Virus record (IMG/VR): IMGVR_UViG_2695421015_000001
Coordinates: 1-64,000 of that record
From: a virus
Taxonomy: Duplodnaviria > Caudoviricetes
Length of the DNA: 64,000 nt
Direction: 5' to 3' (one strand)
Below are positions 1-64,000 of the stretch, piece after piece. The translations under genes were made by a program, and so were the position numbers. The notes under the pieces were generated by a model. That model was not told where the DNA came from. It saw only the letters and a program-made list of their open reading frames with translations, and searched no databases. Positions within the stretch are counted from its first letter, which is position 1, and the number at the start of each line of letters is the position of its first letter.

Positions 1-288
1 TCAGGATTGCGGCTTTGCCGCTGCAATCTGTTTTTCTACGCCCTGAAGAAATCTATCCATCTCGCGCGCCACTTCGTCCGACATTATGTCCGAAAGCGCT
101 GGATCAGACGTCCTTACCAGGGACTGCTTCGGAAGCGATTCCCGCAATGCCCTATGAACCTCCAGCACATCTTCAGGGCTCATTTTGGCGAGTGTATAAA
201 CATACGTATACAGCCGTCCTAGCAGCAATTTCATCGCTGCTACAGTGGCCACCACCCTAGCGGATTCCTCGTCCATCGCGGCCCCCAT
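1..288 (-). CDS. hypothetical protein
   Basis: 95-aa ORF with a plausible helical sequence; no recognisable motif. Confidence 0.55.
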   Translation of the reverse strand: MGAAMDEESARVVATVAAMKLLLGRLYTYVYTLAKMSPEDVLEVHRALRESLPKQSLVRTSDPALSDIMSDEVAREMDRFLQGVEKQIAAAKPQS

Positions 289-354
289 CTTTCGGCCAGC
301 ATATCAGGTGTCGTGGTTAGGACACTAGGCACAAACCCGCTTGTCTGCTCCGTA

Positions 355-1332
355 TCAGCGCGTGGGGAAGTCCTCATTCTGTCCGCGCGAACGGCGCAAT
401 ACACGAGCGGCAAACTCGACGTAATTCATCTCGCCGTTTGAAAACGGTTCCAACAGGTCCTTATGTCCCTCAAATCGCTGGCGCGCAGCCGCAGCAATGC
501 TGGGAAGGTTTTGCGTGATGAATTTCAAGAGCCGTGCGTCGGGTTGGTTGGTTGTTCTTATATCATGATACCCGAGCATCGTCTTGTGGGCGACTTGCGC
601 TGAGAGCGTAGCATCGGCGGCAGGAAACAGTTGGTTATACGTCTGATGGATGATCAGGCCACAATGCGACAGAACAGCGAAGGTGACGTATGGTATCCGA
701 CGAGCGATCAAGACCGGCACAGCATTGAGCGCAAGGCACTTTCGTAGCGTATCCTTGATTTCGTTTACGTGGGGATACATCCAATGACGGACGTTCTTGC
801 ACTCAATGCCAATTGGTCCCGCGTTAGCGGTCCTTAGGATAAAATCTAATCGCTCGTCTCCTTTTAGTGAGCGCGTCCCAATATGCTGCGTGGGCTCTTC
901 TTTCTTGTACATCGTGCTGTCATCATGACCGTCAAGCTCTTTGAAACGACCCTCAAAATCAGCATTCGGGATTTCTGATAGTGCGCGGTAAGTCGCAATT
1001 TCAAGCGCCTGTCCAATCCGTCCTGCAATTGCAAGGTAGGGCTGGTAGACCGCTAAAAGTATCTGCAGCCGAGCTTCCCAAGCGGCTTTTGAGGTATTGG
1101 AGGCAAAAAACCAAGGTGAGCCCGCAGAGCTGGCAACACCAATGATACCTTCCTTCATCAGGCGCTTGCGGACGTCGGTTAGGACGTGCGGGTCTACTCG
1201 CTGACCATACGGGCCTGCGTCGGATATCTTTTGTTCGAGGGTTCGCTGGTTTGCGATGGTGGCGGTTGCCAGGACGCTCAGAAGGCGCTTCTCGGCGATT
1301 GCCTCTCGCTCGTCGCGGGACAGTTTGGCCAC
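355..1332 (-). CDS. hypothetical protein with PD-(D/E)XK restriction-endonuclease-like motif
   Basis: 325 aa; E(IATY)...RLDFIL...IGIECKN resembles the D...ExK nuclease core; AT-richer than the flanks. Confidence 0.6.
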   Translation of the reverse strand: MAKLSRDEREAIAEKRLLSVLATATIANQRTLEQKISDAGPYGQRVDPHVLTDVRKRLMKEGIIGVASSAGSPWFFASNTSKAAWEARLQILLAVYQPYLAIAGRIGQALEIATYRALSEIPNADFEGRFKELDGHDDSTMYKKEEPTQHIGTRSLKGDERLDFILRTANAGPIGIECKNVRHWMYPHVNEIKDTLRKCLALNAVPVLIARRIPYVTFAVLSHCGLIIHQTYNQLFPAADATLSAQVAHKTMLGYHDIRTTNQPDARLLKFITQNLPSIAAAARQRFEGHKDLLEPFSNGEMNYVEFAARVLRRSRGQNEDFPTR

Positions 1333-1532
1333 AGGGCACCGGAGAGGGGTTTATATATATTTAGAAGTAGTCCGGGCTGGCCCAGCAGATGAAAATGCAT
1401 CTTCGGTTGCGCCGCTGAGCTATGCAATAGGGAATCCCTGTGATTCCAAAACGCCTCTACTCACGGCTACTCCCGCTGTTACAAATTGACCTAACGTCCG
1501 TTACATCAAATCGTGTTTAGGGGCTTTGGGTC

Positions 1533-2264
1533 ATGGCTGAGGGAAAATTCATCTCCTATCTCCGCGTTTCCACCGATAAGCAGGGCAGGAGTGGCTTGGG
1601 CATCGAGGCCCAGCGCGAGGCGGTGGTGCGATATCTGAACGGCGGCGAATGGACGCTTTCGGCCGAGTACGTGGAAACCGAGAGCGGCAGGCGCTCCGAC
1701 CGTCCCAAGCTCGCGACAGCGCTGTCCCACGCCAAGGCAATCGGCGCCAAGCTGGTGTTCGCGAAGCTGGACCGGCTCACCCGCAACGTGGACCTGCTGC
1801 GGTCGCTTGTGGCCAGCGGTGTCGACCTCGTGTTCTGTGACCTGCCTTCGGTCCCACCAGGACCCATGGGCCGCTTCCTGCTTACCCAGATGGCCGCTGT
1901 CGCCGAGCTTGAGGCGGGCCTGATCGGCGAGCGCACCAAGAACGCCTTGGCCGTCGCAAAGAAGCGGATTGTTCGCACAGGGCAGCGCGGCCGGCCGGAC
2001 ATCAAGCGCCTTGGCAACCCCAACGGTGCAAGAGCGCTGAAGGGCAAGCAGGTAGGCAACGCGGAAGCTGTGGCCAAACTCAAGGCCAGCGCCGCTCAGC
2101 GGGCAGGGGACCTGAAAGCCATCGTAGATGACATTAAGCGCTCCGGGATCACGAGCGTTCGCGGGATTGCCGAGGAACTACACGCGCGGGGCATCAGGGC
2201 TCCTCGTGGTGACACGTGGCACCCCACGGCCGTCTCGCGGCTGCTGAGCCGGCTCTCAACGTAG
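1533..2264 (+). CDS. serine recombinase (resolvase family with C-terminal recombinase/HTH region)
   Basis: YLRVSTDKQ catalytic Ser motif, AKLDRLTR, and AELEAGLIGERTK; C-terminal IAEELHARGIRAPRGDTWH. Confidence 0.93.
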   Translation: MAEGKFISYLRVSTDKQGRSGLGIEAQREAVVRYLNGGEWTLSAEYVETESGRRSDRPKLATALSHAKAIGAKLVFAKLDRLTRNVDLLRSLVASGVDLVFCDLPSVPPGPMGRFLLTQMAAVAELEAGLIGERTKNALAVAKKRIVRTGQRGRPDIKRLGNPNGARALKGKQVGNAEAVAKLKASAAQRAGDLKAIVDDIKRSGITSVRGIAEELHARGIRAPRGDTWHPTAVSRLLSRLST

Positions 2265-2419
2265 GAGCGGACACCGCGGTTCCCAGTGGTGGCGCGGCCT
2301 AGCGTCCGGTTTAATTTGGGTCCTCCGGATGGCCTACCTACGGTTTTCAAAATCGAGGCACTCCCGGCTTCAAGATTGCCGGCTTCGCTGGCCAGCCGCT
2401 GCCGAGCTAAGACGAGCCG

Positions 2420-2492
2420 TGTGTTCGCTGCACTGGTAGAGAAGGAGCGCTCGCTTATCTCGACGCGGACCCGTCAGGCCCTCGCGGCCAGC
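2420..2492 (+). pseudogene. serine recombinase fragment
   Basis: Encodes VFAALVEKERSLISTRTRQALAA (resolvase helix E); highly similar to 7390-7440. Confidence 0.65.
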
Positions 2493-2829
2493 CTTCGAAA
2501 CCGAGCTTAAAGGCGTCAGCCGCCGCCGAGGTTACGGCAGGGTGTTCGTTTTCCAGCGGGTGGCCTATGTGGTCCCAAGGTTCTCGCTGAGCACAGGCTT
2601 TTGATGTCCGCTCTAGAACCCTTTGCGGACGTCAATCGAGTATCGCGCCAAGTCCGAAAAGTGCCATTGTCGGAAGTCGGCGAGCTTCGTTCGATTCACA
2701 TCGTGAGTAGGCTGCACAGGGCTAGCAAGTAGGTAGGTCCTGCAAAGCTGAGGAGGCGGCCTCGCGGAAGCCGACGCCCACACTGCCGACTGTAGACAAG
2801 ACAGGCCGCCGATTTTGGGACGGGGAACC

Positions 2830-2858
2830 AAAAAACCGCCCCGGAGGGCGGTTTTCTC
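2830..2858. terminator. bidirectional intrinsic terminator
   Basis: AAAAAA-CCGCCC-cgga-GGGCGG-TTTT just past the stop of the 2876-3835 gene. Confidence 0.8.
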
Positions 2859-2875
2859 TGACAGTTACGTTGACC

Positions 2876-3835
2876 CTATCCGATCACCTTGATGAACATG
2901 CCCTTCTTGGTGTCCGACTTGATCGACATGAGGGCCTTTTCCTCGCGGTAGGCGTTCCACGCGTGAATGCAGGCTTGATAGAAGTTGCCGGGTTTCATCC
3001 GGAAGTACCTGTTCCTTTTTGGCTCCTTTTGCTCAATGAGCCAGCGGGAAAGCATCGTCGCCGGGGCGGACTTATCATCGGCGCCACCGCTGGCGACATC
3101 GTGCCAGAACGTTTGAGCGGCGGCTTTATTGGCGATAAAAGTTGCGTACATCGCGGCCGCGACCGCGGGGCTTTTCAGTTCACCCGCCTTTGTTTCGGTC
3201 AGCAGGTGATTGCCCCACTTGATGAATTCAAACAGTCCGGATTCGCCAAATAGATCATAGACGTTGTCTCCGTCCGGAGCGCCAGTCCCTTCTATATTTC
3301 GGCGCCACCACGCAACACCGTCCACAGCATTCTTGGCGAGCGGCCTCATCAGGTCGCGCAGTTCATCGTGTGAGCATTGATAAGCTCCTGCGACATCAGC
3401 CGATGAACGGCTTGATCTGCGATCATCGAACTGCCGGAACAGGAACGGCAATCCGTGGCCCCCTTCGACTTTGTAGTGGTCGAGATGAACGACCGCAACC
3501 TTGGCAACTTGTTCGAATTCGTCATCTCCGAGGTCGTCCAGTACCCAGCTGCTATGCTGACCGTTCACCCCCAAGGTCACGCCGTTGTATTCGGCTGTCG
3601 CCCAACAGAACGGAATGATCTGGCCTGCGAGAAATTTTTGACGCAGATTCTTGAGACGCGACTTATTCAGCTCGCGTTCGGTTGGCGATCTTTCGAGTCT
3701 GCGGAATTGTCTCACAAATTCTCTCGTCAACGCGAGCGTTTCGGATTTGACCAACTTGAAACGAACAGGTCGATCTGATTCGGATGATAGCGTTGACGTT
3801 TCTTCGCGAAGGGTCTCCTGGCCTGTGTCAAACAT
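2876..3835 (-). CDS. hypothetical protein, possible ParB/DGQHR-like N-terminal domain
   Basis: Long ORF; ER-x-LN...VNGQHS resembles the DGQHR motif; start uncertain (3835 or 3910). Confidence 0.55.
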   Translation of the reverse strand: MFDTGQETLREETSTLSSESDRPVRFKLVKSETLALTREFVRQFRRLERSPTERELNKSRLKNLRQKFLAGQIIPFCWATAEYNGVTLGVNGQHSSWVLDDLGDDEFEQVAKVAVVHLDHYKVEGGHGLPFLFRQFDDRRSSRSSADVAGAYQCSHDELRDLMRPLAKNAVDGVAWWRRNIEGTGAPDGDNVYDLFGESGLFEFIKWGNHLLTETKAGELKSPAVAAAMYATFIANKAAAQTFWHDVASGGADDKSAPATMLSRWLIEQKEPKRNRYFRMKPGNFYQACIHAWNAYREEKALMSIKSDTKKGMFIKVIG

Positions 3836-3897
3836 GATACTCTCCGATGGACTGAGACAAGAAAAGGGGGTGTGTTCGTAGTCCTTTCCAAACGCCC

Positions 3898-4299
3898 CTA
3901 CTTGGCCCATTCGTCGAGCTGGCGTTGGAGCAGAGCGCCCAAACGTTTCAGATGACCGAAGGACACCGTGGCAACATTTTTTTTGCCCTCTGCTATAACG
4001 CCCTCGACCAGCGGGCCGAGTTTCTCGGTCAGCTCACTTACCCTGACCATTTTTTCCATGTTGAACATTCGATAGTAGAATTTGGTGCCTACCTGTTTCG
4101 ACTCGCATCCGATGCGAGGCTTGGTGCCGTCTCTGCGAATGCGAAGAAACATTTTCTCGACATCGTCGGCGTTGGCGCCGATCAACTCGGCGATGGTCGC
4201 CGGATCGTGCCATTTGCCATCCGCGGCGATTCGCTTCATTTCCGCAAACAATTTGCGGCGCTCAAGGTTCTTCCCGGCGCGCGGAGTTTTCGTCAGCAT
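3898..4299 (-). CDS. hypothetical protein, possible winged HTH
   Basis: WHDPATIAELIGANADDVEKM is HTH-like; lies in an operon with its neighbours. Confidence 0.55.
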   Translation of the reverse strand: MLTKTPRAGKNLERRKLFAEMKRIAADGKWHDPATIAELIGANADDVEKMFLRIRRDGTKPRIGCESKQVGTKFYYRMFNMEKMVRVSELTEKLGPLVEGVIAEGKKNVATVSFGHLKRLGALLQRQLDEWAK

Positions 4300-5078
4300 G
4301 ATGCTCTCGCCATCTTTTGCTCGGCGATCCGCCAGCGGCGGCGTTCGGCGTTCGCCTGGATTCGATCTTGTGACACGCCTCTGTTCCAGCGCTTGCCGCG
4401 GCAAAATCCAAGTTGGCGTGAGCAACTTGCAATTGCCGAACTACTGACATCATAATCGATGGCCATATCCGCGTACGGCTCGGTCGTCCTCAAACGTCTT
4501 ACCAGTTCCTGGAAGCGATCTAGAGGCAAGCTCTCCCACCAACATGACCTTCGGTGCTCTCGACGAATTCCCGCGCGATGCGCAATCCCTATTATCCTGT
4601 GGAATGGCATTCGGAATTGTTGAGCTATGAGGTTGTATACGACACCGCGCCGGGCCGCCTTGACGATGCCAACTAATTGTTTAAGTGACGGCTCTCTAAG
4701 AATCCTAGTTGGGCGGCGGTGGATTCCGCGCGTTCTAGCTAGGTAACTGACTTCGCTCTCCGAGATGAGCCAGCGGTCGCCGATTTCATGGTAGGGCAGA
4801 CCGTTTCGAACATCCTGCATAAGGAGTTCGATCTCGTCGACACCAAGGAATCCCTGACGTTTGCGCCATTCCGGGTCGCTGAAATTTTTGCGGCTTAAGG
4901 AGCGGCAGTGCTCGACGACCCGATATCTGAAATCGGGATCGGTAGCTATCAGCTCGCGGCATCGCTCGCTTGCCAACGCCAGATTACTGAGAGAACCTTT
5001 ACGCCACCATTGCTTCATGGCAGAACCCGGTCGGCCCCAGCCTCGTCCAATCCTCGCGGTTCTGTCTGACGTCGTCAA
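4293..5078 (-). CDS. hypothetical protein with repeated HTH-like segments
   Basis: Three GLPYHEIG / GVVYNLIA / EPYADMA segments; start uncertain, may be degenerate. Confidence 0.4.
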   Translation of the reverse strand: MTTSDRTARIGRGWGRPGSAMKQWWRKGSLSNLALASERCRELIATDPDFRYRVVEHCRSLSRKNFSDPEWRKRQGFLGVDEIELLMQDVRNGLPYHEIGDRWLISESEVSYLARTRGIHRRPTRILREPSLKQLVGIVKAARRGVVYNLIAQQFRMPFHRIIGIAHRAGIRREHRRSCWWESLPLDRFQELVRRLRTTEPYADMAIDYDVSSSAIASCSRQLGFCRGKRWNRGVSQDRIQANAERRRWRIAEQKMARASC

Positions 5079-5300
5079 CCCTGGGGGATACCGACGCGCG
5101 GTTGCAGAAAAATCTCAACCCATTGCGGTCGGTGGGCGGTTCCCATCATTGAATTGTGGCGGATGGTGAAAAGGTATGACAATACGTCCTAGGTCGGCCC
5201 ACCAAAATTTATTTTGCTCAACTCAAAGGTTTCTGGCCGGACAGCCGTCACATCGTGGCTGACTCAGGTCGGATAAACCCTCTTGTCTGCTCAGGGTCTT

Positions 5301-6976
5301 GGTTGCGTGATAACGCGCTGACGCGGGCGGGGAACGTCCACGATCCGGTCGGCGTAGTCCGACACGGCCGATCTGAGCAATTTTTTCCTGTTGGGCGATC
5401 AGGGGCCGCCTCCGAGTCGTGGCGGGGAATGCTGGGCATGGTCTGGCTCGGTATCGGCACGCAGTGGGGTCTCCACACTCACGCTCTGATCGCTGCCAGC
5501 AACGCCCTTGTACCGACGATATTCATGACCCGCGTCAGATTGTAGGCGAGTACGCTGAGCGCCATCTCGCTCGCGACCTTCGGCAGCGTCTTCATCAAGA
5601 AGTGCGTCGCGCCCATTCTCATCTTGAGCGTGCCGAAGGGATGCTCAACCGTCTCGCGCCGGCGGCGCATGGCCTGGGGATCTTGATCCAGCCGCTGCTG
5701 CACGATTTCGAGAACGTGCTCATGCTCCCATCGCGTGATGCGGCGTTCTTTGCCTGTGGTGCACTGATCCTTGATTGCGCAGGTCTTGCAGGCGTTCGTC
5801 CAGTACCGGCGCATCTTCTGCCCGTGTTCCTCATTGGCATAGTGGAATTTGAGCTTCTCGCCGGCGGGGCAACGATAGACATCCTCCTCCGGCACATAGA
5901 CGAAGTCCTGCTTGCCGAAGCGGCCTTCCGACTTCGCGCCCGACGTCATCGGTTTGGGCAACGTCACGCAAATGCCTGCCTGCTCGCAGGCCAGGATCTC
6001 TTCGCCATTGAAGTAGCCGCGGTCGGCGACGGCTTCGAGTTTATCGACTTGCAGAACGGCCTTGGCTTCCCGCGCCACGTTCGCCAGTTGTGAGCGATCC
6101 GAGCCGATATTCGTCACATCGTGCGTCACGATCAGATGGTTCACGGTGTCGACCGCGACCTGCACATTGTAGCCGACGACGCCCGAGCCACGCCCACTTG
6201 TTGCCATCGAGCGGCTATCGGGATCAGTGAGCGAGATTTGGTGATCCGGCGAGGCCAACATTTGCTTCTCGTAGGCTGCGAGTTTGCCCATTTCCTCTTT
6301 CAGCTTGTCGAGCTTCTCCTTGAGCCGCGTCGTCTTGAGCACCAGCACTTCGGACGGTTCCTGCCTATCCGCCGTATCGAGCTGGGAGAGATACCGCGCC
6401 ACACTCTCCTCGAGTTGCGCGCGCCGGCGATCGATCTTCCCCCGGGTAAAATTGCGATCTCGATTATTGACCGCTTTGAACTTGCTGCCGTCGATCGCGA
6501 CGCTCGCCTTCGCCAACAGACCCATCTGGCGACAGAGATTGACGAAGCTCGCGCATGCCCTGCGGATCGCCGGGCCATTGTCCTTGCGGAAATCGGCAAT
6601 CACCTTGTCATCGGGAACGAGCCGACCGAGTAGCCATATGACTTCCAGGTTTCGGCCGGCTTCGCGCTCAAGCCGGCGGCTCGACTGCACTCGGTTGAGA
6701 TAGCCGTAGATGTAAAGCTTCAGAAGAACCGAGGGGTGGTAGGCAGGCCGGCCTGTCGCTGCAGGCTCGACGCCTTCGAAACCGAGATCGGCCAGATCGA
6801 GCCCGTCGACAAAGCAATCCACCACACGAACGCAATTGCTCTCCTCGACCCACTCATCGAGGCATTCCGGCAACAACGTCGATTGTCCGCGATCGGCACC
6901 CTCAACGAAGCGCTTCATGATTGCCCCCGGCAAATCGCCAAGCGAATCATAGCAGACAGTTCGTTTTCACGCAGCC
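5301..6976 (-). mobile_element. IS1182-family insertion sequence
   Basis: Imperfect terminal inverted repeats GGTTGCGTGATAACG (5301) and CGTTTTCACGCAGCC (6962-6976); flanks AGGGTCTT / AGGGTCAT may be an imperfect target duplication. Confidence 0.8.
5479..6918 (-). CDS. IS1182-family DDE transposase
   Basis: GRPAYHP..LLKLYIYGY..SSRRLE, AIDGSK, SLTDPDSR, GYNVQ, ADRGY and VEHPFG motifs. Confidence 0.96.
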   Translation of the reverse strand: MKRFVEGADRGQSTLLPECLDEWVEESNCVRVVDCFVDGLDLADLGFEGVEPAATGRPAYHPSVLLKLYIYGYLNRVQSSRRLEREAGRNLEVIWLLGRLVPDDKVIADFRKDNGPAIRRACASFVNLCRQMGLLAKASVAIDGSKFKAVNNRDRNFTRGKIDRRRAQLEESVARYLSQLDTADRQEPSEVLVLKTTRLKEKLDKLKEEMGKLAAYEKQMLASPDHQISLTDPDSRSMATSGRGSGVVGYNVQVAVDTVNHLIVTHDVTNIGSDRSQLANVAREAKAVLQVDKLEAVADRGYFNGEEILACEQAGICVTLPKPMTSGAKSEGRFGKQDFVYVPEEDVYRCPAGEKLKFHYANEEHGQKMRRYWTNACKTCAIKDQCTTGKERRITRWEHEHVLEIVQQRLDQDPQAMRRRRETVEHPFGTLKMRMGATHFLMKTLPKVASEMALSVLAYNLTRVMNIVGTRALLAAIRA

Positions 6977-7169
6977 AGGGTCATTCGCGTCGTTTTGATT
7001 ACCTGACAGCCACATCCGCTCTACCCCGAACAACGGACATTGGCGACCGGGCCGGCATGTCGGAAAAAGCGCGACTTCCGAACCATCTCCGAGGCGCCCC
7101 AAAGTGAACCTCGCGCATCCGGCAGGGCTGGCGTATCGTTTATTGGACAATCAATAGGAGGTAGCAACA

Positions 7170-7355
7170 GTGACACCTAGCGAAGCACTGAAACACATCC
7201 TCACACTCGTCGTAGCATCGACCAAATTGAAAGACGACACGCAGCGCAAGGTGTTGTTACGGAGCGTCGTGGTGGTCGCTCAGAAGGGTCTCGGCGTGGC
7301 ACCGGATGGTGTGGCCGAATGCGCGCCTAACGTCCTGACGTTTCCCACGCGGTAG
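7170..7355 (+). CDS. small hypothetical protein
   Basis: Strong RBS AGGAGG before a GTG start; 61 aa. Confidence 0.45.
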   Translation: MTPSEALKHILTLVVASTKLKDDTQRKVLLRSVVVVAQKGLGVAPDGVAECAPNVLTFPTR

Positions 7356-7384
7356 GCTAACGGGCGGTCTCGCGCGGTGGCGGC

Positions 7385-7690
7385 TGGCCGAGAAGGAGCG
7401 CGCGCTCATCTCGACGCGGACCCGGCAGGCCCTCACGGCCGCCAAGGCTCGCGGGGTGACCCTTGGTAACCCCAAGCTCTCGGTGGCCCGTAAGAGTGCG
7501 GTGCAGGCGGTGACGGCGGAGGCCGACAGGTACGCTGCCAATGTACTGCCCATTATCCGAGAGGCAAAGAAGGCTGGCGCAACGACACTTAGGGAAATCG
7601 CCACTGCACTGAATGCACGCGGTGTTGCAACGGCTCGCGGTGGGCAATGGCATGCCAGGTCCGTGAGCAACGTCCTTGAGCGCGCTCAGT
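7385..7690 (+). pseudogene. 5'-truncated serine recombinase
   Basis: LAEKERALISTRTRQAL...GVTLGNP...LREIATALNARGVATARGGQW; catalytic N-terminus missing. Confidence 0.8.
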
Positions 7691-8389
7691 AGATCAAAGG
7701 GGGACCGACAATGGTTACGCTTTTGGCATTCATCACGGTGGTTTCGGTGGCACTAGAAGCAACGATGGTCGCATTGGTGTTCATGGCGGCAGCGTTCTGG
7801 CACGCAGGGCACTGAGCGCAAGCGTGTTTCGCTGAAGATTTTACGGGTCCCCTGCTCGCCACCGGGCCCCTTTTTGACCGAACCCGGCTCCCTCGGCTTC
7901 AAAATTCGCGAGTAAAGCGGCTTGCCGGCACCGAGGTAACACGGGCGGTGAGCGCCAACAGAGCTGCGTGGGTCCTCCTATGGGTTTCCAATCCGTCGCC
8001 AATGCTTTTTAGGCTTGGCACCACCTTTGCTCTATGCCGGGAAGCGCCGCTAAGGCGTCCCAGAATAGACCAGCGGCACCGAGCGCCTGTCGGATCAGGC
8101 GTGCCTTGGTGTGTCGTCGAGGAACGAAGTGGGGCTATCAGCGGCGATGCTTTTGAACCATGGCCACGGCAGCTCGGCGGATCTTTTGTGACCAGTCAGA
8201 CCGCCTCGGGTGTCTTTCGGATCAGTGCTACGTGGATTGCCTTCTCGAACTCAGAGACGGCAACCCCGCTCTTGTCGGCTCGGTACCCGCGTTCGTCTCA
8301 GCGAAATTGCTCCACGCATCCAAAAACAAGGCGCTGGCACACTTCCATCAAAGATGATAGTTAGACCAAATACAACTAATGGTATGAAG

Positions 8390-9019
8390 ATGGAAACAGA
8401 ACTGATAGTTGTTGGATTTAGATCAGCTGAGCGACTTTTAGTTGCTGGGGGAGGTATTGTAGCGCTCGTGTTGGGCTATCGTCTGTTTGCTCAAACAGAA
8501 AGCCACGACGCGGCGATGGAGGCCCGAGTAGGGAAAAGCTATTTGCTGCGGCTTCAAAGGGTCGGTCCAGGAATTTTCTTTGCGTTATTCGGCAGTGCGC
8601 TACTCGCTGTGGTGATGTATTCCAACGTGGACATCAGCTTCCCAACTGTTCAAAAGACCTCCACCACTCCGGCTACCGTAAGCAACGTCCACTTCGGTGC
8701 AGAGACGTATGGCAGTGCAACGCCTCAGACGAGAGCACTTTTGTACGCGCGGTCTCTTCAAATTCTTGCTGATGCCGCGTCGTTTGGCAACGCGCCCAGT
8801 AATGTAGAGGCCCAAAAATCTGTCTCGGATGCAATTCAAGCTACGAACCAGCTTAAAGAGATTTTTGTTGATCAAGTATTAGGGGCCGGTTCTTTCCGCC
8901 TCTGGCAAACAGCTCAGTCCATGGAAAAACTGGAAGCCGGATACAAGCAGAAACTTTCCGAAGCTCAGCGCAATACAATTGCATCTGTAGACCGCATCCT
9001 GCAAACGGGAGCACCTTGA
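8390..9019 (+). CDS. hypothetical membrane protein (2 TM segments)
   Basis: Hydrophobic LLVAGGGIVALVLGYRLF and GPGIFFALFGSALL; overlaps the start of the next gene. Confidence 0.65.
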   Translation: METELIVVGFRSAERLLVAGGGIVALVLGYRLFAQTESHDAAMEARVGKSYLLRLQRVGPGIFFALFGSALLAVVMYSNVDISFPTVQKTSTTPATVSNVHFGAETYGSATPQTRALLYARSLQILADAASFGNAPSNVEAQKSVSDAIQATNQLKEIFVDQVLGAGSFRLWQTAQSMEKLEAGYKQKLSEAQRNTIASVDRILQTGAP

Positions 9020-9897
9020 TGCAAAGGTGTCTGGCTGCAGCGGCAATCTTTGTGATCTCTGTTCAGAGCTGTTGTGCCCAAGGAGCCGATCCCTTTTATG
9101 ATTGGCTTAAGGTGCAGGTAGCCTCCATTGCATCCGACCTAAAGGCCAAAATTGAGCCGGAATACAAGGAGGTCGCATCGCAGATTTACTTTCACGTCGA
9201 CCAGTACGGATTAGCAAACGCAGGGGCGTTGATTGATCCTCAACGACACCAGCGCGAGGTAGTTGTGTTTCGCGGGTTGGGCGGAATGCTTGAGCTAGTC
9301 TCCCTTGCGCTAGCCTACGGGAGCGATCCACCCCAGTGCGGATACGCATTCATCGATAAGACATACCAAGACTTCTACAATAATTCTGCCCGCTCCGCGC
9401 GAAACTTGCAGCCTACCGACGTAGTCCCACCGAGCGTTTTTTGGCAAACAATGCCGGAGTGCCAAAAGGCAATCACCGATATTTTAAGTCGAAAACCTGA
9501 CCTAGACGAGCAATATCGATACTACTTCGGGTCTTCGGTGCTCCTTCTTCTACTGCACGAAACGGCCCATCACGTGCTTGGACACGTCGAGCATCCGATT
9601 TCAGTTTCGCCCGAAACACCCGAATACATCTCCCAAGCTAGGTATCGAGAGGACGAAGCTGATCTGTGGGCTATTCAACGTATGAACAATATGAAACTGG
9701 CCATTCTCAATGCTGTGCCGCTATTTCTCCATAGTGTGCTGGCGGAAGCTCCTTTGGACGCGGAGTATCTAAATATGCAAACTCACTCTCCGGGCACCGC
9801 GCGAGTTCGTCGCCTTCTGGAGGCGGCCGCTACTCAGAACCCGGAGCCATACGCGAGCCAAATTCGCAGCATGAAGTCACTGTTTCCAGACCATTGA
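9016..9897 (+). CDS. secreted HExxH zinc metallopeptidase (M48/Lit-like)
   Basis: Signal peptide; LLHETAHHVLGH...EDEAD...THSP..AR. Confidence 0.75.
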   Translation: MMQRCLAAAAIFVISVQSCCAQGADPFYDWLKVQVASIASDLKAKIEPEYKEVASQIYFHVDQYGLANAGALIDPQRHQREVVVFRGLGGMLELVSLALAYGSDPPQCGYAFIDKTYQDFYNNSARSARNLQPTDVVPPSVFWQTMPECQKAITDILSRKPDLDEQYRYYFGSSVLLLLLHETAHHVLGHVEHPISVSPETPEYISQARYREDEADLWAIQRMNNMKLAILNAVPLFLHSVLAEAPLDAEYLNMQTHSPGTARVRRLLEAAATQNPEPYASQIRSMKSLFPDH

Positions 9898-9959
9898 ACC
9901 TCCTTCGGCCAACGCCTTCGCAAAGTCGAATATTCAGGTTCAAACATTTTAAATCGCTC

Positions 9960-10240
9960 ATCGTCCGCTTGGAGCGAAAACAGTCCTTGCACCGCATGTA
10001 GCGCTCAAGCTCGTGGATTGGTGTTGTTTTGGGCCTGCGGACCACATCGAGCGCAACGGTCTGGTTCGTGTCACAACCGAGACACCGAACTTCAAGATAC
10101 AGGTAATCAGCGTCTAGCGCGTCACCCAGCGTCGGCGATGGCTGCGCAGGTCCCGGAAGCCGAGCATGCGGTAATTCCACGCCTCGCACGCCAGCCGATC
10201 AGCCTCCTTGCGAGCCTCCTTGGCACGCTCGGCTGACATG
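9960..10240 (-). pseudogene. degenerate zinc-ribbon hypothetical protein
   Basis: PSPTLGDAL..LEVRCLGC...RCKDC; 5' part appears frameshifted. Confidence 0.45.
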
Positions 10241-10435
10241 AGGATCGTGGTGCCGTAAATGGGCTCGCGGGACTTGGTGGACATGCCGCATGATTGCGCC
10301 AGGATGGCCTCCTTGGGAAGCCGCTAGGGTTTGGAGGACGGCCGCACGGAGCTACACCTCGTCGTGGGTGTGCATAAGTTTTACGGCGGATACTCGAGGT
10401 GAGGCACAGCTCAATGACTTGCCACTTGACCCGTC

Positions 10436-11125
10436 TTAACACCAGAGGGCCGCGTTTTCCGGCGCTTGCGCGGAGCGGGCTTTTGGGGGCGTGGCAAGCA
10501 GGAGGCGCAAAAGCACCTCGGTACGATCAAAGGCGGCTGGTGTATCGGCGGTCTTGTACTCCGACATGACGTCCGCAAGGATATGCGCGGCCATGATCGT
10601 GTGCTGCGATGGATCTTTACCTTCGGCCAGTCGCTTGCGCTTTCTAGGGTCGTAATCTGGCAGCCACGTGCCGGCACCCTTCATGAAGCTGCGAGGCCAA
10701 GCGCCAAAGCCCGTCTTGTGGCCTCGATAGCGCCGTGCTGCATACTCAATGACGTCGCGGATGTGTAACACGGTCGGGTAGGACACGCCGATTCTTGGCT
10801 GCAGCTCCGTGAGCGGAGGCGGCTTAAGCTTTCGGTCTTTGCCTTTTCCATAGGCCGGCCCCTCGTAACTGAACTCGTGCGCCGCGCGGACCCAAGTGCT
10901 CAGAGGAATCCTTTGCCGCTCAAGGGCCGTCCCCACGGTGACGGTGAATTGGTGGCGGCGAGGTTTGCACTGGTAGAGACCATCGCGGTGGCTGTGTTTC
11001 TCTCCGCCGATTTTGAACACGTCGGGACCACGGGCATCGCAGCGTGGGCAGGCGGGGCCATCGGGCCACCTTAGGCGCTCTAGTAGTTCCCTTGCTGCGG
11101 TGTCGTCGTCGAAAGGAGAGGGCAT
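10436..11125 (-). CDS. IS1595-family transposase zinc-ribbon domain protein (no DDE domain visible)
   Basis: AARELLERLRWPDGPACPRC...LYQCK..RHQFTVTVGT; C-terminus diverged. Confidence 0.7.
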   Translation of the reverse strand: MPSPFDDDTAARELLERLRWPDGPACPRCDARGPDVFKIGGEKHSHRDGLYQCKPRRHQFTVTVGTALERQRIPLSTWVRAAHEFSYEGPAYGKGKDRKLKPPPLTELQPRIGVSYPTVLHIRDVIEYAARRYRGHKTGFGAWPRSFMKGAGTWLPDYDPRKRKRLAEGKDPSQHTIMAAHILADVMSEYKTADTPAAFDRTEVLLRLLLATPPKARSAQAPENAALWC

Positions 11126-11157
11126 GTGGAGTCTTGTGTGGGGCCGCCAATAACCCG

Positions 11158-11326
11158 TTTTGTTAGCTTCACACAAGAACCCACATTATCGGGCGGTGTG
11201 GCCTTTGAAATGATTGATAATTTTCGTGCAGATCAATGACTTACTGGCTTTTTCACGCCCACTTCCACAGGAGAAGGCGCTGGTGCGGGCGGGCGAGCCG
11301 CTGCCCCTGTTTTGTTAGCTTCACAC
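11158..11326. repeat. direct repeat GTTTTGTTAGCTTCACAC, two copies; possible att/arm-site remnant
   Basis: Copies near 11158 and 11309 flank AT-rich IHF-like words (ATGATTGATAA, ATCAATGACTTA). Confidence 0.5.
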
Positions 11327-11436
11327 GATGGTATGCGATTTCGACCCCTGTTCTCTAATGATTTCAAAGGGTTTACCAGTGTTTCACCCGCACCTTAACA
11401 CGGAAGGCGCGCCCTCAACCGTTGAAGCCATAAGCA

Positions 11437-12321
11437 ATGCTGGAGTGCAGGTCAGGTTGGCTCTGTTTCCGGCTGAGAAATCAAAGGGCCAGATTTCGGC
11501 ACCCCTTTGCTGAAAGATCAACGTCTTATCCCTCTCGGCACTGCCACTACAAGACAGAAGGCGCTCCGCTTCGAGAGGACCGTCCCCCTGATGGACGGCA
11601 ACCGCCACCACCAACTGCCCGCGACTACAAGCACGCGCCCCCACGATGGGCGCACAAGTGCTCGCAGGTTCAACAGCCGCTAAGCCGTCAACCTCCCGCA
11701 CGTCTGCCAAGACTGAGTAGGGGAGCCGGTCGGCTTGTGCTCGCAACATCTTCATTGATCGACCAAACAAACGACCTCACCACCGCAGCGGCGACGCTGC
11801 AATCACCACCATCACCACCGTCCTCACCACCGCAGGCCCCAAACTTCAAACAGGTGCGCCGTTATCTCCGCACCGTCCAGCAACGCGAAGCTCTCGGCCA
11901 ATTCATCAAGGCAGGCTGGAGGCCCGCTGAACTCGCCGAGTGCGCCCGCGGCATGTACCTCGTGCCAGGACAGACGAAACCGACTGCCGCAAGCTACCGC
12001 TTCGTCCTTGAGAGGGGCGCAGACCACGACTGGGCCAAGGAAGCCTTAGCGACCATGCGCGCGCCCGACTACGTCATGCCACCCTTCGATAGGCCTGAGC
12101 CTAAGCACTACGAGTGGGACGACCCTGACAACCCCAAGTACAGCGAAGAGGTTAGGTCAGCAGCTTACACTCTCGCGCGGGGCTGCATGGCTCACTACGA
12201 CGACGGAAAGCACCGGCCACGGCGCGGGCCTGACGCCCCGATACGCAAAGCCCTTCTGAGAAGTTGTTTTCGCGAGCTTTATGCAAACAACGCTTTCGGC
12301 TTGCGAGATGGCGCGCTGTGA
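11437..12321 (+). CDS. hypothetical protein
   Basis: 294-aa ORF; C-terminal half looks protein-like; start uncertain. Confidence 0.4.
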   Translation: MLECRSGWLCFRLRNQRARFRHPFAERSTSYPSRHCHYKTEGAPLREDRPPDGRQPPPPTARDYKHAPPRWAHKCSQVQQPLSRQPPARLPRLSRGAGRLVLATSSLIDQTNDLTTAAATLQSPPSPPSSPPQAPNFKQVRRYLRTVQQREALGQFIKAGWRPAELAECARGMYLVPGQTKPTAASYRFVLERGADHDWAKEALATMRAPDYVMPPFDRPEPKHYEWDDPDNPKYSEEVRSAAYTLARGCMAHYDDGKHRPRRGPDAPIRKALLRSCFRELYANNAFGLRDGAL

Positions 12322-12487
12322 TAGCCGCCCCTGAGCATCATCCTCAGGCGACGTTTGACCCAACGCGGGCATGCGGGCAATCTACTGAGCCTGATTTGGT
12401 CGTGTCGCGCTGTACGGCCAAATCGAGAAGGCCGGCTTGTAATGAAGGGATAGCTGGGCGACGCTTGGCTCTCTGAGGAAGGGATAT

Positions 12488-13381
12488 ATGACCGCAAACG
12501 AAAAGCTTATCGTCGCCTTCACGGATGAAGCTGGCAGCCGAGGTTATGTGAGGAAACTGACGCATTCTTCAGACCACGAAATCAGCCTTCTCTGTTCACT
12601 GCTTATCCCTGGCGAGCATGTCGAAATCGTCAGGGATTTGTTTAAGGGGCCCTTTGACAAATTCTGTTCTGCAATGCCGGCGAATGCAAAGTGCCACATC
12701 ACCGATGCGTTCGAACCCGGCCGTGAAGCCTGGCGCGCTGTTGCGGAAGCCGTCCGCGTAGAAGTCTTCACGATCATGAAGGACCATGGAGTCTTTCTGA
12801 CTTTTTCGGCGCGGCGTTTAAAAATCCCCAGAGAGATGCATCATTTGTTGGAGAATCTGAAGGGCGAAGCCAAGAAGAACAGCCGGTCAGACTTTGTGGT
12901 CCGCAATTCCAATCGCCCGAGTACAAGTCAGATAGATGATGACGTGATGATAAATCTTGCGCTCATGGCTGAAGCGTTCGCTGAGAAATTCAAACGTGAG
13001 CTCGTAGATTTTCATTTCGACGAGATTGATAAAGCCGTGGCTGATAGATACCAAGCGGCGATAGCGACGACCCAAAGTATTGAGAATGTTAAAAAGGAAG
13101 TAGAGGCCCGTAACCGAAAAACGGGAGAAACGGCGACCAAGACAGTCGAAATATCGATACCCCTCAAGGGCCTCAATACGAAAGCCTTGGGCAAGATCGT
13201 CGTAGCTGGAAAACTAGATCCGATCATCTTCGCTACGGACGTAGTGACGAATTCGCTGTGGCGACATTTGCAAGGACTTCCTCCTAATGTTCCTTTGAAC
13301 GAACTGTCGAGCGTCAAGAATTGGGAATGCCCTGAGCTAACGTTCGTTTCCCCTGGAAATTCCATATTCGACAAGGTTTGA
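12488..13381 (+). CDS. DUF3800-like (RNase H-fold) hypothetical protein
   Basis: N-terminal IVAFTDEAG, central FHFDE, C-terminal IFATDVVTN; RBS GAGGAAGG. Confidence 0.55.
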   Translation: MTANEKLIVAFTDEAGSRGYVRKLTHSSDHEISLLCSLLIPGEHVEIVRDLFKGPFDKFCSAMPANAKCHITDAFEPGREAWRAVAEAVRVEVFTIMKDHGVFLTFSARRLKIPREMHHLLENLKGEAKKNSRSDFVVRNSNRPSTSQIDDDVMINLALMAEAFAEKFKRELVDFHFDEIDKAVADRYQAAIATTQSIENVKKEVEARNRKTGETATKTVEISIPLKGLNTKALGKIVVAGKLDPIIFATDVVTNSLWRHLQGLPPNVPLNELSSVKNWECPELTFVSPGNSIFDKV

Positions 13382-14045
13382 ACTCGTTCGCCGGCTGCCG
13401 CGGTGCGCTTGATAATCGCGGGGTCGCCATCAAAGGGTTAGCGACGGACGGTGGGAGAGAATAGATCGTACCCAGATGTGAGCGACGGCACGTCCGCAGT
13501 TGGCAAAAGCAGACACCGGCATTCTAAGCGCCCCCGCAGGGACGCAAGCTGATAGCTGGTGAAAAATGCTTTCCGCTCTGTTGCCCGTTGGCTCAGGGGT
13601 GCCCCGGCAATCGCCCTACGGCCGAAGGTTTGCCCGTGGCGATCCTCGCGCGGCCTTAGGTGACACGGGTATGCCGGAGGACCCCTCAGGCTGGATACAC
13701 CGAGATTAATCAACACCGACCTCACACAGAAAGCCCTTTAGGGATTCTCAGGAGCCTCTGTGGTGAGTTTTCATAAATTCAGCTGGAGAAGTGGCCCTGT
13801 GCCGGCTTGGAATCCCCTGAGCTTCCTATGGGCTCCTAAGGCTGGTTTGCCACTAAACAGACCGTTTCCTCTAAACCCTTTGCTACGTTATTGCGCCCCT
13901 AAGGTCACCCTTGGGACGCCCTTAGCCCAGCTCGGCCGCCTGTGTGGCCCTTAGCTGTAAACTCAAAGAATGGGGGTCAGACCTCTATGGGGTATCTTCT
14001 TTAGAGGTTCACCCCCCATTTCCCTACTCTGGAACCTAACCCTAC

Positions 14046-16010
14046 ATGACCGACCTTATCGGCATGCACGAGCGATACGCTCTCGTGCCGCCGCAGACCT
14101 TTGTCGACCGTCTCACTGACCAGTGGACCACAGCATACGGCAATGTGCCTAGTGTCCCTCTTCAGAAACTCTGGGCCACCATGGCCAACACCTATCAAGA
14201 AGCAATCTTGGCCACCGCAACCGGTGTGAAGTCGCTCTGGCGTATCCTGTGGCCCCCAACCGGCTCAGGGAAAACCTTAGGTGCCAAGGTGTACGCTGCA
14301 CTCCAAGCTGAGCAGAACGCGACCACAGCGGGCCTGCGGGAGCCCATAGGTATCCTTATCGTTACCCGCCTTATCGCCCAAGCCGATGAGATGGTGGCCG
14401 CAATCAACGCTCTCGCCGGCCGGCAAGTTGCCGTGGCTGACCACACCGAACACCGTGCCAGTGCCGAGCAACTCAACGAAAGCGACGTAGTTGTAATCAC
14501 CCATCAGGCCTACGTAAACGCCACGCAAACCCTCACCAGCACCCGTGATGGCAAGTGGCGGCGCTTGACGAACTGGAAAGCCGGCCCGCGTCTCCTAACC
14601 ATTATCGACGAGGCGCTGTGTAATGTAATCGAAGAAAGTCAGGTCAAGGTAGATCGCCTCGGCCAAGCCATCGGGTTCATTCCGCATGATCTACGGGCCA
14701 GCCACGTTGCCGAGGTCGAGGCGCTTGAGAAACTCTATGAAGCCTTGGGACACCATGAGGGCGTCAGTGCGGGCTTCGGTGGTGGCGCGTGTATGGCTTG
14801 GGGGCCGGAAGGATCATCTTCCGTCAAGTCCGTGGACCTGAGCGCCTTACGAGCCGCGATGCTTAAGCTTCCCTATGACGCCTACATCGGCAAGGCGGAC
14901 GCGAACGAGCGCAAACGCATAGCCACCCAGATTAACAAGACCCTAGCTGCTGCAGCGGCGGTGTTGGATCAGTACGCCTACTTTGCGTTGAAGGGTAAAG
15001 AGCCAACGCTCAATTCTTCCGCGCTGTTGGTACCGCTCGATGCTCCTGGTCCCGTCGTGTTGGACGCCACCGCCCGCGAAGACTTCATCTACAAGCTCAT
15101 GGAGGACAGGGCAGCAATCATCCCAACGCCCTGCGGTGTGCGCAACTATGGCAGTGTGACGCTGAACGTCGCTTGGACACGGGCAGGGGTTGGCAAGGGC
15201 ACCATGGTGGAGCATGCAAAGACACGCTTCCCGCGCCTCATTCAGGACCTGACGCAACATCTCGGTCCAGAGCGAAAGGTGTTCTTCTGCGTTCACAAAT
15301 CTGTTGAGCACGAACTGCCTGATGCCTGCGAGCTGCCCTTTGCGAAGGTCGCCAAGGCCCACTGGGGCGCTGTGGACGGAAGCAACGCCTACGCTGACTG
15401 CGACGTGGCGGTGATCTTCGGCCTTCCGTTTCGCGACGCGGTGACCTGGCCAACTAACGTGTTCTTCGCGCTTCAAGGTGTCCAAGGTGATGATTGGCTC
15501 GATAATCCAACTTGGAATGGGCACGTGAACCTACGTGAGCACATGATGCGCCGGCAGCTATCTGCGTCCATCATACAGGCCATCAACCGGATATGTTGCC
15601 GTCACGTGACCGATGACCGTGGTGGATGCCCGCCAGCTGACGTGTTTATCGTGCTTCCTTCAGGCGAGAGGGGAGAGGACATTCTGGCTGCTATCCGGCG
15701 TGAGATGCCGGGGATCAACGTTGTTGATTGGCCATTCGACCCAGATGGCCCCAAGGCCCGCCGGCGTGGCGCAGGGACACCTCACGGGCGCCTGTTGACC
15801 TACATGGAAAACCGCGCTCCAGGCCGCACTTCAATGCAGGTGATTGCCCGAGAGCTGGGTCTCAAGCAGAGCGCCAAGAAGGACCTACAGAAGAACCTTC
15901 GTAGCGAGAACCACCCGACAACGCTGGCCCTCAAGGCGATTGGCGTTACTTACGAGGCCACCACCGGCAAAGGCAGGGGCGGAAGCAGCTACCTCGTGAA
16001 GGCGGCATAG
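14046..16010 (+). CDS. superfamily-2-like helicase / replication-associated protein
   Basis: Walker A PPTGSGKT, IIDEA, VLDATA, IQAINRI; C-terminal HTH-like SMQVIARELGL. Confidence 0.8.
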   Translation: MTDLIGMHERYALVPPQTFVDRLTDQWTTAYGNVPSVPLQKLWATMANTYQEAILATATGVKSLWRILWPPTGSGKTLGAKVYAALQAEQNATTAGLREPIGILIVTRLIAQADEMVAAINALAGRQVAVADHTEHRASAEQLNESDVVVITHQAYVNATQTLTSTRDGKWRRLTNWKAGPRLLTIIDEALCNVIEESQVKVDRLGQAIGFIPHDLRASHVAEVEALEKLYEALGHHEGVSAGFGGGACMAWGPEGSSSVKSVDLSALRAAMLKLPYDAYIGKADANERKRIATQINKTLAAAAAVLDQYAYFALKGKEPTLNSSALLVPLDAPGPVVLDATAREDFIYKLMEDRAAIIPTPCGVRNYGSVTLNVAWTRAGVGKGTMVEHAKTRFPRLIQDLTQHLGPERKVFFCVHKSVEHELPDACELPFAKVAKAHWGAVDGSNAYADCDVAVIFGLPFRDAVTWPTNVFFALQGVQGDDWLDNPTWNGHVNLREHMMRRQLSASIIQAINRICCRHVTDDRGGCPPADVFIVLPSGERGEDILAAIRREMPGINVVDWPFDPDGPKARRRGAGTPHGRLLTYMENRAPGRTSMQVIARELGLKQSAKKDLQKNLRSENHPTTLALKAIGVTYEATTGKGRGGSSYLVKAA

Positions 16011-16029
16011 GACGCCGCAGGTAAAACGT

Positions 16030-16078
16030 AGGCCGTACACAGGTATTCCTTAGGAGGAGCCCGTGTGCGGCCTTTTTT
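16030..16078 (+). terminator. intrinsic terminator between convergent helicase and integrase genes
   Basis: AGGCCGTACAC...GTGTGCGGCC followed by TTTTTT. Confidence 0.65.
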
Positions 16079-16105
16079 GCTCATTTTCTGACCGGTCGTC
16101 TACTC

Positions 16106-17833
16106 TCACGCGACAATTGACGGCTCACTGGTCTCCGTTGGAGGAGAACTGCCCTTAAGTTCCTGCGGGGCGTCGGTGCGGCTGATCTTCACTTCCGGCC
16201 ATTCGACGCAGGCAATGGCATCGGCAAGCATGCGCAATGGCAATCCCTTGAGGTAATTCTGCTGGTCAATACTCTGTCCTTCGTGCCCGAGCAGTTCATT
16301 CCTCACGTCGAGTGAAATGTTGGCTGCTGACAGTTTGGTCGTCACGCCCCCTCGGAATGAATGGTAGTCCAGCTTTTTCTGGTAGACGCCGATGTCTTTG
16401 CGATACTGCGTCCACCACTTCGTGAAAAAGTAGCCGAACTTCTTGTCTGGTCCACCGGGCCGAAGCTGCGGAAAAATCCGCTCCGTAGGTTCGGGGGCGA
16501 TGCTCGTCACGTATTGAAGGAATCCCAACTCTTGAATGAACGGATGGACGGGCACGCGTCGCTTCGACTGCTCATTCTTTAATTGCTTTTCGCCTTCGTC
16601 GTTGATGTCCATGTACCAGATGCCATCCTCGCATCGGACATCGCTGCGGTGAAGTTGCGCGAACTCCTCCAGCCGATTTCCATGATAGAGACCTAACAGT
16701 GGAAGCCAGTACTTGTCGTCGCGAATAATCAATGAACCGGGCCGTGAGCGCCGATCCTTCGATAAACACCCGGTCCACACGGGAGAGCTAAACAGCCGAG
16801 AGAGCGGTTCTCCTTCCCACATGTCACGTCCGTGCCGGGCTCGTCCCTTGGTCGGAAACTCAAAGCCATAAGCGGGATTTTCTCCCACGTATTCTCCACG
16901 CCGCTTCAGGTGGGCGAAGAAGACGCCGAGCGCAGAGAAGTGGCGTTTAATGGTCGTCATGGTCAGGCGCGGGATGTCCTGTCCCTTCGTCTGCTCGGCG
17001 ATCTGTTTAAGCGTCAGGTTCGCCCATTCCTTGCTCTTTGAGTACAGTTGCGGGAGGGCCCTGAGTAAGTCGTAGAACTTGGTCAGATCGGTCTTGGTGT
17101 AAGCCGCAACGGGCTTGTCGCCGCAGCACTCCTCAAACATTCGATAGGTGGTTTTGTTCTGCGCTAGGGTTTGTCCGCGCCAACCCTTGTCCTTCTGGGC
17201 GTAATCCAGAAAATTCGGTAGGGCTTCGGTAAGCGTTGGTCCAACCGGGGCCTCAACTGTTGCCCCGCTGCTCGCACTATCCCGCAGGGGTACCTCGCCG
17301 AGGGAAGAGAAGTTGCCGAGCGTTCGCTGCCGCACTGTTTCCCACAGCTGTACGTTGGCCTGAAAAAGGCCGTGAGCAAACGCATTTCGGTATTGCTCTG
17401 GGATGTTGTTATCCTCCATCAAATCGTCGATTAGAGGGCGCTGGTGGTCGTACAACCTCCCGGCCAGCTCACCGCGAGCCTGATCAAGTTGACCGTCAAC
17501 CCACTCAAGGTCCAAGCTCGCGTCTGACCTACCCGGCTCGGGAAAAGCGTAGACTGGGGCGTGCGGCGTTTCTATTCGCCGCTGCATATCGCCGGCTAAT
17601 CGTCGCTCCAGGTAATTGCGCAGGATAGGCGTAAGGTCGATCTTGTCGTCTGTCGTCACGTCTTCAGTGAGCCTTCGAAACTCTTGGTCCAACTCGGTTG
17701 CTAGGCACTCGGCCACGCGGAACATACGCGTGCGCAACGAGAGAGCAACCTCACGATTTGGGGATTTTGGGATGCGACGCCGGTAGTAGTACACGCCGCG
17801 CTTTTTCGTAATGTGGGAGCATTGTGGGAGCAT
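16106..17833 (-). CDS. tyrosine integrase of the island (DUF6538-type N-terminus)
   Basis: GVYYYRRRIP...SLRT N-terminus; catalytic GNRLEE, K, YHSFR, LLGH and Y. Confidence 0.93.
   Translation of the reverse strand: MLPQCSHITKKRGVYYYRRRIPKSPNREVALSLRTRMFRVAECLATELDQEFRRLTEDVTTDDKIDLTPILRNYLERRLAGDMQRRIETPHAPVYAFPEPGRSDASLDLEWVDGQLDQARGELAGRLYDHQRPLIDDLMEDNNIPEQYRNAFAHGLFQANVQLWETVRQRTLGNFSSLGEVPLRDSASSGATVEAPVGPTLTEALPNFLDYAQKDKGWRGQTLAQNKTTYRMFEECCGDKPVAAYTKTDLTKFYDLLRALPQLYSKSKEWANLTLKQIAEQTKGQDIPRLTMTTIKRHFSALGVFFAHLKRRGEYVGENPAYGFEFPTKGRARHGRDMWEGEPLSRLFSSPVWTGCLSKDRRSRPGSLIIRDDKYWLPLLGLYHGNRLEEFAQLHRSDVRCEDGIWYMDINDEGEKQLKNEQSKRRVPVHPFIQELGFLQYVTSIAPEPTERIFPQLRPGGPDKKFGYFFTKWWTQYRKDIGVYQKKLDYHSFRGGVTTKLSAANISLDVRNELLGHEGQSIDQQNYLKGLPLRMLADAIACVEWPEVKISRTDAPQELKGSSPPTETSEPSIVA
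17812..17833. repeat. tandem TGTGGGAGCAT repeats, putative integrase arm-type sites
   Basis: TGTGGGAGCAT-TGTGGGAGCAT overlaps the predicted integrase start, about 75 bp from the tRNA 3' end. Confidence 0.55.
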
Positions 17834-17906
17834 TTTGACCGTGTCTCGGCATGAGAGCGATGCCGGACCGAAAAAAATCAAGATGCTCAAGGCAGTAGCG
17901 CCGTGG

Positions 17907-17980
17907 TGGCTGGGGAACTAGGATTCGAACCTAGACAAACAGAGTCAGAGTCTGTTGTGCTACCGTTACACCATTCCCCA
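17907..17980 (-). tRNA. tRNA-Gln (anticodon CTG)
   Basis: TGGGGAATGGTGTAACGGTAGCACAACAGACT-CTG-ACTCTGTTTGTCTAGGTTCGAATCCTAGTTCCCCAGCCA; full cloverleaf with encoded CCA. Confidence 0.97.
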
Positions 17981-17982
17981 CC

Positions 17983-18045
17983 GAAGTAGTTGATTTCATT
18001 CGGCTTTTTCCGAATTTCTTGCAAGGGTCAATATCTTTCTTGCAA
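17983..18045. promoter_or_regulatory. prophage att arm: two TTTCTTGCAA repeats and an IHF-like site
   Basis: Repeats at 18015-18024 and 18036-18045; minus-strand AATCAACTACTTC approximates WATCAANNNNTTR. Confidence 0.6.
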
Positions 18046-18091
18046 AACCAGCCACTCGCGACGTGGCTATAGCTGCCTGCGGGTTCACGGT

Positions 18092-19297
18092 CTAGTCCCC
18101 TTTGCCGACGATCTGGAGGCGCTTGCGACCGTCCTCGGCGACCTTCATCTGGTCCCGGAATCGCATGTAGTGGCCGACGTTCTGAGGGGTCATGCCGATG
18201 TCGTTGGCGATCTGGTCGACCTCATAGCCCTGCTCGGCACGGGCCAGGATGCCGGTGCCGCGCAGGCCATGGATGGTCGGGTGGTCGGCCTCTTCGGGGT
18301 CGATATCCCATTCGTACTTCTTGACCTGTGCGGTGACCCACTCCTTCCAGCGTTTGCAAATGACGCGGCCTTCCTCCGTTTCGGCGTACCAGCGACCCAA
18401 GCGAGCGCGGAGGCTGTCGGGCGTGTAGGGCCCGGCCTTCGGCGAATAAAGGTACAGATCCTCGCGGAAGCGCTCGATGGGTTTCAGCCACCGGCTGTTC
18501 GTGAACGTCACCGGCGTTTCCGCCCAGCGATCGAGTTCTAGCGCGTCGGCCGTTGTGAGCGGGATAAGGAAGGCGCGGCGGCGCTTGCGCGTCTTTTTCG
18601 GCCGGCACCAGATGCCGTTGCCGTCATCACGGTGTTCGGGGCCCATCCTGACCATGTCGCTCACGCGCTGGCACGTCATGATGCCGAGCCGCATCATCCG
18701 CACCAGGTCGGGCGTCGCGTGCAGGCGAAAGTATTCGACGACCCACGATGGCCATGGCACATGGCCGCGGTCCGGTATCTCGAGGTCCTTGATCTTCTCA
18801 AACGGGTTGAGCTTGACGATGCCGAGCGGGATACCCCAATCCCAGATGGTGCCACCCACCGAGAGCATCTGGTTCGCCATCACCGGCGTTTCCTTCATCG
18901 CATCGCGCAGCGTCTGGACGGCGATCGGCTCAAGGCCGCGCGCCGACAGCAGACCCCATCCCTCGCGGTCCTCGAAACGGCGCATATGAACTTCGTAGTT
19001 TGATTTCGTGCCATCGGAGTTCCGCTTGAACTCGTCGCTGTCGCGATACTGAGCGATCAGGTTGCCGATCGACCCGACGGGGCAGGGCGCCGTGCCGGCT
19101 TTCTTCAGCCGCTCAAGCTCGCGCGAGAACGCCACCAAATCCTTCTCAGGGTCCGGCAGCTTGATGCGGTCACTCTGGCGCTTGGTGCCGCGTCCGGGGT
19201 TCCAGTAATAATACTTGTAGGCTTTGCCCTTGTACCACTTGATGGATACTTCGACGCCTTCAGGCAGCTGCACGCCCGCTTCCCTTTTTCTTGGCAA
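18092..19297 (-). CDS. phage tyrosine integrase
   Basis: TCQRVSD, K, HGLR and Y catalytic motifs; arm-binding-like N-terminus YYYWNPGRG; TTG start inferred. Confidence 0.92.
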   Translation of the reverse strand: MPRKREAGVQLPEGVEVSIKWYKGKAYKYYYWNPGRGTKRQSDRIKLPDPEKDLVAFSRELERLKKAGTAPCPVGSIGNLIAQYRDSDEFKRNSDGTKSNYEVHMRRFEDREGWGLLSARGLEPIAVQTLRDAMKETPVMANQMLSVGGTIWDWGIPLGIVKLNPFEKIKDLEIPDRGHVPWPSWVVEYFRLHATPDLVRMMRLGIMTCQRVSDMVRMGPEHRDDGNGIWCRPKKTRKRRRAFLIPLTTADALELDRWAETPVTFTNSRWLKPIERFREDLYLYSPKAGPYTPDSLRARLGRWYAETEEGRVICKRWKEWVTAQVKKYEWDIDPEEADHPTIHGLRGTGILARAEQGYEVDQIANDIGMTPQNVGHYMRFRDQMKVAEDGRKRLQIVGKGD

Positions 19298-19562
19298 TGA
19301 ACTGCACTCCCTTGAGGTAGTCGGCGACGTTTGCGGTACCGGCAGCCTCCACTCGGCCAGAGAGTTTACGGTCAACATCCTCCCAGCGCCAGCGCGGCGC
19401 TCCGTTGGGGAAGCCGTCGCACGGAGGGGGTAGGCGGCCTTCCTTGACCCACTGGTCCCAGGTGTCGGCAGAGATTTGCAGCTCCGCGGCGCCGGTCTCC
19501 CGGCTAACATAGGCAGGTGTCCTGTCGCCGCGCAGCAGGTTTTCAGACTTACGAACAGTCAA
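19260..19562 (-). CDS. excisionase-like HTH protein
   Basis: YVSRETGAAELQISADTWDQWVKEGRLPPP..RWRWEDV; immediately upstream of int; RBS AAGGAGACC. Confidence 0.85.
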   Translation of the reverse strand: MTVRKSENLLRGDRTPAYVSRETGAAELQISADTWDQWVKEGRLPPPCDGFPNGAPRWRWEDVDRKLSGRVEAAGTANVADYLKGVQFIAKKKGSGRAAA

Positions 19563-19629
19563 AGCCGGTCTCCTTGTCGATCCCGGCAGGGGCGCCTGCG
19601 AAGCGCCTCGTCGGGGACGGGTGTTTGAA

Positions 19630-20709
19630 TTACTCTACGTCGTCGTACTCGGTCGGGTCGAACGTCGATCCGAACAGCTTGCCTGCGGCGTTGTAGAGGG
19701 TGTTGGTGTTATCCGCGGACTGGAACCCGAACCACTCCTGCAGGGCCTTGATGGCAGGCTTGGCGTTTTTCAGCGTCGACCGCAGATCATCCAGATCTCT
19801 GCCCAGCTTATCGGCGCGATCCTCCTCGCGCCGGAAGGCGTCGACGTAGGGCGTCAGCCGCTTGACCTCGGTCTCGGCCTCCTCGGCGCGCAGCATGGCA
19901 CCCAACTCCGGACAGCCCATGACGTCATCCGCGCGAGAGCATCCGGGGAAACCGCTATTGCACTTAAACAATTCCTCGGCGGGCAGCGAGCAATAGACGC
20001 AAGGATCTTTCGAGCGCGCCAGCGCGGCGCGCAGCCGGACGTTCTCGGCCTCTGTCTCCTGGCGAGCGTCCTTCAAACCGCGCGCGTAGCCCTTCTCCTC
20101 CTCGGATCGGAGCGCCCGATAGTGATCGGCGCCCAGCGCGTAGAACTCGCGGTAGCTGGCAGTATCTTCGCGGTGATATTGCTCCAGCTGCTCTTCCTGG
20201 CGGCGCACGATGCCCAGCAGGCCGCCTTCGAGGGCATTCAGCTTGCAGCCGGGGATCTCCATCTCGCTGATGCCGAAATGCTCGCGGGCGGCGGCCTCGT
20301 CGGTGAAGACCTCGTCGCAATGAAAGCAGCGCCACGGCATCACGGATAGGCCGGGCAGGGGCGAATGCTTCGGCTTCTGCGCCTGCTTGGCGCGGATGGC
20401 CTCGATCTTGGTCCAGACGCGGGCGAGTTCGGTCTCGCCAGCCGCGTCGACGTCCATATCGTTGGCGCTCGCCAGCGCGTGAAGGGTGACCAGCGTGCCG
20501 CCCAGTTCCTGCATCGGTTCGCCCACCGGGCGATCGAACACGTAGTAGACCAGCTGATACGCTTCGCTCGCCGTGCAGCCGAGCGACTGCACCAACTCCA
20601 GCGCCTCTTCAAGGAAGCGATGGTTGCGTTCGACGCGATCGCGGCAAACCTCCATCGAGAAGCACGCCCGCATCCATTCCCGAACTCGATTCTGATAGGT
20701 CGCTGTCAA
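19630..20709 (-). CDS. phage protein with MazG/NTP-PPase-like N-terminus and zinc-finger segments
   Basis: RFLEEALEL...QELGG; WRCFHCDEVF..AREHF; CVYC; TTG start inferred after GGAGAGG. Confidence 0.6.
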   Translation of the reverse strand: MTATYQNRVREWMRACFSMEVCRDRVERNHRFLEEALELVQSLGCTASEAYQLVYYVFDRPVGEPMQELGGTLVTLHALASANDMDVDAAGETELARVWTKIEAIRAKQAQKPKHSPLPGLSVMPWRCFHCDEVFTDEAAAREHFGISEMEIPGCKLNALEGGLLGIVRRQEEQLEQYHREDTASYREFYALGADHYRALRSEEEKGYARGLKDARQETEAENVRLRAALARSKDPCVYCSLPAEELFKCNSGFPGCSRADDVMGCPELGAMLRAEEAETEVKRLTPYVDAFRREEDRADKLGRDLDDLRSTLKNAKPAIKALQEWFGFQSADNTNTLYNAAGKLFGSTFDPTEYDDVE

Positions 20710-21119
20710 AATCCTCTCCACTTGTTGATAGGGCTCGACGCCTTGTTCTGCGGCGGTGCCTTTTGGAATCCTTGTCCCTTGATGGGCGATCGCTTCGACG
20801 GCTTGAGGCCATAGGCGGCTTTCAGCTTGCGGTCCGCGGTCGACATGATCTTGTTGTCGACCTTGTCCTTGCTCTTTTTGCAGACCGTGCAGCGCACCTG
20901 GCAGTTCTCGGCCGTCGGCTCGCCGCCGAGGCCGTCGGGGTCCATGTGCTCGTAGAAGGTGCCGCCGGGGCGCAGCTCGTTGCCGCAGCCCTCGCATTGC
21001 GGGACGCCGGGGATGTTGGCGACGCCCTCAACGCTGCATCCCTTGCAGCAGCGGCGGAATGCCGCCTTGCGGACGCTCTGCGGAAACTCAGTGCGCTCGT
21101 CACCGCGAAGGCTCGTCAC
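20706..21119 (-). CDS. HNH endonuclease-like protein
   Basis: CEGC...YEHMDPDGLGGEPTAENCQVRCTVC. Confidence 0.8.
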   Translation of the reverse strand: MTSLRGDERTEFPQSVRKAAFRRCCKGCSVEGVANIPGVPQCEGCGNELRPGGTFYEHMDPDGLGGEPTAENCQVRCTVCKKSKDKVDNKIMSTADRKLKAAYGLKPSKRSPIKGQGFQKAPPQNKASSPINKWRGF

Positions 21120-21322
21120 TGGCGCAGCTCCGCCACCTTGACCCCGCCGCCGACGAAGGCAAGGAAGCCGCCGTCGTAGCAGTAGAGGCCAGCCTCCTTG
21201 GCTATCTTGAAGGCGCGATACTTCGCTGCCGACGGCGTCGGAGCCTGAACCGTGACCGTGGAGCCAGCGCATTCGACCTTATAGTATTTGATGTCGAGCG
21301 AGAGTTGTTTGGCGCGCTTCAT
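21116..21322 (-). CDS. hypothetical phage protein
   Basis: Stop/start overlaps with both neighbours (MKRAKQLSLD...). Confidence 0.6.
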   Translation of the reverse strand: MKRAKQLSLDIKYYKVECAGSTVTVQAPTPSAAKYRAFKIAKEAGLYCYDGGFLAFVGGGVKVAELRQ

Positions 21323-21693
21323 TGCTTGAACTCCACGCCGTTCTGGACGCCCCATGCTTCGATGAAGGCCAGCAATTCGTTCATGTCCCTTGAGTTCATT
21401 TTCGATGAACGGCCCTCGTAGGGAATGAAGGTCGAGCCATCGAGGGAGGGCATGAACTCGACCTCCTGGCCGCAGGCATGCATCATCAGGACCTTCCATT
21501 GCTCCTTGGCGTAGAAGCGGCCTTGGTGCTGGTACTGCTCGGCGACCTCGCCGAGCATCGCCCACATCTTTTTGCGCTGGTCGTCGGTGGCGGGCTCGTA
21601 TCGCATCTCGACCATCGTGCCGATCTTCGCCTCGTCGATCATGCGATGGAGGAAGGCACGGTCGCTGTCGTTGGTGATGAGGATGCCGGTCAC
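21319..21693 (-). CDS. ninB: NinB-family recombination protein
   Basis: TDDQRKKMWAMLGEVAEQ...EQWK...SSKMNSRDMNELLAFIEAWG..NGV. Confidence 0.85.
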   Translation of the reverse strand: MTGILITNDSDRAFLHRMIDEAKIGTMVEMRYEPATDDQRKKMWAMLGEVAEQYQHQGRFYAKEQWKVLMMHACGQEVEFMPSLDGSTFIPYEGRSSKMNSRDMNELLAFIEAWGVQNGVEFKQ

Positions 21694-22001
21694 ACAAGCA
21701 CCCATCGATCGCCGTCCAGCTTGATACGGCAGAAGTGACCGGAGACCAGCTCGCCGCTGCTGACGGGCCTGCCGTCTTGGTGGTAGACCGGAAGGCCGTT
21801 CAGGGTAGTCGGGCCGAAGTTGATGTCGTGACGCAATGGAACGATGCCGGGATAGCGGCTGGTGAACTTGAAGAGCGGCTCCGGCAGCGGCTCCATCACC
21901 TTGACCGGCATCAGGCTTGACGCCCGCGCGATCGCGGGCGCCGCGATCAGGCCGGCGAGAACCTTGAGGACTGAGCGGCGAGGGAGGATCAGACTGCTCA
22001 C
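21690..22001 (-). CDS. hypothetical protein with twin-arginine-like N-terminus
   Basis: PRRSVLKVLAGLIAAPAIARA; coupled to neighbours. Confidence 0.6.
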   Translation of the reverse strand: MSSLILPRRSVLKVLAGLIAAPAIARASSLMPVKVMEPLPEPLFKFTSRYPGIVPLRHDINFGPTTLNGLPVYHQDGRPVSSGELVSGHFCRIKLDGDRWVLV

Positions 22002-22198
22002 AGCGTCACCTCCGTCTCATCGATCATCTGCAGCATGCCGTCGACCCTATCGAGCAGGCCTGCGGCCAAAAGATCCTTCGGAGCGGCTTGCAGGTCGCGC
22101 CGCGCGAATTGCAGCGCCACCCGCAAGGCGCCTGACTCCGTCTGGGTCAGACGCTTGCCGTTGATCGTGATCTCGGCTTCATTCAGCTGGCGCGGCAC
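21998..22198 (-). CDS. hypothetical phage protein
   Basis: 66 aa, operon context. Confidence 0.6.
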   Translation of the reverse strand: MPRQLNEAEITINGKRLTQTESGALRVALQFARRDLQAAPKDLLAAGLLDRVDGMLQMIDETEVTL

Positions 22199-22207
22199 GG
22201 GGTCATC

Positions 22208-22813
22208 TCAGCAGCTGCAGGAGAAGTATTCCGGGCGCTCCGTCACCTTGAACCCGGTGAGGGCCTCAAGATGGTCCCAGAACTCCGAAGGGATCTCACC
22301 ATGCGCATCAGTGCCGTAGACGCCGAAGTGGCCGTCTTCGATTGAGATGCTGTAGTAGCTGTCCTCCTCATCCGCCCATGCGCCGCCGTTGAGCGCGGCT
22401 TTAATCAGATTGTCGTAAGAAGGGCCGTCACTGTTTTCGCAGAAGTTGCGCAGCCATGCTTCGGAGGCGGCCTTCTTGTCGGCGACGGCCTTGGCCACGT
22501 CTACATCGAACGCCGGATGCTTCCACAGGTGCTTCAGGCCGGTGACCGTGTTCGGGTACAGGAACATCCAGAACATGCCGCCTGACCCAATCGGCGACCT
22601 CAGAAACGGGTCAGCGATACCGATCATCCGCTCGGCCGGCACCTTGGCTGACACAATGCCGCGCTCGGCATTGCCATCGACAAACCCGATGTGCTGGCCA
22701 GGATAGATCGTCTCAAAGCAGTACACTGGCGCGACCGCGACATGGATCGCGTCTCGATCCGTCGGTCCTTGCAGCAGCCTGCCGATGGTCTGCTGTGTTT
22801 CTTCCTTACTCAT
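22208..22813 (-). CDS. hypothetical phage protein
   Basis: 201 aa; RDAIHVAV..GIADPFL..FLYPNTVT..HLWKHPAF; ends YFSCSC. Confidence 0.8.
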   Translation of the reverse strand: MSKEETQQTIGRLLQGPTDRDAIHVAVAPVYCFETIYPGQHIGFVDGNAERGIVSAKVPAERMIGIADPFLRSPIGSGGMFWMFLYPNTVTGLKHLWKHPAFDVDVAKAVADKKAASEAWLRNFCENSDGPSYDNLIKAALNGGAWADEEDSYYSISIEDGHFGVYGTDAHGEIPSEFWDHLEALTGFKVTERPEYFSCSC

Positions 22814-23130
22814 GCTGCACCTCGCATCGCCCGCTCCGCTTCGGTCGCAACCCGCCAGCGGTGCGCCGACATGCCGGAAGCGTTGACGCCGCGGCCGTCG
22901 TTGACGATCAGACCCTCCTTGCGAAGCTCAGACACGCGCGGGCGCATGGACACGATGGTCTCCCCCAAGGCCTCCGCGATCTGGTCGGCGGTCCTGCCGG
23001 GGTTTCTACTGATGTAGCTGTAGGCCCTAGCGCGCAGCACCACGGCGCGCGATTCGAACTCTTCAGCCGCGTCTTTCGACGTGTCGTTCTCTTTGTACCC
23101 GAGTCCCTTCGGGTAGGGCTTCTTAGCCAT
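22810..23130 (-). CDS. winged-helix DNA-binding protein
   Basis: TADQIAEALGETIVSMRPRVSELRKEGLI; leader hairpin plus RBS. Confidence 0.75.
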   Translation of the reverse strand: MAKKPYPKGLGYKENDTSKDAAEEFESRAVVLRARAYSYISRNPGRTADQIAEALGETIVSMRPRVSELRKEGLIVNDGRGVNASGMSAHRWRVATEAERAMRGAA

Positions 23131-23174
23131 AGTCTTGGTCTCCTTGGTGGATGCCGTCTGCGAAACGGCGGTTG

Positions 23175-23345
23175 TTAAGAATGGCGTCCTTCGTAACGTG
23201 CGACACAGATCAAGATGGCCAGCAGCACGGCGTTCGCGGCGAGGATCTTCAGGTTGGTGGCAGTCGACAGCGCGGTGAAGGCGGTAAGCAGGACAGACAG
23301 CACTGCCAGCCAGGTCGACAAACATGCGAGAAACGCGAGCTTCAT
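23175..23345 (-). CDS. small membrane protein
   Basis: Two hydrophobic stretches; RBS GGAGAC. Confidence 0.55.
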   Translation of the reverse strand: MKLAFLACLSTWLAVLSVLLTAFTALSTATNLKILAANAVLLAILICVARYEGRHS

Positions 23346-23397
23346 CTTTAGTCTCCGAGAATTGGTTGGGAGGCTTTGCCGCGCCTCCCGGTGCGGG

Positions 23398-23802
23398 TTA
23401 TTTGAATGTGAGCTTTGTGCTAGCGTCCCAATTGCCGTCGCCACGGTCCAGAACGCCAACAAAGTCTCCGTCGTCGGTGTGCGCGACGATCGACCCTTTT
23501 GTTTTGCAATAGCCGTCGAACTTGTTGGCATCCATGATCGCGACGGACGGACCCGCCGGAATCGTGAAATCGTTCTGATGCTTCCAGCTTCCGATGCCGA
23601 GCATCGTCCAGCTGTCGCATGTGATCGATGTGATCTCCGACGGCAGGTAGCTGAGGACAACAACCCACTGCGTTCCGGACAGATGATCCAGCCGGGTCTT
23701 GATCTGGAACGGCTTGTTCGGAGCGGGGGTCTGAGCGGCGGCCGGGGCCATCCACCCGATTGCTGCGGCCACAGCGGCGGCAATCAAAAACATACGCTTC
23801 AT
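23398..23802 (-). CDS. secreted hypothetical protein
   Basis: Signal peptide MKRMFLIAAAVAAAIGWMAPAAA; RBS AAGGAGACC. Confidence 0.75.
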   Translation of the reverse strand: MKRMFLIAAAVAAAIGWMAPAAAQTPAPNKPFQIKTRLDHLSGTQWVVVLSYLPSEITSITCDSWTMLGIGSWKHQNDFTIPAGPSVAIMDANKFDGYCKTKGSIVAHTDDGDFVGVLDRGDGNWDASTKLTFK

Positions 23803-23862
23803 AGTTTGGGTCTCCTTTGAATGCCGGTAACCGACCGGCGCGGTGTTGAGACGCCGACGTCG

Positions 23863-24360
23863 TCAAAAAGGAATATCGTCGTCCATGTCGTTGTTGGCGA
23901 AGCTCGACTGGCGTGAGCCTGCCCCCGACGACTGGCGAGTGCCGCTACCGAAGTCGCCGCCGCCGTCGTCATCCGAGCGGCGATTGCCGCCGCCATTGCC
24001 GCCGCCATTGCCGTCGCTGAGCATGGTGAGCGTCGAGTTGAAGCCTTGCAGGATGACCTCGGTCGAATATTTTTCGACGCCGCTCTGGTCGGTCCATTTG
24101 CGCGTCTGCAACGCGCCCTGGACGTAAACCTTGGAGCCCTTCTTGAGGTACTTCTCGGCGATCCCCGCCAGACCCTCGTTAAAAATTACGACGCGATGCC
24201 ACTCGGTCTTTTCCTTGCGCTCGCCGGTCTGCTTGTCGCGCCAACTCTCCGACGTTGCGATCGACAGGTTGGCAATCGGCTTGCCGCCTTGCGTGCGACG
24301 GATCTCCGGGTCTTTGCCCAGATTGCCGATCAACTGCACCATGTTCAAACTTCCAGCCAC
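23863..24360 (-). CDS. ssb: single-stranded DNA-binding protein
   Basis: [17 protein letters not shown]...TEWHRVV...Gly-rich linker, ends DDDIPF. Confidence 0.97.
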
Positions 24361-24609
24361 AATGGTCTCCTTGCTTCTCGGACCTGCGAAGTCCGTTTCC
24401 AAAAATAATCCCCGGCCTTACGAGCACCCGGAGTTGCCGCCAAACCGTCCCCGTGCGCCCGGGTGCGGGAGTGAATTGTGCGCGCGATGACAACCTTGGC
24501 CGGTGAAAGCAATCCCTCCCCGAGGGGAGACGAAATGGGGCCCGGAGGTCATCTTCCCGTTGTTCGAGCCGCGCGCTGCCCGTCGTTGCGTCTGCCCCAC
24601 TTCGGATTG

Positions 24610-25854
24610 TTAAGACTTCTTCTTCAACTCAGCGACCTTGGCCTTGACGGCCGTCTCCAGCCTGTCGCGCGTCTCCGGCGAGACGTTCGCCTTGTTGCGC
24701 ATGTTCTTCTCGCGCGCCCAGCGCGCGCGAGGCTCTTCCGGATCGATCTGCTCCGCGATCCACTTCGTGGCGTAGGCGTCGTACTCGGCATCGTTCGCAG
24801 GATCTTTCGGTCCATTGGTAGTGGAGGGCGCCGAGGCGTTGCTGGGTACGTTTCCGCCGTCTCCCTTCTCGGCGCCCTCCGTCGCGCCTGCCGTGGCGTG
24901 GGGGCCAGTCTCGGCAGGTTGCGATCCTTGCGCCTGCTGCTTGTCGGCAGCGGGCGCGTTTGTCTTGGTCTCGGCGTCGTCCGTGGCGGCGGCGCCTTCG
25001 GTCGTGGTGCTGGCGAAATTGTTGAGCACTTCTCCAGTCTCGCTGTCGGTCTTCGTCTCCTTCGGCGGGAAGGTCTCGTCGGCGGTCGCCATGCCATCGT
25101 TGATGGCCTGCAACTCGGCGATGGTCTTGGCGACGTCGGTGGCAAGCCAGCTTGCCAGCGGGCGACCGCGCACTGCTTCGACACGGCTGATATCGATATT
25201 CAGCTCCTTGAGACGCTCGGCGACCTTTTCCTTGTAGAAGGGCAACTTCTTGCCGACCTTCTCGATGATGGCATCTTTGGCCTCCTGCCAAGCGAAGGTC
25301 GTGTAGAGTTCGAGCGCGTTGGTGATGACGTTGCGGATGGCCTTCGACGTCCCGATCTGGAACGCTATATCCTCCTGGCGACCGGAGTCGCCCCTGACGG
25401 ACCCCTGATTTTTGCGCTGCTGGAACGGGCGCGTCAGCGAGTAGCCAGTTTCGAGGTCCATGAAGCGGGCGTGGAATACCCAGTGGCTGCCGACGTCCAG
25501 CACCCGGCAGTCAACATCGCAGTTGCCGAACAGGCGCGAGACCGAGTTGGCACACTTGATCGTGGGCCCCTCGATGTAGTCAGTGCCCCACGTCTCCTTG
25601 CCGGTTTCAGGGTCCTTGATCTTCGCGCGGACGGGAAAGCGGTAGTAGAAATTCTCGCCGGCTGCGGCTGCTTCAATCCTGATCTGCTTGAAGATATTTT
25701 CGGGGTCGCGTTTGATCTTCATCGGCTGCGCGCCGAACACGCGGTCGGCGGGCATCGTGCTGGCGGCAGCGACGGGCAGGTTGTTGGCGACGGGGCTAGT
25801 GCCCGCGAACGCCTCCAAATCGGCCACGCGACTCCGTTGATCGACAAAATTCAT
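24610..25854 (-). CDS. putative recombination (strand-annealing) protein
   Basis: Lies between YqaJ and ssb; YYRFP..IEGPTI..FGN..SKAIRN; DSETGEV tail motif; function inferred from position. Confidence 0.6.
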   Translation of the reverse strand: MNFVDQRSRVADLEAFAGTSPVANNLPVAAASTMPADRVFGAQPMKIKRDPENIFKQIRIEAAAAGENFYYRFPVRAKIKDPETGKETWGTDYIEGPTIKCANSVSRLFGNCDVDCRVLDVGSHWVFHARFMDLETGYSLTRPFQQRKNQGSVRGDSGRQEDIAFQIGTSKAIRNVITNALELYTTFAWQEAKDAIIEKVGKKLPFYKEKVAERLKELNIDISRVEAVRGRPLASWLATDVAKTIAELQAINDGMATADETFPPKETKTDSETGEVLNNFASTTTEGAAATDDAETKTNAPAADKQQAQGSQPAETGPHATAGATEGAEKGDGGNVPSNASAPSTTNGPKDPANDAEYDAYATKWIAEQIDPEEPRARWAREKNMRNKANVSPETRDRLETAVKAKVAELKKKS

Positions 25855-25898
25855 TTTTGGTCTCCTTGTGATCCGAGCCTGCGAAGCCCGGCTGTTGT

Positions 25899-26762
25899 TC
25901 AGGTCATTAGCGGCTTGGTGTCGGAATAGATGCGAACGCCCTTGAGCGGGCGGTCACCCTTGTGTGTCCGCACATAGCGGCCGATGGCCGCCGCGATATC
26001 GGTGGCGGGAATGCAGGAGCGCAGCACCGGGTCCGAGAGATCGACATCGTCGACATTGATGATCTCGAACTTCCAGACCTCGGTGAGCGTGGACAGACCA
26101 GTTCCGGTCCGCGTCCTCGCCAGATCGGCAGGCTTGGCCGTGGCGGCCTGCTGAGCCTTCATGGCGTCGGCGCTTTTCTGGATCGCCGTCGTGCGCAGCG
26201 TGGTTTCTTCGATGCGCGCGGCGGACGCGCGATCGTCGTATCCAGCCGTCGGGGGCGCATCTCCCACGAAGGTCTCGGCGAGGCGGGTCTGTTCGGCCTC
26301 GACGCGCTCCTGTTCGGCCAGGCGCGCGGCTTCCGCGGCGACACGTGCAGCTTCCGCCGTCGCGCGGGCCTCCTCCTCGCGTCGGGCGCGCTCCTCCGCT
26401 TCCACCTTTTTCAGGAAACGGTGGGCGCGCCCCTCAACATCGGTCTGCCATCCTTCGAGAATGGATTTGAGGGTGTTGAAGTGCGAGTCGGTGATGCGAC
26501 AGGCGTCAAGATATGGTTCTTTGGCCTCGACCCTGACAGCCTCAACCCGCTTGTAGCCGCCCGCAAACCGCTTCACGGCCGAGCGCATGATCTCCAGGTC
26601 TTCCGTGTCCTCGCAGACCGGCGGGCAGGCGTTGTATAGCTTCTTGATCTCGGCGACCGCCGTATCGAGATAGGCAAAGTCGCGCTTGAGCATGTCGGCG
26701 GTCAGCACCGCAGGCCGGTTGTGACCTGCGCTTGCTTCCGCAGCGGTGAGGGGCTTGTTCAT
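25899..26762 (-). CDS. coiled-coil phage protein of the recombination module
   Basis: R..AKEPYL...long E/R/A coil...WKFEI...LKGVRIY. Confidence 0.75.
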   Translation of the reverse strand: MNKPLTAAEASAGHNRPAVLTADMLKRDFAYLDTAVAEIKKLYNACPPVCEDTEDLEIMRSAVKRFAGGYKRVEAVRVEAKEPYLDACRITDSHFNTLKSILEGWQTDVEGRAHRFLKKVEAEERARREEEARATAEAARVAAEAARLAEQERVEAEQTRLAETFVGDAPPTAGYDDRASAARIEETTLRTTAIQKSADAMKAQQAATAKPADLARTRTGTGLSTLTEVWKFEIINVDDVDLSDPVLRSCIPATDIAAAIGRYVRTHKGDRPLKGVRIYSDTKPLMT

Positions 26763-27787
26763 CGCACCTTCACCTCACGGATGGAGCGGAACGAATAGGC
26801 CGCGCGAAACGCTTCCTTGACGTTGGTGACCTTGCAGGAAATTTTCCGGCCGCCGGCAATCAGCGCGAAGCTGCTATCGCCGAGCTTGAACATGATCTCG
26901 GTCGAGATGGCATCGCGCCGCTTCTCGCGGACGGTGATTTCCTCGCCGAGCCGCTTGCGCTCGTCGATCAGCGTCGGCAGCAGGTTGTCGCTCGACAGAT
27001 CGAGCGTGGCACCGTTCTCGGCGGGGAAGAGCTTGCGCACCACATCGTGGTCCTTGGTCGGATCGACCGCAGGCTGAATGCCCGCATCGAAGCCAGCCCA
27101 GAACTGCCGGACGGTGGCGAGGATCTTCTGCTCGGCATCGGCGTGACGCGCGACCGGGATCAGGTGGAGTTCGGCCGTGAAACTGTCCACCACAAGCGCT
27201 GCCAGCACCGGGTGAATTTCCTCGCCGTTGAATGCGGCCTCGGCCAGCATCGTCTCCGACAGGGTTTGCAGCTGATAGCCGAGCGGCACGGTGGGGGCGG
27301 TGCCCTCGCGGTCGCCGCCGAGCCAGTCGGCAATGAACACCGGCTTCGCAACGACCTTGCCCTGGATCAGGACCAAACCCTTGCGAGCAGGGTCGATGGC
27401 GAGCGCATCCGGCGTGGCGCCGAAGCGCAGCGCTGGCGCGCGCAAATAGACCTTGGCCGCACGCAGCTGCCATTCGGGACGCTCGTCGGTGATGGCCTCC
27501 CAGATAGCTTTTTCAAACCACCGTCCCCGACGGAGGATGGGGCTGTCACCGTTCGGCGGGATATGGCCCTTTTTCTCGGCCCAAACCGCCATCGCGCTGC
27601 GATATCCGACGCCGCAAACCGAGGCGACGTCGGAGGCAGTGAGGTCGGCGGCGCGCATGCGCAGCCACGACGCGCGGTCGGTAACCGGATGACGCTCGAC
27701 GGTTCCGAGCGTGATTTTCTCGACGACGGGGGCGGTGATGGAACTAAGCGAACGAAAGGTGCCTACTTCAGGCTCAACTGTAATCAT
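26759..27787 (-). CDS. YqaJ-like viral recombinase/exonuclease
   Basis: WLRMR..LTASDVA..G..WAEK..RGRWFE..ATPD..YQLQ. Confidence 0.88.
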   Translation of the reverse strand: MITVEPEVGTFRSLSSITAPVVEKITLGTVERHPVTDRASWLRMRAADLTASDVASVCGVGYRSAMAVWAEKKGHIPPNGDSPILRRGRWFEKAIWEAITDERPEWQLRAAKVYLRAPALRFGATPDALAIDPARKGLVLIQGKVVAKPVFIADWLGGDREGTAPTVPLGYQLQTLSETMLAEAAFNGEEIHPVLAALVVDSFTAELHLIPVARHADAEQKILATVRQFWAGFDAGIQPAVDPTKDHDVVRKLFPAENGATLDLSSDNLLPTLIDERKRLGEEITVREKRRDAISTEIMFKLGDSSFALIAGGRKISCKVTNVKEAFRAAYSFRSIREVKVR

Positions 27788-27899
27788 GCAAGACGCTCCT
27801 GACCCTGTGTCGAGATGAGCGGGCGCCTGCGAAGCGCCCGCGCAATGCTCGATCAATGGGGTTCACTGTTGGTGGTGGACGACTGGGGTGGTCTCAGTG

Positions 27900-27933
27900 C
27901 CCGGAGAAATGCACCTATTCAGTGCAGTCGTCA
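27900..27933 (-). promoter_or_regulatory. leftward early promoter (PL-like) with repressor operator
   Basis: Minus strand TTGACG-AC-TGCACTGAATAGGTGCA-TTTC; operator at 27910-27926. Confidence 0.75.
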
Positions 27934-28044
27934 AGAGTGTCTTGCACGGGAAATGATTTTTTTTGGTGCAATCTCTCTCGCGCATGTGTGCGCGTAGTGC
28001 AACAGTAATTTTTTGAATCTGTTGAAAGGAGGTCTATCGGAATA

Positions 28045-28184
28045 AGTAGTTATATTAGGGGGGCCTTAAGGCCCCCTAATAACTACTGTTTATATATACC
28101 TTCTTTAAGTAATAACCAATTGCAAGTTGCATGCCAAAGCATCGATGTCCCAAATGTCCCGTCGATGTCCCATAGCGATGTCCC
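28045..28184. other. candidate prophage replication origin
   Basis: 43-bp near-palindrome, AT-rich tract, and four ATGTCCC repeats at 28144-28184. Confidence 0.45.
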
Positions 28185-28235
28185 ACCCGATTCCGCGCAG
28201 GGAACCGGGTGCAAAACGCCAGCCGGCGAATCGAT

Positions 28236-28925
28236 TTATTCTTCGAAGGGAGGAAGATCCTGGCCGGGCGGCTCGAATCTAAGAACCTCGCAGACCCAGT
28301 CGATCTCGACGTCGTAGACGGTCTGCTTGTGAAGTGATTCGAGGTGGTGGAAGCCGCGGCGGGCGCTGGGGACGACCCTGCGCCACCACGTCTCCCCATT
28401 CAGAACGTGGGCCAGGAATTTGGTATTCTGCTCTTGCCGCTCAAGCATGCCTTGGGTGACGTGCTCGCGCGCGTCGTCGTCGTACAGGATCATCCACCCC
28501 TCGAAGCCGGGCATAGAATCCTTGCCCAGTTCAAGCGCCCGCAGGCCGGGGCTTGCGTCCGCCAAGCCGATTCGCCGCTGCGGCGATTCGGTGAAGTTGA
28601 CCCGCATCTCGCTGTCGATCACCCCTACGACGGGGACCGGCTTCACGGCCCAGCTGTAGCTGTCGGGGGCGTTGCTGAAACCGAGGAACTTGGCGGGGAC
28701 GCGAAGCACTTCGCCGATCCGGTCGGCCCATTCCGGCGTGAGTTTCATCTTGCCGGTCTCGAGCTTCTGGATGGTCTGGTGCTTGGTGTCGAGCGCCTTG
28801 GCCACCTCCTGCAGCGTCCAATCCTTTTTCTCGCGATAGAATCGCAAAGAGTTGCCGCTCGGCCATTTACGGTTCCGTTGGCTCGGATTGTGTGACTCCA
28901 TGGGCCTCTGCACTACGGTATCCAT
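28236..28925 (-). CDS. XRE/CI-like phage repressor
   Basis: LRFYREKKDWTLQEVAKALDTKHQTIQKLETG HTH; VPVVG linker; divergent from a Cro-like gene. Confidence 0.88.
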   Translation of the reverse strand: MDTVVQRPMESHNPSQRNRKWPSGNSLRFYREKKDWTLQEVAKALDTKHQTIQKLETGKMKLTPEWADRIGEVLRVPAKFLGFSNAPDSYSWAVKPVPVVGVIDSEMRVNFTESPQRRIGLADASPGLRALELGKDSMPGFEGWMILYDDDAREHVTQGMLERQEQNTKFLAHVLNGETWWRRVVPSARRGFHHLESLHKQTVYDVEIDWVCEVLRFEPPGQDLPPFEE

Positions 28926-29028
28926 ATCGCGGGAACCTTTAATCGCGAACGTGACGGCACTTGTTTAAAACGCTGTCTGGTCAATTAAATTCTAGTTGCG
29001 GCTGTTCATTTTTGGGTGACGTCAACAG

Positions 29029-29110
29029 GTACCAAATCGGTGCATGGGAGTCACTTTTAGAAATCGGTGCACAGGACGGCTTGACAATGCACTGAACCGG
29101 TGCAATTTAG
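29029..29110 (+). promoter_or_regulatory. rightward early promoter (PR-like) with operators
   Basis: TTGACA (29081)-A-TGCACTGAACCGGTGCA (29088-29104); extra AATCGGTGCA half-sites at 29035 and 29062. Confidence 0.8.
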
Positions 29111-29156
29111 GTCCCGCGTATCCGCCATCTCCCATCGAAGAAGCACCCGAGGGGTC

Positions 29157-29405
29157 ATGACGCTCGAAGATTATCTCAAAGAAAAATACCCGGACATGAA
29201 GCCGTACGCCGCCGACGCAGCCTTCGCCCGCAAGATCGAGACCTCGCGGCAGAACATCACGCGGTACCGGCTCTACGAACACTTCCCGACGCCGAAGATG
29301 ATCGCGCGCATCCGCACCGAGTCCAAGGGGCTCGTTGACGCCAACGACCACATGCCGCCGGAACTCCGGGCCGGCTATCGTGGCGCGAAGAAGGCGCGCG
29401 CATGA
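29157..29405 (+). CDS. Cro-like HTH regulator
   Basis: MTLEDYL...AFARKIETSRQNITRY...P...I...GLVDAND. Confidence 0.85.
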   Translation: MTLEDYLKEKYPDMKPYAADAAFARKIETSRQNITRYRLYEHFPTPKMIARIRTESKGLVDANDHMPPELRAGYRGAKKARA

Positions 29406-29413
29406 CGACGGTA

Positions 29414-29779
29414 TCAGAACACGTCGAGGTCTCTGAATACCTGGGCGGTGCAGCTGTTGATCAGCGTCACCGCCAGATTGATCCCGTGCACCAGCATGGC
29501 GGTCTTCAGCGAGAAGGAGAAGATTTCTCCGGTCTTGCTTTTCAGCGAAACGAGCACCTCGTCGGCACCCACATATTCGCAGCTTGTTGGCTGCAGCTCG
29601 CCGAGATGTTCCGCGACCGGAACTTGTTCTTGTTGTTCTCCGCCGAGATTGCACGACCGATCCGCCGAGAGGTCCGTCACTTCGGCGCACGCAGAACTCG
29701 CACTCATACCAGCTTTTCCTTGGATAAGTTCCTGCGCCACGTTCGCAGATCGCGGCGGTCGCAGGCAAGGTTTTTTCAC
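29414..29779 (-). CDS. hypothetical protein (uncertain; antisense to the operon)
   Basis: 121-aa ORF; a competing plus-strand ORF spans 29402-29947. Confidence 0.3.
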   Translation of the reverse strand: MKKPCLRPPRSANVAQELIQGKAGMSASSACAEVTDLSADRSCNLGGEQQEQVPVAEHLGELQPTSCEYVGADEVLVSLKSKTGEIFSFSLKTAMLVHGINLAVTLINSCTAQVFRDLDVF

Positions 29780-29934
29780 GGCAAATTTTACTCATCAATC
29801 CAGTCTTTCGGGAACTGTGTCCACAATGCAGCACTCGGCTTCTTGTGCTGCATTGTGAGCGTTTGTTTCCAATCACGTCAAACCCCCGGTGCGCTTTGTA
29901 GCGGCAGTAGCGCGCCTCCGTTCCAGGAGAAATC

Positions 29935-30360
29935 ATGCCCTACCTAAACATGACGTTGCATCTTTCGGAAAGAACTACCTCGTCGCTGACCTCTGACAAT
30001 TCTTCGGAGAGGGCAGCGGCGCTGGCGAAGCGTTGCTCACAGCCGTGTCCCCCAGGCGATCAGGTGAAAGCGGCCATCGGCCGCGCCGCCGACAGGACCG
30101 GTCTCCCCATCAGCAGAACTCGAGATATTTGGTATGGCGATGCACGACGGATCGAAGCATGGGAAATGGAACGGCTTGTTGCAGCCGCAGACGCTGCTGA
30201 GGTGGATACTGCTGTGGCAGGCATTGAGGCAGCTCGTCGGTGCCTGCAGGCGCTGCCTTCTTCGCTTTCTTGTGAGGCGATTGCTTCGCTTGATCGAACG
30301 ATCAGCATCCTTGGTCGCGGTCCTGACGCGCCGCGCCGACGCAATACCGACAGATTGTGA
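29935..30360 (+). CDS. CII-position hypothetical regulator
   Basis: RBS AGGAGA; KAAIGRAADRTGL..SRTRDIWYGDARRIEAWEM. Confidence 0.7.
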   Translation: MPYLNMTLHLSERTTSSLTSDNSSERAAALAKRCSQPCPPGDQVKAAIGRAADRTGLPISRTRDIWYGDARRIEAWEMERLVAAADAAEVDTAVAGIEAARRCLQALPSSLSCEAIASLDRTISILGRGPDAPRRRNTDRL

Positions 30361-30369
30361 TCGCTAGCC

Positions 30370-30870
30370 GTGACGGTCGTGTGGGATGACGAGATGCTCG
30401 CGTTTGTCCGCAAGCGCGCGGACGAGAAGGCAACCGCGCGCGAGATCGCCAACGATCTCTGTGCGCTGGGCCATGCAGTCACGCGCAACGCCGTGATCGG
30501 CAAGTGCCATCGCGCCGAGATCGAACTCAAAACGGAAAGCGGCGGACAGCGCTTGAACCGGGGCACTTCCAGCCCCGCGCGGAAGTGCGCGCCTCGCAGG
30601 CGCAGACCGAGACCCGTCCTCGTCGCCGACGGGTCGATCGCCGCGCGCTTTGTTGAAACCAAATCCGAAAACCCAATCGCAATTACTGAACTCAAGGAAA
30701 GCACTTGCCGCTGGCCGATGGGAGGTTTCGCAGACCGCCCACCGTACCTGTACTGCGGCGACCCGGTGATGTCGGAGGGCTGCGCTTATTGCGCGGGGCA
30801 CTTCGGCCTCTCGATCCGGAACAAGGAGACCAACGATGTCGCAACAAAACGGACCGACGCCGCAGCGTAG
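30370..30870 (+). CDS. gcrA: GcrA-family cell-cycle regulator homologue
   Basis: W.DE...TAREIA..L..VTRNAVIGK.HR and L..STCRWP.G...YCG...YC..H. Confidence 0.88.
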   Translation: MTVVWDDEMLAFVRKRADEKATAREIANDLCALGHAVTRNAVIGKCHRAEIELKTESGGQRLNRGTSSPARKCAPRRRRPRPVLVADGSIAARFVETKSENPIAITELKESTCRWPMGGFADRPPYLYCGDPVMSEGCAYCAGHFGLSIRNKETNDVATKRTDAAA

Positions 30871-31072
30871 AAGCATCTGGAGCCGCATTGCCGGCTGCAT
30901 CAGCTGGGACGTTGCTGCAGCCCTGTTTGGCGCCTGCATGGCCTACGAGCTTGGGCACGCGCAGGGCTTCAAGGAAGGCGTGGCGCAGATGTGGGGAGCC
31001 GAGATGGCCATCCTGCATATGCTCGTCGACAAGAACCACAACGACGATGACGCAGTCACGAGTGATCTGTGA
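30836..31072 (+). CDS. small membrane protein
   Basis: RBS AAGGAGACC; one hydrophobic segment. Confidence 0.6.
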   Translation: MSQQNGPTPQRRSIWSRIAGCISWDVAAALFGACMAYELGHAQGFKEGVAQMWGAEMAILHMLVDKNHNDDDAVTSDL

Positions 31073-31578
31073 TGACGAAACCCAGCGTGATCACGTTCGA
31101 TCCGGCAACGGCATGCGGCTGCGCGGTCGGCCCCATCGGCGGCAAGCCCGATCTTAGAAGCATAAAGCTTGATCGTCACGGTGACCGCCCCATCGACGTT
31201 TTCGGTCAGGCGGCGAGCTTGGTGCATGGGCTGATCGCCGAGCATGACCCGGTGCTGATCGCGGTCGAGGAGCCGTTCTACAAGAACGGCGAGTCGAGAT
31301 ACGAGACCACGGTGCTGTTGCACGGTCTTTACGGCGCCATCACCGGCGCTGCTCGTTGCCGCAACATCACGGTTTGGTCGGTCGCAGTGTCGACCTGGCG
31401 GGCCAAGGCGCTCGGCACGTCCAAGTTCGGTTCTCGCAACAACGCCAAGAAGGCGATGATGACGCTCTGCGCTCAGCTTGGCTGGCCTGCGGTCGACGAC
31501 AACGCCGCTGACGCTGGCGGCATCTGGATGTGGGCGACAGCGAAGTACGCGCCCTTCGGCGTGCTGCCGGTCGCGTGA
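31069..31578 (+). CDS. RuvC-like Holliday-junction resolvase
   Basis: VITFDPAT.CG, IAVEEP, K.AM, DDNAADA. Confidence 0.8.
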   Translation: MMTKPSVITFDPATACGCAVGPIGGKPDLRSIKLDRHGDRPIDVFGQAASLVHGLIAEHDPVLIAVEEPFYKNGESRYETTVLLHGLYGAITGAARCRNITVWSVAVSTWRAKALGTSKFGSRNNAKKAMMTLCAQLGWPAVDDNAADAGGIWMWATAKYAPFGVLPVA

Positions 31579-31586
31579 GGTCACAA

Positions 31587-31850
31587 ATGGCAAACGACAC
31601 AAGCCGCGCCACGGACAAGACGCCCATCACCACCCACGCGATGTGGCAGGTGGCCTACGACGATTTCGTCCACGCCGACATCATGGCGAGGGCGGCGCGA
31701 GAAGATCCGAACGCCTCGCGCGACGTGGTCGCGCGGTGGGAGCGGGTGCGCCGCATCCGCATGGCGACGGCAAATGCGCTTGAGTTTCTGATCACCAACG
31801 AGAGCGATATCGACGCCGTTATCGCCGGACGGAAGAAGCGAGGGGGATGA
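31587..31850 (+). CDS. hypothetical phage protein
   Basis: RBS GAGG, operon context. Confidence 0.6.
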   Translation: MANDTSRATDKTPITTHAMWQVAYDDFVHADIMARAAREDPNASRDVVARWERVRRIRMATANALEFLITNESDIDAVIAGRKKRGG

Positions 31851-32191
31851 TGAGAACAAACACTCCGATCCATACCGACGGCGATGGCCGGTGGTGCATC
31901 TCGTCCCCGGCGGGGCGCGAGATCGCGGTGGGGCACGCCTTCGATGAAAACCGTGGTTACCGGGTGACCTTAAAGTTCTCGGACTCGGCTGGCTGGAACT
32001 CGCTTTCGGTGGAGGCGGCAAGGGTGGTGGTGGCGGACATGCGCGGACAGAACGTCCGCAACAGAGACGCCATCGTTCTCGCTGCCGACATCGAGCGGTG
32101 GGCCAATCACTGCGAGAGACTGAATGCGGGCTGGCTGTTCATGGGTAGTCCGGCCGGCGGCTTCGACGCTCTGGCGCACGGCAGCGCCTGA
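31847..32191 (+). CDS. hypothetical phage protein
   Basis: ATGA coupling to the upstream gene. Confidence 0.6.
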   Translation: MMRTNTPIHTDGDGRWCISSPAGREIAVGHAFDENRGYRVTLKFSDSAGWNSLSVEAARVVVADMRGQNVRNRDAIVLAADIERWANHCERLNAGWLFMGSPAGGFDALAHGSA

Positions 32192-32206
32192 GCTTCAACC
32201 ATTGGG

Positions 32207-32404
32207 GTGGGCATGGGGACTGAAGCGAATGCGCCGGCGGCGCGCAAATCAAACGCGACCTTGAAGGTCAGGCTCGGGGCAGGCGTCTCGATTGATCTTC
32301 GGGCGGAGGCCAAGCGGCGCGGTGTTGAGTACGACGAGTTCGCAGCAGAGATCATCGATGCTGTCGTTAATAACAAGCTCTATGCAGCTGTACTGGATCA
32401 ATAA
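32207..32404 (+). CDS. small hypothetical protein
   Basis: TAATG overlap with the primase-helicase start. Confidence 0.55.
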   Translation: MGMGTEANAPAARKSNATLKVRLGAGVSIDLRAEAKRRGVEYDEFAAEIIDAVVNNKLYAAVLDQ

Positions 32405-34743
32405 TGGAAGATTGGGGTCGATATATCGAGGCGGTGGCCGACGCTCTGCTCGGCAAGCCGACGTCACGCAAAAGCGGAGAGCTGCGCTACGGCAAGCGGG
32501 GCTCACTCAAGGTCAACATCGAGACCGGGTTCTGGGATGATTTCGAGGCCGGCGACGGCGGCGGAACACTTGCGCTCATCAAGCGCGAGAAGGGGATGGA
32601 AGGCAAAGAGGCGATCGACTGGATGCGCGATACACTGGGGCTTGATATCGAGGATCGTCGTCCGCAGCAGCAGGGGCGCGCATCGAGCGCGCAGTCCGAA
32701 CGCGAGCCGGATCGCAGGCCCGATCCCAAGCCGGCAGCGCCCAAAGCGAAGCCTAAGCTGGTCAAGACCTACGACTACACGGCCGAGAGCGGCGAGTTGT
32801 TGTTCCAGGTCTGCCGCATGGAGCCGAAGAACTTCCTGCAGCGCCGCCCGGCACGCCCCGACGACGATCCGTCCGACGTCAGGGGCGAATGGGTGTGGAA
32901 GCGCGACGGCATCACGCAGGTGCCGTATCGGCTGACCGAGTTGATCGAGGCCGTCGCGGACGAGCGCACGATCTTCGTTGTCGAGGGCGAGAAGGACGTC
33001 GACAATCTGGCCGATCTGGGCGTTCCCGCCACCTGTAATGCGGGCGGCGCCGGCAAGTGGCCGGATGAACTGACGCCGTACTTCAAGGATGCGGACGTCG
33101 TCATCATTCGCGACAACGACCCGCAGGCCAAGAACCCTCAGACCGGCGAGTTGCGCTGGCATCCCGACGGTCGCCCGGTATTGCCGGGGCAGGATCACGG
33201 CATGATGGTTGCGGGCAAGCTGCGCGGCACCGCCAAGCGCGTTCGCATCCTCGATCTGCCGAACTTGCCGCTGAAGGGCGACACGACCGACTGGCTCGAG
33301 GCCGGCGGAACGTCGAGCGAGCTTTACCAGCTGGTCGGTTCGATCGCGAAGCTGTACGAGCCCAAGCCCTTTGTCTCCAAATTTGGAGCCGTTATGTGGG
33401 GCGCGCCGCGCGCCACGCGCACGCCCTACCAGTATGTGATCAAGGGGCTGATCCCGCGCAAAGAGACGGTGCTGATCTACGGGGCCAGTCAGTCCGGCAA
33501 GAGCTTCTTCACCCAGGACCTCGCGATGGCGGTGGCGCGCGGAGGGGACTATCTCGGCCGCAAGGTGCGGCGCGGTCTGGTCGTCTACTGTGCCGCCGAG
33601 GCCGGCGCCGGCTTCGTCTATAATCGCTTCGCCGGCTACGCCGCGGGCAAAGGCATCTCCGAGGACGAATACCTTCCGTTCATCTGTCTCACCAAAAAGT
33701 TCGACCTGTTCGGCAATGAGCAGCAGGTCATTGAACTGATCGCCGAGATCAAGGTGCTGGTGGCGAACTGGAACGAGATGTTCCCCGACGACCAGCTCGA
33801 ACTCGAAGCCGTGGTGATCGACACGTTAAACAAGACCACGCCGGGCATGGACGAGATCAACGGCAAGGAAGTCGGCCTTGTGATGTCGCGGCTCGATCGT
33901 ATCCGCGAGGAGTGCGATTGCGGGCTCTGGCTTGTCCACCACATGAACGCCGGCGGCACGGGTCCACGCGGTCATACCTCGCTGTATGCGGCGTTCGAGA
34001 CCGCCATCAAGATCGGGCGCTACGATCACACTGCCAAGGACGCGCCGGCCAAAATCGCGGATGGCAACAAGCTGCGCGATCGCCGCTTCACCCAGATCAC
34101 CAAGCAGCGCGAAGGCGAGGACGGCGAGATCACGGACTTCTTCCTGCGCGGCGTCATCGCCGGGTACGACGAGGACAACGCCCCGATCCCGGGGGCGGTC
34201 GTCGAATGGATCGATGCTGATCCAGCGGCCAGGGTCAAGCAGGCCGAAGAAGAGGCTGGCATCAACATGACCGACCAGAACCGCAACACCTATCGCGCGC
34301 TGCGTCGCGCGCTTGAGGAGTTCGGTGTCGCGCCGCCGCCACGGCTTGGTCTGCCGAAGTCTGTCGACCGTGTCGTCGAGGCCCAGCGCTGGAGCCAGAT
34401 CTATCGGGAGAATTTTGCGGCGGATGCATCGGATGACGCTGTCAGGAAGGCGATCCAGCGCGGCAACAATTTCATGATCGATAAAGGCATCATGGCGCGC
34501 TCCAATCCCTTTGTCTGGATCACCGGGAAGAGAATCCGGGGTGTGCCGAAGCGGCCCGATCCGGTCGATCGCGAGGAGGAGGCCACCCCTCCCAGTGAGG
34601 AGAGCAGCCGCGTCTCGACATACTTCGATCAGGGCGAGCCGGAGTTCGGTGACGATGCGGAGATGGGTGACATGCCCGTCGTCGACGGACCCGCGATGCA
34701 GCCCCCGTTCGATGCGACACAGATTGGAGGGCCTGCCGAATGA
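32404..34743 (+). CDS. bifunctional primase-helicase (TOPRIM + RepA-like AAA)
   Basis: IFVVEGEKD, IIRDND, KGDTTDW; Walker A GASQSGKS; VVIDTL, LVHH, RGHTSL. Confidence 0.93.
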   Translation: MEDWGRYIEAVADALLGKPTSRKSGELRYGKRGSLKVNIETGFWDDFEAGDGGGTLALIKREKGMEGKEAIDWMRDTLGLDIEDRRPQQQGRASSAQSEREPDRRPDPKPAAPKAKPKLVKTYDYTAESGELLFQVCRMEPKNFLQRRPARPDDDPSDVRGEWVWKRDGITQVPYRLTELIEAVADERTIFVVEGEKDVDNLADLGVPATCNAGGAGKWPDELTPYFKDADVVIIRDNDPQAKNPQTGELRWHPDGRPVLPGQDHGMMVAGKLRGTAKRVRILDLPNLPLKGDTTDWLEAGGTSSELYQLVGSIAKLYEPKPFVSKFGAVMWGAPRATRTPYQYVIKGLIPRKETVLIYGASQSGKSFFTQDLAMAVARGGDYLGRKVRRGLVVYCAAEAGAGFVYNRFAGYAAGKGISEDEYLPFICLTKKFDLFGNEQQVIELIAEIKVLVANWNEMFPDDQLELEAVVIDTLNKTTPGMDEINGKEVGLVMSRLDRIREECDCGLWLVHHMNAGGTGPRGHTSLYAAFETAIKIGRYDHTAKDAPAKIADGNKLRDRRFTQITKQREGEDGEITDFFLRGVIAGYDEDNAPIPGAVVEWIDADPAARVKQAEEEAGINMTDQNRNTYRALRRALEEFGVAPPPRLGLPKSVDRVVEAQRWSQIYRENFAADASDDAVRKAIQRGNNFMIDKGIMARSNPFVWITGKRIRGVPKRPDPVDREEEATPPSEESSRVSTYFDQGEPEFGDDAEMGDMPVVDGPAMQPPFDATQIGGPAE

Positions 34744-35249
34744 AGAACCAAGATCACATACCGCAGCAAACCATCGTCGACCCGGCAAAGGTCCGTCCCC
34801 GGCAGGGGGCGGCACACGGGGAGGCCGTGTGGCACCACGAGATGGTCGGCGGTCGCCTCGTCGAGGCCGCAGCCACCGTGCGGCGCATGCCGATGCGGAT
34901 TTGGCCGAAGCAGTTCGGCACCGCGTGGCCGCACTTCGAGGCGATGACGGCCGGCGAATTGCAGGCGCTCAAGAACGAGCTTCAGCAGGCCGGTCAGCTT
35001 GAGGCATGGGAGCGCGAGCAGAACCGCATTCGCATCCCGCCGTCGGGGGCGGAGATCGAGCGCTGCGAGCAGGCCCTCGGCTGGATACCTCGTTATCTGT
35101 CCCACGACACCGAAACCGCGCAGGCCGTCGGCTTCTGGGCCAGCAAGACGTTCGACTTCAACGAGGATCAGATCCCCGGCTTCGTTCGCAGCGGGTTGCG
35201 GGAAATCTCGCGCGGCCTGCGCCGCGATCGCGTGCCGGTGAGAGCATGA
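34740..35249 (+). CDS. DUF6362-like phage protein
   Basis: RLVEAAATVRRMP...AWP...PPSGAEIERCEQALGW, directly after the replication gene. Confidence 0.6.
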   Translation: MKNQDHIPQQTIVDPAKVRPRQGAAHGEAVWHHEMVGGRLVEAAATVRRMPMRIWPKQFGTAWPHFEAMTAGELQALKNELQQAGQLEAWEREQNRIRIPPSGAEIERCEQALGWIPRYLSHDTETAQAVGFWASKTFDFNEDQIPGFVRSGLREISRGLRRDRVPVRA

Positions 35250-35330
35250 TTGAACCCCCGCAGGAGTCCTAGACCAACCACCCAAGAGGCGTTCGCAGCG
35301 TCTCTTCCAACATAACCAAGGAGACCAAAC

Positions 35331-35480
35331 GTGATCAGAGAATTTATTATTGGCGTGTCGATGATCGACATCCATCGCCGGCTTCGTCGCGAGGGCATGA
35401 AGCTCATTCGCCTGGAGCCGCGCACGCTGCCGCAGGGCGGCGGCATCGAGGCCTACGTCGCGCTCTACGTCAAGGCGTGA
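35331..35480 (+). CDS. 49-aa hypothetical protein (below ORF-track cutoff)
   Basis: GTG start after a plus-strand TTCGCAG hairpin (35284-35306) and AAGGAGACC. Confidence 0.65.
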   Translation: MIREFIIGVSMIDIHRRLRREGMKLIRLEPRTLPQGGGIEAYVALYVKA

Positions 35481-35491
35481 GGTGGTCAAAA

Positions 35492-35701
35492 ATGGCACCC
35501 CCACTCAAGACCCATTGCAAGCGCGGGCATCCCTTCACGGCCACCAATACGAAGCTGAATAAACTGTCGTCGGGATACACGGTGCGCCAATGCAAGCGCT
35601 GCCGTAGCGAGTTCGAGAAGCTGCGGTATCACAACAATCCGAAGCGGCAGGCGGCGGTGCGCGCCCGCAGGAACGTGAGCTACTACGAGGCCCGCCCATG
35701 A
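35492..35701 (+). CDS. small Cys/His zinc-binding protein
   Basis: KTHCKRGHPFTATNT...RQCKRC. Confidence 0.7.
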   Translation: MAPPLKTHCKRGHPFTATNTKLNKLSSGYTVRQCKRCRSEFEKLRYHNNPKRQAAVRARRNVSYYEARP

Positions 35702-36381
35702 CGCCGGTCCGCACGCTCACGGTGATCGAGGGGCGACCGCAGAGGTCGTTCGCCAAGCAGTGCCACAAATGCAGCTACAGGGCGGCGGTGCCCGTCAACA
35801 CAATGAAGCGACCCGGCGCCGAGAGCGCCGAGAGACAGATCATCACTCGCAAGTTCGAGGCGCTCGGCTGGGAGATCGGCAAGAAGGACATCTGCCCGAG
35901 CTGCGTCCGCAACGCGAACCACCCACAAAAGAAGGAAACTGAAGTGCAGAACCAGCAGGTCAAGCCAGAGGTGGCGGTAGCGTCGCAAGAACCGCGCCAG
36001 CCCACCCGCGACGAGCGTCGCATCATCTTTGACAAGCTGAACAACGTCTATGTCGACGAGCGCACCGGCTACAGCCCGGGGTGGACCGACAAGAAGGTGT
36101 CGGTTGATCTCGGTGTGCCGCAAGCGTGGGTCGAGAAAATCCGCGACGAGAATTTCGGGTCCATCGGCTCCAACTCGGCGATCGACGAAGCCGTCGCGCG
36201 CGGGCAGAGGTTTCTGGATCAGGCGGTCGAGATGTTGAAGATCTTCGATCAGAAGCTGGTTGCGCGAGACAAGCTGGATCTGGAAATCCGCGAGCTGTGC
36301 AAGCCGATCGAAAGTCTCCGTGAGGAGCGCTCGAAGCTGGACAGCATGATCCGCGATCTGGCGAAGGCGGTGCGCCCATGA
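35698..36381 (+). CDS. hypothetical phage protein
   Basis: CHKC/CPSC zinc ribbon; GWTDKKVS..LGVPQAWV..IR...FG; coiled-coil tail. Confidence 0.75.
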   Translation: MTPVRTLTVIEGRPQRSFAKQCHKCSYRAAVPVNTMKRPGAESAERQIITRKFEALGWEIGKKDICPSCVRNANHPQKKETEVQNQQVKPEVAVASQEPRQPTRDERRIIFDKLNNVYVDERTGYSPGWTDKKVSVDLGVPQAWVEKIRDENFGSIGSNSAIDEAVARGQRFLDQAVEMLKIFDQKLVARDKLDLEIRELCKPIESLREERSKLDSMIRDLAKAVRP

Positions 36382-36824
36382 TGACCTTGATCAGATTTGT
36401 CCCGCTGTTGTTTGTTCTGGCGGTGGCGCCGATCTCGAGCGCGCAGGCGCGGGGGCATCACCACTATCGGCACCATCATCGTGCCCTGCGCAGGCGCGCG
36501 GTGACGGAAGGGGCTGTCGTCGTCGGCACACGCCCGACCGGCTGTCCGCACGCCTTCTGCGGCTGCGAGGCGAGCCTGTTCCTGTTCCACAAGATCGTCC
36601 CGGCATTGAACCTGGCCTACAACTGGCTGCGCAAATTCCCTCGCGCTGAGCCGGCGCCTTATCGGGCTGCAGCCAGGTCCGGTCATGTGTTCGTGCTGCT
36701 GCGCCATGTGGTCGGCGATCTGTGGTTCGTCCACGACGGCAACTCCGGCCATCACCTGATCCGCGAGCATGTTCGCTCGATCCGCGGCTTTGTGATCGTC
36801 GACCCCAGCGGGAACCCGTCATGA
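36378..36824 (+). CDS. secreted CHAP-like cysteine hydrolase candidate
   Basis: Signal peptide, His-rich linker, FCGC...A.NW...GHV...HDGN. Confidence 0.55.
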   Translation: MMTLIRFVPLLFVLAVAPISSAQARGHHHYRHHHRALRRRAVTEGAVVVGTRPTGCPHAFCGCEASLFLFHKIVPALNLAYNWLRKFPRAEPAPYRAAARSGHVFVLLRHVVGDLWFVHDGNSGHHLIREHVRSIRGFVIVDPSGNPS

Positions 36825-37030
36825 TGGCGATGCAGCAGATCGCGAAGCTGAACCGGGGCGAGCAAGTGTTGACCTACCAGCTCGTACCGATCGCGCCACG
36901 CAAGCCCGTCGTCGGCGAGCTTCGCTACATCGTGCCGCTCGTCCCCAATCCTGCCGAGCCGCTGGCGCAAATGTTTCCGCTGCGCCCGCAACGGATCGCA
37001 TGGACCGGCAAGGAATGGGTGCTGGCATGA
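36821..37030 (+). CDS. hypothetical protein
   Basis: ATGA-coupled at both ends. Confidence 0.55.
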   Translation: MMAMQQIAKLNRGEQVLTYQLVPIAPRKPVVGELRYIVPLVPNPAEPLAQMFPLRPQRIAWTGKEWVLA

Positions 37031-37275
37031 ATTTCTGCAAGCGAGGCCACGCGCTGACGCCAGAGAACAGCCGGCAGGAAAAATCAAAAGAGTGCAGGGG
37101 CGGTTTCAGGATCAGGTGCAAGACCTGCATCCGGCTGAACTACCGGCGGAGGTATCGGGACGACGAGGATTTCCGCAAGCGAGCGCTCGCCTACTCGCGC
37201 TGGTTCAGCCGCGGCCACCCTGAAGGGAAGCAGTGGTCTGAGATCAAGGCGCAATATGCGGGAGATCCCGCATGA
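37027..37275 (+). CDS. small Cys/His zinc-binding protein
   Basis: FCKRGHALTPENS...RCKTC. Confidence 0.7.
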   Translation: MNFCKRGHALTPENSRQEKSKECRGGFRIRCKTCIRLNYRRRYRDDEDFRKRALAYSRWFSRGHPEGKQWSEIKAQYAGDPA

Positions 37276-37604
37276 CCGAGGCGCTGTCGCGCCGCGAGCG
37301 CTATTTCCTGTCGCTCCTCGCCCCCGACGGGGCGACGATTAGTGTCGGCCTTTCGGTCGGAGAGTCGTTGTACCTCAAGGGGCTTGTGACGCTGGCGAAG
37401 TGGAAAAGATACGGCATAACGGAAGCGGGGCGAGCGGCCCTAGCTGGCGTTGCCTATGCGGCAAACGGTGCGGGGCGGCCCAATGCCCCGCCCCGGAAAA
37501 CGCCCATGGGAACCCGCCCCAAGGGCAGGGGAACCGGGGGCGGAACCGGGCAGGGGAACCGGGGGCTAACCGGGCAGGGGCAGGGGCAATTGACCCTGAT
37601 TTGA
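37272..37604 (+). CDS. hypothetical protein; 3' half runs into the G-rich tract
   Basis: wHTH-like LYLKGLV..YGITEAGRAAL followed by low-complexity Gly/Gln. Confidence 0.6.
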   Translation: MTEALSRRERYFLSLLAPDGATISVGLSVGESLYLKGLVTLAKWKRYGITEAGRAALAGVAYAANGAGRPNAPPRKTPMGTRPKGRGTGGGTGQGNRGLTGQGQGQLTLI

Positions 37605-37806
37605 GGGCCATACGGCGGGGCAGAAACGGCCCTAGGAGCGGCGTTTAGGGGTAGGCGCCTAAGCCTATACCGAAAGGCCTAACCCTAGGCCTTTTGGCGG
37701 CCCTTTGGGCCTGATAGGGCCGAAACGGCCCTATTTGCCGGAGGTGCCTAAATACCGTTACCCGAGCAAAGGAAAAGCCCCCGGCAAGGGCCGAAACTGG
37801 ACCTTG
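37377..37806 (+). repeat. G-rich TC-free tract 1 (four GGGCAGGG plus shared hairpin)
   Basis: GGGCAGGG at 37523, 37548, 37572 and 37578; ATAGGGCCGAAACGGCCCTATT at 37714-37735. Confidence 0.8.
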
Positions 37807-37814
37807 TCGGGGGC
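37768..37814 (-). terminator. intrinsic terminator ending the leftward array
   Basis: Minus strand GCCCCCGACAAGG...CCTTGCCGGGGGC-TTTTCCTTT. Confidence 0.7.
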
Positions 37815-37823
37815 GGGTTGTTG

Positions 37824-38207
37824 CTATCGGAACAGAAGCGAAGCCGCTCGTTCCCATGGGTGACGATCGCGGACGATCTTGGCTTCCGTTTGCGCGCGGC
37901 CGTTGCCGCGCATTTGCATATCTCGGATCGTGACCCGGATCAGCGGCGGGCTTTCGCCGGCCGCTTCGTTGAGCCAAACGATCATGTGGCCATTGTTGAG
38001 TCGCTGGTAGACGGCTCTCGCATCAACATCCCAGCTGCTGCGCCCGTAGAAGCCAGGTCCATCGTACCCGCTCAGCCACCGATCCCAGTGATCTCTGTGG
38101 GTGTTGTAACCGCCTTTGGTGAGGCGATCCGACTCCGGCATCGTGGCCGGCAGGCGCCGCACGGCGAGCAGCATCTCGTGGATCGAATAAGAGCGTATCG
38201 CCATCAT
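37824..38207 (-). CDS. hypothetical phage protein
   Basis: HWDRWLSGYDGPGFYGR...ARAVYQRL...WLNEAAG. Confidence 0.7.
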   Translation of the reverse strand: MMAIRSYSIHEMLLAVRRLPATMPESDRLTKGGYNTHRDHWDRWLSGYDGPGFYGRSSWDVDARAVYQRLNNGHMIVWLNEAAGESPPLIRVTIRDMQMRGNGRAQTEAKIVRDRHPWERAASLLFR

Positions 38208-38470
38208 CGCACCACGCATTCTTCAATGACGTGCCACTCCTCGCCGCGCTCGCTCATCTTCTCCCAATAGCGGGAGACAAGCTCGTCGTCGGCGGGGCGG
38301 GTCTCGGCTCCGAACTCATGATCCCACCATTCGTCGCAGTGGTCATGGACCGCGCCGTCCGCGGCCGCCCGCGACGGGTGCGCGGTGACGGTGGTTCCAT
38401 GCTTGTGGTCGATCACCAGCACCCAAACTCTGGTGTTAGTTTTTTGCACCAATTCGGTGTCAGTAGTCAT
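38204..38470 (-). CDS. hypothetical phage protein
   Basis: RBS GGAGACC; VWVLVIDHKHG. Confidence 0.7.
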   Translation of the reverse strand: MTTDTELVQKTNTRVWVLVIDHKHGTTVTAHPSRAAADGAVHDHCDEWWDHEFGAETRPADDELVSRYWEKMSERGEEWHVIEECVVR

Positions 38471-38592
38471 AGATTTGGTCTCCGTGTTTGTGATAATGAG
38501 TCGCTGCTCCGATTGATGGACGCTGGGATGGTCTCCTTGCAGCCAACCTCTCGGGCACGAGGCGGGAGCTGCGAACTCCCGCCTCACCTTTT

Positions 38593-38787
38593 TTAGCGCC
38601 GCAGTCTCTCCGTGATAGAGAGTATGGCGTTGTAGTCGTCGGCGTCCGGCGGCTTCGAATCGTTGTAGCGCGGAGGCGTGCCTCCGAGCGCCCGATCGTA
38701 GGCGTCGATCTCTGCGGTCACCTCGCCGGCGATCTGCTCGATCTGTAACAGATGCCGGATACGGAAAAAGGCAAGCAACAGTTTCAT
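38593..38787 (-). CDS. hypothetical phage protein
   Basis: RBS GAGGAGAC; coupled to the upstream gene. Confidence 0.6.
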   Translation of the reverse strand: MKLLLAFFRIRHLLQIEQIAGEVTAEIDAYDRALGGTPPRYNDSKPPDADDYNAILSITERLRR

Positions 38788-39194
38788 CGCGCTGTCTCCT
38801 CCGTCAGCATGGCGGACAGTGTGCGGAAGCGATCAGCGGCTTTGTTCTGATCCTCGACGAAGGCCAGGAGCGCCGTTGACAGATGGTAGCGCAGGGTCTT
38901 GGTTGACGCTTCGCTGCGGTCCATCAACAGGTCACCGGGCTTGCCGTCCTCCGAGGTGACGGCCATCTGGAGGAAGTCCGCCAACACCGTTAGCCGATAG
39001 AAATTCAACGCGGCGTTTAGGATGTCTGCCTTCTGGCCGTCCGCCAGATCGGGTCTCTTGCACAGGCCTGATACTGCGATATTGACGGCGAGGGTTGCGC
39101 GCGTGGCGGCCGACATCTTCGGTACCCTCTCCTTCAAGAGGTTGATGAAGGCGTCGGCGTCGAGCTTGGAGAAGTCTGCAGTTGCGTGTTCCAT
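38784..39194 (-). CDS. hypothetical phage protein
   Basis: Leader module at 39216. Confidence 0.75.
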   Translation of the reverse strand: MEHATADFSKLDADAFINLLKERVPKMSAATRATLAVNIAVSGLCKRPDLADGQKADILNAALNFYRLTVLADFLQMAVTSEDGKPGDLLMDRSEASTKTLRYHLSTALLAFVEDQNKAADRFRTLSAMLTEETAR

Positions 39195-39249
39195 AGTCGT
39201 GGTCTCCTTGTGAATGCCGGCTGCGAACCGGCGGTCGAGGTGGGTGGAT

Positions 39250-39483
39250 TTATCGGTCGTCGCGATGCACGATGACGACCTTCTCCGATTTGGGCGCCGT
39301 GCAGGCCCAGATCAGGGCGGCGATCCAGCCGAGGATCGTCCATCCCAAGAGCAGGTTGGTCATGAAGATCGCGAGCGTCTGACGATGCCGGCGGATCAGG
39401 CTGATGGATGTCGGTATGAAGTAGAGCGACAGGATGACGAGGAGCCCGATCAGAGCGGCTCCGTTATCAGAGGTATTGTTCAT
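39250..39483 (-). CDS. superinfection immunity protein (T4 Imm-like family)
   Basis: LYFIPT.I...R.H....IF..NLLLGWT.LGWIAALIWA signature. Confidence 0.92.
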   Translation of the reverse strand: MNNTSDNGAALIGLLVILSLYFIPTSISLIRRHRQTLAIFMTNLLLGWTILGWIAALIWACTAPKSEKVVIVHRDDR

Positions 39484-39535
39484 TGGTGGTCTCCTTGTGA
39501 ATGCCGGCTGCGAACCGGCGGGTGGGTGGCTTGGT

Positions 39536-39775
39536 TTAGATGAAAAGTCGGCGCCGCACTGGCGGCAGCGATATCGCGATCGCCTTTTCGATGGCGCCCA
39601 AGGCTTCGTCGCCCGGGGAGCCGTTCGGGTGCAGTAGCCGGGCGCAACGGATCAGGTACGCCGCGGCATGTTCCTCGCAACAAAAGCGAGGGATCTCAGA
39701 CCTGCGAATGGTGACCGAGATGACGGTATCGGTGCTTTCGCAATTGCCCCAATGGCACATGAACTCACGGGGCAT
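39536..39775 (-). CDS. small Cys-rich hypothetical protein
   Basis: CHWGNC...FCCEEH; RBS GAGGAGG. Confidence 0.6.
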   Translation of the reverse strand: MPREFMCHWGNCESTDTVISVTIRRSEIPRFCCEEHAAAYLIRCARLLHPNGSPGDEALGAIEKAIAISLPPVRRRLFI

Positions 39776-39941
39776 ACGGTACCTCCTCGACCTTCACGAC
39801 CTTCATCGCGACGACCTCGGCCTTGTCCATTAGGCAGTCGCCGCAACTGACGGCAGGGTCGGGGACGCGATCCTCGCGGACGACGTCCGATAACTTGTTG
39901 CAGGATGGGCAGACGACGTGGAAGAGATATCGCCGCTTCAT
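39765..39941 (-). CDS. zinc-ribbon hypothetical protein
   Basis: CPSC...CGDC; leader module at 39963. Confidence 0.65.
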   Translation of the reverse strand: MKRRYLFHVVCPSCNKLSDVVREDRVPDPAVSCGDCLMDKAEVVAMKVVKVEEVPYAP

Positions 39942-40123
39942 TGTTCGGTCTCCTTGGATTGGCGCCGCTGCGAACGGCGGTTGAGTTGTTCTTCGGCCCA
40001 CGCGAGCGCTCCTTCGTAGAACTCGCGGGGGAGGTCGCCGTCACTGTCGCCGACAGCGCCGGCGAGTTTGGCGTGCAGGGCCTCGATGATGGCTTCGAGG
40101 CGGCGGGTGCTGAGTGAAGCCAT
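39938..40123 (-). CDS. hypothetical protein
   Basis: TGATG coupling; its 3' end runs through the next leader module. Confidence 0.55.
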   Translation of the reverse strand: MASLSTRRLEAIIEALHAKLAGAVGDSDGDLPREFYEGALAWAEEQLNRRSQRRQSKETEQ

Positions 40124-40296
40124 CAGACGATCACCTTCCTCACGCGGAAGGTTGCCTTTGGCGAGCGCTTGCGCATGAGCGCAGCGCCAGCCTCCGCCTC
40201 GTCCTCATCGCGATAGGCCTGCATGACGTACCATCTATCGAGGTCGGGCGGCTGTATCTCAACCGCCCATGGCCTCCGCTTGCTGAGGTTTGCCAT
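40123..40296 (-). CDS. hypothetical protein (MANLSKRRP...)
   Basis: RBS GGAGG; TGATG coupling. Confidence 0.65.
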   Translation of the reverse strand: MANLSKRRPWAVEIQPPDLDRWYVMQAYRDEDEAEAGAALMRKRSPKATFRVRKVIV

Positions 40297-40541
40297 CACT
40301 TCGCCTCCCATTGCATGGCGGCGAAGGCGAGGTCCTCGACCAGATCGCGATACGCGGCCGGGTCGGTGCCGGTGCAGTCGAGACGGTTGATCTCGGCGAG
40401 TATCTCGGCTCGCACCAGCGCCTCCTGTAGCGTCTGGCCGAGCCGGGGCCAGCCATGTCCCCATTGCCTCTCGACGTATCTGGCAGCCTCCTTGATCCGT
40501 CGCTGGACGTCGCGCTTCATCGGCTTACTGAGGTTTGCCAT
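40296..40541 (-). CDS. hypothetical protein (MANLSKPMK...)
   Basis: Operon context. Confidence 0.65.
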   Translation of the reverse strand: MANLSKPMKRDVQRRIKEAARYVERQWGHGWPRLGQTLQEALVRAEILAEINRLDCTGTDPAAYRDLVEDLAFAAMQWEAK

Positions 40542-40545
40542 CAGA

Positions 40546-40839
40546 TCACGACGCACAGATCGCGCCGATCATCCAGTGGGTTTTGTCGCCGCGCTTGAAC
40601 CGCACGGCGCGTGCCTCCTCCCACTTGCGGCAGTTCGCGTCGAGATAGTCGTTGGCCGATTTCGCGTCGGCGAACTCGTCGCCGGCGACGAACATCAGGC
40701 CGGAGGCCATGCCGAAGCCGCCGGAGTAGGAGTGCCCGTTCTCGTAACGGTCTTGGTCCTGGGCCTCCGCGAACTTTTGCTTGACCGCCTCGCGGTCCAG
40801 TTTGCCGTCAAGCGTCATCGTCTCAAAATTTGCACCCAT
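40546..40839 (-). CDS. hypothetical phage protein
   Basis: MGANFE...YENGHSYSG...KWE..A...IGAICAS; leader module at 40868. Confidence 0.75.
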   Translation of the reverse strand: MGANFETMTLDGKLDREAVKQKFAEAQDQDRYENGHSYSGGFGMASGLMFVAGDEFADAKSANDYLDANCRKWEEARAVRFKRGDKTHWMIGAICAS

Positions 40840-41047
40840 GGTGCTGGTCTCCTTGATTGGGGTTGATGCCCTCTGCGAAAGGGCGGTTAGCGATCCGGGT
40901 TCTCTAGCTCGTTGGTGAGGCTTCCGAGCCAAACAGGAGTTGCTGCAGCAACGACGACCGCATCCACGATGCGGGCATCGAAGTGTAGGCAGATTTTTGC
41001 GGCGGCCACGCCGATTAGAAAGCGGGCCACCGGCAATACCATCGCTA

Positions 41048-41395
41048 TCAGTGTCCGTGGTGCCATGTCCTGCCACCATCATGCGAGTGATGCCCGCCAG
41101 CCAGCGCCTTGGCGTCGACACGGCGACCTGCGAGCTGTTCGGCGCGGGCGAGTTGCTGTTTCGCCATCGCCGATCCGGTGGACATGATGCGCCGGTAGAC
41201 GCAAGCGTCGGTGACGCCCCTGCGATTGACAGCGGCATCGAGGCCCTCGAACGCGATCGCGCCAGTCGGACCGACCTTCGGCTTGACGCGGCCGTTGACG
41301 ATCGCCTGCGCGACGAGGTCGATGACCTTCTTGATCTCCTCCTTTCGTTCGGTGAGGGTTTGGGTGGGGGTACTTTTCCAAGTGTCGCACGCCAT
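41048..41395 (-). CDS. hypothetical protein associated with the AAA ATPase
   Basis: RBS AAGGAGAG; ends HHSHDGGRTWHHGH. Confidence 0.75.
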   Translation of the reverse strand: MACDTWKSTPTQTLTERKEEIKKVIDLVAQAIVNGRVKPKVGPTGAIAFEGLDAAVNRRGVTDACVYRRIMSTGSAMAKQQLARAEQLAGRRVDAKALAGGHHSHDGGRTWHHGH

Positions 41396-41425
41396 GTTGG
41401 TCTCTCCTTGATGAATGGGAAATGG

Positions 41426-41449
41426 GATCGGCGGCCGAAGCCGCCGATC
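41426..41449 (-). other. stable cUUCGg hairpin in gene leader
   Basis: GATCGGCGGC-TTCG-GCCGCCGATC at the usual leader position but with a different loop. Confidence 0.6.
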
Positions 41450-41460
41450 TGTTACGTGGA

Positions 41461-42342
41461 TCAGTCCATCTCGAACTGTGGCACCTGCACGGCCGGAGCC
41501 GCCGGCGCGAGTGACTCTCCGAGGTCGATCTCCGGAGCGTCGGTTACCGGAACCCCATCCGAGTCCCGGATTATGTCGTTCTCATACGCGGGCACCTCCT
41601 CCATCTCGATCGGAGCCAGGTCAAGCATGCGACCCTCGTGGATGGGGGCAGCGACCTCCGTCGCCTCGTCGAGGTCAAGGAAGCTGGTCCGGGCGGCTGT
41701 GATCTTCTGGATCGACAACAGGTCGATCTCGGCCGCGCTTTGCTCGCCGGCCTTTTTGATCGTGGTAGCCGCGGAGCGAGCAACCTTGATCGCATCCTTG
41801 ACGCGCTCGGCCATTTCAGGGGAGAGCATGGAGCCAAGCTCGCGCGCCCGGTCGGCCGCGTCCCGGATCGCCTTGGGGTCGAACTTGCTGATGCCAGCTT
41901 CCATCGCGGCGAGCAGCTCGCGGACCTCGGCGTTGATGGCTCGCACCGCCTTGACGTCGTCGCTTTCGATCTTGCCGGCAACAACCTCGAAGCTGAGGCG
42001 AGTGGTCGCGGCTCGACGATTGAACTCGTCGGCGAGCGCGCGAGCCTCGTCCACCGATTGGTTCAATGCCGCATAGTTGTCTTCCGGGCAGAGCAGACCG
42101 AACGAGATCGGCGCGCAGGTTTTGGTGACGGTGGCGCGCATCTTGCTCCTCAGTTGCGTCGCCTCCTTCAACTCTGCGGCGTTAGCGATCACACGCTCGG
42201 TCTCCCATCTGCCTTTCAGGCTGCCGTCAGCGTCTTCGGTGTCGGCCTCGAGGATCGTCTTGGAATACTTGACGTTGCCGGTGATACCGGTGCGCATAAT
42301 CACAACGTAACCCGGGCGGATGGTGGTGGTTCGGATCGTCAT
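41461..42342 (-). CDS. helical hypothetical protein associated with the AAA ATPase
   Basis: 293 aa; leader module at 42365. Confidence 0.8.
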   Translation of the reverse strand: MTIRTTTIRPGYVVIMRTGITGNVKYSKTILEADTEDADGSLKGRWETERVIANAAELKEATQLRSKMRATVTKTCAPISFGLLCPEDNYAALNQSVDEARALADEFNRRAATTRLSFEVVAGKIESDDVKAVRAINAEVRELLAAMEAGISKFDPKAIRDAADRARELGSMLSPEMAERVKDAIKVARSAATTIKKAGEQSAAEIDLLSIQKITAARTSFLDLDEATEVAAPIHEGRMLDLAPIEMEEVPAYENDIIRDSDGVPVTDAPEIDLGESLAPAAPAVQVPQFEMD

Positions 42343-42429
42343 AGTGGTGGTCTCCTTGGTGAATGCGGCCTGCGAAGCCGCGTTGGGGTGGTGGTCGGTA
42401 TTGCCGCGGCGGTTATCCGCCGCGGGTAG

Positions 42430-42603
42430 TCATTGCCAGACTTGCAGGCGGCGGCGCCGCCAGCGCGCGACAGACAGAGCAAGCTTTTCTGTCGCGCATG
42501 AGATCGGAATGAACCGGGCGTCCTTGGCGATGCGCCAGTAGCCATTCCGATCGCGATACTCGGCGGTCCAGCCGCCGAGCGAGTTCTGATACGCCCGGAT
42601 CAT
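42430..42603 (-). CDS. 57-aa hypothetical protein with Arg-rich C-terminus (below ORF-track cutoff)
   Basis: MIRAYQNSLGGWTAEY...ARWRRRRLQVWQ; starts 6 nt after the ATPase stop. Confidence 0.5.
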   Translation of the reverse strand: MIRAYQNSLGGWTAEYRDRNGYWRIAKDARFIPISCATEKLALSVARWRRRRLQVWQ

Positions 42604-42609
42604 GGGCGG

Positions 42610-44634
42610 TCAGATATCGAGGACGCGGCCGCCGGCAGCGGCGGCACGCTTGGGCATCGCCACGACCGTTTTTTCTTCGGCCGAGGCGTTACGCACTCCC
42701 TTTTCCTTGACCCAGTCGTTCAGCTTGGAGAGCTTCTCGGCTTGGCTTCTGGACAGGGGTGTCACCTTGGTGGCGACGCGGACCAGGTCGTCAACGGTGA
42801 TCGCCCGCGCACCGTCCGCGAATGCCTTGAACAGCGCATCCGGCACGATGGCGGCGATCTCCGATCCGGTGAACTGGTCGGTCGCCGCGATCACGTCCGC
42901 GATCCCGTTGGGGTCGAGGTCTGTGATACTGCGGCCATGCGCTTTCAGCGCCGCCCGCAACACGCCCAGACGCTCCACCTTGTTTGGCAGGCCAACGAAC
43001 CAGAACTCGTCGAACCTACCCTTGCGGAGTAGCTCCGGCGGCAGGCTCGACACATCGTTCGCGGTGGCGATCACGAACGACTCGCCCTTGCGCTCCTGCA
43101 TCCACTGCAGGAACGAGCCGAGTTGATCGGAGGAGACACCGCCATCCGCACCGCCTTGGGTGGCGCCGGCAAGCGCCTTCTCGATCTCGTCGATCAGCAC
43201 CACGCAGCGACCGATCGCCTCGATGGTGCTTTGGGCCTTGCGCATGTTGGCCTCAGACTCGCCGACGAACTTGCCTTTGAGCGCGCCCAAATCCCACTTG
43301 AGCAGGGGGATGCCGCCGTAGGCGGTGGCGATCGCCTTCGAGGTCAGCGTCTTGCCGCAGCCGGGGATGCCAACGAGGAAGCACCCCTTCGGCGGCGGCA
43401 GGCCGTAGTCGCGCGCCTTCGGGCTGTAGGCGAGGTTTCTCTCCATCAGCCACTCTTTCAGGTTCTCCAGACCGCCGACGTCGTCGAGGCCGCCAGCGAG
43501 CGGGTCGAGCCACTCCAAGTTACCTTCGCGGGCGATCACGCGCTTTTTCTCCTTGGAGATCGTCGCCGGGTCGATCTTGCGCGTCTGCACCAGCGATTTG
43601 GCGAAGCAGGCCTGCGCCTCTTCACCGGAGAGGCCGATAGCGGCGTCGACGGCAGAATCGCGCACGCCGTTGGGCGCCGCTAACGCGCGGATCGGTTTGG
43701 TCTTGTCCGGTATCGGCTTGCCGTCCGCATCGAAGATCTTCTTCTTGGTATCGGGGTCGATCTTGTAATCGAACTCCCGCAACGAATTGATCGAAGCGTC
43801 GAGCAGGGCCGCGATCTCGTCGCGGTCCGGCATCGGCCATTCCATGACGGTGGCATGGTTTGCCAGTTCCGGCGGAACGTCGCGGGACGGCGACAGCACG
43901 ATCAGAACCTGAGCACCCTCGGGCAGCATCCCGGGCAACGAGCGCGCCAGATTACGCACCTGACGGCAGGTCACCATGCCGGGAGGTCCGATCAGCCACG
44001 GCGGCAGATCGCGCATGATCCACGCGCCGCGGTCGGCTTGGTCCGCGGCGCGCTTGGCAATCAGGGCGAGCGCAACGTCGATGCTTTTCCCGTTGTCCTC
44101 GCCAAGGTTAGCGAGGTCGCCGTTCAGTTCGGTGAACCCCTGACCGCAATCCCACATGCGCGGGACGAAGCCAGCCGCAGCGGCCGCCTGCACCAGATAA
44201 CTCTCGGCTCTGCCTTCCTCGCGCGTCACGATCCATAGGAGCGGATTACGGGCGCGGGCGAGGGCGGCAATGTCGGCCGCCAGTTCCTCGCTCTTGGTCT
44301 TGGGCCGCGTCGTTGCGGTCGCCTTCACTTCGGCTTTGGTCTCGACCTTCGGTGCCGCCTTCTCCTTTTTCTTGGCGGGCGGCGCTGCCGCGATCTCGAT
44401 CGGCATGTCGCCATCGACCGTCGCCATCACCTTGTCGTACGCCTCGACGGCTCCCGTCAGGTCGAACGTATCCGGCGTTGCGCGCTCCAGCATGGGCAGA
44501 CTGCCCCACGGTATGGGTCCGAACTGCGACATGAACCCGTCGTCGCCGACAGACTTGACCTCGACGAGTTGGACATTGCTGCCCATACGCATTTCCAGCC
44601 GGTCGCCCGGCTTAATATCTTCACGGTTTAACAT
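42610..44634 (-). CDS. AAA+ ATPase (Ycf46-like)
   Basis: DVGGLENLKEWL, GIPGCGKT, FVGESE, LIDEIEK, ATAN..LPPELLRKGRFD; degenerate N-terminal AAA-like domain. Confidence 0.92.
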   Translation of the reverse strand: MLNREDIKPGDRLEMRMGSNVQLVEVKSVGDDGFMSQFGPIPWGSLPMLERATPDTFDLTGAVEAYDKVMATVDGDMPIEIAAAPPAKKKEKAAPKVETKAEVKATATTRPKTKSEELAADIAALARARNPLLWIVTREEGRAESYLVQAAAAAGFVPRMWDCGQGFTELNGDLANLGEDNGKSIDVALALIAKRAADQADRGAWIMRDLPPWLIGPPGMVTCRQVRNLARSLPGMLPEGAQVLIVLSPSRDVPPELANHATVMEWPMPDRDEIAALLDASINSLREFDYKIDPDTKKKIFDADGKPIPDKTKPIRALAAPNGVRDSAVDAAIGLSGEEAQACFAKSLVQTRKIDPATISKEKKRVIAREGNLEWLDPLAGGLDDVGGLENLKEWLMERNLAYSPKARDYGLPPPKGCFLVGIPGCGKTLTSKAIATAYGGIPLLKWDLGALKGKFVGESEANMRKAQSTIEAIGRCVVLIDEIEKALAGATQGGADGGVSSDQLGSFLQWMQERKGESFVIATANDVSSLPPELLRKGRFDEFWFVGLPNKVERLGVLRAALKAHGRSITDLDPNGIADVIAATDQFTGSEIAAIVPDALFKAFADGARAITVDDLVRVATKVTPLSRSQAEKLSKLNDWVKEKGVRNASAEEKTVVAMPKRAAAAGGRVLDI

Positions 44635-44682
44635 TGATGGTCTCCTTGTAGAGGGCGCTGCGAACGCCCGGTTGGGATTGTA

Positions 44683-45138
44683 TCAGATCACTTCGACGGT
44701 GATCCGTAGTTTTTTATTGCCCGTCGCGGTACCGCCGCGGCGGAGGCCATTGTGCTCGCCGATGAATTTCTTGAGCAGCGCATGCCCCTTCTCCTCATCC
44801 CAGCTATGCAGCCGGACGAAGGTGGTCTCGGGGCCCGGAATCTCTCCGGTCAGAGACTGGCCGCCGTCCGTAGTCTCGACGGCGGGCTTGCCCTCCATCA
44901 CCAGCTTCACGGTGTCCCACCCCATGACGCGGCGGGCGTTGGCGACAAGATCCTCGAACTGTTCGCGGCTGAGGAACTCGGTCGCGGACTGGTCGGCGCT
45001 GCCGATTTCCAAGACCAGTTCCGGCCTGCTCTTGCGACCGTGTCGCCTTGGCAGCGGCCCGACGGTGACGCGACGGCGGTCGCTTTCTTCCTCGCCTCTG
45101 TGTCTCCGCTCGAGAAACACGGCGTATTGTTCTGACAT
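44683..45138 (-). CDS. hypothetical phage protein
   Basis: RBS AGGAGACC; 151 aa. Confidence 0.7.
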   Translation of the reverse strand: MSEQYAVFLERRHRGEEESDRRRVTVGPLPRRHGRKSRPELVLEIGSADQSATEFLSREQFEDLVANARRVMGWDTVKLVMEGKPAVETTDGGQSLTGEIPGPETTFVRLHSWDEEKGHALLKKFIGEHNGLRRGGTATGNKKLRITVEVI

Positions 45139-45166
45139 GGTGTTGGTCTCCTGTTTTGGTTTGGGG

Positions 45167-45256
45167 TTAGCGCCAGGTCCAGCCGATCGTCATCAACGAA
45201 CCAACGACGAGGCCGATCAGCAGGAAGAGGAGGTCGCGTTCAAAGCGGTCGAGCAT
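45167..45256 (-). CDS. 29-aa membrane peptide
   Basis: MLDRFERDLLFLLIGLVVGSLMTIGWTWR; TGATG coupling. Confidence 0.5.
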   Translation of the reverse strand: MLDRFERDLLFLLIGLVVGSLMTIGWTWR

Positions 45257-45444
45257 CAATTGCGCGGACCCTTCGGTAGTTTGGTGAAGCGGACGACCTT
45301 GAACTTTTCAGGGTCGCCGTCGTCCCGCGGCGTGGTGTAGAACTCGCCGTGGATGCAGTCGCGCGCCTCGCGGAGCGCGACGTATTGAGGGCAGGGCTTG
45401 TCCATGCGGACGGTGACGACGAAGGAGTGGAGTTTCTGCTTCAT
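45256..45444 (-). CDS. hypothetical protein
   Basis: TGATG coupling. Confidence 0.6.
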   Translation of the reverse strand: MKQKLHSFVVTVRMDKPCPQYVALREARDCIHGEFYTTPRDDGDPEKFKVVRFTKLPKGPRN

Positions 45445-45656
45445 CACAGGTACTCGCAGGCACACGCATCGAGTTCCTCCGACTCCTCCGGAGAGATGGC
45501 GGCGCCGCACTCAGGGCATTCGTCATCGCACCCGCAGGACCACTCGTCGGTCCACGACACGTCGCAGTCGTCGCAATGGTAGGAGTTGCGGACCGCAGGC
45601 ATGCAATTCGGCTCACACTCGAACTGGTGCTCGCATCCGGGTTTCTTGGTGAGCAT
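45444..45656 (-). CDS. Cys-rich zinc-ribbon protein
   Basis: NSYHCDDC..WTDEWSCGCDDECPECG..ISP. Confidence 0.7.
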   Translation of the reverse strand: MLTKKPGCEHQFECEPNCMPAVRNSYHCDDCDVSWTDEWSCGCDDECPECGAAISPEESEELDACACEYL

Positions 45657-45659
45657 GGT

Positions 45660-46082
45660 TCACTCCATCATGTCGGCGATGAACTGTATCCGCTCGGGAT
45701 ACATTTTATGCAGGCGAAGCAGCCGGACGATATCCGGCCGCGTGTAGAAGCCCGGCTTCACGCCGTGGCGGTTCGTCGGCACGAAAGTCGGGGCGGCGCT
45801 CGGGGTGCCGTCGACCTCCAGCTGGGTGATCCAGACGTCGCCGTCATCGTCGCCGAGTTGATCCAGGTCGCACCCCATCTGATCGGCGCGCGCCTTTCGG
45901 GCGCGAAGCAGATCGGCCTCCCACGTCTCCGGCTTGGCGTCTTGGGGCTGTTCGATCCATGCGAACAGATCGTTGACGAGTCCGGCGGCGACCTTGTCGG
46001 CACCCGCCTTGGTGGCGTGCGCGGTCATCGGTCGGCCGGGGACATGGAAGTGGTCGCCTTGAACGATAAAGACCTTAGCCAT
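45660..46082 (-). CDS. hypothetical phage protein
   Basis: RBS GAGG; MAKVFIVQG. Confidence 0.7.
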   Translation of the reverse strand: MAKVFIVQGDHFHVPGRPMTAHATKAGADKVAAGLVNDLFAWIEQPQDAKPETWEADLLRARKARADQMGCDLDQLGDDDGDVWITQLEVDGTPSAAPTFVPTNRHGVKPGFYTRPDIVRLLRLHKMYPERIQFIADMME

Positions 46083-46308
46083 TGGACACCTCACATTCTG
46101 AATCGAGGATCGTGCAGCCATCCGGAGACACGCCGGGGTCGAACAGCATCCGCAGCGCGGCGCTGACATCGCCGTCGGGGACGATGTTGCTGGCGTCCTC
46201 GTCAGTTTCGTTTGGGTTTTCGTCGAGGTAACGCTGTCTGGCGGCGCCAATCAGCGCGACCTCGTTGTCGATCGTGACGAAGATCGACACTTCGGCAGTG
46301 GTCGTCAT
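46075..46308 (-). CDS. hypothetical phage protein
   Basis: Leader module at 46328. Confidence 0.7.
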   Translation of the reverse strand: MTTTAEVSIFVTIDNEVALIGAARQRYLDENPNETDEDASNIVPDGDVSAALRMLFDPGVSPDGCTILDSECEVSNG

Positions 46309-46352
46309 GTTTGGTCTCCTTGATGTTGGGCCTGCGAAGCCCGGTTGGTGGA

Positions 46353-47219
46353 TTAGTTGGTCTCGGGGACGTACTCGCCCTTCGCTTCGGCGATCAGGCA
46401 TCCGATCTCGTTGAAGAGATCGGTTTGCCATTCGGCGCTCCTGTCCTTGAAAAGAGTCTCTGCTTCCATCTTGGCGTGGATGCCATCTAGCGTCGAAAGC
46501 ATCTTGCCGTTCAGTTTTTGCAGACGGGCGATCTCGGCGGCATTGCGGACGATGTTGGCGGCCTCATTGACGAGAGCGATGGACTCTCCCGACAACATCA
46601 CGCCGAGCGAGCGAGCTTTCTCGGCAGCGGCCTGCACGTCCGGCTCCTTCGGCTTGTCGAACAAAGGCGCGCCGCACTGGTAGCAGTACCCGGTTTCCGT
46701 CGGTTGGTCCCACGCGAGACCCTTGGCACGGCATGACGCGCAGCACCCTTGACCGTCTCCATCCTTGATCGTGAGCGGCGGGACCTTGTCGCTCTCGAAG
46801 CGAGCAAGGTCGTCGATGACCTCGCGAAGGTATTCGCCGCTCGACTCGCGCCCGCGCAGCTCTTTGAGATTGAGCGTCGGCTCGTATCCCTGTGCAGAGG
46901 CGGAGCACTCCTCGACGTGGGTGCCTGGCTTCCAAATCTGGATGCCGGAGTCCCACTCGTATCCGGCGTCGAAGTGCAGCCAGAACGGCAGGTCGTTCTC
47001 CACACAGAAGTCGATAACTGTGGCGGGGTTGCCGCAGTTGACCTGACCTTGCAGGATCAGGCTCTCGTTCTTGTTGGCGACGTCGCGAACCTGATTTTCA
47101 TCATCAGGGCCGATGGCCATTTCGGAAAAGTCATCCTCGATCGTCGCGAGTAGATCGTCGATTTTGCTGGCTGGTATCGGGCCGCCGATATGCATCGTGG
47201 TCCATGTCATCTCAGTCAT
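46353..47219 (-). CDS. hypothetical protein with zinc ribbon and coiled coil
   Basis: CASC...CYQCG; leader module at 47237. Confidence 0.75.
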   Translation of the reverse strand: MTEMTWTTMHIGGPIPASKIDDLLATIEDDFSEMAIGPDDENQVRDVANKNESLILQGQVNCGNPATVIDFCVENDLPFWLHFDAGYEWDSGIQIWKPGTHVEECSASAQGYEPTLNLKELRGRESSGEYLREVIDDLARFESDKVPPLTIKDGDGQGCCASCRAKGLAWDQPTETGYCYQCGAPLFDKPKEPDVQAAAEKARSLGVMLSGESIALVNEAANIVRNAAEIARLQKLNGKMLSTLDGIHAKMEAETLFKDRSAEWQTDLFNEIGCLIAEAKGEYVPETN

Positions 47220-47253
47220 GATGGTCTCCTTGTGATGGGCCTGCGAAGCCCGG

Positions 47254-48612
47254 TTAGCGTTTGTAGATCGTGAGGACGGTGGTGTTGATGTTCGTCCCGC
47301 TCTCGCTGAACGAGCCGACGGGGAGGTCGTCCCATCGGCCGCCATACGACGCGCTCTCGCCGAGATCATCGAGCAGCCCGTGGTCGTAGCGAGCCGTCGC
47401 CGGCAGGATCGCGATCAGCTTTCCTTCCGGTTTCAAAAACTCATAGGCGTGACGGACGTGCTTGGCGTAGTGCTTGCCGTAGAACGGTGGGTTCATCACC
47501 ACCATATCGAAGTCGCCCGTCGGCACCGTCTCAAGGAAGTTCTTGAGCAGGACGGTGTGGCCCTTGGCCTTGCACTCGGCCGCACGCTTCGGATCGACCT
47601 CGATGCCGTAGGGGTTGGCGCCGGCATCGCGCAGCGCATCCATGAACCGCCCGCAGCCGCAGGACGGTTCGAGCACGCGCTGGCCCTCAAGCCGGTAGTC
47701 TCCGATCTTGTAAAGGATCTCCTTCACCACCTTCACCGGCGTCGGGTAGTATTGCAGGTCCTTAGAGACCGCCGTGCTCTGTTTTTTCTTCGGCTCGTCG
47801 TCGGCGGTGTCAGGCAGCACGTCGCCGTAGAACTCGGCGAGCGCCATGTTGATATCGCGCAACTCCTTCGGCTCGAAGAACAGGTGGCCGTTGCCATTGC
47901 CGAAGGTGCGCAGCCGGACGCCGCGCCCGACGATCGGGAACGGCTTGTCCCACGTCCGGTCGGCGGCCAGCTCGCTGTCCACGAGGAGGGCGTCCTCGTT
48001 CTTGCAGAGCGCTTCGATCTCGCGATGATCGATCAGCGGCTTGCCTTGGTAGACGGCAAGCGCGTTGAGGACGCTCTTGAGTTTGTCGCGGCCGTAGGAG
48101 CCGTAGCTGCCGACGTAGCTGAGGATGACGCGCTTCGGCAGGCCCTTGACGCCGACCTTGACCTTGTCGTGGCTTTTGTAGGCGTCGTCCAGGCCGCAGA
48201 ACACTTCGGCGAGGCCGCGCAGGATGTTGCCGCGCGGATCGAGCAAGAACTTGCCGAAGGTGCCGCGGATGTTGTCGAGCGTGAACGGCGGCGGGGAGGC
48301 GATGGCTTGCTCCCATAGCCGCTTGTCGGTCGGGCTGGCGAGGCGCGCGATATCGAGCCCGCCGTAGACGTGCATCCACGCCGACTTGAGCAGTCCAGTC
48401 TCGAGGTCGCGCGCATAGACGTGACCGGTATCGATGCTGACATCGCCGAACTGACCGGCTACCGTCACTGCCATCTTGAGGTCGTTGCCGGCTTTTTCAA
48501 AAGCCTTCACCGCATCGGGGATGGCGGCCTTCTTGGCGTCGTATTCCGCAACCACGTCGGCGAGGCTGCGCTGTAGGGCGATCTCACCCTCGATTTTGAC
48601 ATGAGCGTTCAT
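47254..48612 (-). CDS. DUF4942-like domain fused to an amino (N6-A/N4-C) DNA methyltransferase
   Basis: QYYPTP, VLEPSCGCG, VVMNPPF, FSESGTNINT; upstream F.NGNGHL.F. Confidence 0.88.
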   Translation of the reverse strand: MNAHVKIEGEIALQRSLADVVAEYDAKKAAIPDAVKAFEKAGNDLKMAVTVAGQFGDVSIDTGHVYARDLETGLLKSAWMHVYGGLDIARLASPTDKRLWEQAIASPPPFTLDNIRGTFGKFLLDPRGNILRGLAEVFCGLDDAYKSHDKVKVGVKGLPKRVILSYVGSYGSYGRDKLKSVLNALAVYQGKPLIDHREIEALCKNEDALLVDSELAADRTWDKPFPIVGRGVRLRTFGNGNGHLFFEPKELRDINMALAEFYGDVLPDTADDEPKKKQSTAVSKDLQYYPTPVKVVKEILYKIGDYRLEGQRVLEPSCGCGRFMDALRDAGANPYGIEVDPKRAAECKAKGHTVLLKNFLETVPTGDFDMVVMNPPFYGKHYAKHVRHAYEFLKPEGKLIAILPATARYDHGLLDDLGESASYGGRWDDLPVGSFSESGTNINTTVLTIYKR

Positions 48613-48692
48613 TGAGTTGGTCTCCTTGTGTGTGAACGTGGTGTGGGCGGCGCCTGCGAAGCGCCGCCTTGCTGGCTGGCCTGCGTGGGGAG

Positions 48693-49088
48693 TTACTTGC
48701 GTTCGAGGGTGCCGCGCTTCATCAAGAGCGGGGCGTACTGTCGGCAGTAGGCTTGCTTGTCGCGCCGCAGCAGATCGGCGATGGCGTCGCTGGTATGGTT
48801 CACGAACCGGGTGACCTCTGGGATCAGCAGGTTGCGGTCGTAATCTTGGTGCGTGCCCATTTTGATGGCGGCGCCGGTGGCGGCCGCAATGTCCGCGCCG
48901 ATGCCGATCTGATCGGCGATCGCGTCGCCCGAACCGTTTACGGTCGTGTAGCCGTCACAAGAGACTGCGACGATCAGCGTGTTCAAGATGATGACAACGT
49001 AGCTCTGCTCCTCCGGTGACAGATCGGCCGCGCGGGCCGGTGACGTCATGACGGAGAGGGCGAGGGCGGCGGCGACGATAGATTTCAT
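48693..49088 (-). CDS. secreted hypothetical protein
   Basis: Signal peptide MKSIVAAALALSVMTSPARA; leader module at 49118. Confidence 0.75.
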   Translation of the reverse strand: MKSIVAAALALSVMTSPARAADLSPEEQSYVVIILNTLIVAVSCDGYTTVNGSGDAIADQIGIGADIAAATGAAIKMGTHQDYDRNLLIPEVTRFVNHTSDAIADLLRRDKQAYCRQYAPLLMKRGTLERK

Positions 49089-49148
49089 GGGTGTGGTCTC
49101 CTTGATGATGGGGAAGGGGGCGCCGCCTGCGAAGCGGCGCCCGGATTG

Positions 49149-49430
49149 TCAGACGTTGACGGCGTGGAAGTTGGCCGCGCCCTTCAATTTTTTGAAGCCG
49201 GGAGGGGATCGGTCGCCCTTGCCGATCCTCATTGAGACGGCAGCGCCCTTGCCGGTTGCCGTCACGTCAGCGCAGTACGCATCGAATGCCGCAGCCGCAT
49301 CTGCTGCGCGTTTGATCTCGACCGTTCTCGACGGAACCGGCGCGCCGTTTCCGCTCAGCATGATTGAGACTTGCAAAGACCCGCGCTCGCTGCGCTCGGC
49401 CGGGTAACTCGACAGGATCAGTTTAGCCAT
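49149..49430 (-). CDS. hypothetical phage protein
   Basis: Leader module at 49469. Confidence 0.7.
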   Translation of the reverse strand: MAKLILSSYPAERSERGSLQVSIMLSGNGAPVPSRTVEIKRAADAAAAFDAYCADVTATGKGAAVSMRIGKGDRSPPGFKKLKGAANFHAVNV

Positions 49431-49510
49431 GGTGGTGGTCTCCTTGATTTTGGTGGGGTGGTGGAAAGCCGCGCGGCGGTCTGCGAAACCGCCGCGCGGG
49501 TCGTTGGTGG

Positions 49511-50539
49511 TTACTTGCCGCCGTAGCGGCGCCGCAGGCCGAGCGAGTGCTCGACGTGCTTGACCAGCTGCTCCTCGTCGACGCCGTAGCATTCGAGGAA
49601 GTCGGCGACCTCGTCGGGGAACTCGCGAACAATGTCGCTCATGCCCATGCGCGAGGCCCGATCCAGATCAACCGTGCGGCCGGAACGGATATCGCTGAGC
49701 CAGTCACGATCATCCTTGTTCCAGTCGAGCGGGTGCGGATCGTCGGTGTCGATCAGCGGATTGCGCGATACGATCAGCAAATTGGTATCGAGGTTGATCA
49801 GCCGCTCCCGCAGGTCGAGCAGGAACTCCATGTCCAGCGTCTCCTTCGGCGAGTGGCAATGCTCCATTCCAACCGAAATGTTGGTGCATTCCGGGATCAG
49901 GTGCGTGTAGTTGGCGGTGTCGGTGAAGATTCCGCCGTCATCCAGCGTGAAGCCGCCGCCGAGCAAGCCAGCCAGCTGGGAAGCGAACAGATCGGAGCAG
50001 CATCGCCCGAACTGATGGGTGATGACCGAGGTCGTCCCCTTGCGATCAAACGCGATCGCAATCTGGATGCCTTCGAGCAGATCGTTTCGCTTGTCGGCAA
50101 TGTGGCGAGAGCCGTGACCGCCGATCTCCTCCTCGCGGTGGAAGATGTAGAGGCCGGGCTTGCCGGCCAGGATCATCTCGCGCATCAGCCAGACGCCCGC
50201 GGTGCAGTCAGCACCGAGGCAGTTCGACTCGCGTTCGCTCTTGGCAAGCTTGACGAGGCCTTTGGCACAGACGACGTTCTGGATACCTGTCGTCCGGTGC
50301 ACCGTGTCGGTATGGCTCGACCACATGACGTTGGTCTCGCCGATCCGGATGTAGAGGTTGCCGTAGTCATCCTGCTTTAGGCCGAGCGGGAGCAACCACT
50401 TCTTGATGAAGTTGCTCTCGGTCCTGCTGCCCGCCGGGCGGCGGTAGCTTATCATGCGCGCCAGCGCATCGAGGCCGGCGACGAGGCGAGGGGCGGGCGC
50501 CGCTGCGGGGGCGGATATGGTGGTGGTTTCGAGGTACAT
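49511..50539 (-). CDS. M20/M28-type zinc peptidase/amidohydrolase
   Basis: SHTDTV, LGAD..AG, EEIG, FDR, and a C-terminal H metal ligand. Confidence 0.85.
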   Translation of the reverse strand: MYLETTTISAPAAAPAPRLVAGLDALARMISYRRPAGSRTESNFIKKWLLPLGLKQDDYGNLYIRIGETNVMWSSHTDTVHRTTGIQNVVCAKGLVKLAKSERESNCLGADCTAGVWLMREMILAGKPGLYIFHREEEIGGHGSRHIADKRNDLLEGIQIAIAFDRKGTTSVITHQFGRCCSDLFASQLAGLLGGGFTLDDGGIFTDTANYTHLIPECTNISVGMEHCHSPKETLDMEFLLDLRERLINLDTNLLIVSRNPLIDTDDPHPLDWNKDDRDWLSDIRSGRTVDLDRASRMGMSDIVREFPDEVADFLECYGVDEEQLVKHVEHSLGLRRRYGGK

Positions 50540-50566
50540 GGATGGTCTCCTTGATGATTGGGTGTT

Positions 50567-52012
50567 TCAGCGCGCTGCGAACGCGGGGGTCCAGGTCGTG
50601 ATTGGCATCTCGAGTTGGTCGGGATGGTGGATGGTGGGGGACGGCTTGCGCGGCAGCGGCTCGTCGGCAGCGGCTTCCGCCGCATTGGCCTCTTCGGTGT
50701 CGAAACCTACGGTGCGGCCGTCGGGCAGATCGACGGTGGCATCGTCGGCGTACCAGTTGCCGGTGACGTCGCACTTGGTCGCATAACTACGGCGCTCATC
50801 TTCGCACCAGTTCTTGGTCCCGTTGAGGGTGATGACCTCGAAGAGATCGTCCGCCGGATAGTTCTTGCCGTTGCTGTCGCAGATGCCGCCGTCGTTTTGG
50901 AACTTCCATTCCGACCAGTAATCGCCGTCGGCCATTGACACCGCGTCGTCTTCCGGCACGCTGATGCCTTCGTCCGAGCAGAAAATGGCGTGACGCTCTT
51001 CGCAATGGCGACACCACGTCGCTTCGAATCGGCGCGAGGTATTGACGCTGCAGGTCTCGTCCTCGTCCACACGCTCCTCGCAACGGTCGCAGGAAATTCT
51101 GTTGCCGTCGGGCGGGCAGATGCCGGTCGGATCGGAGTCGGAGCAGCTGTAGCGGCCATGATGGCGGAGGATCAGGTGCGTTTTCCCGACGTCGAAATCG
51201 CCGACGGAGTCGACGTAGGGGCAAACCCAGCCGCCGCCTTCCTCAATCTTGAGCAGGCGCGCGCCTTCGAGGTCGCCTTCCTTGTAGCCGAGGGCTTTCA
51301 GAAGGGGCTTTAACCGCGCTTCGTCGCCATAGAAACGGGTGAAGATCTTCTTGGCCGGCCAGACGACGCTGCGGGCGGTGATGCGCTTGTCGAAGTGCGA
51401 TGCGTCGTCCCGCTCAAGGTAGGCAACAGCCAGGTCGCCGGCCGCGTAGACCCGAACCGGGTGGATGCTGCTTTCGTAATCCTCCGCATCGTGCGACATG
51501 CAGCTATCCGGACCGTCGAGGTAGACCCGTTCGATCTCGTCTTCGGTGTCGGCGAACCGAACCTCGTTGCTTTCGGTTTCGGCGGCCAGTTCGGTTGCCA
51601 GCCGCGCGATCACGTCGTCGGACAGTACGTCATCGAAGAATCGTTTCAGGTAGGCGCCAGCGCGCATGCGGGTCTGGCGATCTGCCGCGCCCTTCTCCGC
51701 GTCCTCGGTGAAGGCGACATAGCCGCCCTTTTCCATTGACAGGTGCAGGAAGTGTTCGCTGTTGTAACGCTCGCGGAACCAGACCGCGTTGGTCCACGGC
51801 ACCGGCAGGTAGGTGCCATCTTCCATGCGCCCACGTTCTCGCTCGCGCCATTCGGAGCCGTCGACGATGGGGCGGGGCTGGTGCTTCTGCCCGGTTTCGG
51901 TGGTGAGGCTGACGGCCGCGACGGCCGCCATCTCTCCCGTGGGCCAGCGAGTCGGGCCCTCGATCGATCCGACGAATTGCTTGGTGACGATGTTCAGAAC
52001 CTGGAAGTGCAT
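50567..52012 (-). CDS. large hypothetical phage protein with C-terminal CxxC repeats
   Basis: SCM, ARSVVW, RFYG, PYVD; CDRC, CRHC; leader module at 52032. Confidence 0.8.
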   Translation of the reverse strand: MHFQVLNIVTKQFVGSIEGPTRWPTGEMAAVAAVSLTTETGQKHQPRPIVDGSEWRERERGRMEDGTYLPVPWTNAVWFRERYNSEHFLHLSMEKGGYVAFTEDAEKGAADRQTRMRAGAYLKRFFDDVLSDDVIARLATELAAETESNEVRFADTEDEIERVYLDGPDSCMSHDAEDYESSIHPVRVYAAGDLAVAYLERDDASHFDKRITARSVVWPAKKIFTRFYGDEARLKPLLKALGYKEGDLEGARLLKIEEGGGWVCPYVDSVGDFDVGKTHLILRHHGRYSCSDSDPTGICPPDGNRISCDRCEERVDEDETCSVNTSRRFEATWCRHCEERHAIFCSDEGISVPEDDAVSMADGDYWSEWKFQNDGGICDSNGKNYPADDLFEVITLNGTKNWCEDERRSYATKCDVTGNWYADDATVDLPDGRTVGFDTEEANAAEAAADEPLPRKPSPTIHHPDQLEMPITTWTPAFAAR

Positions 52013-52127
52013 AGGTTGGTCTCCTTGAAGTGCCGCCCTGCGAAGGCGGCGTTGGGTTTCAGACATGCAGCATCCGTCCGCGGCGCCTGCGAAGCGCCGC
52101 GGTCGGCAGGTCTTGAGTTGTCGGGGC

Positions 52128-52319
52128 TCAGGTCAGCGGGGGAGTGTGCCTAACCGCATCACGCGCCGCCAAAAAGCAGAGCACGAAGGCGACCCACGAG
52201 CCGTCCCATATGAACAAGCCGGCAGCGACCGCCGACCAGCACCAGTTCGATATGCGCGCCGGCATCAGGGTGAGGATGAACAGCGTGAGCAGCCACACCA
52301 CCCAGAGAGGTCCATTCAC
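52128..52319 (-). CDS. small membrane protein
   Basis: Highly hydrophobic; GTGA coupling. Confidence 0.6.
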   Translation of the reverse strand: MNGPLWVVWLLTLFILTLMPARISNWCWSAVAAGLFIWDGSWVAFVLCFLAARDAVRHTPPLT

Positions 52320-52615
52320 TGGCCGCCCTCCGTCTCGACGTCGATGGCGTTGCGCCCGCTGACGCGGACGGTCGTGACCGGCGTGTAGGTGGTGTTGGCG
52401 CGGATGAACTGCGGTGACAGTTTCGCCCGCGCCTTTTTCATGTTGAGGTTGGCGCGCTCGCTCTCGCTCACGGTGACGCGGTAGAAGGTGCCTTCGTAGG
52501 CGCCTTCACCCTGCGCCACGATCTGCTCATGCAGCGGCTTGAGTTTGGTCTCCAGTTCCGCGATCTGGGCCTTGAGCAGGCCGTAGTCGTCGATCAGGGG
52601 CCCGATGTTGCTCAT
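52316..52615 (-). CDS. hypothetical phage protein
   Basis: RBS AGGAGG; LIDDYGLLKAQIAELE. Confidence 0.75.
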   Translation of the reverse strand: MSNIGPLIDDYGLLKAQIAELETKLKPLHEQIVAQGEGAYEGTFYRVTVSESERANLNMKKARAKLSPQFIRANTTYTPVTTVRVSGRNAIDVETEGGQ

Positions 52616-52797
52616 TGCGGCGCCTCCTGATCGGATAGCACCGCGAAGGAGTGGATCTTCGGATCGCCGTACTCGTCGAGGATGCCGATTGTGCTGGTAG
52701 CCGTCTCGATCAGCGTGTCGAGAGCATCGCACAGCGACTCCGCGTCGGTGATGCTATCATCGTAGCGCACCGACAGTTTTAGCTCCGCGATCCTCAT
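52612..52797 (-). CDS. hypothetical phage protein
   Basis: ATGA coupling. Confidence 0.65.
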   Translation of the reverse strand: MRIAELKLSVRYDDSITDAESLCDALDTLIETATSTIGILDEYGDPKIHSFAVLSDQEAPQ

Positions 52798-53036
52798 GGC
52801 ACCACCACGACCTGACCGGCTTGCGTCACGCCGCCGAACCTCTCGACCAGCAGAGCGAAAGCGCCGGCCGCGAACTCCAGACCGGAGAAGCTATCGAACA
52901 TCGCGACCTCGCCGGGGGCGTCGATGACGACGGCGAACGAGGTGTTGACCGACATGGGTTGGACGATCGTCTGCCGTTCGATCAGGCGCACCGTCACCCC
53001 GTCCTCGGGGCCGGTGTATCGGTAGAGTGTCTTCAT
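52794..53036 (-). CDS. hypothetical phage protein
   Basis: Leader module at 53058. Confidence 0.65.
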   Translation of the reverse strand: MKTLYRYTGPEDGVTVRLIERQTIVQPMSVNTSFAVVIDAPGEVAMFDSFSGLEFAAGAFALLVERFGGVTQAGQVVVVP

Positions 53037-53088
53037 GGTTGTTGGTCTCCTTGGTTGCCCCGCTGCGAACGGGGGTTGGGTGAAAGTG

Positions 53089-53301
53089 TTACCACCGCCA
53101 TTCGGTCGGCAGTGCTTGATAGCGCTTGTCGAGAATCTCCTCGGCGTACAGCGCCAGCTTGATCTTCCCGCTGGAACGCAAGTCCATCGCGTGGGCCTTT
53201 TGCGAGGCATAGCGAGAGAGCGCCAGCAGATGCTTGGCCAGCTCGCGCAACTCACTCTGATCCAAGCAGTCGAGGTTTGGGACGTTGATCGTGTCGGCCA
53301 T
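53089..53301 (-). CDS. hypothetical phage protein
   Basis: 70 aa, ends YQALPTEWRW. Confidence 0.65.
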   Translation of the reverse strand: MADTINVPNLDCLDQSELRELAKHLLALSRYASQKAHAMDLRSSGKIKLALYAEEILDKRYQALPTEWRW

Positions 53302-53303
53302 GC

Positions 53304-54014
53304 TCACCCCCACTGCGCTGCCATCGCTGTCGCGACTTTCGGAAAGAACTTGCTACGCTCCTTCCAGCGCGCGGGGCCGGGCGCCGCCTTGTGGACGCGG
53401 TCCTCGGGCTTTGCGCCCTTGGGCAGCTTGAGCGCGATCCGGCATTGCTCCCACGTCTCGAAGGTCGGGATGAGCGGCTTCATGTCGTCCCCGACGATCC
53501 AGAAGCAGGTGCGCTTGGTTTCTGGGTCGCCGAACATCCACGGCTGGATCGATTGCGCCGGCTCGCGATAGTTCTTGATCTTGGCCTTGCCGTAGCCGTG
53601 CATCACCGGGTTCTCCAGAACCTTGCGGGGGATCTTCGCGTTCAGGAGCGTCGAGAACAGCGCAGCGCCCTGATCCAGCTTCATCCACATGAACTCCAGG
53701 CGCTCCCTGCGGTTCATGCGAGCGTAGGCCGCGATCTCCCTCGCCGTGTAGTGCTCCGCGGTGAGTTTGCCCGGAGGCTCTTTCAACCAGCGGACGCCGC
53801 TGTTGCATAGCCGGGTACACGGCGGATGCGCGACCATCAGGAAGTCCCAATCGTCGTCGAGGACGTCGCGGACGTCGCCCTGAATGTGTTTGTTGTTGCG
53901 GTCGGCCGCCGGCAGCAGGTCGCATGACCATGCGTCGTGACCTCGTGCGGCGAACGCGCGCCGCACCACGCCTGAGAACTCGCAGGCGACGAGGACTTTC
54001 ATCGACTTCCTCAT
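53304..54014 (-). CDS. phage C5-cytosine DNA methyltransferase-like protein
   Basis: VLVACEFSG, SCDL, AHPPCT (catalytic PC), LENP, K.TC.W, ERSK.F...A.AMA.QWG. Confidence 0.8.
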   Translation of the reverse strand: MRKSMKVLVACEFSGVVRRAFAARGHDAWSCDLLPAADRNNKHIQGDVRDVLDDDWDFLMVAHPPCTRLCNSGVRWLKEPPGKLTAEHYTAREIAAYARMNRRERLEFMWMKLDQGAALFSTLLNAKIPRKVLENPVMHGYGKAKIKNYREPAQSIQPWMFGDPETKRTCFWIVGDDMKPLIPTFETWEQCRIALKLPKGAKPEDRVHKAAPGPARWKERSKFFPKVATAMAAQWG

Positions 54015-54199
54015 CGCGAGGACTCCCCCAGCCACACGACAGGGAAGCCGTCGGCCTCGGCAGCGTCTTGGAGCGCGTCGAGGAAATTTATCAGCCCGTC
54101 GACGGCGGGGTTGCCGTCAATCCGTAGCAACGCGAGCTTCTGCTGTGCCAGCAAAGCCCAGTCGGTCTTTGCCAGCACGTCATGTATCTTGGTCGTCAT
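54011..54199 (-). CDS. hypothetical phage protein
   Basis: DWALLAQQKLALL...GLINFLDALQD; leader module at 54222. Confidence 0.7.
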   Translation of the reverse strand: MTTKIHDVLAKTDWALLAQQKLALLRIDGNPAVDGLINFLDALQDAAEADGFPVVWLGESSR

Positions 54200-54249
54200 G
54201 ATTTGGTCTCCTTGATTGAAACGGCTCTGCGAAAGCCGGGTGGGTTGGA

Positions 54250-54585
54250 TCAGGCCTTGTCGGCGATGACGATGGTGCCCTTGGAGTAGGACACCTCGAC
54301 ATGGGTGCCGGTGAAGGTCGCAGCGACCTTGGCGCCGGTGATATCGATGATCGGCTTCTCACCCTTGCCGCTGACGGTGCCGCGCTCGGACACGCCGTGC
54401 TTCGCGAACATGGTCTCGGAGCAGACGATGATCGTGAGCACTCCCTTGTGCCACATGCGGGTGAAGCGCGTGCCCACGGTGAAGCCGTGGTCGACGAGGC
54501 GCTTGCCCTCGATCCAGATGCGGGTGCGCTCGCCGGCGCGGGTGGTGCCGAGCTTAGTGGTGAAGCTGACGGTCGGGCGTGACAT
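54250..54585 (-). CDS. hypothetical phage protein (possible AbrB/SymE-like fold)
   Basis: RIWIEGKRLVDHGFTVG...PIIDI; RBS AAGGAGACC. Confidence 0.7.
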   Translation of the reverse strand: MSRPTVSFTTKLGTTRAGERTRIWIEGKRLVDHGFTVGTRFTRMWHKGVLTIIVCSETMFAKHGVSERGTVSGKGEKPIIDITGAKVAATFTGTHVEVSYSKGTIVIADKA

Positions 54586-54919
54586 GGTTGGTCTCCTTGG
54601 TTGAGGTCTGCGAAGGCTTGTTGTGATATTTTAGCTCTCGGTGCCGCATGCAGATGCGACACTCCTTGGTTCCGTCGGGGCGGTGATAGGTATTGGCCTT
54701 GGTGCGCGGGTGGCCGTTGCGGCACTGCTTCTGCGCAGGCGTCTCCCGCTCCCGCTTGGCGTGATATCGAAGCGCGCAGCAGAGGCGACAGACGTTCGAG
54801 CCTCGCGCGTCGATAAAGCTGGATTTGGCGTTTCGCGGGTGTCCACGCTTGCAGGCCGCGTCCAGCCTCGGGGCGCCGCGCGGGCGCCCCGTCGGTTTGT
54901 ATTTGCCGCTCCTACCCAT
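54554..54919 (-). CDS. protein with two Cys/His zinc-binding repeats
   Basis: CKRGH...CRLC and CRNGH..NTY..KECRIC. Confidence 0.7.
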   Translation of the reverse strand: MGRSGKYKPTGRPRGAPRLDAACKRGHPRNAKSSFIDARGSNVCRLCCALRYHAKRERETPAQKQCRNGHPRTKANTYHRPDGTKECRICMRHRELKYHNKPSQTSTKETNHVTPDRQLHH

Positions 54920-55109
54920 TGCCTGCCATCATCCAGCCCGCGACGGCGAAGCTGAGGATGACGGTCGCGCCGACCGCCAGTTCGATATGCGATGGGAATT
55001 TCGGGGCGACGTACTCGGCGACGGGGTGGCCATAGTCGTCGATGGCAGCGGCCGCGACAGCGAGCGCGCAGGCCAGCAGGATCGCGACAACGGTGATGAA
55101 GTGCAGCAT
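54912..55109 (-). CDS. small membrane protein
   Basis: Two hydrophobic segments; leader module at 55134. Confidence 0.7.
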   Translation of the reverse strand: MLHFITVVAILLACALAVAAAAIDDYGHPVAEYVAPKFPSHIELAVGATVILSFAVAGWMMAGNG

Positions 55110-55161
55110 GGGTGTGGTCTCCTTGGTTGAAATCCGTCTGCGAAACGGGCGAGGGTGAATA

Positions 55162-55326
55162 TCAGCCGACCATCAGAATGATCGGCTTGCGGGTGATGGC
55201 GAAGCTGAGCGAGTAGAGTTCGGCTTCGCTGTAGCGCCAGAACTTGCGCGTGGTGGCGAACACATAATGCGTTCCGGAATCATCGCCCCGGAACAGCACC
55301 TTGTAGTAGGGCTTTGGCTTTGCCAC
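55162..55326 (-). CDS. 54-aa hypothetical protein (below ORF-track cutoff)
   Basis: GTG start MAKPKPYYKVLFRGDD...; fills the gap between genes. Confidence 0.5.
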   Translation of the reverse strand: MAKPKPYYKVLFRGDDSGTHYVFATTRKFWRYSEAELYSLSFAITRKPIILMVG

Positions 55327-55329
55327 CGC

Positions 55330-55596
55330 TCACAACTCCCACTCGCCGCCTTCGTCACCTTCGTCGATGACCTTCGGGCACTTCTGGCCTTTGCGCTTCG
55401 GCTTGAAGTTGGCGCACAGGCCGCCAAAGCCGGGCTGGTAGTCAGCATCGGGGCCCAATGCGATCTTCAGGTGGTCGGCCAGCGCGCGGGCCAGCTCGTT
55501 CGCCAGCACCTCGAACTGGTCCACGTAGCGCTGCCTGCCGGGCAGCTTGCTGTTCGTTGCTGCGTCCAGCATGTTGTTGATGTCGAGTACCTTCAT
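55330..55596 (-). CDS. hypothetical phage protein
   Basis: Leader module at 55616; MKVLDINNML. Confidence 0.75.
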   Translation of the reverse strand: MKVLDINNMLDAATNSKLPGRQRYVDQFEVLANELARALADHLKIALGPDADYQPGFGGLCANFKPKRKGQKCPKVIDEGDEGGEWEL

Positions 55597-55637
55597 GATT
55601 GGTCTCCTTGATTGAGCCGTCTGCGAAACGGCGGTGG

Positions 55638-55874
55638 TTAGTGGGCGTGGACGAAGTTCTCTTTGCTCCAGCGCACGAAGTGACGCTCCTCGCGTCGCTC
55701 CATCGCGCGCCGGGCTTCCTTGAATGGGCAGTGCGGCACCGTGCCGTGGACGCGCCACGGCTCTGCCATCTCCTGCGGGGTACGGTTGGTCTGGCGCCAC
55801 TCTGCAAACAGTTGCGCAACCGCCGAGTGGGGCCGCCACGAGCGGCGGATGTGTCGCATTTCTGAGAACCGCAT
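55638..55874 (-). CDS. hypothetical protein
   Basis: RBS GGAG; MRFSEMRHIRR. Confidence 0.55.
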   Translation of the reverse strand: MRFSEMRHIRRSWRPHSAVAQLFAEWRQTNRTPQEMAEPWRVHGTVPHCPFKEARRAMERREERHFVRWSKENFVHAH

Positions 55875-55879
55875 GGCGT

Positions 55880-56053
55880 TCACTCCGCTGCTTGCTGCAT
55901 CGTGGGCGCGCGGGCGGCAATGATCCGCTCGGCGTCCTTTCGCTGCTGCCATGAAAGCGAAAGGCCCGCGTGGTAGCGGGCCACGATCTCGTCGTTGGTG
56001 AACTCGATCAGGTCGAGGTCTGCGAAGTGCGCGTTGTATCTTGCGCTTTGCAT
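55880..56053 (-). CDS. 57-aa hypothetical protein (below ORF-track cutoff)
   Basis: Leader module at 56086; MQSARYNAHFADLDLIEF. Confidence 0.65.
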   Translation of the reverse strand: MQSARYNAHFADLDLIEFTNDEIVARYHAGLSLSWQQRKDAERIIAARAPTMQQAAE

Positions 56054-56128
56054 CGATGGTCTCCTTGGTTGGATGGAAACGAGGACGCGCTCGCTGCGAA
56101 CGAGCGCGCCCCGTCGGTGGCGGGTTAA

Positions 56129-57271
56129 TCAGATGTGGCAGTCGACGACGGCGAGGCAGGTATCGTCCGGCAGGCCGTCGATCAGGTCAGAGAACTGCTG
56201 GTCCCATGTGTCAGCGTCCTTCTCGTCGGAGACGCAGCCCCACCAGCCCATCGAGCCGCGCTCGTACCACTGACCGTCCTTGACGACGGCGAAGGTCTGC
56301 AACGCGCGGCGTCGCGCCCGGAGGGCAACGTCCTCCGGCGACATGCGGAACATCTTGAGGTCAGCATCGCTGTCGAAGAACGAGAGCATCTCGGCGGCCT
56401 TGAGGTCGACGATCACCGGCTGCGAGTGGAAGGCCTTGCGCACAGGTTCCCATCGATCGCCGCCGGCGGTGACGACGGCGTTATCCGTCGGCATCGCCTC
56501 GAAGCGGGCGCGAACCTCCTCCCACGTCTCGAACGGGCGACCGGCAATGATCGCTGCCGCCTTGGCGTGGGTTTCCAGTGTGGACTTCTCGGCCTCGTCG
56601 CGCATGGCGTCGAAGTCGATCTGGCGCTTGCGGGCGACGTCGCAGTAGCCGACCCGTTCCGGCTCGTTCTTGTTCGTCCATGAGCGTTCGCCCATCTGGA
56701 CGCCGTCGATCAGCGCCTTGGTGCTGTCGGGGATCGGAAGGCGTCGCTCGGTCAGGACCTGGACGTGACGCATGGCCTCGCAGACGTCGCCGCGCAGGCG
56801 GATCATGTCGCTCCACCGGCCGCCGATCTGCCACCAGTCCCATTTCTTTTTCGGGTTGGTCTTGTTGAAGAACCGGTCATCCCGCTCGAATGCGCCGAAA
56901 TAGTCCGTGGCGCACTCGGCCATGGTCTTGTAGCCGACGCCGTGCTTGCGCGCTTCATCAGCCGCCATCTCCTGCTCGACCGCGCCGGCCGGAAGTTCGA
57001 ACTCCTTGCGGGTGTCCCAGCTTGCCTTCTTCTCCGGCTCCTTCGTATAGAACCGCTGATCGTACCGACTGTGGACGCTGCCGTCCGCCAGCACGACGAC
57101 CTGCCTCGGTTTGTTGAACTCCTCCTTGACCTCGTCGGTGACGTCGACGTCGATGACGTATTGGTCATCGGTGCCGGTGCACTCGTACTCGTGCCACGGC
57201 TGGAGGATCGGGGTGAGGGTTTCCCGATCGAGCGCCTTGTCCGAGATAACGAGAACGGTGAAGTGACTCAT
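56129..57271 (-). CDS. Trp-rich hypothetical phage protein
   Basis: MSHFTVLVI...NPKKKWDWWQIGGRW...AVVKDGQWYERGSMGWWG...VVDCHI. Confidence 0.85.
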   Translation of the reverse strand: MSHFTVLVISDKALDRETLTPILQPWHEYECTGTDDQYVIDVDVTDEVKEEFNKPRQVVVLADGSVHSRYDQRFYTKEPEKKASWDTRKEFELPAGAVEQEMAADEARKHGVGYKTMAECATDYFGAFERDDRFFNKTNPKKKWDWWQIGGRWSDMIRLRGDVCEAMRHVQVLTERRLPIPDSTKALIDGVQMGERSWTNKNEPERVGYCDVARKRQIDFDAMRDEAEKSTLETHAKAAAIIAGRPFETWEEVRARFEAMPTDNAVVTAGGDRWEPVRKAFHSQPVIVDLKAAEMLSFFDSDADLKMFRMSPEDVALRARRRALQTFAVVKDGQWYERGSMGWWGCVSDEKDADTWDQQFSDLIDGLPDDTCLAVVDCHI

Positions 57272-57316
57272 AGTGGTGGTCTCCTTGGTCGATTGAGGAC
57301 TGCGATCCTCGTGGCG

Positions 57317-57368
57317 CGATGCGGAAGTGCATCGTGGAGCGCCGCGTGCGGCGCTCGTCGATGAACTC
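57317..57368 (-). promoter_or_regulatory. structured leader type 2, copy A
   Basis: Identical 19-mer GATGCGGAAGTGCATCGTG plus variable hairpin. Confidence 0.7.
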
Positions 57369-57588
57369 AAGCATGGTAGGAGGTGAAGCAGGTCTTGCTG
57401 CAGAACAGTCCGGGGTGGGTGAACTTGCGGCCGCCGTCGGTCTCGGTGGAGTACCGAAACATGGTGTTCTTGTCGGCGGTCTTGCCGCGATACGATCCGC
57501 ACCAGTCGCAGGAGTGCGCTGGAGCGAGGACGCTTTCGCGGTGAAGTTCTTGCCGCGCGAAGGGATCGCGGGAGATCAGGCGGGTCAT
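57367..57588 (-). CDS. zinc-finger-like hypothetical protein
   Basis: CDWCG...FCSKTC..YH. Confidence 0.7.
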   Translation of the reverse strand: MTRLISRDPFARQELHRESVLAPAHSCDWCGSYRGKTADKNTMFRYSTETDGGRKFTHPGLFCSKTCFTSYHA

Positions 57589-57821
57589 TGGCCCCTCCCT
57601 TCGCGATTGAGGCGGGCGACCTCGCGGCGGTAAACGGAGATGCCGGACTCGGGCATCGACAGCTTCGCGCCGCTCGGCGTCGGCAGGTATCCGACATAGC
57701 CGCGCATGTTGAACCAAAGCTGGTCCACGATCTTGCCGTTGAGGATCACGTCGTAGCGCTTCGTGGTCTCCAGCATCTGGCAACCGCGGCGCGTCTCTTT
57801 CAGTTCAAGCTTGAATGGCAT
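57585..57821 (-). CDS. hypothetical phage protein
   Basis: Leader module at 57852. Confidence 0.7.
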   Translation of the reverse strand: MPFKLELKETRRGCQMLETTKRYDVILNGKIVDQLWFNMRGYVGYLPTPSGAKLSMPESGISVYRREVARLNREGRGQ

Positions 57822-57895
57822 GGTTGGTCTCCTTGGTTTGAAAACGAAAGAGCGCGCTCGCTGCGAACGGCGCGCCCGTCGGGGATGGGTTGGTT

Positions 57896-58198
57896 TCAGC
57901 TATGGGTGTAGCCGTCGGGCTCGATGCCGAGCCACATGCCCCATCGGTGGATCATGATGCAGCCGTAGCCGCCGTGCACGGTCTTGCGGAAATTCCGGTA
58001 CTGGATCGACGGCACCTTGACGACGCGATGGGGATTGCGGACCGCGAAGTCAGCGAACTTTTCGGCGTCGTAAGGGTGGCCCTCGAAGTGGCGACGATCT
58101 TGCTCCTGCAGCCGGATCGTCGGTGTCAGCCAGCTTGGGAAGTCGCGGAGGAAGATTCGGAACAGCGCCTCGCGCTGCGCTCGGGTGGTGACGATCAT
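57896..58198 (-). CDS. hypothetical phage protein
   Basis: TRAQREAL...W.GMWLGIEPDGYTHS; leader module at 58218. Confidence 0.75.
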   Translation of the reverse strand: MIVTTRAQREALFRIFLRDFPSWLTPTIRLQEQDRRHFEGHPYDAEKFADFAVRNPHRVVKVPSIQYRNFRKTVHGGYGCIMIHRWGMWLGIEPDGYTHS

Positions 58199-58240
58199 GG
58201 TGGTGGTCTCCTTGAATGCCGTCTGCGAAACGGCGGTGGG

Positions 58241-58591
58241 TTAGTGGTTGATGGTCTCGGAAGCGTCCAGCACTTCCAGCACCTTGGCGGCGCCGATCTG
58301 GTCGATCTTGGTGGCGACGAGCATCTCGGCCGCCTCGCGGTCGGTCAGCTTGGCGTGATGGCCTTTCGCCACCATGTAGCGGACCTTCACGTCATTGAGC
58401 CGGCCGAACACCATGCCGGAGGCATAGTGCGTGAGGGTGTCGGCCTCCTTGCCGAGACGGCTTTGCTGCAACACGAACTTGACCTTGCGGTCGCCGATCG
58501 TGAGCCATGCGACGCGCCCGGTGCGTTCGGACAGCGTGATCTTATGGCCCCGGGGGCGTTTCCCCGGCACCTTGAAGGTGATGGTTGGCAT
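58241..58591 (-). CDS. hypothetical phage protein
   Basis: RBS GAGGG; LTHYASG. Confidence 0.7.
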   Translation of the reverse strand: MPTITFKVPGKRPRGHKITLSERTGRVAWLTIGDRKVKFVLQQSRLGKEADTLTHYASGMVFGRLNDVKVRYMVAKGHHAKLTDREAAEMLVATKIDQIGAAKVLEVLDASETINH

Positions 58592-58602
58592 GGTGCATTC
58601 CC

Positions 58603-59085
58603 TCAAAAGCCGCTGGCGAGTTGATGGGCTTCGGCGTCGGTCTTGCCGTCAAGTTTGTGCTTGGCGTAGGAGCGTTGCCATTTGACCCAGCTGCGGAGTT
58701 CGGCCGCCTCCGCCTCCTTGCAAGCAGACGCGAACACGAACAGCTCGTCGTCACGGCGCGGCTCCCACGCGCTTTGCGCGGCGAACATGCGGACCTTGGA
58801 GATCGCATCGCTCATGGTCATTGGCCTGGAGCCGAGCCCGTTCATCCACAGCGTCTTGCCGTGATGCTCGGTCGCCTTGCCGGGCTCGATGATCTGGTAG
58901 CACCACTCGCCGACCGGGCTCGCGGCCACGATCAGGGTGAGGCCCCATCGGAACTCGATGTGCGGCGCCTGCGCATTGCACAGGAAGTCGATCTTGTTCG
59001 AGAGGTCGAGTTTGGCCTCGTTCTTGTTCGGGCCTTCGCCGACGACGCAGCCGCGGCTTGTTGTGACGGTCTTGGGTTTACGCAT
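58603..59085 (-). CDS. hypothetical phage protein
   Basis: Leader module at 59103. Confidence 0.75.
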   Translation of the reverse strand: MRKPKTVTTSRGCVVGEGPNKNEAKLDLSNKIDFLCNAQAPHIEFRWGLTLIVAASPVGEWCYQIIEPGKATEHHGKTLWMNGLGSRPMTMSDAISKVRMFAAQSAWEPRRDDELFVFASACKEAEAAELRSWVKWQRSYAKHKLDGKTDAEAHQLASGF

Positions 59086-59128
59086 GGTGGTCTCCTTGTG
59101 ATGCGCTCGCTGCGAACGAGCGCGGGTT

Positions 59129-59668
59129 TCAGATGATCGAGCCGTAGCCTTTGCAGTCCGGACACTTGTCCCAGACCGGCGTGATGCCGTCGTCGCCTTT
59201 GCAGGTCTCGATGCCGTTGGATGCGACGTTGCCGAAATGCGTGGCGCAGGTCGGGCAGCCGTGGGTGTCGTTCCAGATCGTGGTCGCCTCGTCCTCGACG
59301 GCGATCAGCGCCGCGCCGTAAGCTTCGGCAGCCTGCTTGGGCGTCTCGAACTTTTCGTCGAGCAGGTCGATGACGTGGGTGGTAGTGGTCTGATCGACGC
59401 CTTCGACGATCGACGTCACTGACAGGGCGGTGAAGAAAGATCCTTCGACGGACAAATCCTCGCCCCACACCCAGCTGCCGGGGTTATCCTCACCGGCATA
59501 GAGCAGCGCGCCGACCGACGCGCCGCAGTCGGTGTACTTGTAGGCTTTGCGGGCGAGCTGCCCGACGTTGTCGGCGTCGTTCGCCTCAAGGATGGCGCGA
59601 AGGTTCTCTTGCGCGGCTTGCCCCATGGCTTTGAGCTCTTCGCCGCGTTCGTATTCGATTTCGTTCAT
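59129..59668 (-). CDS. hypothetical protein with DnaJ-like CxxCxGxG end
   Basis: YKYTDCGA...CPTC...CPDCKGYG; RBS AAGGAGTCC. Confidence 0.75.
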   Translation of the reverse strand: MNEIEYERGEELKAMGQAAQENLRAILEANDADNVGQLARKAYKYTDCGASVGALLYAGEDNPGSWVWGEDLSVEGSFFTALSVTSIVEGVDQTTTTHVIDLLDEKFETPKQAAEAYGAALIAVEDEATTIWNDTHGCPTCATHFGNVASNGIETCKGDDGITPVWDKCPDCKGYGSII

Positions 59669-59677
59669 GGTGGACTC

Positions 59678-60012
59678 CTTGGTTTGCCGATTGACGGCGG
59701 GCATGGGTGAATGAACCCGGGGCAGGCCCCCGGGGGCGGGGCAATAGAACCGGGGCAGGCCCGGGGGCAGGCCTAGAACCCGGGCAGGGAATAGAGGCCC
59801 GGGGGCAGGCCCGGGCAGGGGCAGGGAATAGAGGCCCGGGCAGGGGCAGGGGCCTAGGAACCGGGGCAGGGGCAGGCCCCTAGGCCCGGGCAGGCCCCTA
59901 GGCCATAGGCCCGGGCAGGCCCGGGGGGCAGGAATAGGGCCGAAACGGCCCTATTAGAACCCAAGCCCGAAACCAAACGAGGAGCGCCGCATAGCCCCTT
60001 GCGCGCGGCGAC
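59678..60012 (+). repeat. G-rich TC-free tract 2 (six GGGCAGGG plus shared hairpin)
   Basis: GGGCAGGG at 59782, 59813, 59819, 59838, 59844 and 59864; ATAGGGCCGAAACGGCCCTATT at 59934-59955. Confidence 0.85.
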
Positions 60013-60412
60013 TCGAGATGCGGTCGCGGATCGATCCGGCGTCGGCGAGGCCGCGCTCATGCAAATCGGTCAGCGTCTTGAGCGCGTCGGCGCGCGCCCG
60101 GGTGACGTAGACGGTCAGGGTCCGCTTGACGTGCGGCCCGAGTCCGACGGTCACGACCTGGCCCTCGGCGTTCACGCCATAGGTCCGCGCCTGCGCTCCC
60201 GTCCGGTGGCGGCTGCCGGGGTTGCGAATGTGCAGCGTGGTGACGACCCATCCGAAGCGCTCGGTCTCGTACAGGGTCAGGGTGTGCAGCACGTCGAACG
60301 GCTGCGGCTTGCGCCAGTCGTATTTCTTGGGGTGCTTCGGATATGCGGTGTCGGTCTCCTTGAGGCCGAAGGGCAGGGCGGGCTTGGTCGGCTTGCCGGT
60401 GGGGAACTTCAT
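59954..60412 (-). CDS. hypothetical phage protein
   Basis: Leader module at 60448. Confidence 0.75.
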   Translation of the reverse strand: MKFPTGKPTKPALPFGLKETDTAYPKHPKKYDWRKPQPFDVLHTLTLYETERFGWVVTTLHIRNPGSRHRTGAQARTYGVNAEGQVVTVGLGPHVKRTLTVYVTRARADALKTLTDLHERGLADAGSIRDRISSRRAQGAMRRSSFGFGLGF

Positions 60413-60567
60413 GGGTGGTCTCCTTGCGATGAATGTTGAAATGGAAGGCGCGCCCCGCTGCGAACGGGGCGCGCGCTGTCAGTCTCTCCGTGTGCCCAAC
60501 GTCACCATTGGGCATTCGCTCAGCGTAGTTCTGAGGCGCGGTCTCCTGTAGAGAGGCTGAAAGGTTG

Positions 60568-60816
60568 TCAGCGCGGATCGTAGAGCGGCTTGCTGTTGGG
60601 CTTCCACTCGGCGCCCGGCCAGACGCGGCCGTTGTAACTGACGTGGGCAATGATCTTGCCGGCGTCGTCGATGATCGTGCCGCCGGTGAACGGCGCGAGA
60701 CTCGAGCCGCAACCGGCGCCGAGGTCTCCGGTGTCGATGAAGCGACGCACCCTCTCGGATGCGTCGGCGTAGCTGGCGACCTTGACGGCGCGACTGCGGG
60801 TGAGATGAACTCGCAT
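60568..60816 (-). CDS. hypothetical phage protein
   Basis: RBS GGAGGG; IAHVSYNGRVW. Confidence 0.7.
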   Translation of the reverse strand: MRVHLTRSRAVKVASYADASERVRRFIDTGDLGAGCGSSLAPFTGGTIIDDAGKIIAHVSYNGRVWPGAEWKPNSKPLYDPR

Positions 60817-60819
60817 CGG

Positions 60820-61008
60820 TCAGCCCTCCATCCCGCAAGCGCGGTAGAAGAGGCTGGGCTTGAATTTGCCATTTGCGACGGCGCATTCGATTGCGAAGCG
60901 GCGCACGGTGTCGCGCCACTGGTCGAGTTGCTTCCGATCTTGCGTGTTGGGCTTGCCCTGCTTCAGCACGGCGGCGATGAACTGGAAGTGAGATTGGCTG
61001 ATGGACAT
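60820..61008 (-). CDS. hypothetical phage protein
   Basis: RBS GGAGG; HFQFIAAVL...N.KF...FYRACG. Confidence 0.7.
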   Translation of the reverse strand: MSISQSHFQFIAAVLKQGKPNTQDRKQLDQWRDTVRRFAIECAVANGKFKPSLFYRACGMEG

Positions 61009-61019
61009 GCTCGCCTCCC

Positions 61020-61181
61020 TCACTGCACGTTGACGCGAGGATGATCGGCGAGGCCGCGCCGCGTCAGGAACTCCTGATCGACAACGTAGCGGGTGTAGGG
61101 CTGCGGGCGATCTTCGACGTATTCGCGGAAGCGGCGGAGTTCATCTTGGCGGATCAGCTTGAGGATTTGCTTGCGTGACAT
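61020..61181 (-). CDS. 53-aa protein MSRKQILKLIR... (below ORF-track cutoff)
   Basis: Leader module at 61201 with AAGGAGACCACCATG. Confidence 0.7.
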   Translation of the reverse strand: MSRKQILKLIRQDELRRFREYVEDRPQPYTRYVVDQEFLTRRGLADHPRVNVQ

Positions 61182-61248
61182 GGTGGTCTCCTTTGGTTGG
61201 GGCCGCTGCGAACGGCCGGTGAAAAACAGGTGATGGGTTTGGTCGGGA

Positions 61249-61545
61249 TCAGGCGGAGAACACGACGGTTTCGCCGTCGATGGTGTGTGGCACCTTGCGG
61301 GTGACGAGTGCGGTGGCTGCGTCCAGCGGGAGCTTCCACGTCGCTGCGACGACGTTGGCGAGGTTCTTGCGATCCTTCGGGAAGCTGGCGCCGTTGATCG
61401 CCCAAGCGATCAGGCCGGGAGCGTAGACGAACGGCGACGATTGGAGGCGATAGGTCTTGGTGGCGGGGTAGCTCTGGATGAAGGTCTTGGCGGCGCGCTT
61501 GCTGCGGGTGTCGGCGAGGACAGCGGAAATTGCAGTCTTGGACAT
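61249..61545 (-). CDS. hypothetical phage protein
   Basis: AAGGAGACCACCATG; type-2 leader. Confidence 0.75.
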   Translation of the reverse strand: MSKTAISAVLADTRSKRAAKTFIQSYPATKTYRLQSSPFVYAPGLIAWAINGASFPKDRKNLANVVAATWKLPLDAATALVTRKVPHTIDGETVVFSA

Positions 61546-61562
61546 GGTGGTCTCCTTGGACT

Positions 61563-61614
61563 GATGCGGAAGTGCATCGTGACGCGGCGACATGCGCCGC
61601 GCTGCGATGGGCTC
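61563..61614 (-). promoter_or_regulatory. structured leader type 2, copy B
   Basis: Same 19-mer plus variable hairpin, 5 nt from the RBS. Confidence 0.7.
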
Positions 61615-61617
61615 CGA

Positions 61618-61920
61618 TCAGTCGCGTACCGGCCAGCCGCGCTCGGCGGCGAGCTTCTTGGCTTGGTCGATGACATCCATCGAGGGCAGGCGTCCTTCGA
61701 GGCATACGCAGAGCGCGACGCCGGCAGCCGGCGTATGCAGGTGGCCGCGCTCTTTCGTGACGGCGACGGGCCGTGTGTCGGCGATGCCGACAACCTTCTC
61801 CTTCTCGATCACGAGAATGTCCCCGGTCTCGACCGGGTACTCGCCGTCGAAGGCGAAGTGAATGCCGGTCTGACAGGCATCGTAGGCGTCGCCGCTGGTG
61901 GGGAATGTGTGGGTGCTCAT
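61618..61920 (-). CDS. hypothetical phage protein
   Basis: AYDACQ...GDILVIEKEKVVGIADT.PVAVT...GHLH; leader module at 61943. Confidence 0.75.
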   Translation of the reverse strand: MSTHTFPTSGDAYDACQTGIHFAFDGEYPVETGDILVIEKEKVVGIADTRPVAVTKERGHLHTPAAGVALCVCLEGRLPSMDVIDQAKKLAAERGWPVRD

Positions 61921-61970
61921 GGTGACGGTCTCCTTGGGTTGACGTTCTGCGAAAACGATGGGTGAGGGGA

Positions 61971-62276
61971 TCAGACGTATTCGATGGCGACGACGACGCC
62001 GGTGGTCATGAAGATTTCGGCGGCGTGGGCGCAGGCGATCTCCATGTCGGGGACGACCTCGCCGGCGACGACCAGCTTGATCGCCTTGCGCTCGGCCATG
62101 TCGATGCCGGTGCCGATCGCGTCGAGCAGGTTGGTCGCGTAGTAGGCGCTGGTCTCGGTCTTGGCGCCCTTGAAGTTGACGATGTACTCGCCGTCGACCG
62201 ACTTGATGGTCATGCCGTGCTTGGCCAGGATCGCGCGGGCTTGGTGGATCGTGTAGTTGGTTCTGGTTCCAGCCAT
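61971..62276 (-). CDS. hypothetical phage protein
   Basis: AAGGAGACCACCATG; type-2 leader. Confidence 0.75.
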   Translation of the reverse strand: MAGTRTNYTIHQARAILAKHGMTIKSVDGEYIVNFKGAKTETSAYYATNLLDAIGTGIDMAERKAIKLVVAGEVVPDMEIACAHAAEIFMTTGVVVAIEYV

Positions 62277-62292
62277 GGTGGTCTCCTTGGGT

Positions 62293-62344
62293 GATGCGGA
62301 AGTGCATCGTGGGACGGCGACATGCGCCGTCCGTCGATGAACTC
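62293..62344 (-). promoter_or_regulatory. structured leader type 2, copy C
   Basis: Same 19-mer plus variable hairpin, 4 nt from the RBS. Confidence 0.7.
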
Positions 62345-62347
62345 GGA

Positions 62348-62563
62348 TCAGTCGATGGTCTTGAAGCCGTGGCGGGCGGCCGCCGTCACGTCGCCGGTCT
62401 TGGCCATGCCGGACAGGTGCAGGCCGAACACCGCAGTGAAGCGGCCGTCGCGATTGCAGACGACCAGCGGCATCATCTGGTCGAGGCCCGTGGTCGCGAG
62501 TGCCTTCATCAGGTTCGCTTCGGTGGCGTAGCTCTTGGCGTTGTCGATATCGAGTATGCTCAT
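62348..62563 (-). CDS. hypothetical phage protein
   Basis: KSYATEANL.KAL...GRFTAVF. Confidence 0.7.
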   Translation of the reverse strand: MSILDIDNAKSYATEANLMKALATTGLDQMMPLVVCNRDGRFTAVFGLHLSGMAKTGDVTAAARHGFKTID

Positions 62564-62574
62564 GGCGGTCACTC

Positions 62575-62643
62575 TCACTTGCCGTTGCGGTAGCGCTGGA
62601 GTTCGAGCTTGCGGATCAGGGCGATGATTTGCTTGCGTGACAT
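62575..62643 (-). CDS. 22-aa basic peptide MSRKQIIALIRKLELQRYRNGK
   Basis: Has its own full leader module at 62680; paralogous to 61020-61181. Confidence 0.6.
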   Translation of the reverse strand: MSRKQIIALIRKLELQRYRNGK

Positions 62644-62726
62644 GGTGTGGTCTCCTTGATGGTTGGTGGTGGAATGAAAAGGCCCCGCTGCGAACGGGGC
62701 CTGTCGGGGATGGGATGGGGATTGGA

Positions 62727-63092
62727 TCAGCCGCGGCCGCGACCGCACTTCATCTTGCGCTTGCCGCCCTTGGCCTTGCCCTTTGTCGAGCGATAGCCCT
62801 TGCCGCTGTCCATCTCGCTCGCCCAGATCGCGTCATCGACCCGCACATGCTGCCTTTCGATGGCGTCAAACACGCGATAGCAGGCGTCAGAGAACTCGAG
62901 GTCCAGGTCGCGCAGCCTATCGAGTGCGGCGTCCCGGGCGTCGATATCCTTGTAAGTCTCGCAGGGCATCGCCTTGATGGCGCGGGCGGCGGCGAGGGAA
63001 GCGACCTCGCCGGCCTTCGTGGCTGCGCGGAAGGCGGCGTTCATCTTGGTTTCGGCTTTCTTGGCGGTGGCAATGATGGTCTGGACGTTCAT
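62727..63092 (-). CDS. hypothetical protein with basic C-terminal tail
   Basis: Leader module at 63125; ends KGKAKGGKRKMKCGRGRG. Confidence 0.7.
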   Translation of the reverse strand: MNVQTIIATAKKAETKMNAAFRAATKAGEVASLAAARAIKAMPCETYKDIDARDAALDRLRDLDLEFSDACYRVFDAIERQHVRVDDAIWASEMDSGKGYRSTKGKAKGGKRKMKCGRGRG

Positions 63093-63167
63093 GGGTGGTC
63101 TCCTTGAGTTGCAGGCATGAAAAAGGCCCGCTGCGAATGGGGCCGGTGATGGTCGGTGGTGGTGGGG

Positions 63168-63452
63168 TCAGCGGCGCAGGCTGGCGGGTCCGCCTTTGCC
63201 CTTGGGCGCCTCGCGCCAAACGTCGGGGTACTTGGCCATGATCGCTTTCTTGTTCTGGTAGAAGCCCTCGCAGGCGACGCGAAAGAACTCGACGCCGTCG
63301 CGGCAGAAGATCACGAAGGCGGTGTCGGGGATGGACCGGAACGATCCGGCGGTGCGGTAGCAGGCGTCCTCGCCAGCCATCGGGATGCTGTCCTTCGAGG
63401 TGACGAGTCTGCCGCGGTTCCAGATTTGGCAGATGGCAGTGAACTTGCTCAT
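63168..63452 (-). CDS. hypothetical phage protein
   Basis: AAGGAGACCACCATG. Confidence 0.7.
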   Translation of the reverse strand: MSKFTAICQIWNRGRLVTSKDSIPMAGEDACYRTAGSFRSIPDTAFVIFCRDGVEFFRVACEGFYQNKKAIMAKYPDVWREAPKGKGGPASLRR

Positions 63453-63500
63453 GGTGGTCTCCTTGTGTGAGGTAGGGTGGAAGATCAGGGTGATGGTGGA

Positions 63501-63704
63501 TCAGCAGAGCGCGGAAGCAACGCAGTGCGCGTTTTCCCAGACGTTGCGGCAATCGGCGAGGCGGAGTTGATCCGCGATCACCTTGCGGATGTGCGTCTTG
63601 CTGTGCGTCTTGGGGCAGCACTTTTTGTAGAAGTTGTTTTTGAGCAGCGCCTGTTCGACGTTATCGATGCGGCGCTTGCTGATGGCGGTGGTCTTGGTAG
63701 CCAT
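63501..63704 (-). CDS. small basic Cys-containing protein
   Basis: AAGGAGACCACCATG. Confidence 0.65.
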   Translation of the reverse strand: MATKTTAISKRRIDNVEQALLKNNFYKKCCPKTHSKTHIRKVIADQLRLADCRNVWENAHCVASALC

Positions 63705-64000
63705 GGTGGTCTCCTTGGTTTGGGTTGCTTAGATCGGAGCGTCGCTATGCGGCGCTCCGAGCTAAGCCCGCGCCCATGCTGCGACATGGGCGGGGTTAGC
63801 TGGCCGCGCGGCTTAATGGAGCCGCGCGATCTCAGTGCATCTCTCTTCCTGTTCGGTACTGCGGCCCGGTATTCGGCAATCCTGCGCGGCTACTACGGTC
63901 ACGATGGACATTCGCCGGCGGCGTCTATGGCGCGCTCTTGGATGTTAGCCTATTGGCGCGGCCCGCCTTGCTAGAGCGGCGCGTCAAAACCTTATCGGCA

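Follow-up and report, generated by a model that had tools for sequence, protein, structure and literature searches.

In an excerpt of PMC3014915, two phage T4 proteins that act on early genes are described: RegA represses about 30 early mRNAs, and RegB cuts an extended Shine-Dalgarno motif. Here we describe a leader module in a prophage of roughly 100 kb, integrated at a tRNA-Gln gene and myovirus-like, on the basis of a stretch of 64,000 nucleotides (the window). The module comprises a G+C-rich hairpin displaying an invariant heptamer, UUCGCAG, and, usually 7–9 nt past the hairpin, an extended Shine-Dalgarno sequence, likewise invariant, (C)AAGGAGACC; an A/C-rich spacer leads from there to the start codon. 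About 35 early genes appear to carry a previously undescribed shared control tag.

The window contains 46 occurrences of the word CTGCGAA/TTCGCAG, whereas 100 shuffles gave 15.26 ± 3.73 and none of them reached 46. An earlier note on this DNA, made from the letters alone, had listed 33 minus-strand copies and one plus-strand copy (35284-35306), and all were found where it placed them. At each of the 33 minus-strand starts (plus coordinates) lies the 5' foot of a hairpin enclosing this word. In 31 of these hairpins the stem runs unbroken for 4–12 pairs (G-U allowed); at 57861 it needs a bulged A, and at 63131 the closing pair is mismatched. AAGGAGACC, the ribosome-binding site (RBS) sequence, follows every copy except 27827, which has another AGGAG site. 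The tandem copies 52087 and 52038 share one AAGGAGACC site.

The hairpins are located as follows, on the minus strand unless stated. A 5-bp stem with the TTCGCAG loop at 19591..19607 (AAGGAGACC at 19567-19575) precedes a weak excisionase-like ORF (19260-19562; phrog_66, E=2.4e-4). Two further 5-bp hairpins were observed at 23153..23169 (RBS 23137-23145, start codon 23130) and at 24379..24395 (RBS 24364-24372), the latter ahead of an SSB gene (23863-24360; PF00436, E=2.3e-36). A 6-bp stem with one G-U pair at 25873..25891 (RBS 25859-25867) is found ahead of a 414-aa protein (phrog_3657), while the copy without AAGGAGACC, an 8-bp hairpin at 27819..27841, precedes a RecE/YqaJ-like exonuclease gene. 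On the plus strand the window has a single module, at 35284..35306, whose 8-bp stem includes one G-U pair (RBS 35318-35326, start codon 35331). A terminal non-coding element encompasses a 12-bp hairpin (38557..38587) and a second co-varying hairpin (38522..38543), whose loop shows AAGGAGACCATCC; the second has no start codon behind it and is kept in 5 phages.

Among the remaining copies, 5-bp stems are present at 39216..39232 (RBS 39201-39209), 39503..39519 (39488-39496), 39963..39979 (39947-39955), 40868..40884 (40846-40854), 42365..42381 (42349-42357; ahead of a 293-aa protein, phrog_11021), 44653..44669 (44639-44647; ahead of a 674-aa AAA ATPase gene), 53058..53074 (53044-53052), 54222..54238 (54205-54213), 55616..55632 (55601-55609), 58218..58234 (58205-58213) and 61201..61217 (61185-61193; ahead of a 53-aa basic protein). 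Stems of 4 bp are found at 46328..46342 (46313-46321), 47237..47251 (47223-47231), 50571..50585 (50544-50552), 55134..55148 (55116-55124) and 61943..61957 (61927-61935). A 6-bp hairpin at 52032..52050 (52018-52026) has a 9-bp tandem copy 5' of it (52078..52102), and a 7-bp hairpin lies at 59103..59123 (59089-59097).

The copies with long stems carry pyrimidine-rich tails. They include an 8-bp hairpin with a long pyrimidine-rich spacer at 48646..48668 (48619-48627), ahead of a DUF4942 methyltransferase gene, and three hairpins with long spacers, of 9 bp at 49118..49142 (49095-49103), 12 bp at 49469..49499 (49437-49445) and 12 bp with two G-U pairs at 56082..56112 (56058-56066). A paralogue of the last, with a bulged A and a T-rich tail, lies at 57852..57878 (57826-57834); its start was taken from the earlier note and the rest was read by hand. 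A 10-bp hairpin with a C/T-rich tail was identified at 60448..60474 (60417-60425), and two copies at the promoter-proximal end are followed by terminator-like sequences: an 8-bp hairpin at 62680..62702 (62649-62657), then TTTTCATT, ahead of a 22-aa micro-ORF (62575-62643), and a hairpin with a mismatched closing pair at 63125..63143 (63097-63105), then TTTTTCATG. Both variant hairpins with a 6-nt TCGCAG loop reported earlier were also present, with 5 bp at 57295..57310 (57278-57286) and 7 bp at 63772..63791, in the leader ahead of the array's first gene. As reported, the 18-kb island lacks the module, with no hairpin copy in 1–18 kb.

Stems range from 4 to 15 bp overall; most are of 4–6 bp, and 5 bp is the commonest length (29 of 90 modules). 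Between the end of the stem and GGAG, a gap of 7–9 nt is the most frequent (43 of 90 modules; median 9), with about one third of copies at 12–53 nt, and GGAG lies 6–9 nt from the start codon in 75 of 85 cases. On its 5' side, the stem lies at widely varying distances from the upstream stop (2–31 nt for most, median 11). Between the close relatives G435 and G600, 3 of 10 homology blocks begin 7–13 nt 5' of the loop. The hairpin belongs with the downstream gene. The 3' end of the host 16S rRNA reads ...GGATCACCTCCTTT, with which the extension ACC after AAGGAG is unable to pair, so ribosome pairing does not explain this extension. At 5 of 27 array junctions the RBS is found without a hairpin, and one copy is a hairpin without the site.

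The claim of co-varying stems was borne out in 88 distinct copies from 8 sources, where 84.7% of cells were paired versus 42.2 ± 2.1% in shuffles (0 of 500) and 36–42% in a slid-partner control, and both sides change at all 6 stem pairs. Likewise, across 15 orthologous gene pairs with 35–72% amino-acid identity, the stems differ yet stay paired, while the loop and RBS are kept. These comparisons show that selection acts on the hairpin structure. None of the seven loop columns varies in the 88 rows, which were chosen by the loop word. Of 82 modules with both hairpin and site in three prophages, 81 carry the exact loop and one has TTCGCAT. Beyond this prophage, several metagenome contigs and two other proviruses share the loop and the extended RBS, as do related prophages from two more species of the genus; both elements are invariant and co-occur. 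A homologue of one array protein was encoded at each of 37 viral loci, only 3 of which, all from this phage family, have either motif.

It is distinctly unlikely, in our judgement, that hairpins of this kind act without a dedicated reader, shielding cistrons from exonucleases or insulating ribosome-binding sites, with the loop kept for folding. They occupy every longer intercistronic gap, within A/C-rich unstructured leaders, as passive structures might. The heptamer may be an open 7-nt loop or may form U-G and U-A pairs capping a CGC triloop, as folded by ViennaRNA, so that part of the “loop” may be stem. Late-gene hairpins in the same prophage have different loops, such as TTCG, which also fits a passive role. 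However, folding would permit compensatory U-A/U-G change, yet the loop is kept in the three prophages while stems vary freely; short copies fold weakly (a 51-nt segment gave −8.3 kcal/mol and z = −0.39), and the strict co-occurrence with one extended RBS would be left unexplained.

The orientation of the module follows gene direction, as had been proposed, in the plus-strand copy 35292(+) and in three plus-strand copies within a minus-strand region of G463. Internal G-U wobbles had been taken as sense-strand evidence; this argument failed, with 5 G-T/T-G versus 4 C-A/A-C internal mismatches in 90 modules tallied under one strict rule. The tally does not favour RNA and leaves some room, though we consider it very unlikely, for single-stranded DNA as the active form, on which a recombinase, nuclease or primase of the phage would act, perhaps at PeSL-like or attC-like borders of mobile gene cassettes. 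Hairpin, RBS and gene move as one unit, the 3 of 10 homology blocks noted above start at the hairpin's 5' foot, array gene order is partly changed between phages, and one module lies ahead of a non-orthologous late-region gene in each of three prophages. The phage also encodes an SSB, a RecE-like exonuclease, a RuvC-like resolvase and a primase-helicase, and a conserved 201-aa neighbour gave weak GIY-YIG/T5orf172 leads. Nevertheless, mosaic joints are to be expected at gene borders in any case, an exchange within the conserved loop would destroy the pairing of the stem, and the observed joints lie 5' of the hairpin, not within it. Local flips with gene direction fit transcription, not replication. 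No match to integron-type integrase, HUH or Y1 transposase families was obtained in the Pfam/PHROGs protein scans, and no sigma-70-like promoters were found in 56–64 kb. The hairpin-promoter and attC-like alternatives raised earlier are further weakened by the mostly 4–6 bp stems and by conservation of the loop, not the stem base.

The loop also resembles an anticodon loop. UUCGCAG matches the host tRNA-Ala(CGC) anticodon loop, TTCGCAA, at 6 of 7 positions; position 33 is U and position 37 a purine, and the commonest stem length is 5 bp. An anticodon-arm mimic engaging a tRNA-binding protein could act as a thrS-type translational operator, or as a decoy for an anticodon nuclease or modification enzyme; the thrS operator lies directly 5' of the Shine-Dalgarno sequence, a placement like that of the present hairpin. 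We regard this as highly improbable, since by our own estimate roughly 6% of random heptamers would match one of ~45 anticodon loops at 6 or more of 7 positions. The stem range of 4–15 bp counts against mimicry as well, as does G at position 38, which is unusual in anticodon loops, and alanyl-tRNA synthetase is not known to read the anticodon.

The 9.09-Mb genome contains 1471 TTCGCAG words. Stems of at least 4 pairs enclose 64 of them, 33 in the window (19596-62688) and 31 elsewhere. AAGGAGACC lies downstream of 31 of the 33 stemmed words in the window versus 0 of the 31 elsewhere; one of the 33, at 35185 inside a gene, looks like chance. Outside the window, 2.2% of 1,438 words are stemmed, against a hand estimate of ~2.1% by chance (4 pairs, this G+C). 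The host genome offers no targets, since hairpins outside the prophage are as frequent as chance predicts and none of them carries the ribosome-binding motif. With a covariance model built from the copies, 28 of 30 matches at E <= 0.1 fell inside C1:3034424-3077534 (150 of 6991 candidates scored). A comparison with Rfam gave no match.

The description of the module as prophage-wide proved too broad, as the late genes and most of the rightward operon are without it. It is distributed over two leftward early operons, with TTCGCAG in 25 of 35 non-overlapping array junctions and 4 of 7 int-proximal operon junctions; among late junctions it was present in 1 of 23, and among those of 65–78 kb in none of 8. 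Two lone copies, 35292 and 112748 (window coordinates), precede isolated genes inside the rightward and late operons. The module marks a gene class and one phage lineage.

This distribution bears on an unlikely reading that treats the hairpins as loading sites of the nut/boxB type and in part as conditional terminators. On this view, a phage antiterminator binding the loop on nascent RNA would keep RNA polymerase termination-resistant over the 25-kb array; without it, transcription would stop at promoter-proximal copies. G+C stems followed by TTTT(T)CAT occur in the copies at 62680-62702 and 63125-63143, as well as in the corresponding copies of L139, L156 and G435, a simple scan scored 62702-62680 and 60474-60448 as terminator-like, and pyrimidine-rich tails accompany the long stems. 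The promoter-proximal end also encodes small basic proteins and a conserved 22–24-aa basic micro-ORF; the latter was not found, however, within 28 kb of G600 carrying 18 modules. Only 7 of 90 modules have at least 4 T in the 8 nt past the stem, no conserved boxA-like word was seen flanking the hairpin, and at least 25 copies per operon are tied to ribosome-binding sites, not operon starts. Single modules ahead of isolated genes also argue against loading sites.

Orientation, RBS spacing, covariation, confinement to the phage and absence from Rfam and host genes fit a cis-acting early-mRNA signal with a loop-specific reader. Tentatively, at somewhat under even chances, we favour an early-mRNA leader operator, in which a putative sequence-specific factor docks on the loop and sets translation or mRNA fate gene by gene. 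The earlier note had proposed a loop-specific RNA-binding protein or endoribonuclease; the gene-oriented, RBS-spaced, co-varying and phage-confined copies agree with this, but the protein scans offered no candidate factor. No RNA-binding family was matched in Pfam by 70 window and flank proteins or in 50 PHROGs protein scans, the sole RNA-enzyme match in these being an RNA-ligase-like segment of a late 1033-aa head protein; most array proteins had no match at all. No BLAST-detectable early protein is common to this prophage and two module-bearing metagenomic phages, which is awkward for a conserved phage-encoded reader. Further points against the operator reading are the copies lying 12–53 nt from GGAG, the array junctions with an RBS but no hairpin, the copy that lacks the site and the wobble tally, which does not favour RNA.

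RNA as the active form, a trans-acting factor and the direction in which that factor would act are our inferences. The factor, probably a phage-encoded RNA-binding protein or nuclease, would dock on the loop beside the RBS and set translation initiation or mRNA fate of each tagged cistron, and long-stem copies with pyrimidine-rich tails probably attenuate transcription too. About 35 recombination and accessory early genes would then switch as one class, a mode of control that we liken to that of T4 RegA and RegB.

The integrase gene of the prophage (18092-19510; phrog_1, E = 6e-22) adjoins a tRNA-Gln gene on the minus strand (17907-17980), and the leftward int-proximal operon encodes a weak excisionase-like ORF, SSB (PF00436, E = 2e-36), a 414-aa protein and a RecE/YqaJ-like exonuclease. 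Positions 28236-28925 encode a CI-like HTH protein, and a rightward operon contains GcrA-like, RuvC-like and primase-helicase genes; the homologue of the cell-cycle regulator GcrA (30370-30870, plus strand; PF07750, E = 1.2e-19) lies beside the RuvC-like protein. The 26-kb leftward array (37.8-63.7 kb) comprises about 53 mostly ORFan genes, while terminase, portal, sheath-like and tape-measure genes were observed on the plus strand beyond the window. Based on this gene order, from integrase to tape measure, the element was assigned to a prophage of about 100 kb of the myovirus type, whose right end (~117-120 kb) was placed solely where the genes shared with the related prophages of two other species of the genus (G435 and G463) stop. 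Gene calls were crude, being derived from third-position G+C and Shine-Dalgarno rules.

The word CTGCGAA, read as TTCGCAG along the minus-strand genes, was found 46 times in the window, compared with 15.26 ± 3.73 in shuffles. In the module, read in mRNA sense, a G+C-rich inverted repeat encloses TTCGCAG and is followed by an A/C-rich spacer, the ribosome-binding word (C)AAGGAGACC, another, short A/C-rich spacer and the start codon. The earlier note had placed 33 hairpins on the minus strand and one on the plus strand (35284-35306), and all of these positions proved correct; the two hairpins with a 6-nt TCGCAG loop also exist, at 57295-57310 and 63772-63791. Unbroken stems of 4-12 pairs are present in 31 minus-strand copies. 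The exceptions, all on the minus strand, are a copy at 57861 with a bulged A in the stem, one at 63131 with a mismatched closing pair, and one at 27827 without the canonical ribosome-binding word. When modules with both loop and site were gathered from five sources, 96 were obtained, and 90 of them have at least 4 pairs. Across these 90, GGAG most often lies 7-9 nt beyond the end of the stem (43 modules) and is separated from the start codon by 6-9 nt in most cases; the gap between the upstream stop codon and the stem varies widely, and long stems (8-15 pairs) accompany long pyrimidine-rich spacers. The ACC extension of the ribosome-binding word cannot base-pair with the 3' end of 16S rRNA. 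For the loop, too, no rRNA pairing was found, CTGCGAA being absent from the host 16S gene, and a search of three prophages for an antisense RNA partner gave loop-complementary words outside the modules only in unrelated, non-conserved places.

According to the crude gene calls, the int-proximal operon has TTCGCAG in 4 of its 7 non-overlapping junctions, and the array has it in 25 of 35. The rightward early operon has the word in 3 of 6 junctions, with a true module in one only (35292), and no module was observed in the 17 array junctions where genes overlap or almost abut. The description of the code as prophage-wide was not sustained, as TTCGCAG occurs in only 1 of 23 late-region junctions and in none of the 8 in 65-78 kb. 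A full single module was identified outside the window, in the late region, at window coordinate 112748 (plus strand; position 8748 of the flanking stretch L003), before a 284-aa ORFan; one late-region module is also found in G435 (L133:7248) and in the IMG/VR provirus G599, before non-orthologous genes. These single modules suggest a portable cassette of hairpin, site and gene.

Two further arrangements were observed within the array. Its end is a conserved non-coding element in which a long TTCGCAG hairpin is followed by a second co-varying hairpin showing AAGGAGACCATCC within its loop, after which no start codon comes. This element (38522-38587, minus strand) is kept in 5 phages, and its TTCGCAG hairpin has 12 bp; the element may serve whatever reads the ribosome-binding word as a decoy or as a standby site. 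At 57318-57333, 61563-61578 and 62293-62308 (minus strand), the same AAGGAGACC site stands behind a different conserved leader, ending in a GATGC/GCATC hairpin with the loop ACTTCC.

Stem length ranges from 4 to 15 pairs in the 90 modules, with 5 the commonest (29/90) and 4-6 pairs in 55, and the closing pairs are G-C in 36, U-A in 26, C-G in 26, and A-U and U-G in one each. In the 88 distinct 19-mers, 84.7% of the cells are paired, compared with 42.2 ± 2.1% in shuffles (0 of 500 as high) and 36-42% with slid partners, a statistic in which copies within a phage and among related phages are not independent. Changes on both sides were observed at every stem pair. The proposal that the stems differ while remaining paired was thus borne out; in contrast, the argument for the RNA sense strand from G-U pairs was lost, since an even-handed count gave 5 versus 4 and no strand signal. 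In 15 orthologous gene pairs with 35-72% protein identity, the loop and the ribosome-binding site are kept, while the stems differ and stay complementary. Loop invariance in 88 of 88 copies is partly by construction, as they were collected by the loop word; the fair count comes from the same hairpin-plus-site rule in three prophages, in which the loop is exact in 81 and a one-letter variant (TTCGCAT) in one. In the folds given by both ViennaRNA and the terminator scan, a U-G and a U-A pair within the heptamer close a CGC triloop, a fold that could be held to account for the loop as passive structure. Such a role is distinctly unlikely, however, because all seven loop letters are fixed, whichever fold is taken, and folding alone would not require this.

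Comparison of the closely related prophages of G435 (L134-L136) and the IMG/VR provirus G600 (L251-L252) revealed that they differ by block replacements. Three of the ten homology blocks begin 7-13 nt 5' of a loop and one ends 12 nt 5' of a loop; since these three begin just 5' of a loop, hairpin, ribosome-binding site and gene are inherited as one unit. Borders of this kind bear on a possible role of the hairpins as single-stranded DNA at cassette borders. Integron attC sites have conserved core boxes at the stem base, a variable centre and an IntI-type integrase; here the arrangement is reversed, with a conserved loop and a variable stem base, and the sole integrase is the tRNA-adjacent phage integrase (phrog_1), so that attC membership was rejected. 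Gene direction, Shine-Dalgarno distance, co-inheritance with the gene and the modules of isolated genes together argue for a gene-level mRNA signal rather than an operon- or replication-level one, and the single-stranded DNA role is considered very unlikely.

In the host genome, TTCGCAG is present as 1471 words, 64 of which sit on a stem of four or more pairs. The window interval 19596-62688 holds 33 of these, 31 with AAGGAGACC within 70 nt. The earlier note had envisaged that the motif might be equally common before host chromosomal genes, which is not what was found: the remaining 31 stem-flanked words are scattered through the genome at chance rate, and AAGGAGACC accompanies none of them. 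By itself, AAGGAGACC has 120 copies genome-wide, 41 of them in window coordinates 18-66 kb. A covariance model built from the 88 copies gave 30 matches at E ≤ 0.1, with 28 inside the prophage. The invariance of the loop on free stems, combined with the absence of host copies, argues for a sequence-specific reader acting mainly on the phage's own messages.

The pattern TTCGCAG-N(8-38)-AAGGAGACC has 34 matches in the host genome and at most 2 in each of 300 other genomes of the family; among 300 genomes of the genus, it is found 23 times in G435 and 27 times in G463, with at most 2 in the others. The IMG/VR proviruses G598 (111,990 bp) and G599 match the prophages of G435 and G463, the provirus G600 (105,413 bp) has 18 matches to a shorter pattern ending in AAGGAGAC, and two metagenomic phage contigs (G596 and G597) have 6 and 4 matches. 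When 185,579 species genomes, IMG/VR and JGI metagenomes were scanned with a stricter pattern, a record named Bradyrhizobium sp. with 8 modules in 8 kb and two soil contigs with three modules each were recovered. Based on the distribution in these scans, the module family is uncommon, associated with soil and concentrated in one alphaproteobacterial genus. Seven family hairpins in 8 kb were also observed in L156 (DAIDAU010000514.1), a 68.5-kb contig putatively binned to a Rhodocyclaceae MAG, which encodes homologues of six prophage proteins, namely five array proteins and a 201-aa neighbour; either the host range extends beyond one genus or the contig is mis-binned. Of 37 viral loci that encode homologues of the 380-aa array protein, only the 3 of this family have the loop or the extended site, and the other 34 have no enriched loop and no AAGGAGACC. 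In these loci, neither the loop nor the extended site is found without the other. A megablast search of 39000-63999 against 50,697 phage records returned one 183-nt match only, to a methyltransferase gene.

Pfam scans of 70 proteins and 50 single-protein scans against PHROGs matched no RNA-binding family that could supply the reader, and no RegA/RegB family members were present among these 120 scans. Besides the integrase, the weak excisionase-like match, SSB, the RecE/YqaJ-like exonuclease, and the CI-like HTH, GcrA-like, RuvC-like and primase-helicase proteins, the scans gave a small HNH protein, an AAA ATPase, two methyltransferases and a 'peptidase' family. The sole RNA-enzyme match in the 120 scans is the RNA-ligase-like segment of a late 1033-aa head protein, encoded in the flanking stretch L002 at 483-3584 (plus strand; window coordinates 84483-87584), which also has NUDIX and head-protease-like PHROG matches. 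A 201-aa basic protein is encoded divergently at the array start (L001:1021-1626, plus strand; window coordinates 65021-65626) and is kept in G435, G463, L156 and L197. The Atlas comparison gave it weak T5orf172/GIY-YIG scores (0.82; TM 0.43-0.49). Its AlphaFold2 model (pLDDT 81.3) returned nothing from the PDB at E ≤ 0.001 with Foldseek, and VIA-align reached a best Z of 5.2, with GIY-YIG chains at Z 4.1-4.7 only. For a 160-aa core protein, there was no usable Atlas match.

Immediately after a promoter-proximal hairpin, a conserved basic micro-ORF of 22-24 aa overlaps the next gene (62575-62643, minus strand), and its product ends in YR(N/H)GK. It was also observed at L135:2388-2456, L139:10836-10904 and L156:3475-3549, and a 53-aa paralogue lies at 61020-61181. 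As a universal reader the micro-ORF was rejected, as it is present in 4 sources and was not found in the V596 and V597 fragments or in 28 kb of G600. Small basic proteins are encoded as well, and these and the micro-ORF may be candidates for an arginine-rich, loop-binding protein of the N type.

We tentatively favour a reading in which the module is an operator hairpin beside an extended ribosome-binding site, through which a putative factor would switch the translation or mRNA fate of the tagged class, as far as the sequences allow. The reader would probably be a phage-encoded factor. Promoters, antiterminators and a small number of translational repressors are usually held to co-ordinate phage early genes. 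In this phage, each of about 35 cistrons carries the same two-part address label, an invariant loop on freely varying stems together with an invariant extension of the ribosome-binding site, as do matching sets in relatives whose proteins are only 35-72% identical; such a label is the hallmark of a dedicated post-transcriptional regulon with a putative reader. If the reader is found, it would represent a class switch of the RegA/RegB kind in temperate alphaproteobacterial phages, and the hairpin with its protein would offer a compact, orthogonal pair for controlling genes in rhizobia, with the module as a practical marker for the true starts of small ORFan genes.

The TTCGCAG hairpins match no Rfam family, a search that the earlier note had proposed: at gathering scores, tRNA was the sole match in the whole window, and in E-value mode over 38000-64000 the sole match was RF03076 (E = 0.13), which is unrelated and lies off every hairpin. 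RNase III sites of the T7 early type contain about two turns of double-stranded RNA, and the modules are not such sites because their stems are too short (4-6 pairs in 55/90, the longest 15). Intrinsic terminators were rejected for the family as a whole, as a G+C hairpin with at least 4 T in the 8 nt after the stem is found in 7 of 90 modules only. The terminator scan of 56-64 kb scored two of the window's TTCGCAG hairpins as terminator-like; promoter-proximal copies resemble true intrinsic terminators, and this feature is kept in relatives. In the favoured operator reading, the long-stem copies would double as attenuators.

tRNA T-loops have the form TTCRANY, with A at position 58. A T-arm mimic was rejected because the loop has C at the A58 place, whereas the true T-arms in the loci L277 and L278 read TTCGAAT or TTCGAGT; these two loops had been considered as analogous hairpins and are the T-arms of a tRNA gene cluster. 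An anticodon arm of the mimic type has a stem of 5 bp and a 7-nt loop with U33, the anticodon and a purine at position 37. Six of the seven loop positions match host tRNA-Ala(CGC), whose genes (8783927-8784002 and 7055496-7055576 of the host sequence) have the anticodon loop TTCGCAA. This match is the basis for a reading in which the hairpins, about 35 per early mRNA set, would be anticodon-arm mimics that hijack or titrate a tRNA-binding protein, for example a host-defence anticodon nuclease or a tRNA-modifying enzyme; if true, one tag would both control early-gene translation and blunt tRNA-targeting defence. Stems of 5 pairs occur in only 29 of 90 modules, the estimated probability of such a match by chance is ~6%, and we regard mimicry as highly improbable. 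The E. coli thrS operator is a known anticodon-arm mimic, a single autoregulatory site on one host gene that is read by its own synthetase. Like the module, it is a hairpin directly 5' of a Shine-Dalgarno sequence with an anticodon-like loop, which in thrS is protein-read; the module differs in having about 35 sites per phage and a tRNA resemblance (6/7) that may be chance.

In lambda-type systems, the protein N reads boxB, a hairpin with a GNRA-like loop of 5 nt that is accompanied by boxA and is found a single time in each early operon, close to the promoter. The boxB hairpin shares with the module a small early-mRNA hairpin in which the loop, not the stem, is read by a phage protein, and a lineage-specific loop. 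Nut-like antitermination, in which the hairpins would act as such sites, is nevertheless unlikely. All 88 aligned copies have the 7-nt loop TTCGCAG (partly by construction), which is not GNRA-like; copies stand in 25 of 35 array junctions, at least 25 per operon and each beside a ribosome-binding site, instead of at one or two promoter-proximal positions; and no boxA-like word is common to the 5' flanks of the hairpins, which are variable and C/A-rich.

The operator reading has a functional counterpart in T4 RegB/RegA. According to Uzan and Miller 2010 (PMC3014915), a phage protein inactivates or represses about 30 early messages together while middle and late messages escape, and the RegB motif around GGAG is GGAGRAYARAA. 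As with the module, an early-mRNA class has a common signal at the translation-initiation region; unlike the module, RegB and RegA need no hairpin, structure protects against RegB, and the extension of the RegB motif is A-rich, compared with ACC(A) here. The promoter-early stem-loop (PeSL) elements of T4-type phages, as described by Arbiol et al. 2010 (PMC2839356), are likewise short repeated stem-loop cassettes between many small non-essential early genes, with gene shuffling at cassette borders, but they combine a strong sigma-70-like promoter with a stem-loop that is an effective terminator. Membership was rejected here on the promoter, as 56000-64000 contains 0 sigma-70-like sites against 0.9 expected (simple E. 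coli-type consensus only); of the hairpins, 83 of 90 are without a T-rich tail. Each of boxB/N, RegB/RegA, PeSL and the thrS operator shares one aspect with the module and fails others.

No published description of the TTCGCAG leader module was found in literature searches, on which the claim of novelty rests, and the nearest printed description found was that of the SAS/ESAS elements of Cluster K mycobacteriophages (Pope et al. 2011, PMC3203893). SAS is a 13-bp sequence, GGGATAGGAGCCC, located 3-7 bp before start codons, for which a host or phage reader was proposed. Like the module, it is phage-specific, asymmetric, invariant and AGGAG-containing, and it extends past the 16S rRNA pairing. 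Its copies share one orientation, lie a few nt ahead of start codons that are mostly ATG, are confined to non-structural genes and are missing from the host; the module was likewise found on non-structural genes, in one orientation and absent from the host. An inverted repeat lies just upstream in about half of the SAS copies. The layout is alike but the sequence is not, GGGATAGGAGCCC being unrelated to the (C)AAGGAGACC of the module, and neither SAS nor ESAS membership was retained. ESAS arms are a conserved 17-bp sequence without support for RNA pairing, for which reason a DNA-binding protein was suggested (PMC3203893), whereas the module arms are unconserved and strongly co-varying and the loop is conserved. 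Host phylum and phage type also differ. SAS/ESAS is the closest described arrangement, with the same layout and gene class and with the conserved and variable parts of the repeat reversed.

What the first reader, a model, noticed from the sequence alone, without database searches (positions are those of the whole stretch)
37824..63704. 26-kb unidirectional cassette-like array of about 55 mostly unknown small genes
SEEN: every credible ORF from 37824 to 63704 is on the minus strand. Genes are grouped in units of one to four, each opened by the leader module, and the upstream stop codon often lies within a few bases of the next hairpin. Recognisable members are two DNA methyltransferases, an Imm-like superinfection protein, an AAA+ ATPase, a zinc peptidase and many zinc-ribbon or membrane mini-proteins. 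The array converges on the replication operon at about 37.7 kb. KNOWN: such arrays typify the early host-takeover and anti-defence regions of large lytic phages (SPO1, T4, T5) and the leading regions of conjugative plasmids. INFERENCE: this is an unusually large early/anti-defence arsenal on a lambda-like temperate backbone and a source of new anti-defence proteins.
Basis: partly seen in the sequence, partly recalled or inferred. Interest (0 to 1): 0.75.

Follow-up and report, generated by a model that had tools for sequence, protein, structure and literature searches.

The report
Prophage accessory-gene array with portable leaders
A 26-kb one-directional block of about 59 mostly unknown small genes in a roughly 110-kb prophage is real, and most of its translation units start with the same small RNA hairpin plus ribosome-binding box, a signal shared only with a few related phages.

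Summary
From 37824 to 63704 all credible genes (about 59) lie on the minus strand. They form 34 units of 1-5 genes, and 28-29 units open with a hairpin carrying an invariant UUCGCAG apex, a G-poor spacer, an invariant CAAGGAGACCA box and ATG. The hairpin stems covary strongly (98 distinct copies, 92.7% paired against 45% when shuffled). The module is confined to this prophage within the 9.09-Mb genome and recurs in five related viral records.

The block is the variable accessory region of a large temperate phage of roughly 110 kb. A 17-bp palindromic operator sits upstream of the array and also at the cI/cro-like and recombination-operon promoters. That argues, by inference only, for repressor-controlled early expression.

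Gene content is mosaic among relatives. Leaders travel with their genes, and one cassette indel arose by a leader-leader crossover. However, breakpoints are not enriched at leaders over other gene junctions.

Only 3 of 57 proteins scanned hit Pfam. Apart from two orphan DNA methyltransferases, no known anti-defence family was found, so "anti-defence arsenal" is unproven. The closest known systems are PeSL cassettes and mycobacteriophage SAS/ESAS; this is a new variant of that kind. Earlier scan notes report comparable portable leaders in other phages.

The parts
37824..63704 (-). Whole array: about 59 genes in 34 translation units
   Evidence: GC3 gene calls
59954..63704 (-). Promoter-proximal block of 13 genes. 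Homologues are present in relative B, partly present in A and absent from C
37824..59668 (-). Distal block of about 46 genes, ending opposite the replication operon
59937..59951 (-). GGGCCGTTTCGGCCC hairpin at the internal boundary. One of only 3 copies in the genome
   Evidence: (I1)
59700..59935 (-). Non-coding tract of CCTGCCCC / GGCCTGCCC repeats (9 copies of CCTGCCCC) ahead of gene 59129-59668
   Evidence: (D5)
37717..37731 (-). The same GGGCCGTTTCGGCCC hairpin at the point of convergence with the replication operon. Candidate two-way terminator
62641..62702 (-). Leader (8-bp stem, UUCGCAG loop, SD box, ATG) of a 22-aa ORF
63090..63137 (-). Leader with an interrupted stem, before gene 62727-63092
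61918..61957 (-). Leader of 61618-61920
61179..61217 (-). Leader of 61020-61181
60410..60474 (-). Leader (10-bp stem) of 59954-60412
59083..59123 (-). Leader of 58603-59085
58196..58234 (-). Leader of 57896-58198
57819..57879 (-). Leader with an interrupted long stem, before 57585-57821
56051..56112 (-). Leader (12-bp stem) of 55880-56053
55594..55632 (-). Leader of 55330-55596
55107..55148 (-). Leader of 54912-55109
54197..54238 (-). Leader of 54011-54199
53034..53074 (-). Leader of 52794-53036
52010..52050 (-). Leader of 50567-52012
50537..50585 (-). Leader of 49511-50539
49428..49499 (-). Leader (12-bp stem) of 49149-49430
49086..49142 (-). Leader (9-bp stem) of 48693-49088
48610..48668 (-). 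Leader (8-bp stem) of 47254-48612
47217..47251 (-). Leader of 46353-47219
46306..46342 (-). Leader of 46075-46308
44632..44669 (-). Leader of the AAA ATPase gene
42340..42381 (-). Leader of 41461-42342
40837..40884 (-). Leader of 40546-40839
39939..39979 (-). Leader of 39765-39941
39481..39519 (-). Leader of the Imm-like gene
39192..39232 (-). Leader of 38784-39194. Its 36-nt core is identical to that of the leader at 39481-39519
   Evidence: (D8)
57272..57374 (-). Second-type leader (variable hairpin, GATGCACTTCCGCATC hairpin, a TCGCAG hairpin, SD box) of 56129-57271
   Evidence: (D16, I24)
61546..61615 (-). Second-type leader of 61249-61545
   Evidence: (D17)
62277..62345 (-). Second-type leader of 61971-62276
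   Evidence: (D17)
42610..44634 (-). 674-aa protein with a Cdc48/p97-type AAA domain (residues about 384-611) and an unknown N-terminal half. 45% identical to mycobacteriophage Corndog gp96
41461..42342 (-). 293-aa partner protein (phrog_11021). 37% identical to Corndog gp95 and in the same gene order
41048..41395 (-). 115-aa partner protein (phrog_11784). 53% identical to Corndog gp93 and in the same gene order
47254..48612 (-). DUF4942 + SAM-dependent methyltransferase, with no cognate nuclease recognised nearby
53304..54014 (-). 236-aa protein in phrog_757 'DNA methyltransferase' (E 2.9e-53). No Pfam hit. A 183-nt stretch matches a methyltransferase gene of a Labrenzia phage
49511..50539 (-). 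342-aa M28-like metallopeptidase-fold protein (phrog_4191; Atlas clusters annotated M28)
39250..39483 (-). 77-aa membrane protein with two predicted membrane segments, Pfam Imm_superinfect
54554..54919 (-). 121-aa basic protein with two CxxC pairs and weak PHROG matches to HNH endonucleases
56129..57271 (-). 380-aa protein of a large phage family (phrog_10079; at least 1941 relatives). Confident model with no PDB fold match. It lies next to the ATPase gene in relatives but 11 kb upstream of it here
50567..52012 (-). 481-aa protein whose only relatives are unnamed viral clusters. Absent from relatives A, B and C
27910..27926 (.). Operator-like palindrome TGCAC-N7-GTGCA upstream of the leftward recombination operon. 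The same site lies 740 nt upstream of the array, just beyond the window end
29088..29104 (.). The same palindrome next to a TTGACA box in the cI/cro-like intergenic region
28145..28185 (-). Four GGGACAT repeats. A second cluster of five lies upstream of the array, beyond the window end
19560..27841 (-). Recombination/SSB operon. It carries five further leaders of the same kind, with loops at 19602, 23164, 24390, 25885 and 27833
35284..35333 (+). The one leader of the same kind on the plus strand, inside the replication operon

Best explanation
The block is the variable accessory region of a temperate phage of roughly 110 kb, integrated in the chromosome.

Transcription. It runs leftward from a promoter about 740 nt upstream of the first gene, just past the window end. 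That promoter carries the same 17-bp palindromic operator as the cI/cro-like promoter and the recombination-operon promoter. The array is therefore most likely silent in the lysogen and switched on early after induction. Transcription ends at a hairpin that faces the replication operon.

Translation. The long transcript or transcripts are translated in 34 units. Each unit opens with a portable RNA leader:
- a hairpin whose stem varies freely but stays paired, with an invariant apex UUCGCAG (U.G and U-A pairs closing a CGC triloop);
- a G-poor, unstructured spacer;
- an invariant CAAGGAGACCA box that contains the Shine-Dalgarno core;
- the start codon.
The later genes of a unit are translationally coupled to the first.

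Proposed role of the leader. It gives each acquired gene an exposed, insulated ribosome-binding site. It probably also gives an end-protecting hairpin to the cistron upstream and, after any cleavage, to the one downstream.

Evolution. Leader and gene are inherited together, so the array evolves as a set of leader-plus-gene cassettes.

What is shown and what is inferred. Shown: the anatomy, the covariation, the phage specificity, the mosaic content and the shared operator. Inferred: early timing, RNA-level function, and what most of the proteins do.
For: Strand, units and spacing.

Leader structure:
- 98 distinct leaders from six phages give 92.7% paired cells, against 45.2% in shuffles (0 of 500 shuffles reach the observed value) and 34-46% when partners are slid. 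All 5 stem pairs show changes on both sides.
- Stems differ by compensatory changes in front of orthologous genes, for example in the B040/C023 and W059/A051 leaders.
- In 10 of 10 leaders folded, the hairpin is in the minimum-energy structure.
- The 11-mer box is invariant at 27-28 of 28 copies. Only AAGGAG is complementary to the host 16S 3' end.

Specificity:
- 30 of 31 exact matches in the 9.09-Mb genome lie between window positions 19.5 and 63.1 kb.
- 34 of the genome's 64 TTCGCAG hairpins lie in the prophage.
- None of 400 other genomes of the same family has more than one match.
- Five IMG/VR records carry 29, 22, 18, 6 and 4 copies.

Class restriction: leaders occur in the array, five in the recombination operon and one in the replication operon, but only one in the roughly 50-kb late region.

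Shared control:
- The operator occurs 20 times in the genome and 4 times in the prophage, including the cI/cro-like region, the recombination operon and the array upstream region. It is also present upstream of the arrays of relatives A, B and C.
- GGGACAT repeat clusters are shared by the recombination-operon and array upstream regions.

Leader travels with its gene: leader status agrees between reciprocal best hits in 12 of 13, 15 of 21, 13 of 14, 14 of 17, 9 of 11 and 17 of 23 gene pairs.
Against: - No expression data: no RNA run was listed, so timing, operon structure and any RNA processing are untested.
- A purely cis-acting role does not explain why the 7-nt apex and the non-pairing flanks of the SD box are invariant.
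- The folding energies of whole leaders are unremarkable (z-scores +0.2 to -2.7).
- The operator lies 740 nt from the first gene, and terminator-like hairpins lie between them. The array may therefore need antitermination or a further promoter.
- The loop was used to select the 98 copies, so its invariance within that set is partly circular. Leaders with other hairpins do exist: the second type, and a cUUCGg hairpin before 41048-41395.
- The prophage ends are not proven.
Confidence: 0.6

Rival explanations
1. The leaders form a class-wide post-transcriptional switch. A trans-acting factor (a phage or host RNA-binding protein, or an endoribonuclease) reads the invariant UUCGCAG apex and/or the CAAGGAGACCA box. 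It would then turn about 40 early cistrons off or on together. This resembles T4 RegB cutting GGAG in early Shine-Dalgarno sites, RegA repressing early mRNAs, or distributed boxB-like sites loading an antiterminator (the T4 and lambda facts are recalled, not taken from a call). This reading extends the best explanation and does not exclude it.
For: - The apex is invariant while the stems vary.
- C at -3 and ACCA after AAGGAG are invariant yet cannot pair with the 16S 3' end.
- Leaders are restricted to non-structural operons.
- A 26-kb operon full of G+C-rich hairpins, some followed by T runs, would benefit from antitermination.
Against: - No candidate factor was identified. No Pfam RNA-binding or ribonuclease family turned up among the 57 array proteins or the other prophage proteins scanned.
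- The loop has no complement in 16S rRNA or in the array's own leader.
- No boxA-like partner motif was looked for or seen.
Confidence: 0.3
2. The leaders are above all recombination linkers of the PeSL type. On this view their conservation exists to let phages swap leader-plus-gene cassettes by homologous exchange, and their role in expression is secondary.
For: - Relative B carries a 447-bp cassette (gene B043) flanked by two leaders, where relative C has a single chimeric leader. The crossover lies in or beside the loop.
- Array content is highly mosaic: about half of the window's array genes have no homologue in A, B or C.
- The 380-aa gene has moved 11 kb relative to its position in all three relatives.
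Against: - Synteny breaks are no commoner at leader junctions (74 of 87) than at leaderless junctions (56 of 68); pooled Fisher p = 0.67. In the closest pair the figures are 7 of 16 against 9 of 14.
- Of about 13 breakpoints between B and C at the nucleotide level, 3 lie inside a leader, 2 at the edge between a stop codon and a hairpin, 4 at leaderless junctions and 4 inside ORFs.
- Two further clean indels (B024, C013) are leaderless genes inserted between a stop codon and the next hairpin.
- The shared sequence is only 7 + 11 nt, separated by variable sequence.
- Covariation points to selection on pairing, not on identity.
Confidence: 0.12
3. The array is not an early lytic operon. It is a lysogeny-expressed cargo ('moron') or defence island that benefits the host.
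For: - The Imm-like superinfection-exclusion protein and the methyltransferases are typical of genes that prophages express in lysogens.
- About six small membrane proteins are predicted.
Against: - The repressor-type operator is shared with the cI/cro-like and recombination-operon promoters.
- The same leader is used by the SSB and exonuclease genes.
- No PADLOC defence system was recognised in 10 proteins, beyond generic AAA and methyltransferase domains.
Confidence: 0.12
4. The repeats are DNA-level protein-binding sites (stoperator-like or ESAS-like) that silence or organise the prophage DNA, and are not RNA elements.
For: - The 11-mer is asymmetric, intergenic and always oriented with transcription, as described for Cluster A stoperators (passages of PMC4351075).
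- For the ESAS inverted repeats, the authors favoured DNA-binding proteins (PMC3203893).
Against: - Here the stems keep their pairing through compensatory changes while their sequence is free. That is the opposite of ESAS.
- The operator at the promoters is a different sequence, and the 11-mer is absent from the cI/cro-like region.
- Stems of 4-5 bp are unlikely to extrude from double-stranded DNA.
Confidence: 0.05

Closest known systems
PeSL (promoter-early stem-loop) cassettes of T4-type phages RB49/phi1 (PMC2839356; abstract and passages read)
   Same: - A repeated intergenic module with a stem-loop, a Shine-Dalgarno site and a start codon.
- It sits in front of ORFans in a hyperplastic, early-type region.
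- One cassette indel here has its crossover in or beside the loop, as reported for RB49.
   Different: - PeSLs contain a strong sigma-70-type promoter, and their stem-loop terminates transcription. These leaders have no room for a promoter (4-24 nt spacer), and none was found in 44-64 kb (0 found, 2.5 expected in shuffles).
- Most hairpins here lack a T run.
- The host phage is temperate.
- The apex is invariant and the stems covary.
Start-associated sequences (SAS) and extended SAS of Cluster K mycobacteriophages (PMC3203893; passages read)
   Same: - A conserved asymmetric box that contains the SD core plus flanks unable to pair with 16S rRNA.
- It lies a few bases before ATG starts, in one orientation.
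- It is restricted to non-structural genes and is absent from the host.
- About half the copies have an upstream inverted repeat.
- Box status is conserved within gene families.
   Different: - The sequences differ (GGGATAGGAGCCC there, CAAGGAGACCA here).
- ESAS arms are conserved in sequence and do not support RNA pairing. Here the arms are free in sequence but paired, and the loop is invariant.
- The host and phage lineages are different.
T4 RegB / RegA control of early mRNAs through their ribosome-binding regions (recalled; no paper read here)
   Same: A ribosome-binding signature specific to one temporal gene class, which could let one factor act on many early cistrons.
   Different: No RegB or RegA homologue and no cleavage data here. 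The resemblance is functional speculation only.
Integron gene-cassette arrays (general knowledge; mentioned in PMC2839356)
   Same: A one-directional array of small, mostly unknown, promoterless genes separated by structured repeats whose structure is better conserved than their sequence.
   Different: - The hairpins are 15-31 nt with a conserved loop. They are not attC sites of 57-141 bp with R/L boxes.
- They sit 5' of each gene and include its SD.
- No integron integrase was seen.
- The array lies inside a phage operon.
Right-arm genes gp96-gp95-gp93 of Cluster O mycobacteriophage Corndog (AY129335; paper PMC4351075, passages read)
   Same: The AAA ATPase, the 293-aa protein and the 115-aa protein are 45%, 37% and 53% identical to the Corndog proteins and in the same order. 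In both phages they sit in a long one-directional block of small non-structural genes.
   Different: - The Cluster O repeats are 17-bp sequence-invariant palindromes not tied to start codons.
- The rest of the arrays share nothing detectable.

Membership tests
PeSL cassettes | Each cassette carries a sigma-70-like early promoter (-35 and -10 boxes) | tested here: not met
   0 promoter-like sites in 44001-64000 against 2.5 +/- 1.3 in shuffles. The hairpin-to-SD spacer is only 4-24 nt. The stretch 37.8-44 kb was not scanned.
PeSL cassettes | Stem-loop followed by an SD and the start codon of a downstream ORFan, in a hyperplastic region | tested here: met
PeSL cassettes | Recombination between cassettes accounts for most indels between close relatives | tested here: inconclusive
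   One clear case (B043). There is no enrichment at leader junctions. 3 of about 13 B/C breakpoints lie inside a leader.
SAS / ESAS (Cluster K mycobacteriophages) | Conserved asymmetric box that includes the SD, a few nt before the start, in one orientation, on non-structural genes only | tested here: met
   This is an analogy of form only; the consensus sequence is different.
SAS / ESAS (Cluster K mycobacteriophages) | Consensus GGGATAGGAGCCC, plus 17-bp inverted repeats that are conserved in sequence and lack compensatory changes | tested here: not met
   The box here is CAAGGAGACCA. The stems covary.
Integron cassette array | attC sites (57-141 bp, R/L boxes) and an adjacent IntI integrase | tested here: not met
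   The hairpins are 15-31 nt. No integrase family appeared among the Pfam scans of array and flanking proteins. Not every flanking gene was scanned.
Stoperator-type repressor sites | The repeated site has the same sequence as the operator at the early promoter | tested here: not met
   The operator-like site is TGCAC-N7-GTGCA. The 11-mer is absent from the cI/cro-like intergenic region.
Repressor-controlled early operon of a temperate phage | Shares its operator with the promoters that flank the repressor gene | tested here: met
   Sites at 27910, 29088, 64449 and 65594, out of 20 in 9.09 Mb. The site is also present upstream of the arrays of A, B and C. Binding itself was not tested.
Repressor-controlled early operon of a temperate phage | Transcribed early after induction and silent in the lysogen | not testable with these tools
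   No RNA run was listed.
Known anti-defence gene set | Members of described anti-defence families (Ocr/Ard, Acr, Acb, Tad and the like) | tested here: not met
   Of 57 array proteins scanned, 3 hit Pfam: AAA, DUF4942 + methyltransferase, and Imm. Only the two methyltransferases are compatible with anti-restriction. No dedicated anti-defence library was available.
Rfam RNA families | Match to any curated covariance model | tested here: not met
   At the gathering threshold the only match was a tRNA. In E-value mode on 37.5-64 kb there was one chance-level hit and none on a leader.

The most novel reading that the evidence does not exclude
The UUCGCAG hairpin and the CAAGGAGACCA box together form a structured 'class tag' on about 40 early cistrons. 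A dedicated trans-acting factor reads this tag to switch the whole accessory regulon on or off after transcription. The factor could be an endoribonuclease, a translational repressor or an antiterminator loader. Any gene that acquires the leader would thereby join the regulon. This would be a portable post-transcriptional regulon in a temperate alphaproteobacterial phage group.
Probability: 0.3. Interest if true: 0.75.

Novelty: new variant of a known kind. Interest (0 to 1): 0.55.

Why it matters
Long runs of unknown small genes are where phages keep their host-takeover, exclusion and counter-defence functions. How those genes are expressed and exchanged is poorly understood outside T4-type phages and mycobacteriophages.

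This case offers about 100 natural copies of one short RNA element, with strong covariation, an invariant apex and an SD box whose flanks rRNA pairing cannot explain. That makes the question 'what do start-associated repeats do?' directly testable in a cultivable host with an inducible prophage.

The array also marks out several targets for functional work:
- a conserved block of a Cdc48-like ATPase and two partner proteins, shared with actinobacterial phages;
- a widespread 380-aa phage family with no solved fold;
- about 45 proteins with no family at all.

Tried and rejected
- RNA evidence: no RNA holder was listed for 54000-63900.
- Close relatives by other routes:
  - Megablast of 24 kb against the phage collection gave only a 183-nt methyltransferase hit.
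  - The protein-pattern scan of genome contigs with the ATPase returned one unrelated Clostridiales AAA hit.
  - The ATPase N-terminal half was found in 0 of 120 genomes of the same genus.
- Rfam: nothing on the leaders.
- Pairing partners for the loop: its complement is absent from the host 16S rRNA and from the array's own upstream leader.
- Leaders as intrinsic terminators: only 2 of the TTCGCAG hairpins are followed by a T run.
- Leaders as preferred breakpoints: the junction test was negative. Each insertion of a leaderless gene creates one break of each junction type, so this test is weak.
- PDB sequence searches of the 342-, 380- and 481-aa proteins: no hit at E <= 0.1.
- PDB fold search of the 380-aa model: best E 0.77. 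The viral library returned only uncharacterised phage proteins.
- PADLOC on 10 proteins: only generic AAA (IetA-like) and methyltransferase domains.
- Earlier scan notes for this genome: none.
- Literature: two full-text searches for a description of such leaders in Bradyrhizobium or other phages listed nothing relevant. Supplements of the papers cited were not seen.
- Failed calls: one search failed on a strand argument and was repeated. Script crashed and were corrected.

Full report
**Where the window lies.** The window is G000:C1:3014835-3078834 of a single-contig genome of 9.09 Mb. This region has about 63% G+C.

**Observation.** In a G+C-rich genome, raw ORF lists are noisy: 285 ORFs of at least 40 aa overlap 36-64 kb. 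I therefore called genes by third-position G+C and by ribosome-binding sites.
- Every credible gene from 37824 to 63704 is on the minus strand. There were 56 automatic calls plus three added by eye, giving the 59 listed.
- The median length of the 56 automatic calls is 90.5 aa, and 35 of the 56 are 100 aa or shorter.
- Three short plus-strand calls inside the block lie over leaders or overlap minus-strand genes. I take them as spurious, without a test.
- The plus-strand operon to the left encodes an AAA_25 helicase. Further left lie a cI-like HTH protein, a divergent small ORF at 29157-29405 that I call cro-like by position only (it was not scanned against any family), a YqaJ exonuclease and SSB.
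- The plus-strand operon and the array converge at about 37.7 kb on a GGGCCGTTTCGGCCC hairpin.

**The leader.** On the minus strand, most units begin with four parts in order: a stem of 4-12 bp closed by TTCGCAG, 4-24 nt of G-poor spacer, CAAGGAGACCA, and then ATG 4-8 nt later.
- A regex finds 29 in the array. Of these, 26 have a perfect stem of at least 4 bp next to the loop, 2 have interrupted stems and 1 is doubtful.
- Three units use a second, W-specific leader built around GATGCACTTCCGCATC.
- About five units have the box without that hairpin.
- Counting all of these gives 34 units of 1-5 genes.
- Junctions without a leader are tight, mostly -22 to +11 nt, as expected for translational coupling.
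- The upstream stop codon lies a median of 15 nt before the hairpin. Spacers contain 18 G in 447 nt.

**Is the hairpin real?** I collected every TTCGCAG followed by the box in the window and in the relatives, which gave 98 distinct sequences. They aligned without gaps.
- The five positions on each side of the loop pair in 92.7% of cells. Shuffles give 45.2% (0 of 500 reach the observed value), and slid partners give 34-46%.
- All five pairs change on both sides, in 220 cells in total.
- The loop was the selection criterion, so its invariance in that set is circular. The pairing was not selected for.
- In front of orthologous genes the stems differ by compensatory changes, even between the two closest phages.
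- All 10 leaders folded show the hairpin with U.G and U-A pairs closing a CGC triloop. Whole-leader energies are unremarkable, with z-scores from +0.2 to -2.7.
- Each position of the 11-mer is identical in 27-28 of 28 copies. Only AAGGAG complements the host 16S 3' end (GGATCACCTCCTTTCT). The C before it and the ACCA after it are unexplained by rRNA pairing.

**Specificity.**
- The exact pattern occurs 31 times in the genome, and 30 of these lie between window positions 19.5 and 63.1 kb.
- Of the genome's 64 TTCGCAG hairpins, 34 lie in the prophage.
- Among 400 other genomes of the same family, none has more than one match.
- In IMG/VR, five records carry many copies: G518 has 29, G519 has 22, G520 has 18, G521 has 6 and G522 has 4.
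- The other loci returned by that scan are chance single hits: 54 of the 80 loci have no hairpin at all.
- Within the prophage the leader also precedes five genes of the recombination/SSB operon and one gene of the replication operon. It precedes only one gene in the roughly 50 kb to the right.
- Rfam has no matching family.

**What the element is.** To the right of the window lie plus-strand small genes, a tRNA-Thr, a terminase large subunit, a portal protein and a 1033-aa NUDIX + Acb1 protein.
- A 29-nt repeat of the 5' part of the tRNA-Gln gene lies about 110 kb away.
- The three provirus relatives are 105-136 kb long.
- So this is one large temperate phage, not a lambda-sized one. Its ends are not proven.

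**Control region.** A palindrome, TGCAC-N7-GTGCA, occurs 20 times in the genome and four times in the prophage:
- next to a TTGACA box in the cI/cro-like intergenic region (29088);
- upstream of the recombination operon (27910);
- 740 nt upstream of the array's first gene (64449 in window coordinates, past the window end);
- at 65594.

It is also present upstream of the arrays of relatives A, B and C.

Clusters of GGGACAT repeats accompany both the recombination-operon site and the array site. Eight of the nine tandem GGGACAT pairs in the genome lie in this prophage, seven of them in these two clusters.

This is my main argument that the array belongs to the repressor-controlled early class. 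It is an inference from shared sites only. No RNA run was listed.

Between the operator and the first gene lie terminator-like hairpins. At 59.7-59.95 kb, a second copy of the boundary hairpin and a tract of CCTGCCCC repeats split the array. Whether that makes two operons is open.

**Comparison with relatives.** I fetched the arrays of G518 (A), G519 (B) and G520 (C) and called their genes in the same way. They have 48, 54 and 30 genes, with the same convergent layout.
- Order is broadly collinear but content is mosaic. About half of the window's array genes have no homologue in A, B or C.
- A core is shared: the ATPase with two partner proteins, the 380-aa protein, the DUF4942 methyltransferase and the two terminal genes.
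- The 380-aa gene sits next to the ATPase gene in A, B and C, but 11 kb upstream of it here.
- Leader status is mostly the same for reciprocal best hits: 12 of 13, 15 of 21, 13 of 14, 14 of 17, 9 of 11 and 17 of 23. Leader and gene therefore move together.

**Breakpoints.**
- At the gene-junction level, breaks are equally common with and without a leader. The pooled counts are 74 of 87 against 56 of 68 (p = 0.67), and in the closest pair 7 of 16 against 9 of 14. The pairs are not independent, and small-ORF calls are noisy.
- At nucleotide level between B and C, whose replication regions are 99.9% identical, about 13 ends were found. Three lie inside a leader, 2 at the edge between a stop codon and a hairpin, 4 at leaderless junctions and 4 inside ORFs.
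- Three clean small indels were read directly. Gene B043 is flanked by two leaders where C has one chimeric leader, so the crossover lay in or beside the loop, as in PeSL exchange. B024 and C013 are leaderless genes inserted between a stop codon and the next hairpin. That second kind of insertion would build multi-gene units.

**Proteins.**
- Pfam: 3 of 57 array proteins scanned have a family above the cut-off. These are AAA, DUF4942 + methyltransferase and Imm_superinfect.
- PHROGs: 9 of 30 match, mostly families of unknown function.
- PADLOC: nothing beyond generic domains in 10 proteins.
- The ATPase has a Cdc48/p97-type AAA domain. With the next two conserved genes it is syntenic with Corndog gp96, gp95 and gp93, at 45%, 37% and 53% identity.
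- The 342-aa protein is M28-like.
- The 380-aa protein has at least 1941 relatives. Its model is confident (pLDDT 94.6, pTM 0.88). It has no PDB fold match, and only uncharacterised phage proteins resemble it.
- 'Source of unknown proteins' is therefore right. 'Anti-defence arsenal' is not shown.

**Comparison with what is known.**
- PeSL cassettes share the stem-loop, SD, ORFan context and the occasional leader-leader crossover. They also carry a promoter and a terminator, which these leaders lack.
- SAS/ESAS share the SD-containing box with non-pairing flanks, the restriction to non-structural genes and the upstream inverted repeat. ESAS arms are conserved in sequence and do not covary.
- Integron attC sites, stoperators and REP-type elements fail on defining features (see the membership table).
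- Earlier notes of this scan describe comparable portable leaders in other phages. The kind is therefore recurrent, while this motif and its clade are new.

**Verdict.** The finding is real and its anatomy is well supported. Its function is inferred. It is a new variant of a known kind.

Noticed in passing
L131:483-3584 (window coordinates 84483-87584, beyond the window end): A 1033-aa protein encoded shortly after the portal gene combines a NUDIX domain with an Acb1 anti-CBASS phosphodiesterase domain (E 6.6e-37). It may be a virion-associated anti-defence protein. It is the only recognised anti-defence domain in this prophage, and it lies outside the array.
   Followed up: no
window 59700-59951; also 37584-37731 and 64545-64722 (the last beyond the window end): The hairpin GGGCCGTTTCGGCCC occurs only 3 times in the 9.09-Mb genome. 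All three copies are on the minus strand at boundaries of the array, each near CCTGCCCC repeats (9 copies within 59726-59932). These features are absent from relatives A, B and C. Their function is unknown; terminator, attenuator or regulator sites are possible.
   Followed up: partly
window 28145-28185, and 64890-64950 (beyond the window end): Clusters of four to five GGGACAT repeats lie upstream of both leftward early-type operons. Eight of the nine tandem pairs in the genome are in this prophage, seven of them in these two clusters. Similar repeats lie upstream of the arrays of relatives A, B and C. They may be binding sites of a second regulator.
   Followed up: partly
window 57272-57374, 61546-61615, 62277-62345: A second leader type is present three times and only in this phage. 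It consists of a variable hairpin, an invariant GATGCACTTCCGCATC hairpin and then the same SD box. It was not folded or modelled.
   Followed up: partly
window 41048-44634 and L023 (Corndog gp93-gp96): A block of three genes (a Cdc48-like AAA ATPase with an unknown 380-residue N-terminal half, plus proteins of 293 and 115 aa) is conserved in order between this prophage and actinobacterial Cluster O phages. That suggests a functional system of unknown role.
   Followed up: partly
window 1-17900 and tRNA-Gln 17907-17980: A lower-G+C stretch (52-60%) lies on the 3' side of the tRNA-Gln gene. A 19-nt repeat of the tRNA 3' end lies about 1.9 kb before the window start. This looks like a separate genomic island next to the prophage.
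   Followed up: no
window 18092-19510: A 472-aa gene next to the tRNA, where an integrase would be expected, has no Pfam family at E <= 0.001.
   Followed up: no
window 61020-61181 and 62575-62643: Two paralogous small ORFs both begin MSRKQI. One is 53 aa and the other is cut to 22 aa. Each has its own leader, and homologues exist in relatives A and B.
   Followed up: no
L130:6767-6841 (window coordinates 70767-70841): A tRNA-Thr (TGT) gene lies among the plus-strand small genes of the prophage.
   Followed up: no

Follow-up and report, generated by a model that had tools for sequence, protein, structure and literature searches.

A long, one-directional prophage operon of about 45 small genes, located in the 64,000-nucleotide stretch of DNA analysed here (the window), raises the question of why the same folded leader recurs at three of its gene junctions and what it does there. 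The repeat had been noticed in a reading made from the DNA letters alone (the sequence-only reading), and its 19-nt end CACGATGCACTTCCGCATC indeed has three exact matches in the window, all on the minus strand (57318-57336, 61563-61581 and 62293-62311), where chance would yield 0.06 and none of 100 shuffles reached this count. In the whole 9,092,136-bp genome, only these three sites match the 19-mer with two mismatches or fewer. The element runs from a 5' box (AGUUCAUCGAC) through a variable GC hairpin to a 3' box (CACGAUGCACUUCCGCAUC); its 5' part is GAGUUCAUCGAC in copies A and C and GAGCCCAUCGCA in copy B, and the arms of the middle hairpin are GAGCGCCG/CGGCGCUC, GCGCGGCG/CGCCGCGU and GGACGGCG/CGCCGUCC in the three copies. 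Two compensatory double substitutions separate the middle stem of copy B from that of copy C, which agrees with the co-varying hairpin of the earlier description. A covariance model built from 14 copies and run over the whole window with filters off finds the three copies as its only sense-strand matches (56-70 bits) together with their weak antisense echoes (16-30 bits), which arise because the sequence is quasi-palindromic; the best match beyond these reaches 10.9 bits (E = 1.4). All three sites carry an intercistronic mRNA element, 55-70 nt in length, whose family is absent from Rfam.

The long hairpin consists, from its base upward, of P1a (AGU/ACU), one mismatch, P1b (segment X, CAUCG, paired with segment Y, CGAUG), a small internal loop and P3; 8-10 bp form the upper stem, whose sequence is unconstrained, and 8-9 bp the lower one. 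In the alternative pairing Y, the 3' strand, pairs through GAUGC with Z (GCAUC), a third segment that lies 5-10 nt further downstream. The features of the three copies are as follows, all energies being nearest-neighbour predictions.

57318-57368, minus strand: copy A, 69.9 bits; minimum-energy fold is the long hairpin, -41.1 kcal/mol, z = -2.89
57367-57359, minus strand: copy A, 5' strand of P1a and segment X
57358-57357, minus strand: copy A, internal loop
57356-57337, minus strand: copy A, variable hairpin P3, 8 bp with loop CACG
57336-57318, minus strand: copy A, 19-mer containing Y, loop and Z
57334-57329, minus strand: copy A, Y
57328-57326, minus strand: copy A, Y:Z loop, also serving as the 3' strand of P1a
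57322-57318, minus strand: copy A, Z
61563-61614, minus strand: copy B, 5' box GAGCCCAUCGCA, 56.5 bits; fold -43.4 kcal/mol, z = -3.49
61602-61582, minus strand: copy B, P3, GCGCGGCG/CGCCGCGU with a G.U pair at its base
61581-61563, minus strand: copy B, 19-mer
62293-62344, minus strand: copy C, 5' box GAGUUCAUCGAC, 69.0 bits; fold -32.2 kcal/mol, z = -3.04
62332-62312, minus strand: copy C, P3, GGACGGCG/CGCCGUCC
62311-62293, minus strand: copy C, 19-mer

Relatives carry further copies, bringing the sense-strand total to 40 (8 viral contigs, 9 metagenome contigs and one other genome of the same genus, the only one of 150 besides this one to have the element), with one to five copies per record. 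Both boxes flank unrelated hairpins in the 8 viral contigs, and both are present in nine of the 11 metagenome loci returned by a pattern scan. The hairpin between the boxes is 20-45 nt long; P3 varies in length and in the sequence of stem and loop, and in some copies the upper stem is interrupted or far longer. The element is common to unrelated phages, and the only stretch of it conserved at a fixed distance is the 19 nt.

The two mutually exclusive pairings pointed out in the sequence-only reading (CAUCG with CGAUG, GAUGC with GCAUC) are both kept through compensatory changes across these relatives. In an alignment of 44 rows fitted to the long-hairpin model, which includes two antisense echoes and two rows from one palindromic site, 99.5% of 570 cells of the long hairpin are paired, as opposed to 21-50% when the partners are slid; both-sided changes occur at 10 of 13 pairs (86 cells, matched in none of 500 shuffles), although cell counts overstate the independent events because the copies are related. 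The Y:Z hairpin is paired in 96.7% of 215 cells, with a covariation score of 0.149 versus 0.047 in shuffles (reached in none of 500), and a search sequence by sequence finds all five pairs in each of the 40 sense-strand copies. Y occurs with four kinds of core (GAUGC, GGAGC, GAAGC and GGUGC), different kinds being found within one phage. Position 5 of X is a U, forming a wobble with G, in ten rows while Z keeps its C; X and Z are therefore not simply identical, which favours pairing over a repeated protein site. By this comparison both helices are conserved with compensatory changes, as is expected of a bistable RNA switch, and the pattern supports the view that the element is a conserved fold which would act as a single strand.

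The two folds are also predicted to be close in energy, the other property expected of such a switch. When X is barred from pairing in 34 copies, the mean predicted cost is 4.1 kcal/mol and the probability of Y:Z rises from 0.25 to 0.87; likewise, window RNAs trimmed to remove X are predicted to fold into the GAUGC/GCAUC hairpin. The long hairpin is about equally stable in sense and antisense (sense is better in 15 of 38), and the acting strand is for this reason deduced from gene context and not from G.U pairs.

That the element acts as DNA, either as the double-stranded operator GATGC-N6-GCATC that the sequence-only reading offered as its alternative or as a single-stranded hairpin recognised in replication or recombination, would fit the quasi-palindrome, the 16-30 bits of the antisense strand and its equally stable folds. 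Against this, the spacer between the half-sites, which is also the loop of the small hairpin, is not fixed (6 nt in 34 copies, 5 in four, 7 in one and 10 in one; n = 40), which argues against an operator of fixed spacing, and co-variation ties the half-sites to a third segment on the far side of a variable-length hairpin. Since the boxes flank 20-45 nt of hairpin, their distance in duplex DNA is not fixed either. The wobble pairs used by X (17 G.U cells) would be A.C mismatches on the other strand, and both the placement between stop codon and RBS and the constant co-orientation with genes fit an mRNA. A role as DNA is accordingly considered very improbable.

The gene context in the window is made up of the following features.

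57367-57585, minus strand: small ORF 5' of copy A, no Pfam family
56129-57271, minus strand: gene 3' of copy A, 380 aa, PHROG 10079
57295-57310, minus strand: hairpin GAGGA-UCGCAG-UCCUC between copy A and its RBS
61618-61920, minus strand: 100-aa ORF 5' of copy B, stop ending 4 nt before A1, the first paired base of the hairpin; no Pfam family
61249-61545, minus strand: 98-aa ORF 3' of copy B, RBS AAGGAGACC beginning 5 nt past Z; no Pfam family
62348-62578, minus strand: 76-aa ORF 5' of copy C, stop ending 4 nt before A1
61971-62276, minus strand: 101-aa ORF 3' of copy C, RBS beginning 4 nt past Z; no Pfam family

At copy A the upstream stop UGA (57369-57367) itself contributes A1, a stop-to-A1 distance of -1, and the 380-aa protein encoded downstream has homologues in 51 phage records at 30-35% identity. 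The hairpin that follows copy A is of the other leader type, which is present across the prophage; as had been observed, copies B and C stand where a UUCGCAG-loop hairpin is found at most other operon junctions, and the GGAG-containing RBS reported 4-5 nt past them is confirmed as AAGGAG beginning 5 nt (B) and 4 nt (C) 3' of the element. Among 38 copies examined, five have no called upstream ORF; in the other 33 the end of the stop lies -2 to +5 nt from A1 in 29 (zero or less in 20) and 10-18 nt away in four, and the stops of the two good copies in the other genome of the genus are about 8 and 17 nt away, on the upstream side. In the prophage itself, the UUCGCAG hairpins (n = 29) follow their stops by 2-56 nt (median 13, none at 1 or less). 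The stop codon of the upstream ORF thus usually lies in, or directly at, the base of the hairpin. The copies that have called flanking ORFs (33 upstream and 34 downstream among the 38) share their orientation, the distance from element to RBS ranges from 2 to 31 nt and the downstream proteins are mostly unrelated to one another.

Several known classes of element can be compared with this description. The suggestion of a riboswitch or self-cleaving ribozyme draws on the conserved structured leader with two folds, but with Rfam 15 only a tRNA passes the gathering threshold in the whole window and no family overlaps the element between 57000 and 62700 even at E <= 10. The fold is a plain hairpin with neither junction nor pseudoknot, its unpaired nucleotides are few and variable and hence form no conserved core, and the mutually unrelated downstream genes do not make up the functional class that would accompany a ligand pocket; this reading is scarcely credible. 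An intrinsic (Rho-independent) terminator is rejected, no U-tract directly following the GC-rich hairpin: the tails read CACGAUGCACUU... 3' of P3 and ACCCAAGG, AGUCCAAGG or GCGCCACG 3' of Z, and a terminator scan does not call the three sites. Integron attC sites are bounded by R'' and R' boxes (RYYYAAC ... GTTRRRY) with an IntI integrase nearby; the boxes of the element read AGUUCAUCGAC and CGAUGCACU and it occurs in lytic-type myovirus contigs, which sets this class aside.

The explanation put forward, tentatively and as possible rather than probable, is that the element works as an RNA toggle between cistrons, flipped when a ribosome terminates, and marks cassette boundaries as well. A ribosome at the upstream stop codon would cover X, making X:Y impossible at that moment, and Y would then switch to Z, for which the predicted net cost is only about 4 kcal/mol. 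Upon departure of the ribosome X would re-invade, with the loop of the Y:Z hairpin (the 3' strand of P1a) as its foothold, such that translation termination of the upstream gene would set the state. The output would not be the RBS masking that the sequence-only reading had envisaged through an anti-RBS loop. Its UUCC is replaced by UUAC, UCAU, UAUC, UCCC or UUCU in relatives, the RBS lies at variable distance, and the RBS-start region is predicted to be alike in both folds (mean unpaired probability 0.59 free versus 0.62 with X masked). The same values dismiss a translational-coupling hairpin of the RNA-unfolding type and count against the toggle itself, as they give no visible output. The output may more likely concern the fate of the junction, through RNase access, protection of mRNA ends or ribosome hand-over versus insulation, the least supported step of the proposal. 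More doubtful is the fuller claim of a new intercistronic device, a near-isoenergetic three-segment toggle with the stop in its base, in which each termination would flip the fold and relay the translation state of the upstream gene to the next junction (RNase access, ribosome hand-over or insulation), and which would move among unrelated phages as a stop-to-RBS cassette.

Like the protein-controlled switch, which the sequence-only reading also named, a processing site is a possible explanation; it would be an RNase III-type intercistronic module resembling the R sites of the T7 early region, and 5' hairpins are known to protect mRNA. Cleavage would fall in the internal loop of the interrupted helix (about 19-21 bp), leaving P3 on the upstream mRNA as a 3' protective hairpin, while the new 5' end of the downstream mRNA would fold Y on Z into a 5'-terminal hairpin with a 1-3-nt overhang and so be shielded from decay that requires a free 5' end. 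With its two stems and internal loop, the helix has a geometry compatible with such processing; Z is always present, with pairing beginning 3 nt past the internal loop, several copies occur per early or accessory operon, and reliance on a universal host enzyme would account for function in unrelated phages. However, a measured cut would be displaced by the variable length of P3, some upper stems being interrupted or far longer, and the place of the stop codon in the helix base is left unexplained. RNase III also needs little primary sequence, yet the conservation could be due to the three-way pairing constraint alone. Processing as the main role is considered fairly unlikely.

The element could alternatively be mainly a portable recombination junction, a counterpart of the PeSLs of T4-like phages, whose boxes supply homology for the shuffling of small genes and whose hairpin is a passive insulator or stabiliser, the two-state property having no regulatory role. 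In two related myovirus contigs homology breaks at the edges of the element: the blocks begin 7 nt ahead of one copy, another copy is a 74-nt island of homology between unrelated flanks, and one copy lies inside a 2.6-kb replacement. Copies in relatives lie within regions of small ORFs just 3' of the DNA polymerase gene, and the window prophage has only one protein in common with those phages. Within the window, the last sense codon, stop and next bases (CGACUGAUC) are identical ahead of copies B and C, where the upstream ORFs are otherwise unrelated. Homology, though, requires neither a Z that co-varies with Y through four cores nor compensatory changes in P1, both of which point to selection on a fold, and unlike PeSLs the element has no U-tract terminator and a sigma-70-type promoter scan of 56900-64000 returns 0 promoter-like sites. 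Recombination as the main function is distinctly unlikely. Boundaries of recombination between gene cassettes also fall at the element, and this would account for its occurrence in unrelated phages; the adjacency of the stop could result from a recombining unit that brings its own stop.

A signal to the transcription machinery, whether for antitermination in the manner of nut or put or through a hairpin that a closely following ribosome keeps from forming and that otherwise pauses or terminates RNA polymerase as a polarity check, would suit a long one-directional operon in need of processive transcription, and alternative pairings chosen by ribosome position follow the logic of leader attenuators (PMC12548453). 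Neither hairpin has a U-tract or a called terminator, loop and stem of P3 are not conserved in the manner of boxB or put, no boxA-like element was noticed and up to five copies occur per phage, each at an ORF junction. This reading is improbable.

The accessory regions of phages are long runs of small genes in which the management of expression at junctions is little understood, and as a module for such junctions the element is small and portable. The comparative case for its two competing folds is unusually clear, since one strand stays complementary to both of its partners in four versions of the core. Should the fold be set by the terminating ribosome, the element would represent a simple natural means of sensing translation state between full-length cistrons without RBS masking, and would offer synthetic operons a ready-made component. 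As a processing module, it would extend mRNA punctuation in the style of T7 to temperate and lytic phages from soil-type metagenomes. In both cases the element is a candidate for a new Rfam family and a cassette-boundary marker in phage genomes.

Among known systems, the P4 CI RNA (seqA/seqB/seqC) similarly has one sequence complementary to two others on either side; once processed, this RNA works in trans to bring about termination. The element does not match the Rfam C4 family, and co-variation within each copy together with different cores within one phage indicates pairing in cis, unlike P4. Lambda nut (boxA/boxB) and HK022 put are cis-acting RNA hairpins of phage early operons too, found once or twice per genome after promoters, with conserved loops or bulges to which N or RNA polymerase binds, whereas the loop and stem of the element are free to vary and its copies lie at ORF junctions. 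The T7 early region has several intergenic RNase III hairpins per operon, of about 20 bp with the same three-part helix of upper stem, internal loop and lower stem, but is not known to have a conserved third segment competing for the lower stem, which the element has in Z. The trp-type leader attenuators are built on a leader peptide and a terminator. With these and the RNA-unfolding model of translational coupling (PMC12548453) the element shares exclusive helices and, as proposed here, a choice set by the position of a ribosome on the 5' segment, but it lacks leader peptide, terminator and RBS sequestration and sits between full-length cistrons with a stop codon built into its helix base. 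The closest resemblance in placement is to the PeSLs (promoter-early stem-loop), which span stop codon to start codon and mediate gene shuffling (PMC2839356, PMC4122927). There, as in the present phages, a repeated composite motif fills the space from stop to RBS between small orphan genes of plastic regions, and the homology breakpoints of related phages fall at the motif. The PeSL carries a sigma-70 promoter and an effective terminator, whereas the conserved content of the element is a three-segment competing RNA fold.

The element consists of a 5' box, a variable GC hairpin (P3) and a 3' box, which is the shared 19-mer, and is present in the window in three copies on the minus strand:

57368-57318, minus strand: copy A, mRNA sense GAGUUCAUCGAC-GAGCGCCG-CACG-CGGCGCUC-CACGAUGCACUUCCGCAUC
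61614-61563, minus strand: copy B, mRNA sense GAGCCCAUCGCA-GCGCGGCG-CAUGU-CGCCGCGU-CACGAUGCACUUCCGCAUC
62344-62293, minus strand: copy C, mRNA sense GAGUUCAUCGAC-GGACGGCG-CAUGU-CGCCGUCC-CACGAUGCACUUCCGCAUC

The 19-mer is matched exactly three times where 0.06 matches are expected by chance, a count reached in none of 100 shuffles, which confirms as written the three conserved leader copies proposed by the sequence-only reading; at up to two mismatches there are no further matches anywhere in the 9.09-Mb genome. The island carrying the copies is a prophage, marked by an integrase beside a tRNA at ~18 kb, a RecE-like exonuclease, a primase-helicase and other phage-type genes. It encodes ~45 small minus-strand genes, each with the RBS AAGGAGACC, in two stretches, ~63.9 to 38.5 kb and 26 to 19 kb; the promoter-proximal end of the operon, at ~63.9 kb, is near the end of the window. 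Most of these genes are preceded by a (U)UCGCAG-loop hairpin of varying stem sequence. Of the 106 such hairpins genome-wide 33 are in the island, and 32 are listed at 19591-63792 on the minus strand, each 4-23 nt 5' of the RBS of a gene; none were seen in viral contigs bearing the element. The element fills three intergenic junctions, replacing the UUCGCAG hairpin at both B and C, as had been claimed from the sequence, and preceding it in A. Other features of the island include:

17910-19510: low-coordinate end of the island, where a tRNA gene (minus strand) directly adjoins a 472-aa integrase
56129-57271, minus strand: 380-aa PHROG 10079 protein of unknown function, encoded downstream of copy A
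60448-60474 and 62680-62702, minus strand: two UUCGCAG hairpins whose long GC stems precede a T-rich tail, terminator-like by consensus scan
60410-60532, minus strand: weak match to the Rfam family Streptomyces-metH

The last of these reaches 29.8 bits where the gathering score is 50 (E = 0.028), is carried by one UUCGCAG hairpin with the RBS, and most probably does not belong to the family. Full-length homologues of the PHROG 10079 protein, at 30-35% identity, occur in 51 GenBank phage records that span many hosts and include jumbo phages; among 300 other genomes of the genus it was found in only 2. None of the small proteins flanking the element matched a Pfam family.

Relatives of the element are found in other viruses. 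The exact-pattern search of the viral collection used a 17-mer that can encode RMHFRI and gave many chance or coding matches, the 17-mer being coding sequence in many unrelated genomes. Viral loci with the architecture (L020, L021, L022, L031, L041 with two copies, L093, L128, L192 and L194) have the same two boxes around an unrelated GC hairpin of other length, followed by an RBS and start codon. A covariance search for more copies had been suggested as a check, and the model built from 14 copies (R1) detected one to five per record in eight viral records, divergent ones included. The architecture was present in 9 of 11 metagenome loci and absent from two, with one locus holding three copies in 2.4 kb. 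Among 185,579 species, each represented by one genome, 16 loci matched, all coding or chance and none with the hairpin, and matches with up to two mismatches in 60 related genomes were never in a hairpin context. A single genome of 150 others of the genus, G102, was positive, with two good copies and one degenerate:

L259 (G102:C47:27486-30544), 1501-1559, 2875-2934 and 1191-1243, minus strand: copies of the element in G102

The element in this genome has a different core, UUUCG/CGAAGC/GCUUC, and an additional small hairpin ahead of the RBS. In GenBank phages, megablast with 7 kb gave no matches, and the only ones from blastn with copy C were chance, GC-rich hits to tail genes of mycobacteriophages. 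The final set comprises 40 copies on the sense strand. The five viral records examined whole form one group of 69-79-kb myoviruses encoding tail sheath, portal, terminase and their own DNA polymerase, primase and helicases, in which the element is located in a small-ORF region immediately downstream of the DNA polymerase gene. The prophage has only one protein in common with these contigs (148 aa, one contig, no Pfam family), and the element is thus common to unrelated phages. That protein was considered, and set aside, as a shared factor acting in trans on the element.

The RNA can form two mutually exclusive folds. With the 5' box numbered A1 G2 U3 U4 C5 A6 U7 C8 G9 A10 C11 and the 3' box C1' A2' C3' G4' A5' U6' G7' C8' A9' C10' U11' U12' C13' C14' G15' C16' A17' U18' C19', three segments are involved, X (C5-G9), Y (C3'-C8') and Z (G15'-C19'). 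The long hairpin is composed of a base, P1a (A1-U11', G2-C10', U3-A9'), a mismatch of position 4 with C8', the X:Y helix P1b (C5-G7' through G9-C3'), an internal loop and P3. In the alignment A5, which was fitted to this model and among whose 44 rows are two antisense echoes found in the window and two that come from one palindromic site (L223), 99.5% of its 570 cells are paired, compared with 21-50% for slid-partner controls. Both sides change in 10 of 13 pairs (86 cells, which are not independent events as the copies are kin), equalled in none of 500 shuffles; G9:C3' is also found as C:G, A:U, U:A or G.U, G2:C10' as U:A or A:U, and U3:A9' as C:G. In the competing small hairpin Y pairs with Z (G4'-C19', A5'-U18', U6'-A17', G7'-C16', C8'-G15'). 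This helix lay outside the covariance model; it is paired in 96.7% of 215 cells of A5, with a covariation score of 0.149 versus 0.047 in shuffles (0/500), and a per-sequence search finds 5/5 pairs in 40/40 copies. The majority type of X/Y/Z is CAUCG/CGAUGC/GCAUC, with variants that have U at X position 5; others are UUCCG or CUCCC/CGGAGC or GGGAGC/GCUCC, UUUCG/CGAAGC/GCUUC and CACCA/UGGUGC/GCACC, and one phage can hold several types. In ten rows U at X position 5 forms a wobble with G7' though Z keeps C16', which argues for selection on complementarity to Y and not on identity of X and Z. The element is a conserved, portable intercistronic unit in which a long interrupted hairpin competes with a small one, and the mutually exclusive pairings perceived in three copies are both kept by compensatory change across relatives. 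The third G102 copy has X and Y and no recognisable Z. A near-perfect palindromic relative at L223 1304-1368 (AGUGCAUCA ... UGAUGCACU) lacks a clear Z and gets about the same score on either strand; this form may be degenerate or ancestral.

The loop of the small hairpin is 6 nt long in 34 copies, 5 nt in four, 7 nt in one and 10 nt in one. The alternative of a dsDNA operator, GATGC-N6-GCATC, is rejected on this spacing of the half-sites, as N6 is not fixed but 5, 6, 7 or 10 nt among the 40 copies. A promoter scan of 56900-64000 found no site, and a phage-polymerase promoter is unlikely since no phage RNA polymerase is present among the large ORFs examined in related myovirus contigs. An N4-type hairpin promoter, prompted by ~70-kb contigs with terminal repeats, was likewise discarded, there being no giant virion polymerase ORF (largest 763-977 aa). 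The absence of a U-tract speaks against a terminator.

The element is anchored to the stop codon of the upstream gene. In a survey of 38 copies an upstream ORF was called in 33, of which 29 have their stop end -2 to +5 nt from A1 and 20 have a stop that overlaps or abuts A1 (the AG of UAG being A1G2, the final A of UGA or UAA being A1). For UUCGCAG hairpins in this prophage the distance to the stop is 2-56 nt, with a median of 13, and 0 of 29 come within 1 nt, so the tight spacing of the element is not mere genome compaction. Between Z and the RBS the spacing is less strict, at 2-31 nt. The ORFs upstream of copies B and C have the last codon, the stop and the bases after it in common (CGACUGAUC) and are otherwise unrelated. 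The AUG within Y opens long out-of-frame ORFs (MHFRI...) that seem to be artefacts created by this conserved sequence:

61618-62307 and 57165-57374, minus strand: MHFRI... ORFs

Proteins encoded downstream of the copies are mostly unrelated among themselves. Between two related myovirus contigs, a homology block starts 7 nt before one copy, another copy is a 74-nt homology island with unrelated flanks, and a further copy is within a 2.6-kb replacement.

At the three window junctions the predicted fold is the long hairpin (z-scores -2.9 to -3.5), and without X it is the GAUGC/GCAUC hairpin. Barring X from pairing in 34 copies has a mean predicted cost of 4.1 kcal/mol and raises the pair probability of G4':C19' from 0.25 to 0.87. 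Even when unconstrained, several copies are predicted to have the small hairpin well populated. Since sense and antisense long hairpins are about equally stable in prediction, the acting strand is deduced from the constant stop-to-RBS placement and the wobble pairs. The ribosome's helicase boundary is several nucleotides past the A site (reference 47 of PMC12548453). The mechanism as a whole that we infer is a toggle flipped by the ribosome terminating at the upstream stop, which would have to keep X single-stranded; Y, freed from X, would pair with Z at small predicted cost, and the unpaired C8' and loop A9'C10'U11' could act as footholds from which each fold displaces the other. The three-way pairing constraint on Y alone would account for the strong conservation of the boxes, and a sequence-specific factor need not be invoked. 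The main rival is an RNase III processing module, which accounts elegantly for Z, as part of a hairpin that would fold at the new 5' end once the RNA is cut, but leaves the stop-codon anchoring unexplained. As for the output of the toggle, RBS masking is excluded by prediction; candidates are access for RNases or protection of RNA ends, hand-over of ribosomes or their insulation, and transcriptional effects. Bearing on insulation, a review reports a negative correlation of coupling with structure immediately 3' of a stop codon (PMC12548453). The anti-RBS pairing of the sequence-only reading is dropped because predicted RBS accessibility is the same in both states (0.59, or 0.62 with X barred), because of the variable Z-to-RBS distance and because the UUCC of the loop is not kept in relatives; the two-fold part of that reading stands, while its anti-RBS and operator parts do not.

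The element is real and broader in occurrence than a first reading of the sequence could show. No family of Rfam 15 matches it, on which ground the suggested riboswitch or ribozyme is also set aside, and a literature search by exact box sequences and keywords did not find a description of the motif. The nearest known systems are leader attenuators and coupling hairpins in logic, T7 RNase III sites in shape, and the PeSL cassettes of T4-like phages in context and shuffling. PeSL cassettes behave alike at homology breaks, as described in two papers (PMC2839356, PMC4122927), but unlike them the element has neither a sigma-70-like promoter nor a U-tract terminator. Where testable, it misses a defining feature of each of these nearest kinds, and it is classed with the portable regulatory junction cassettes of phages, but with an unusual RNA content.
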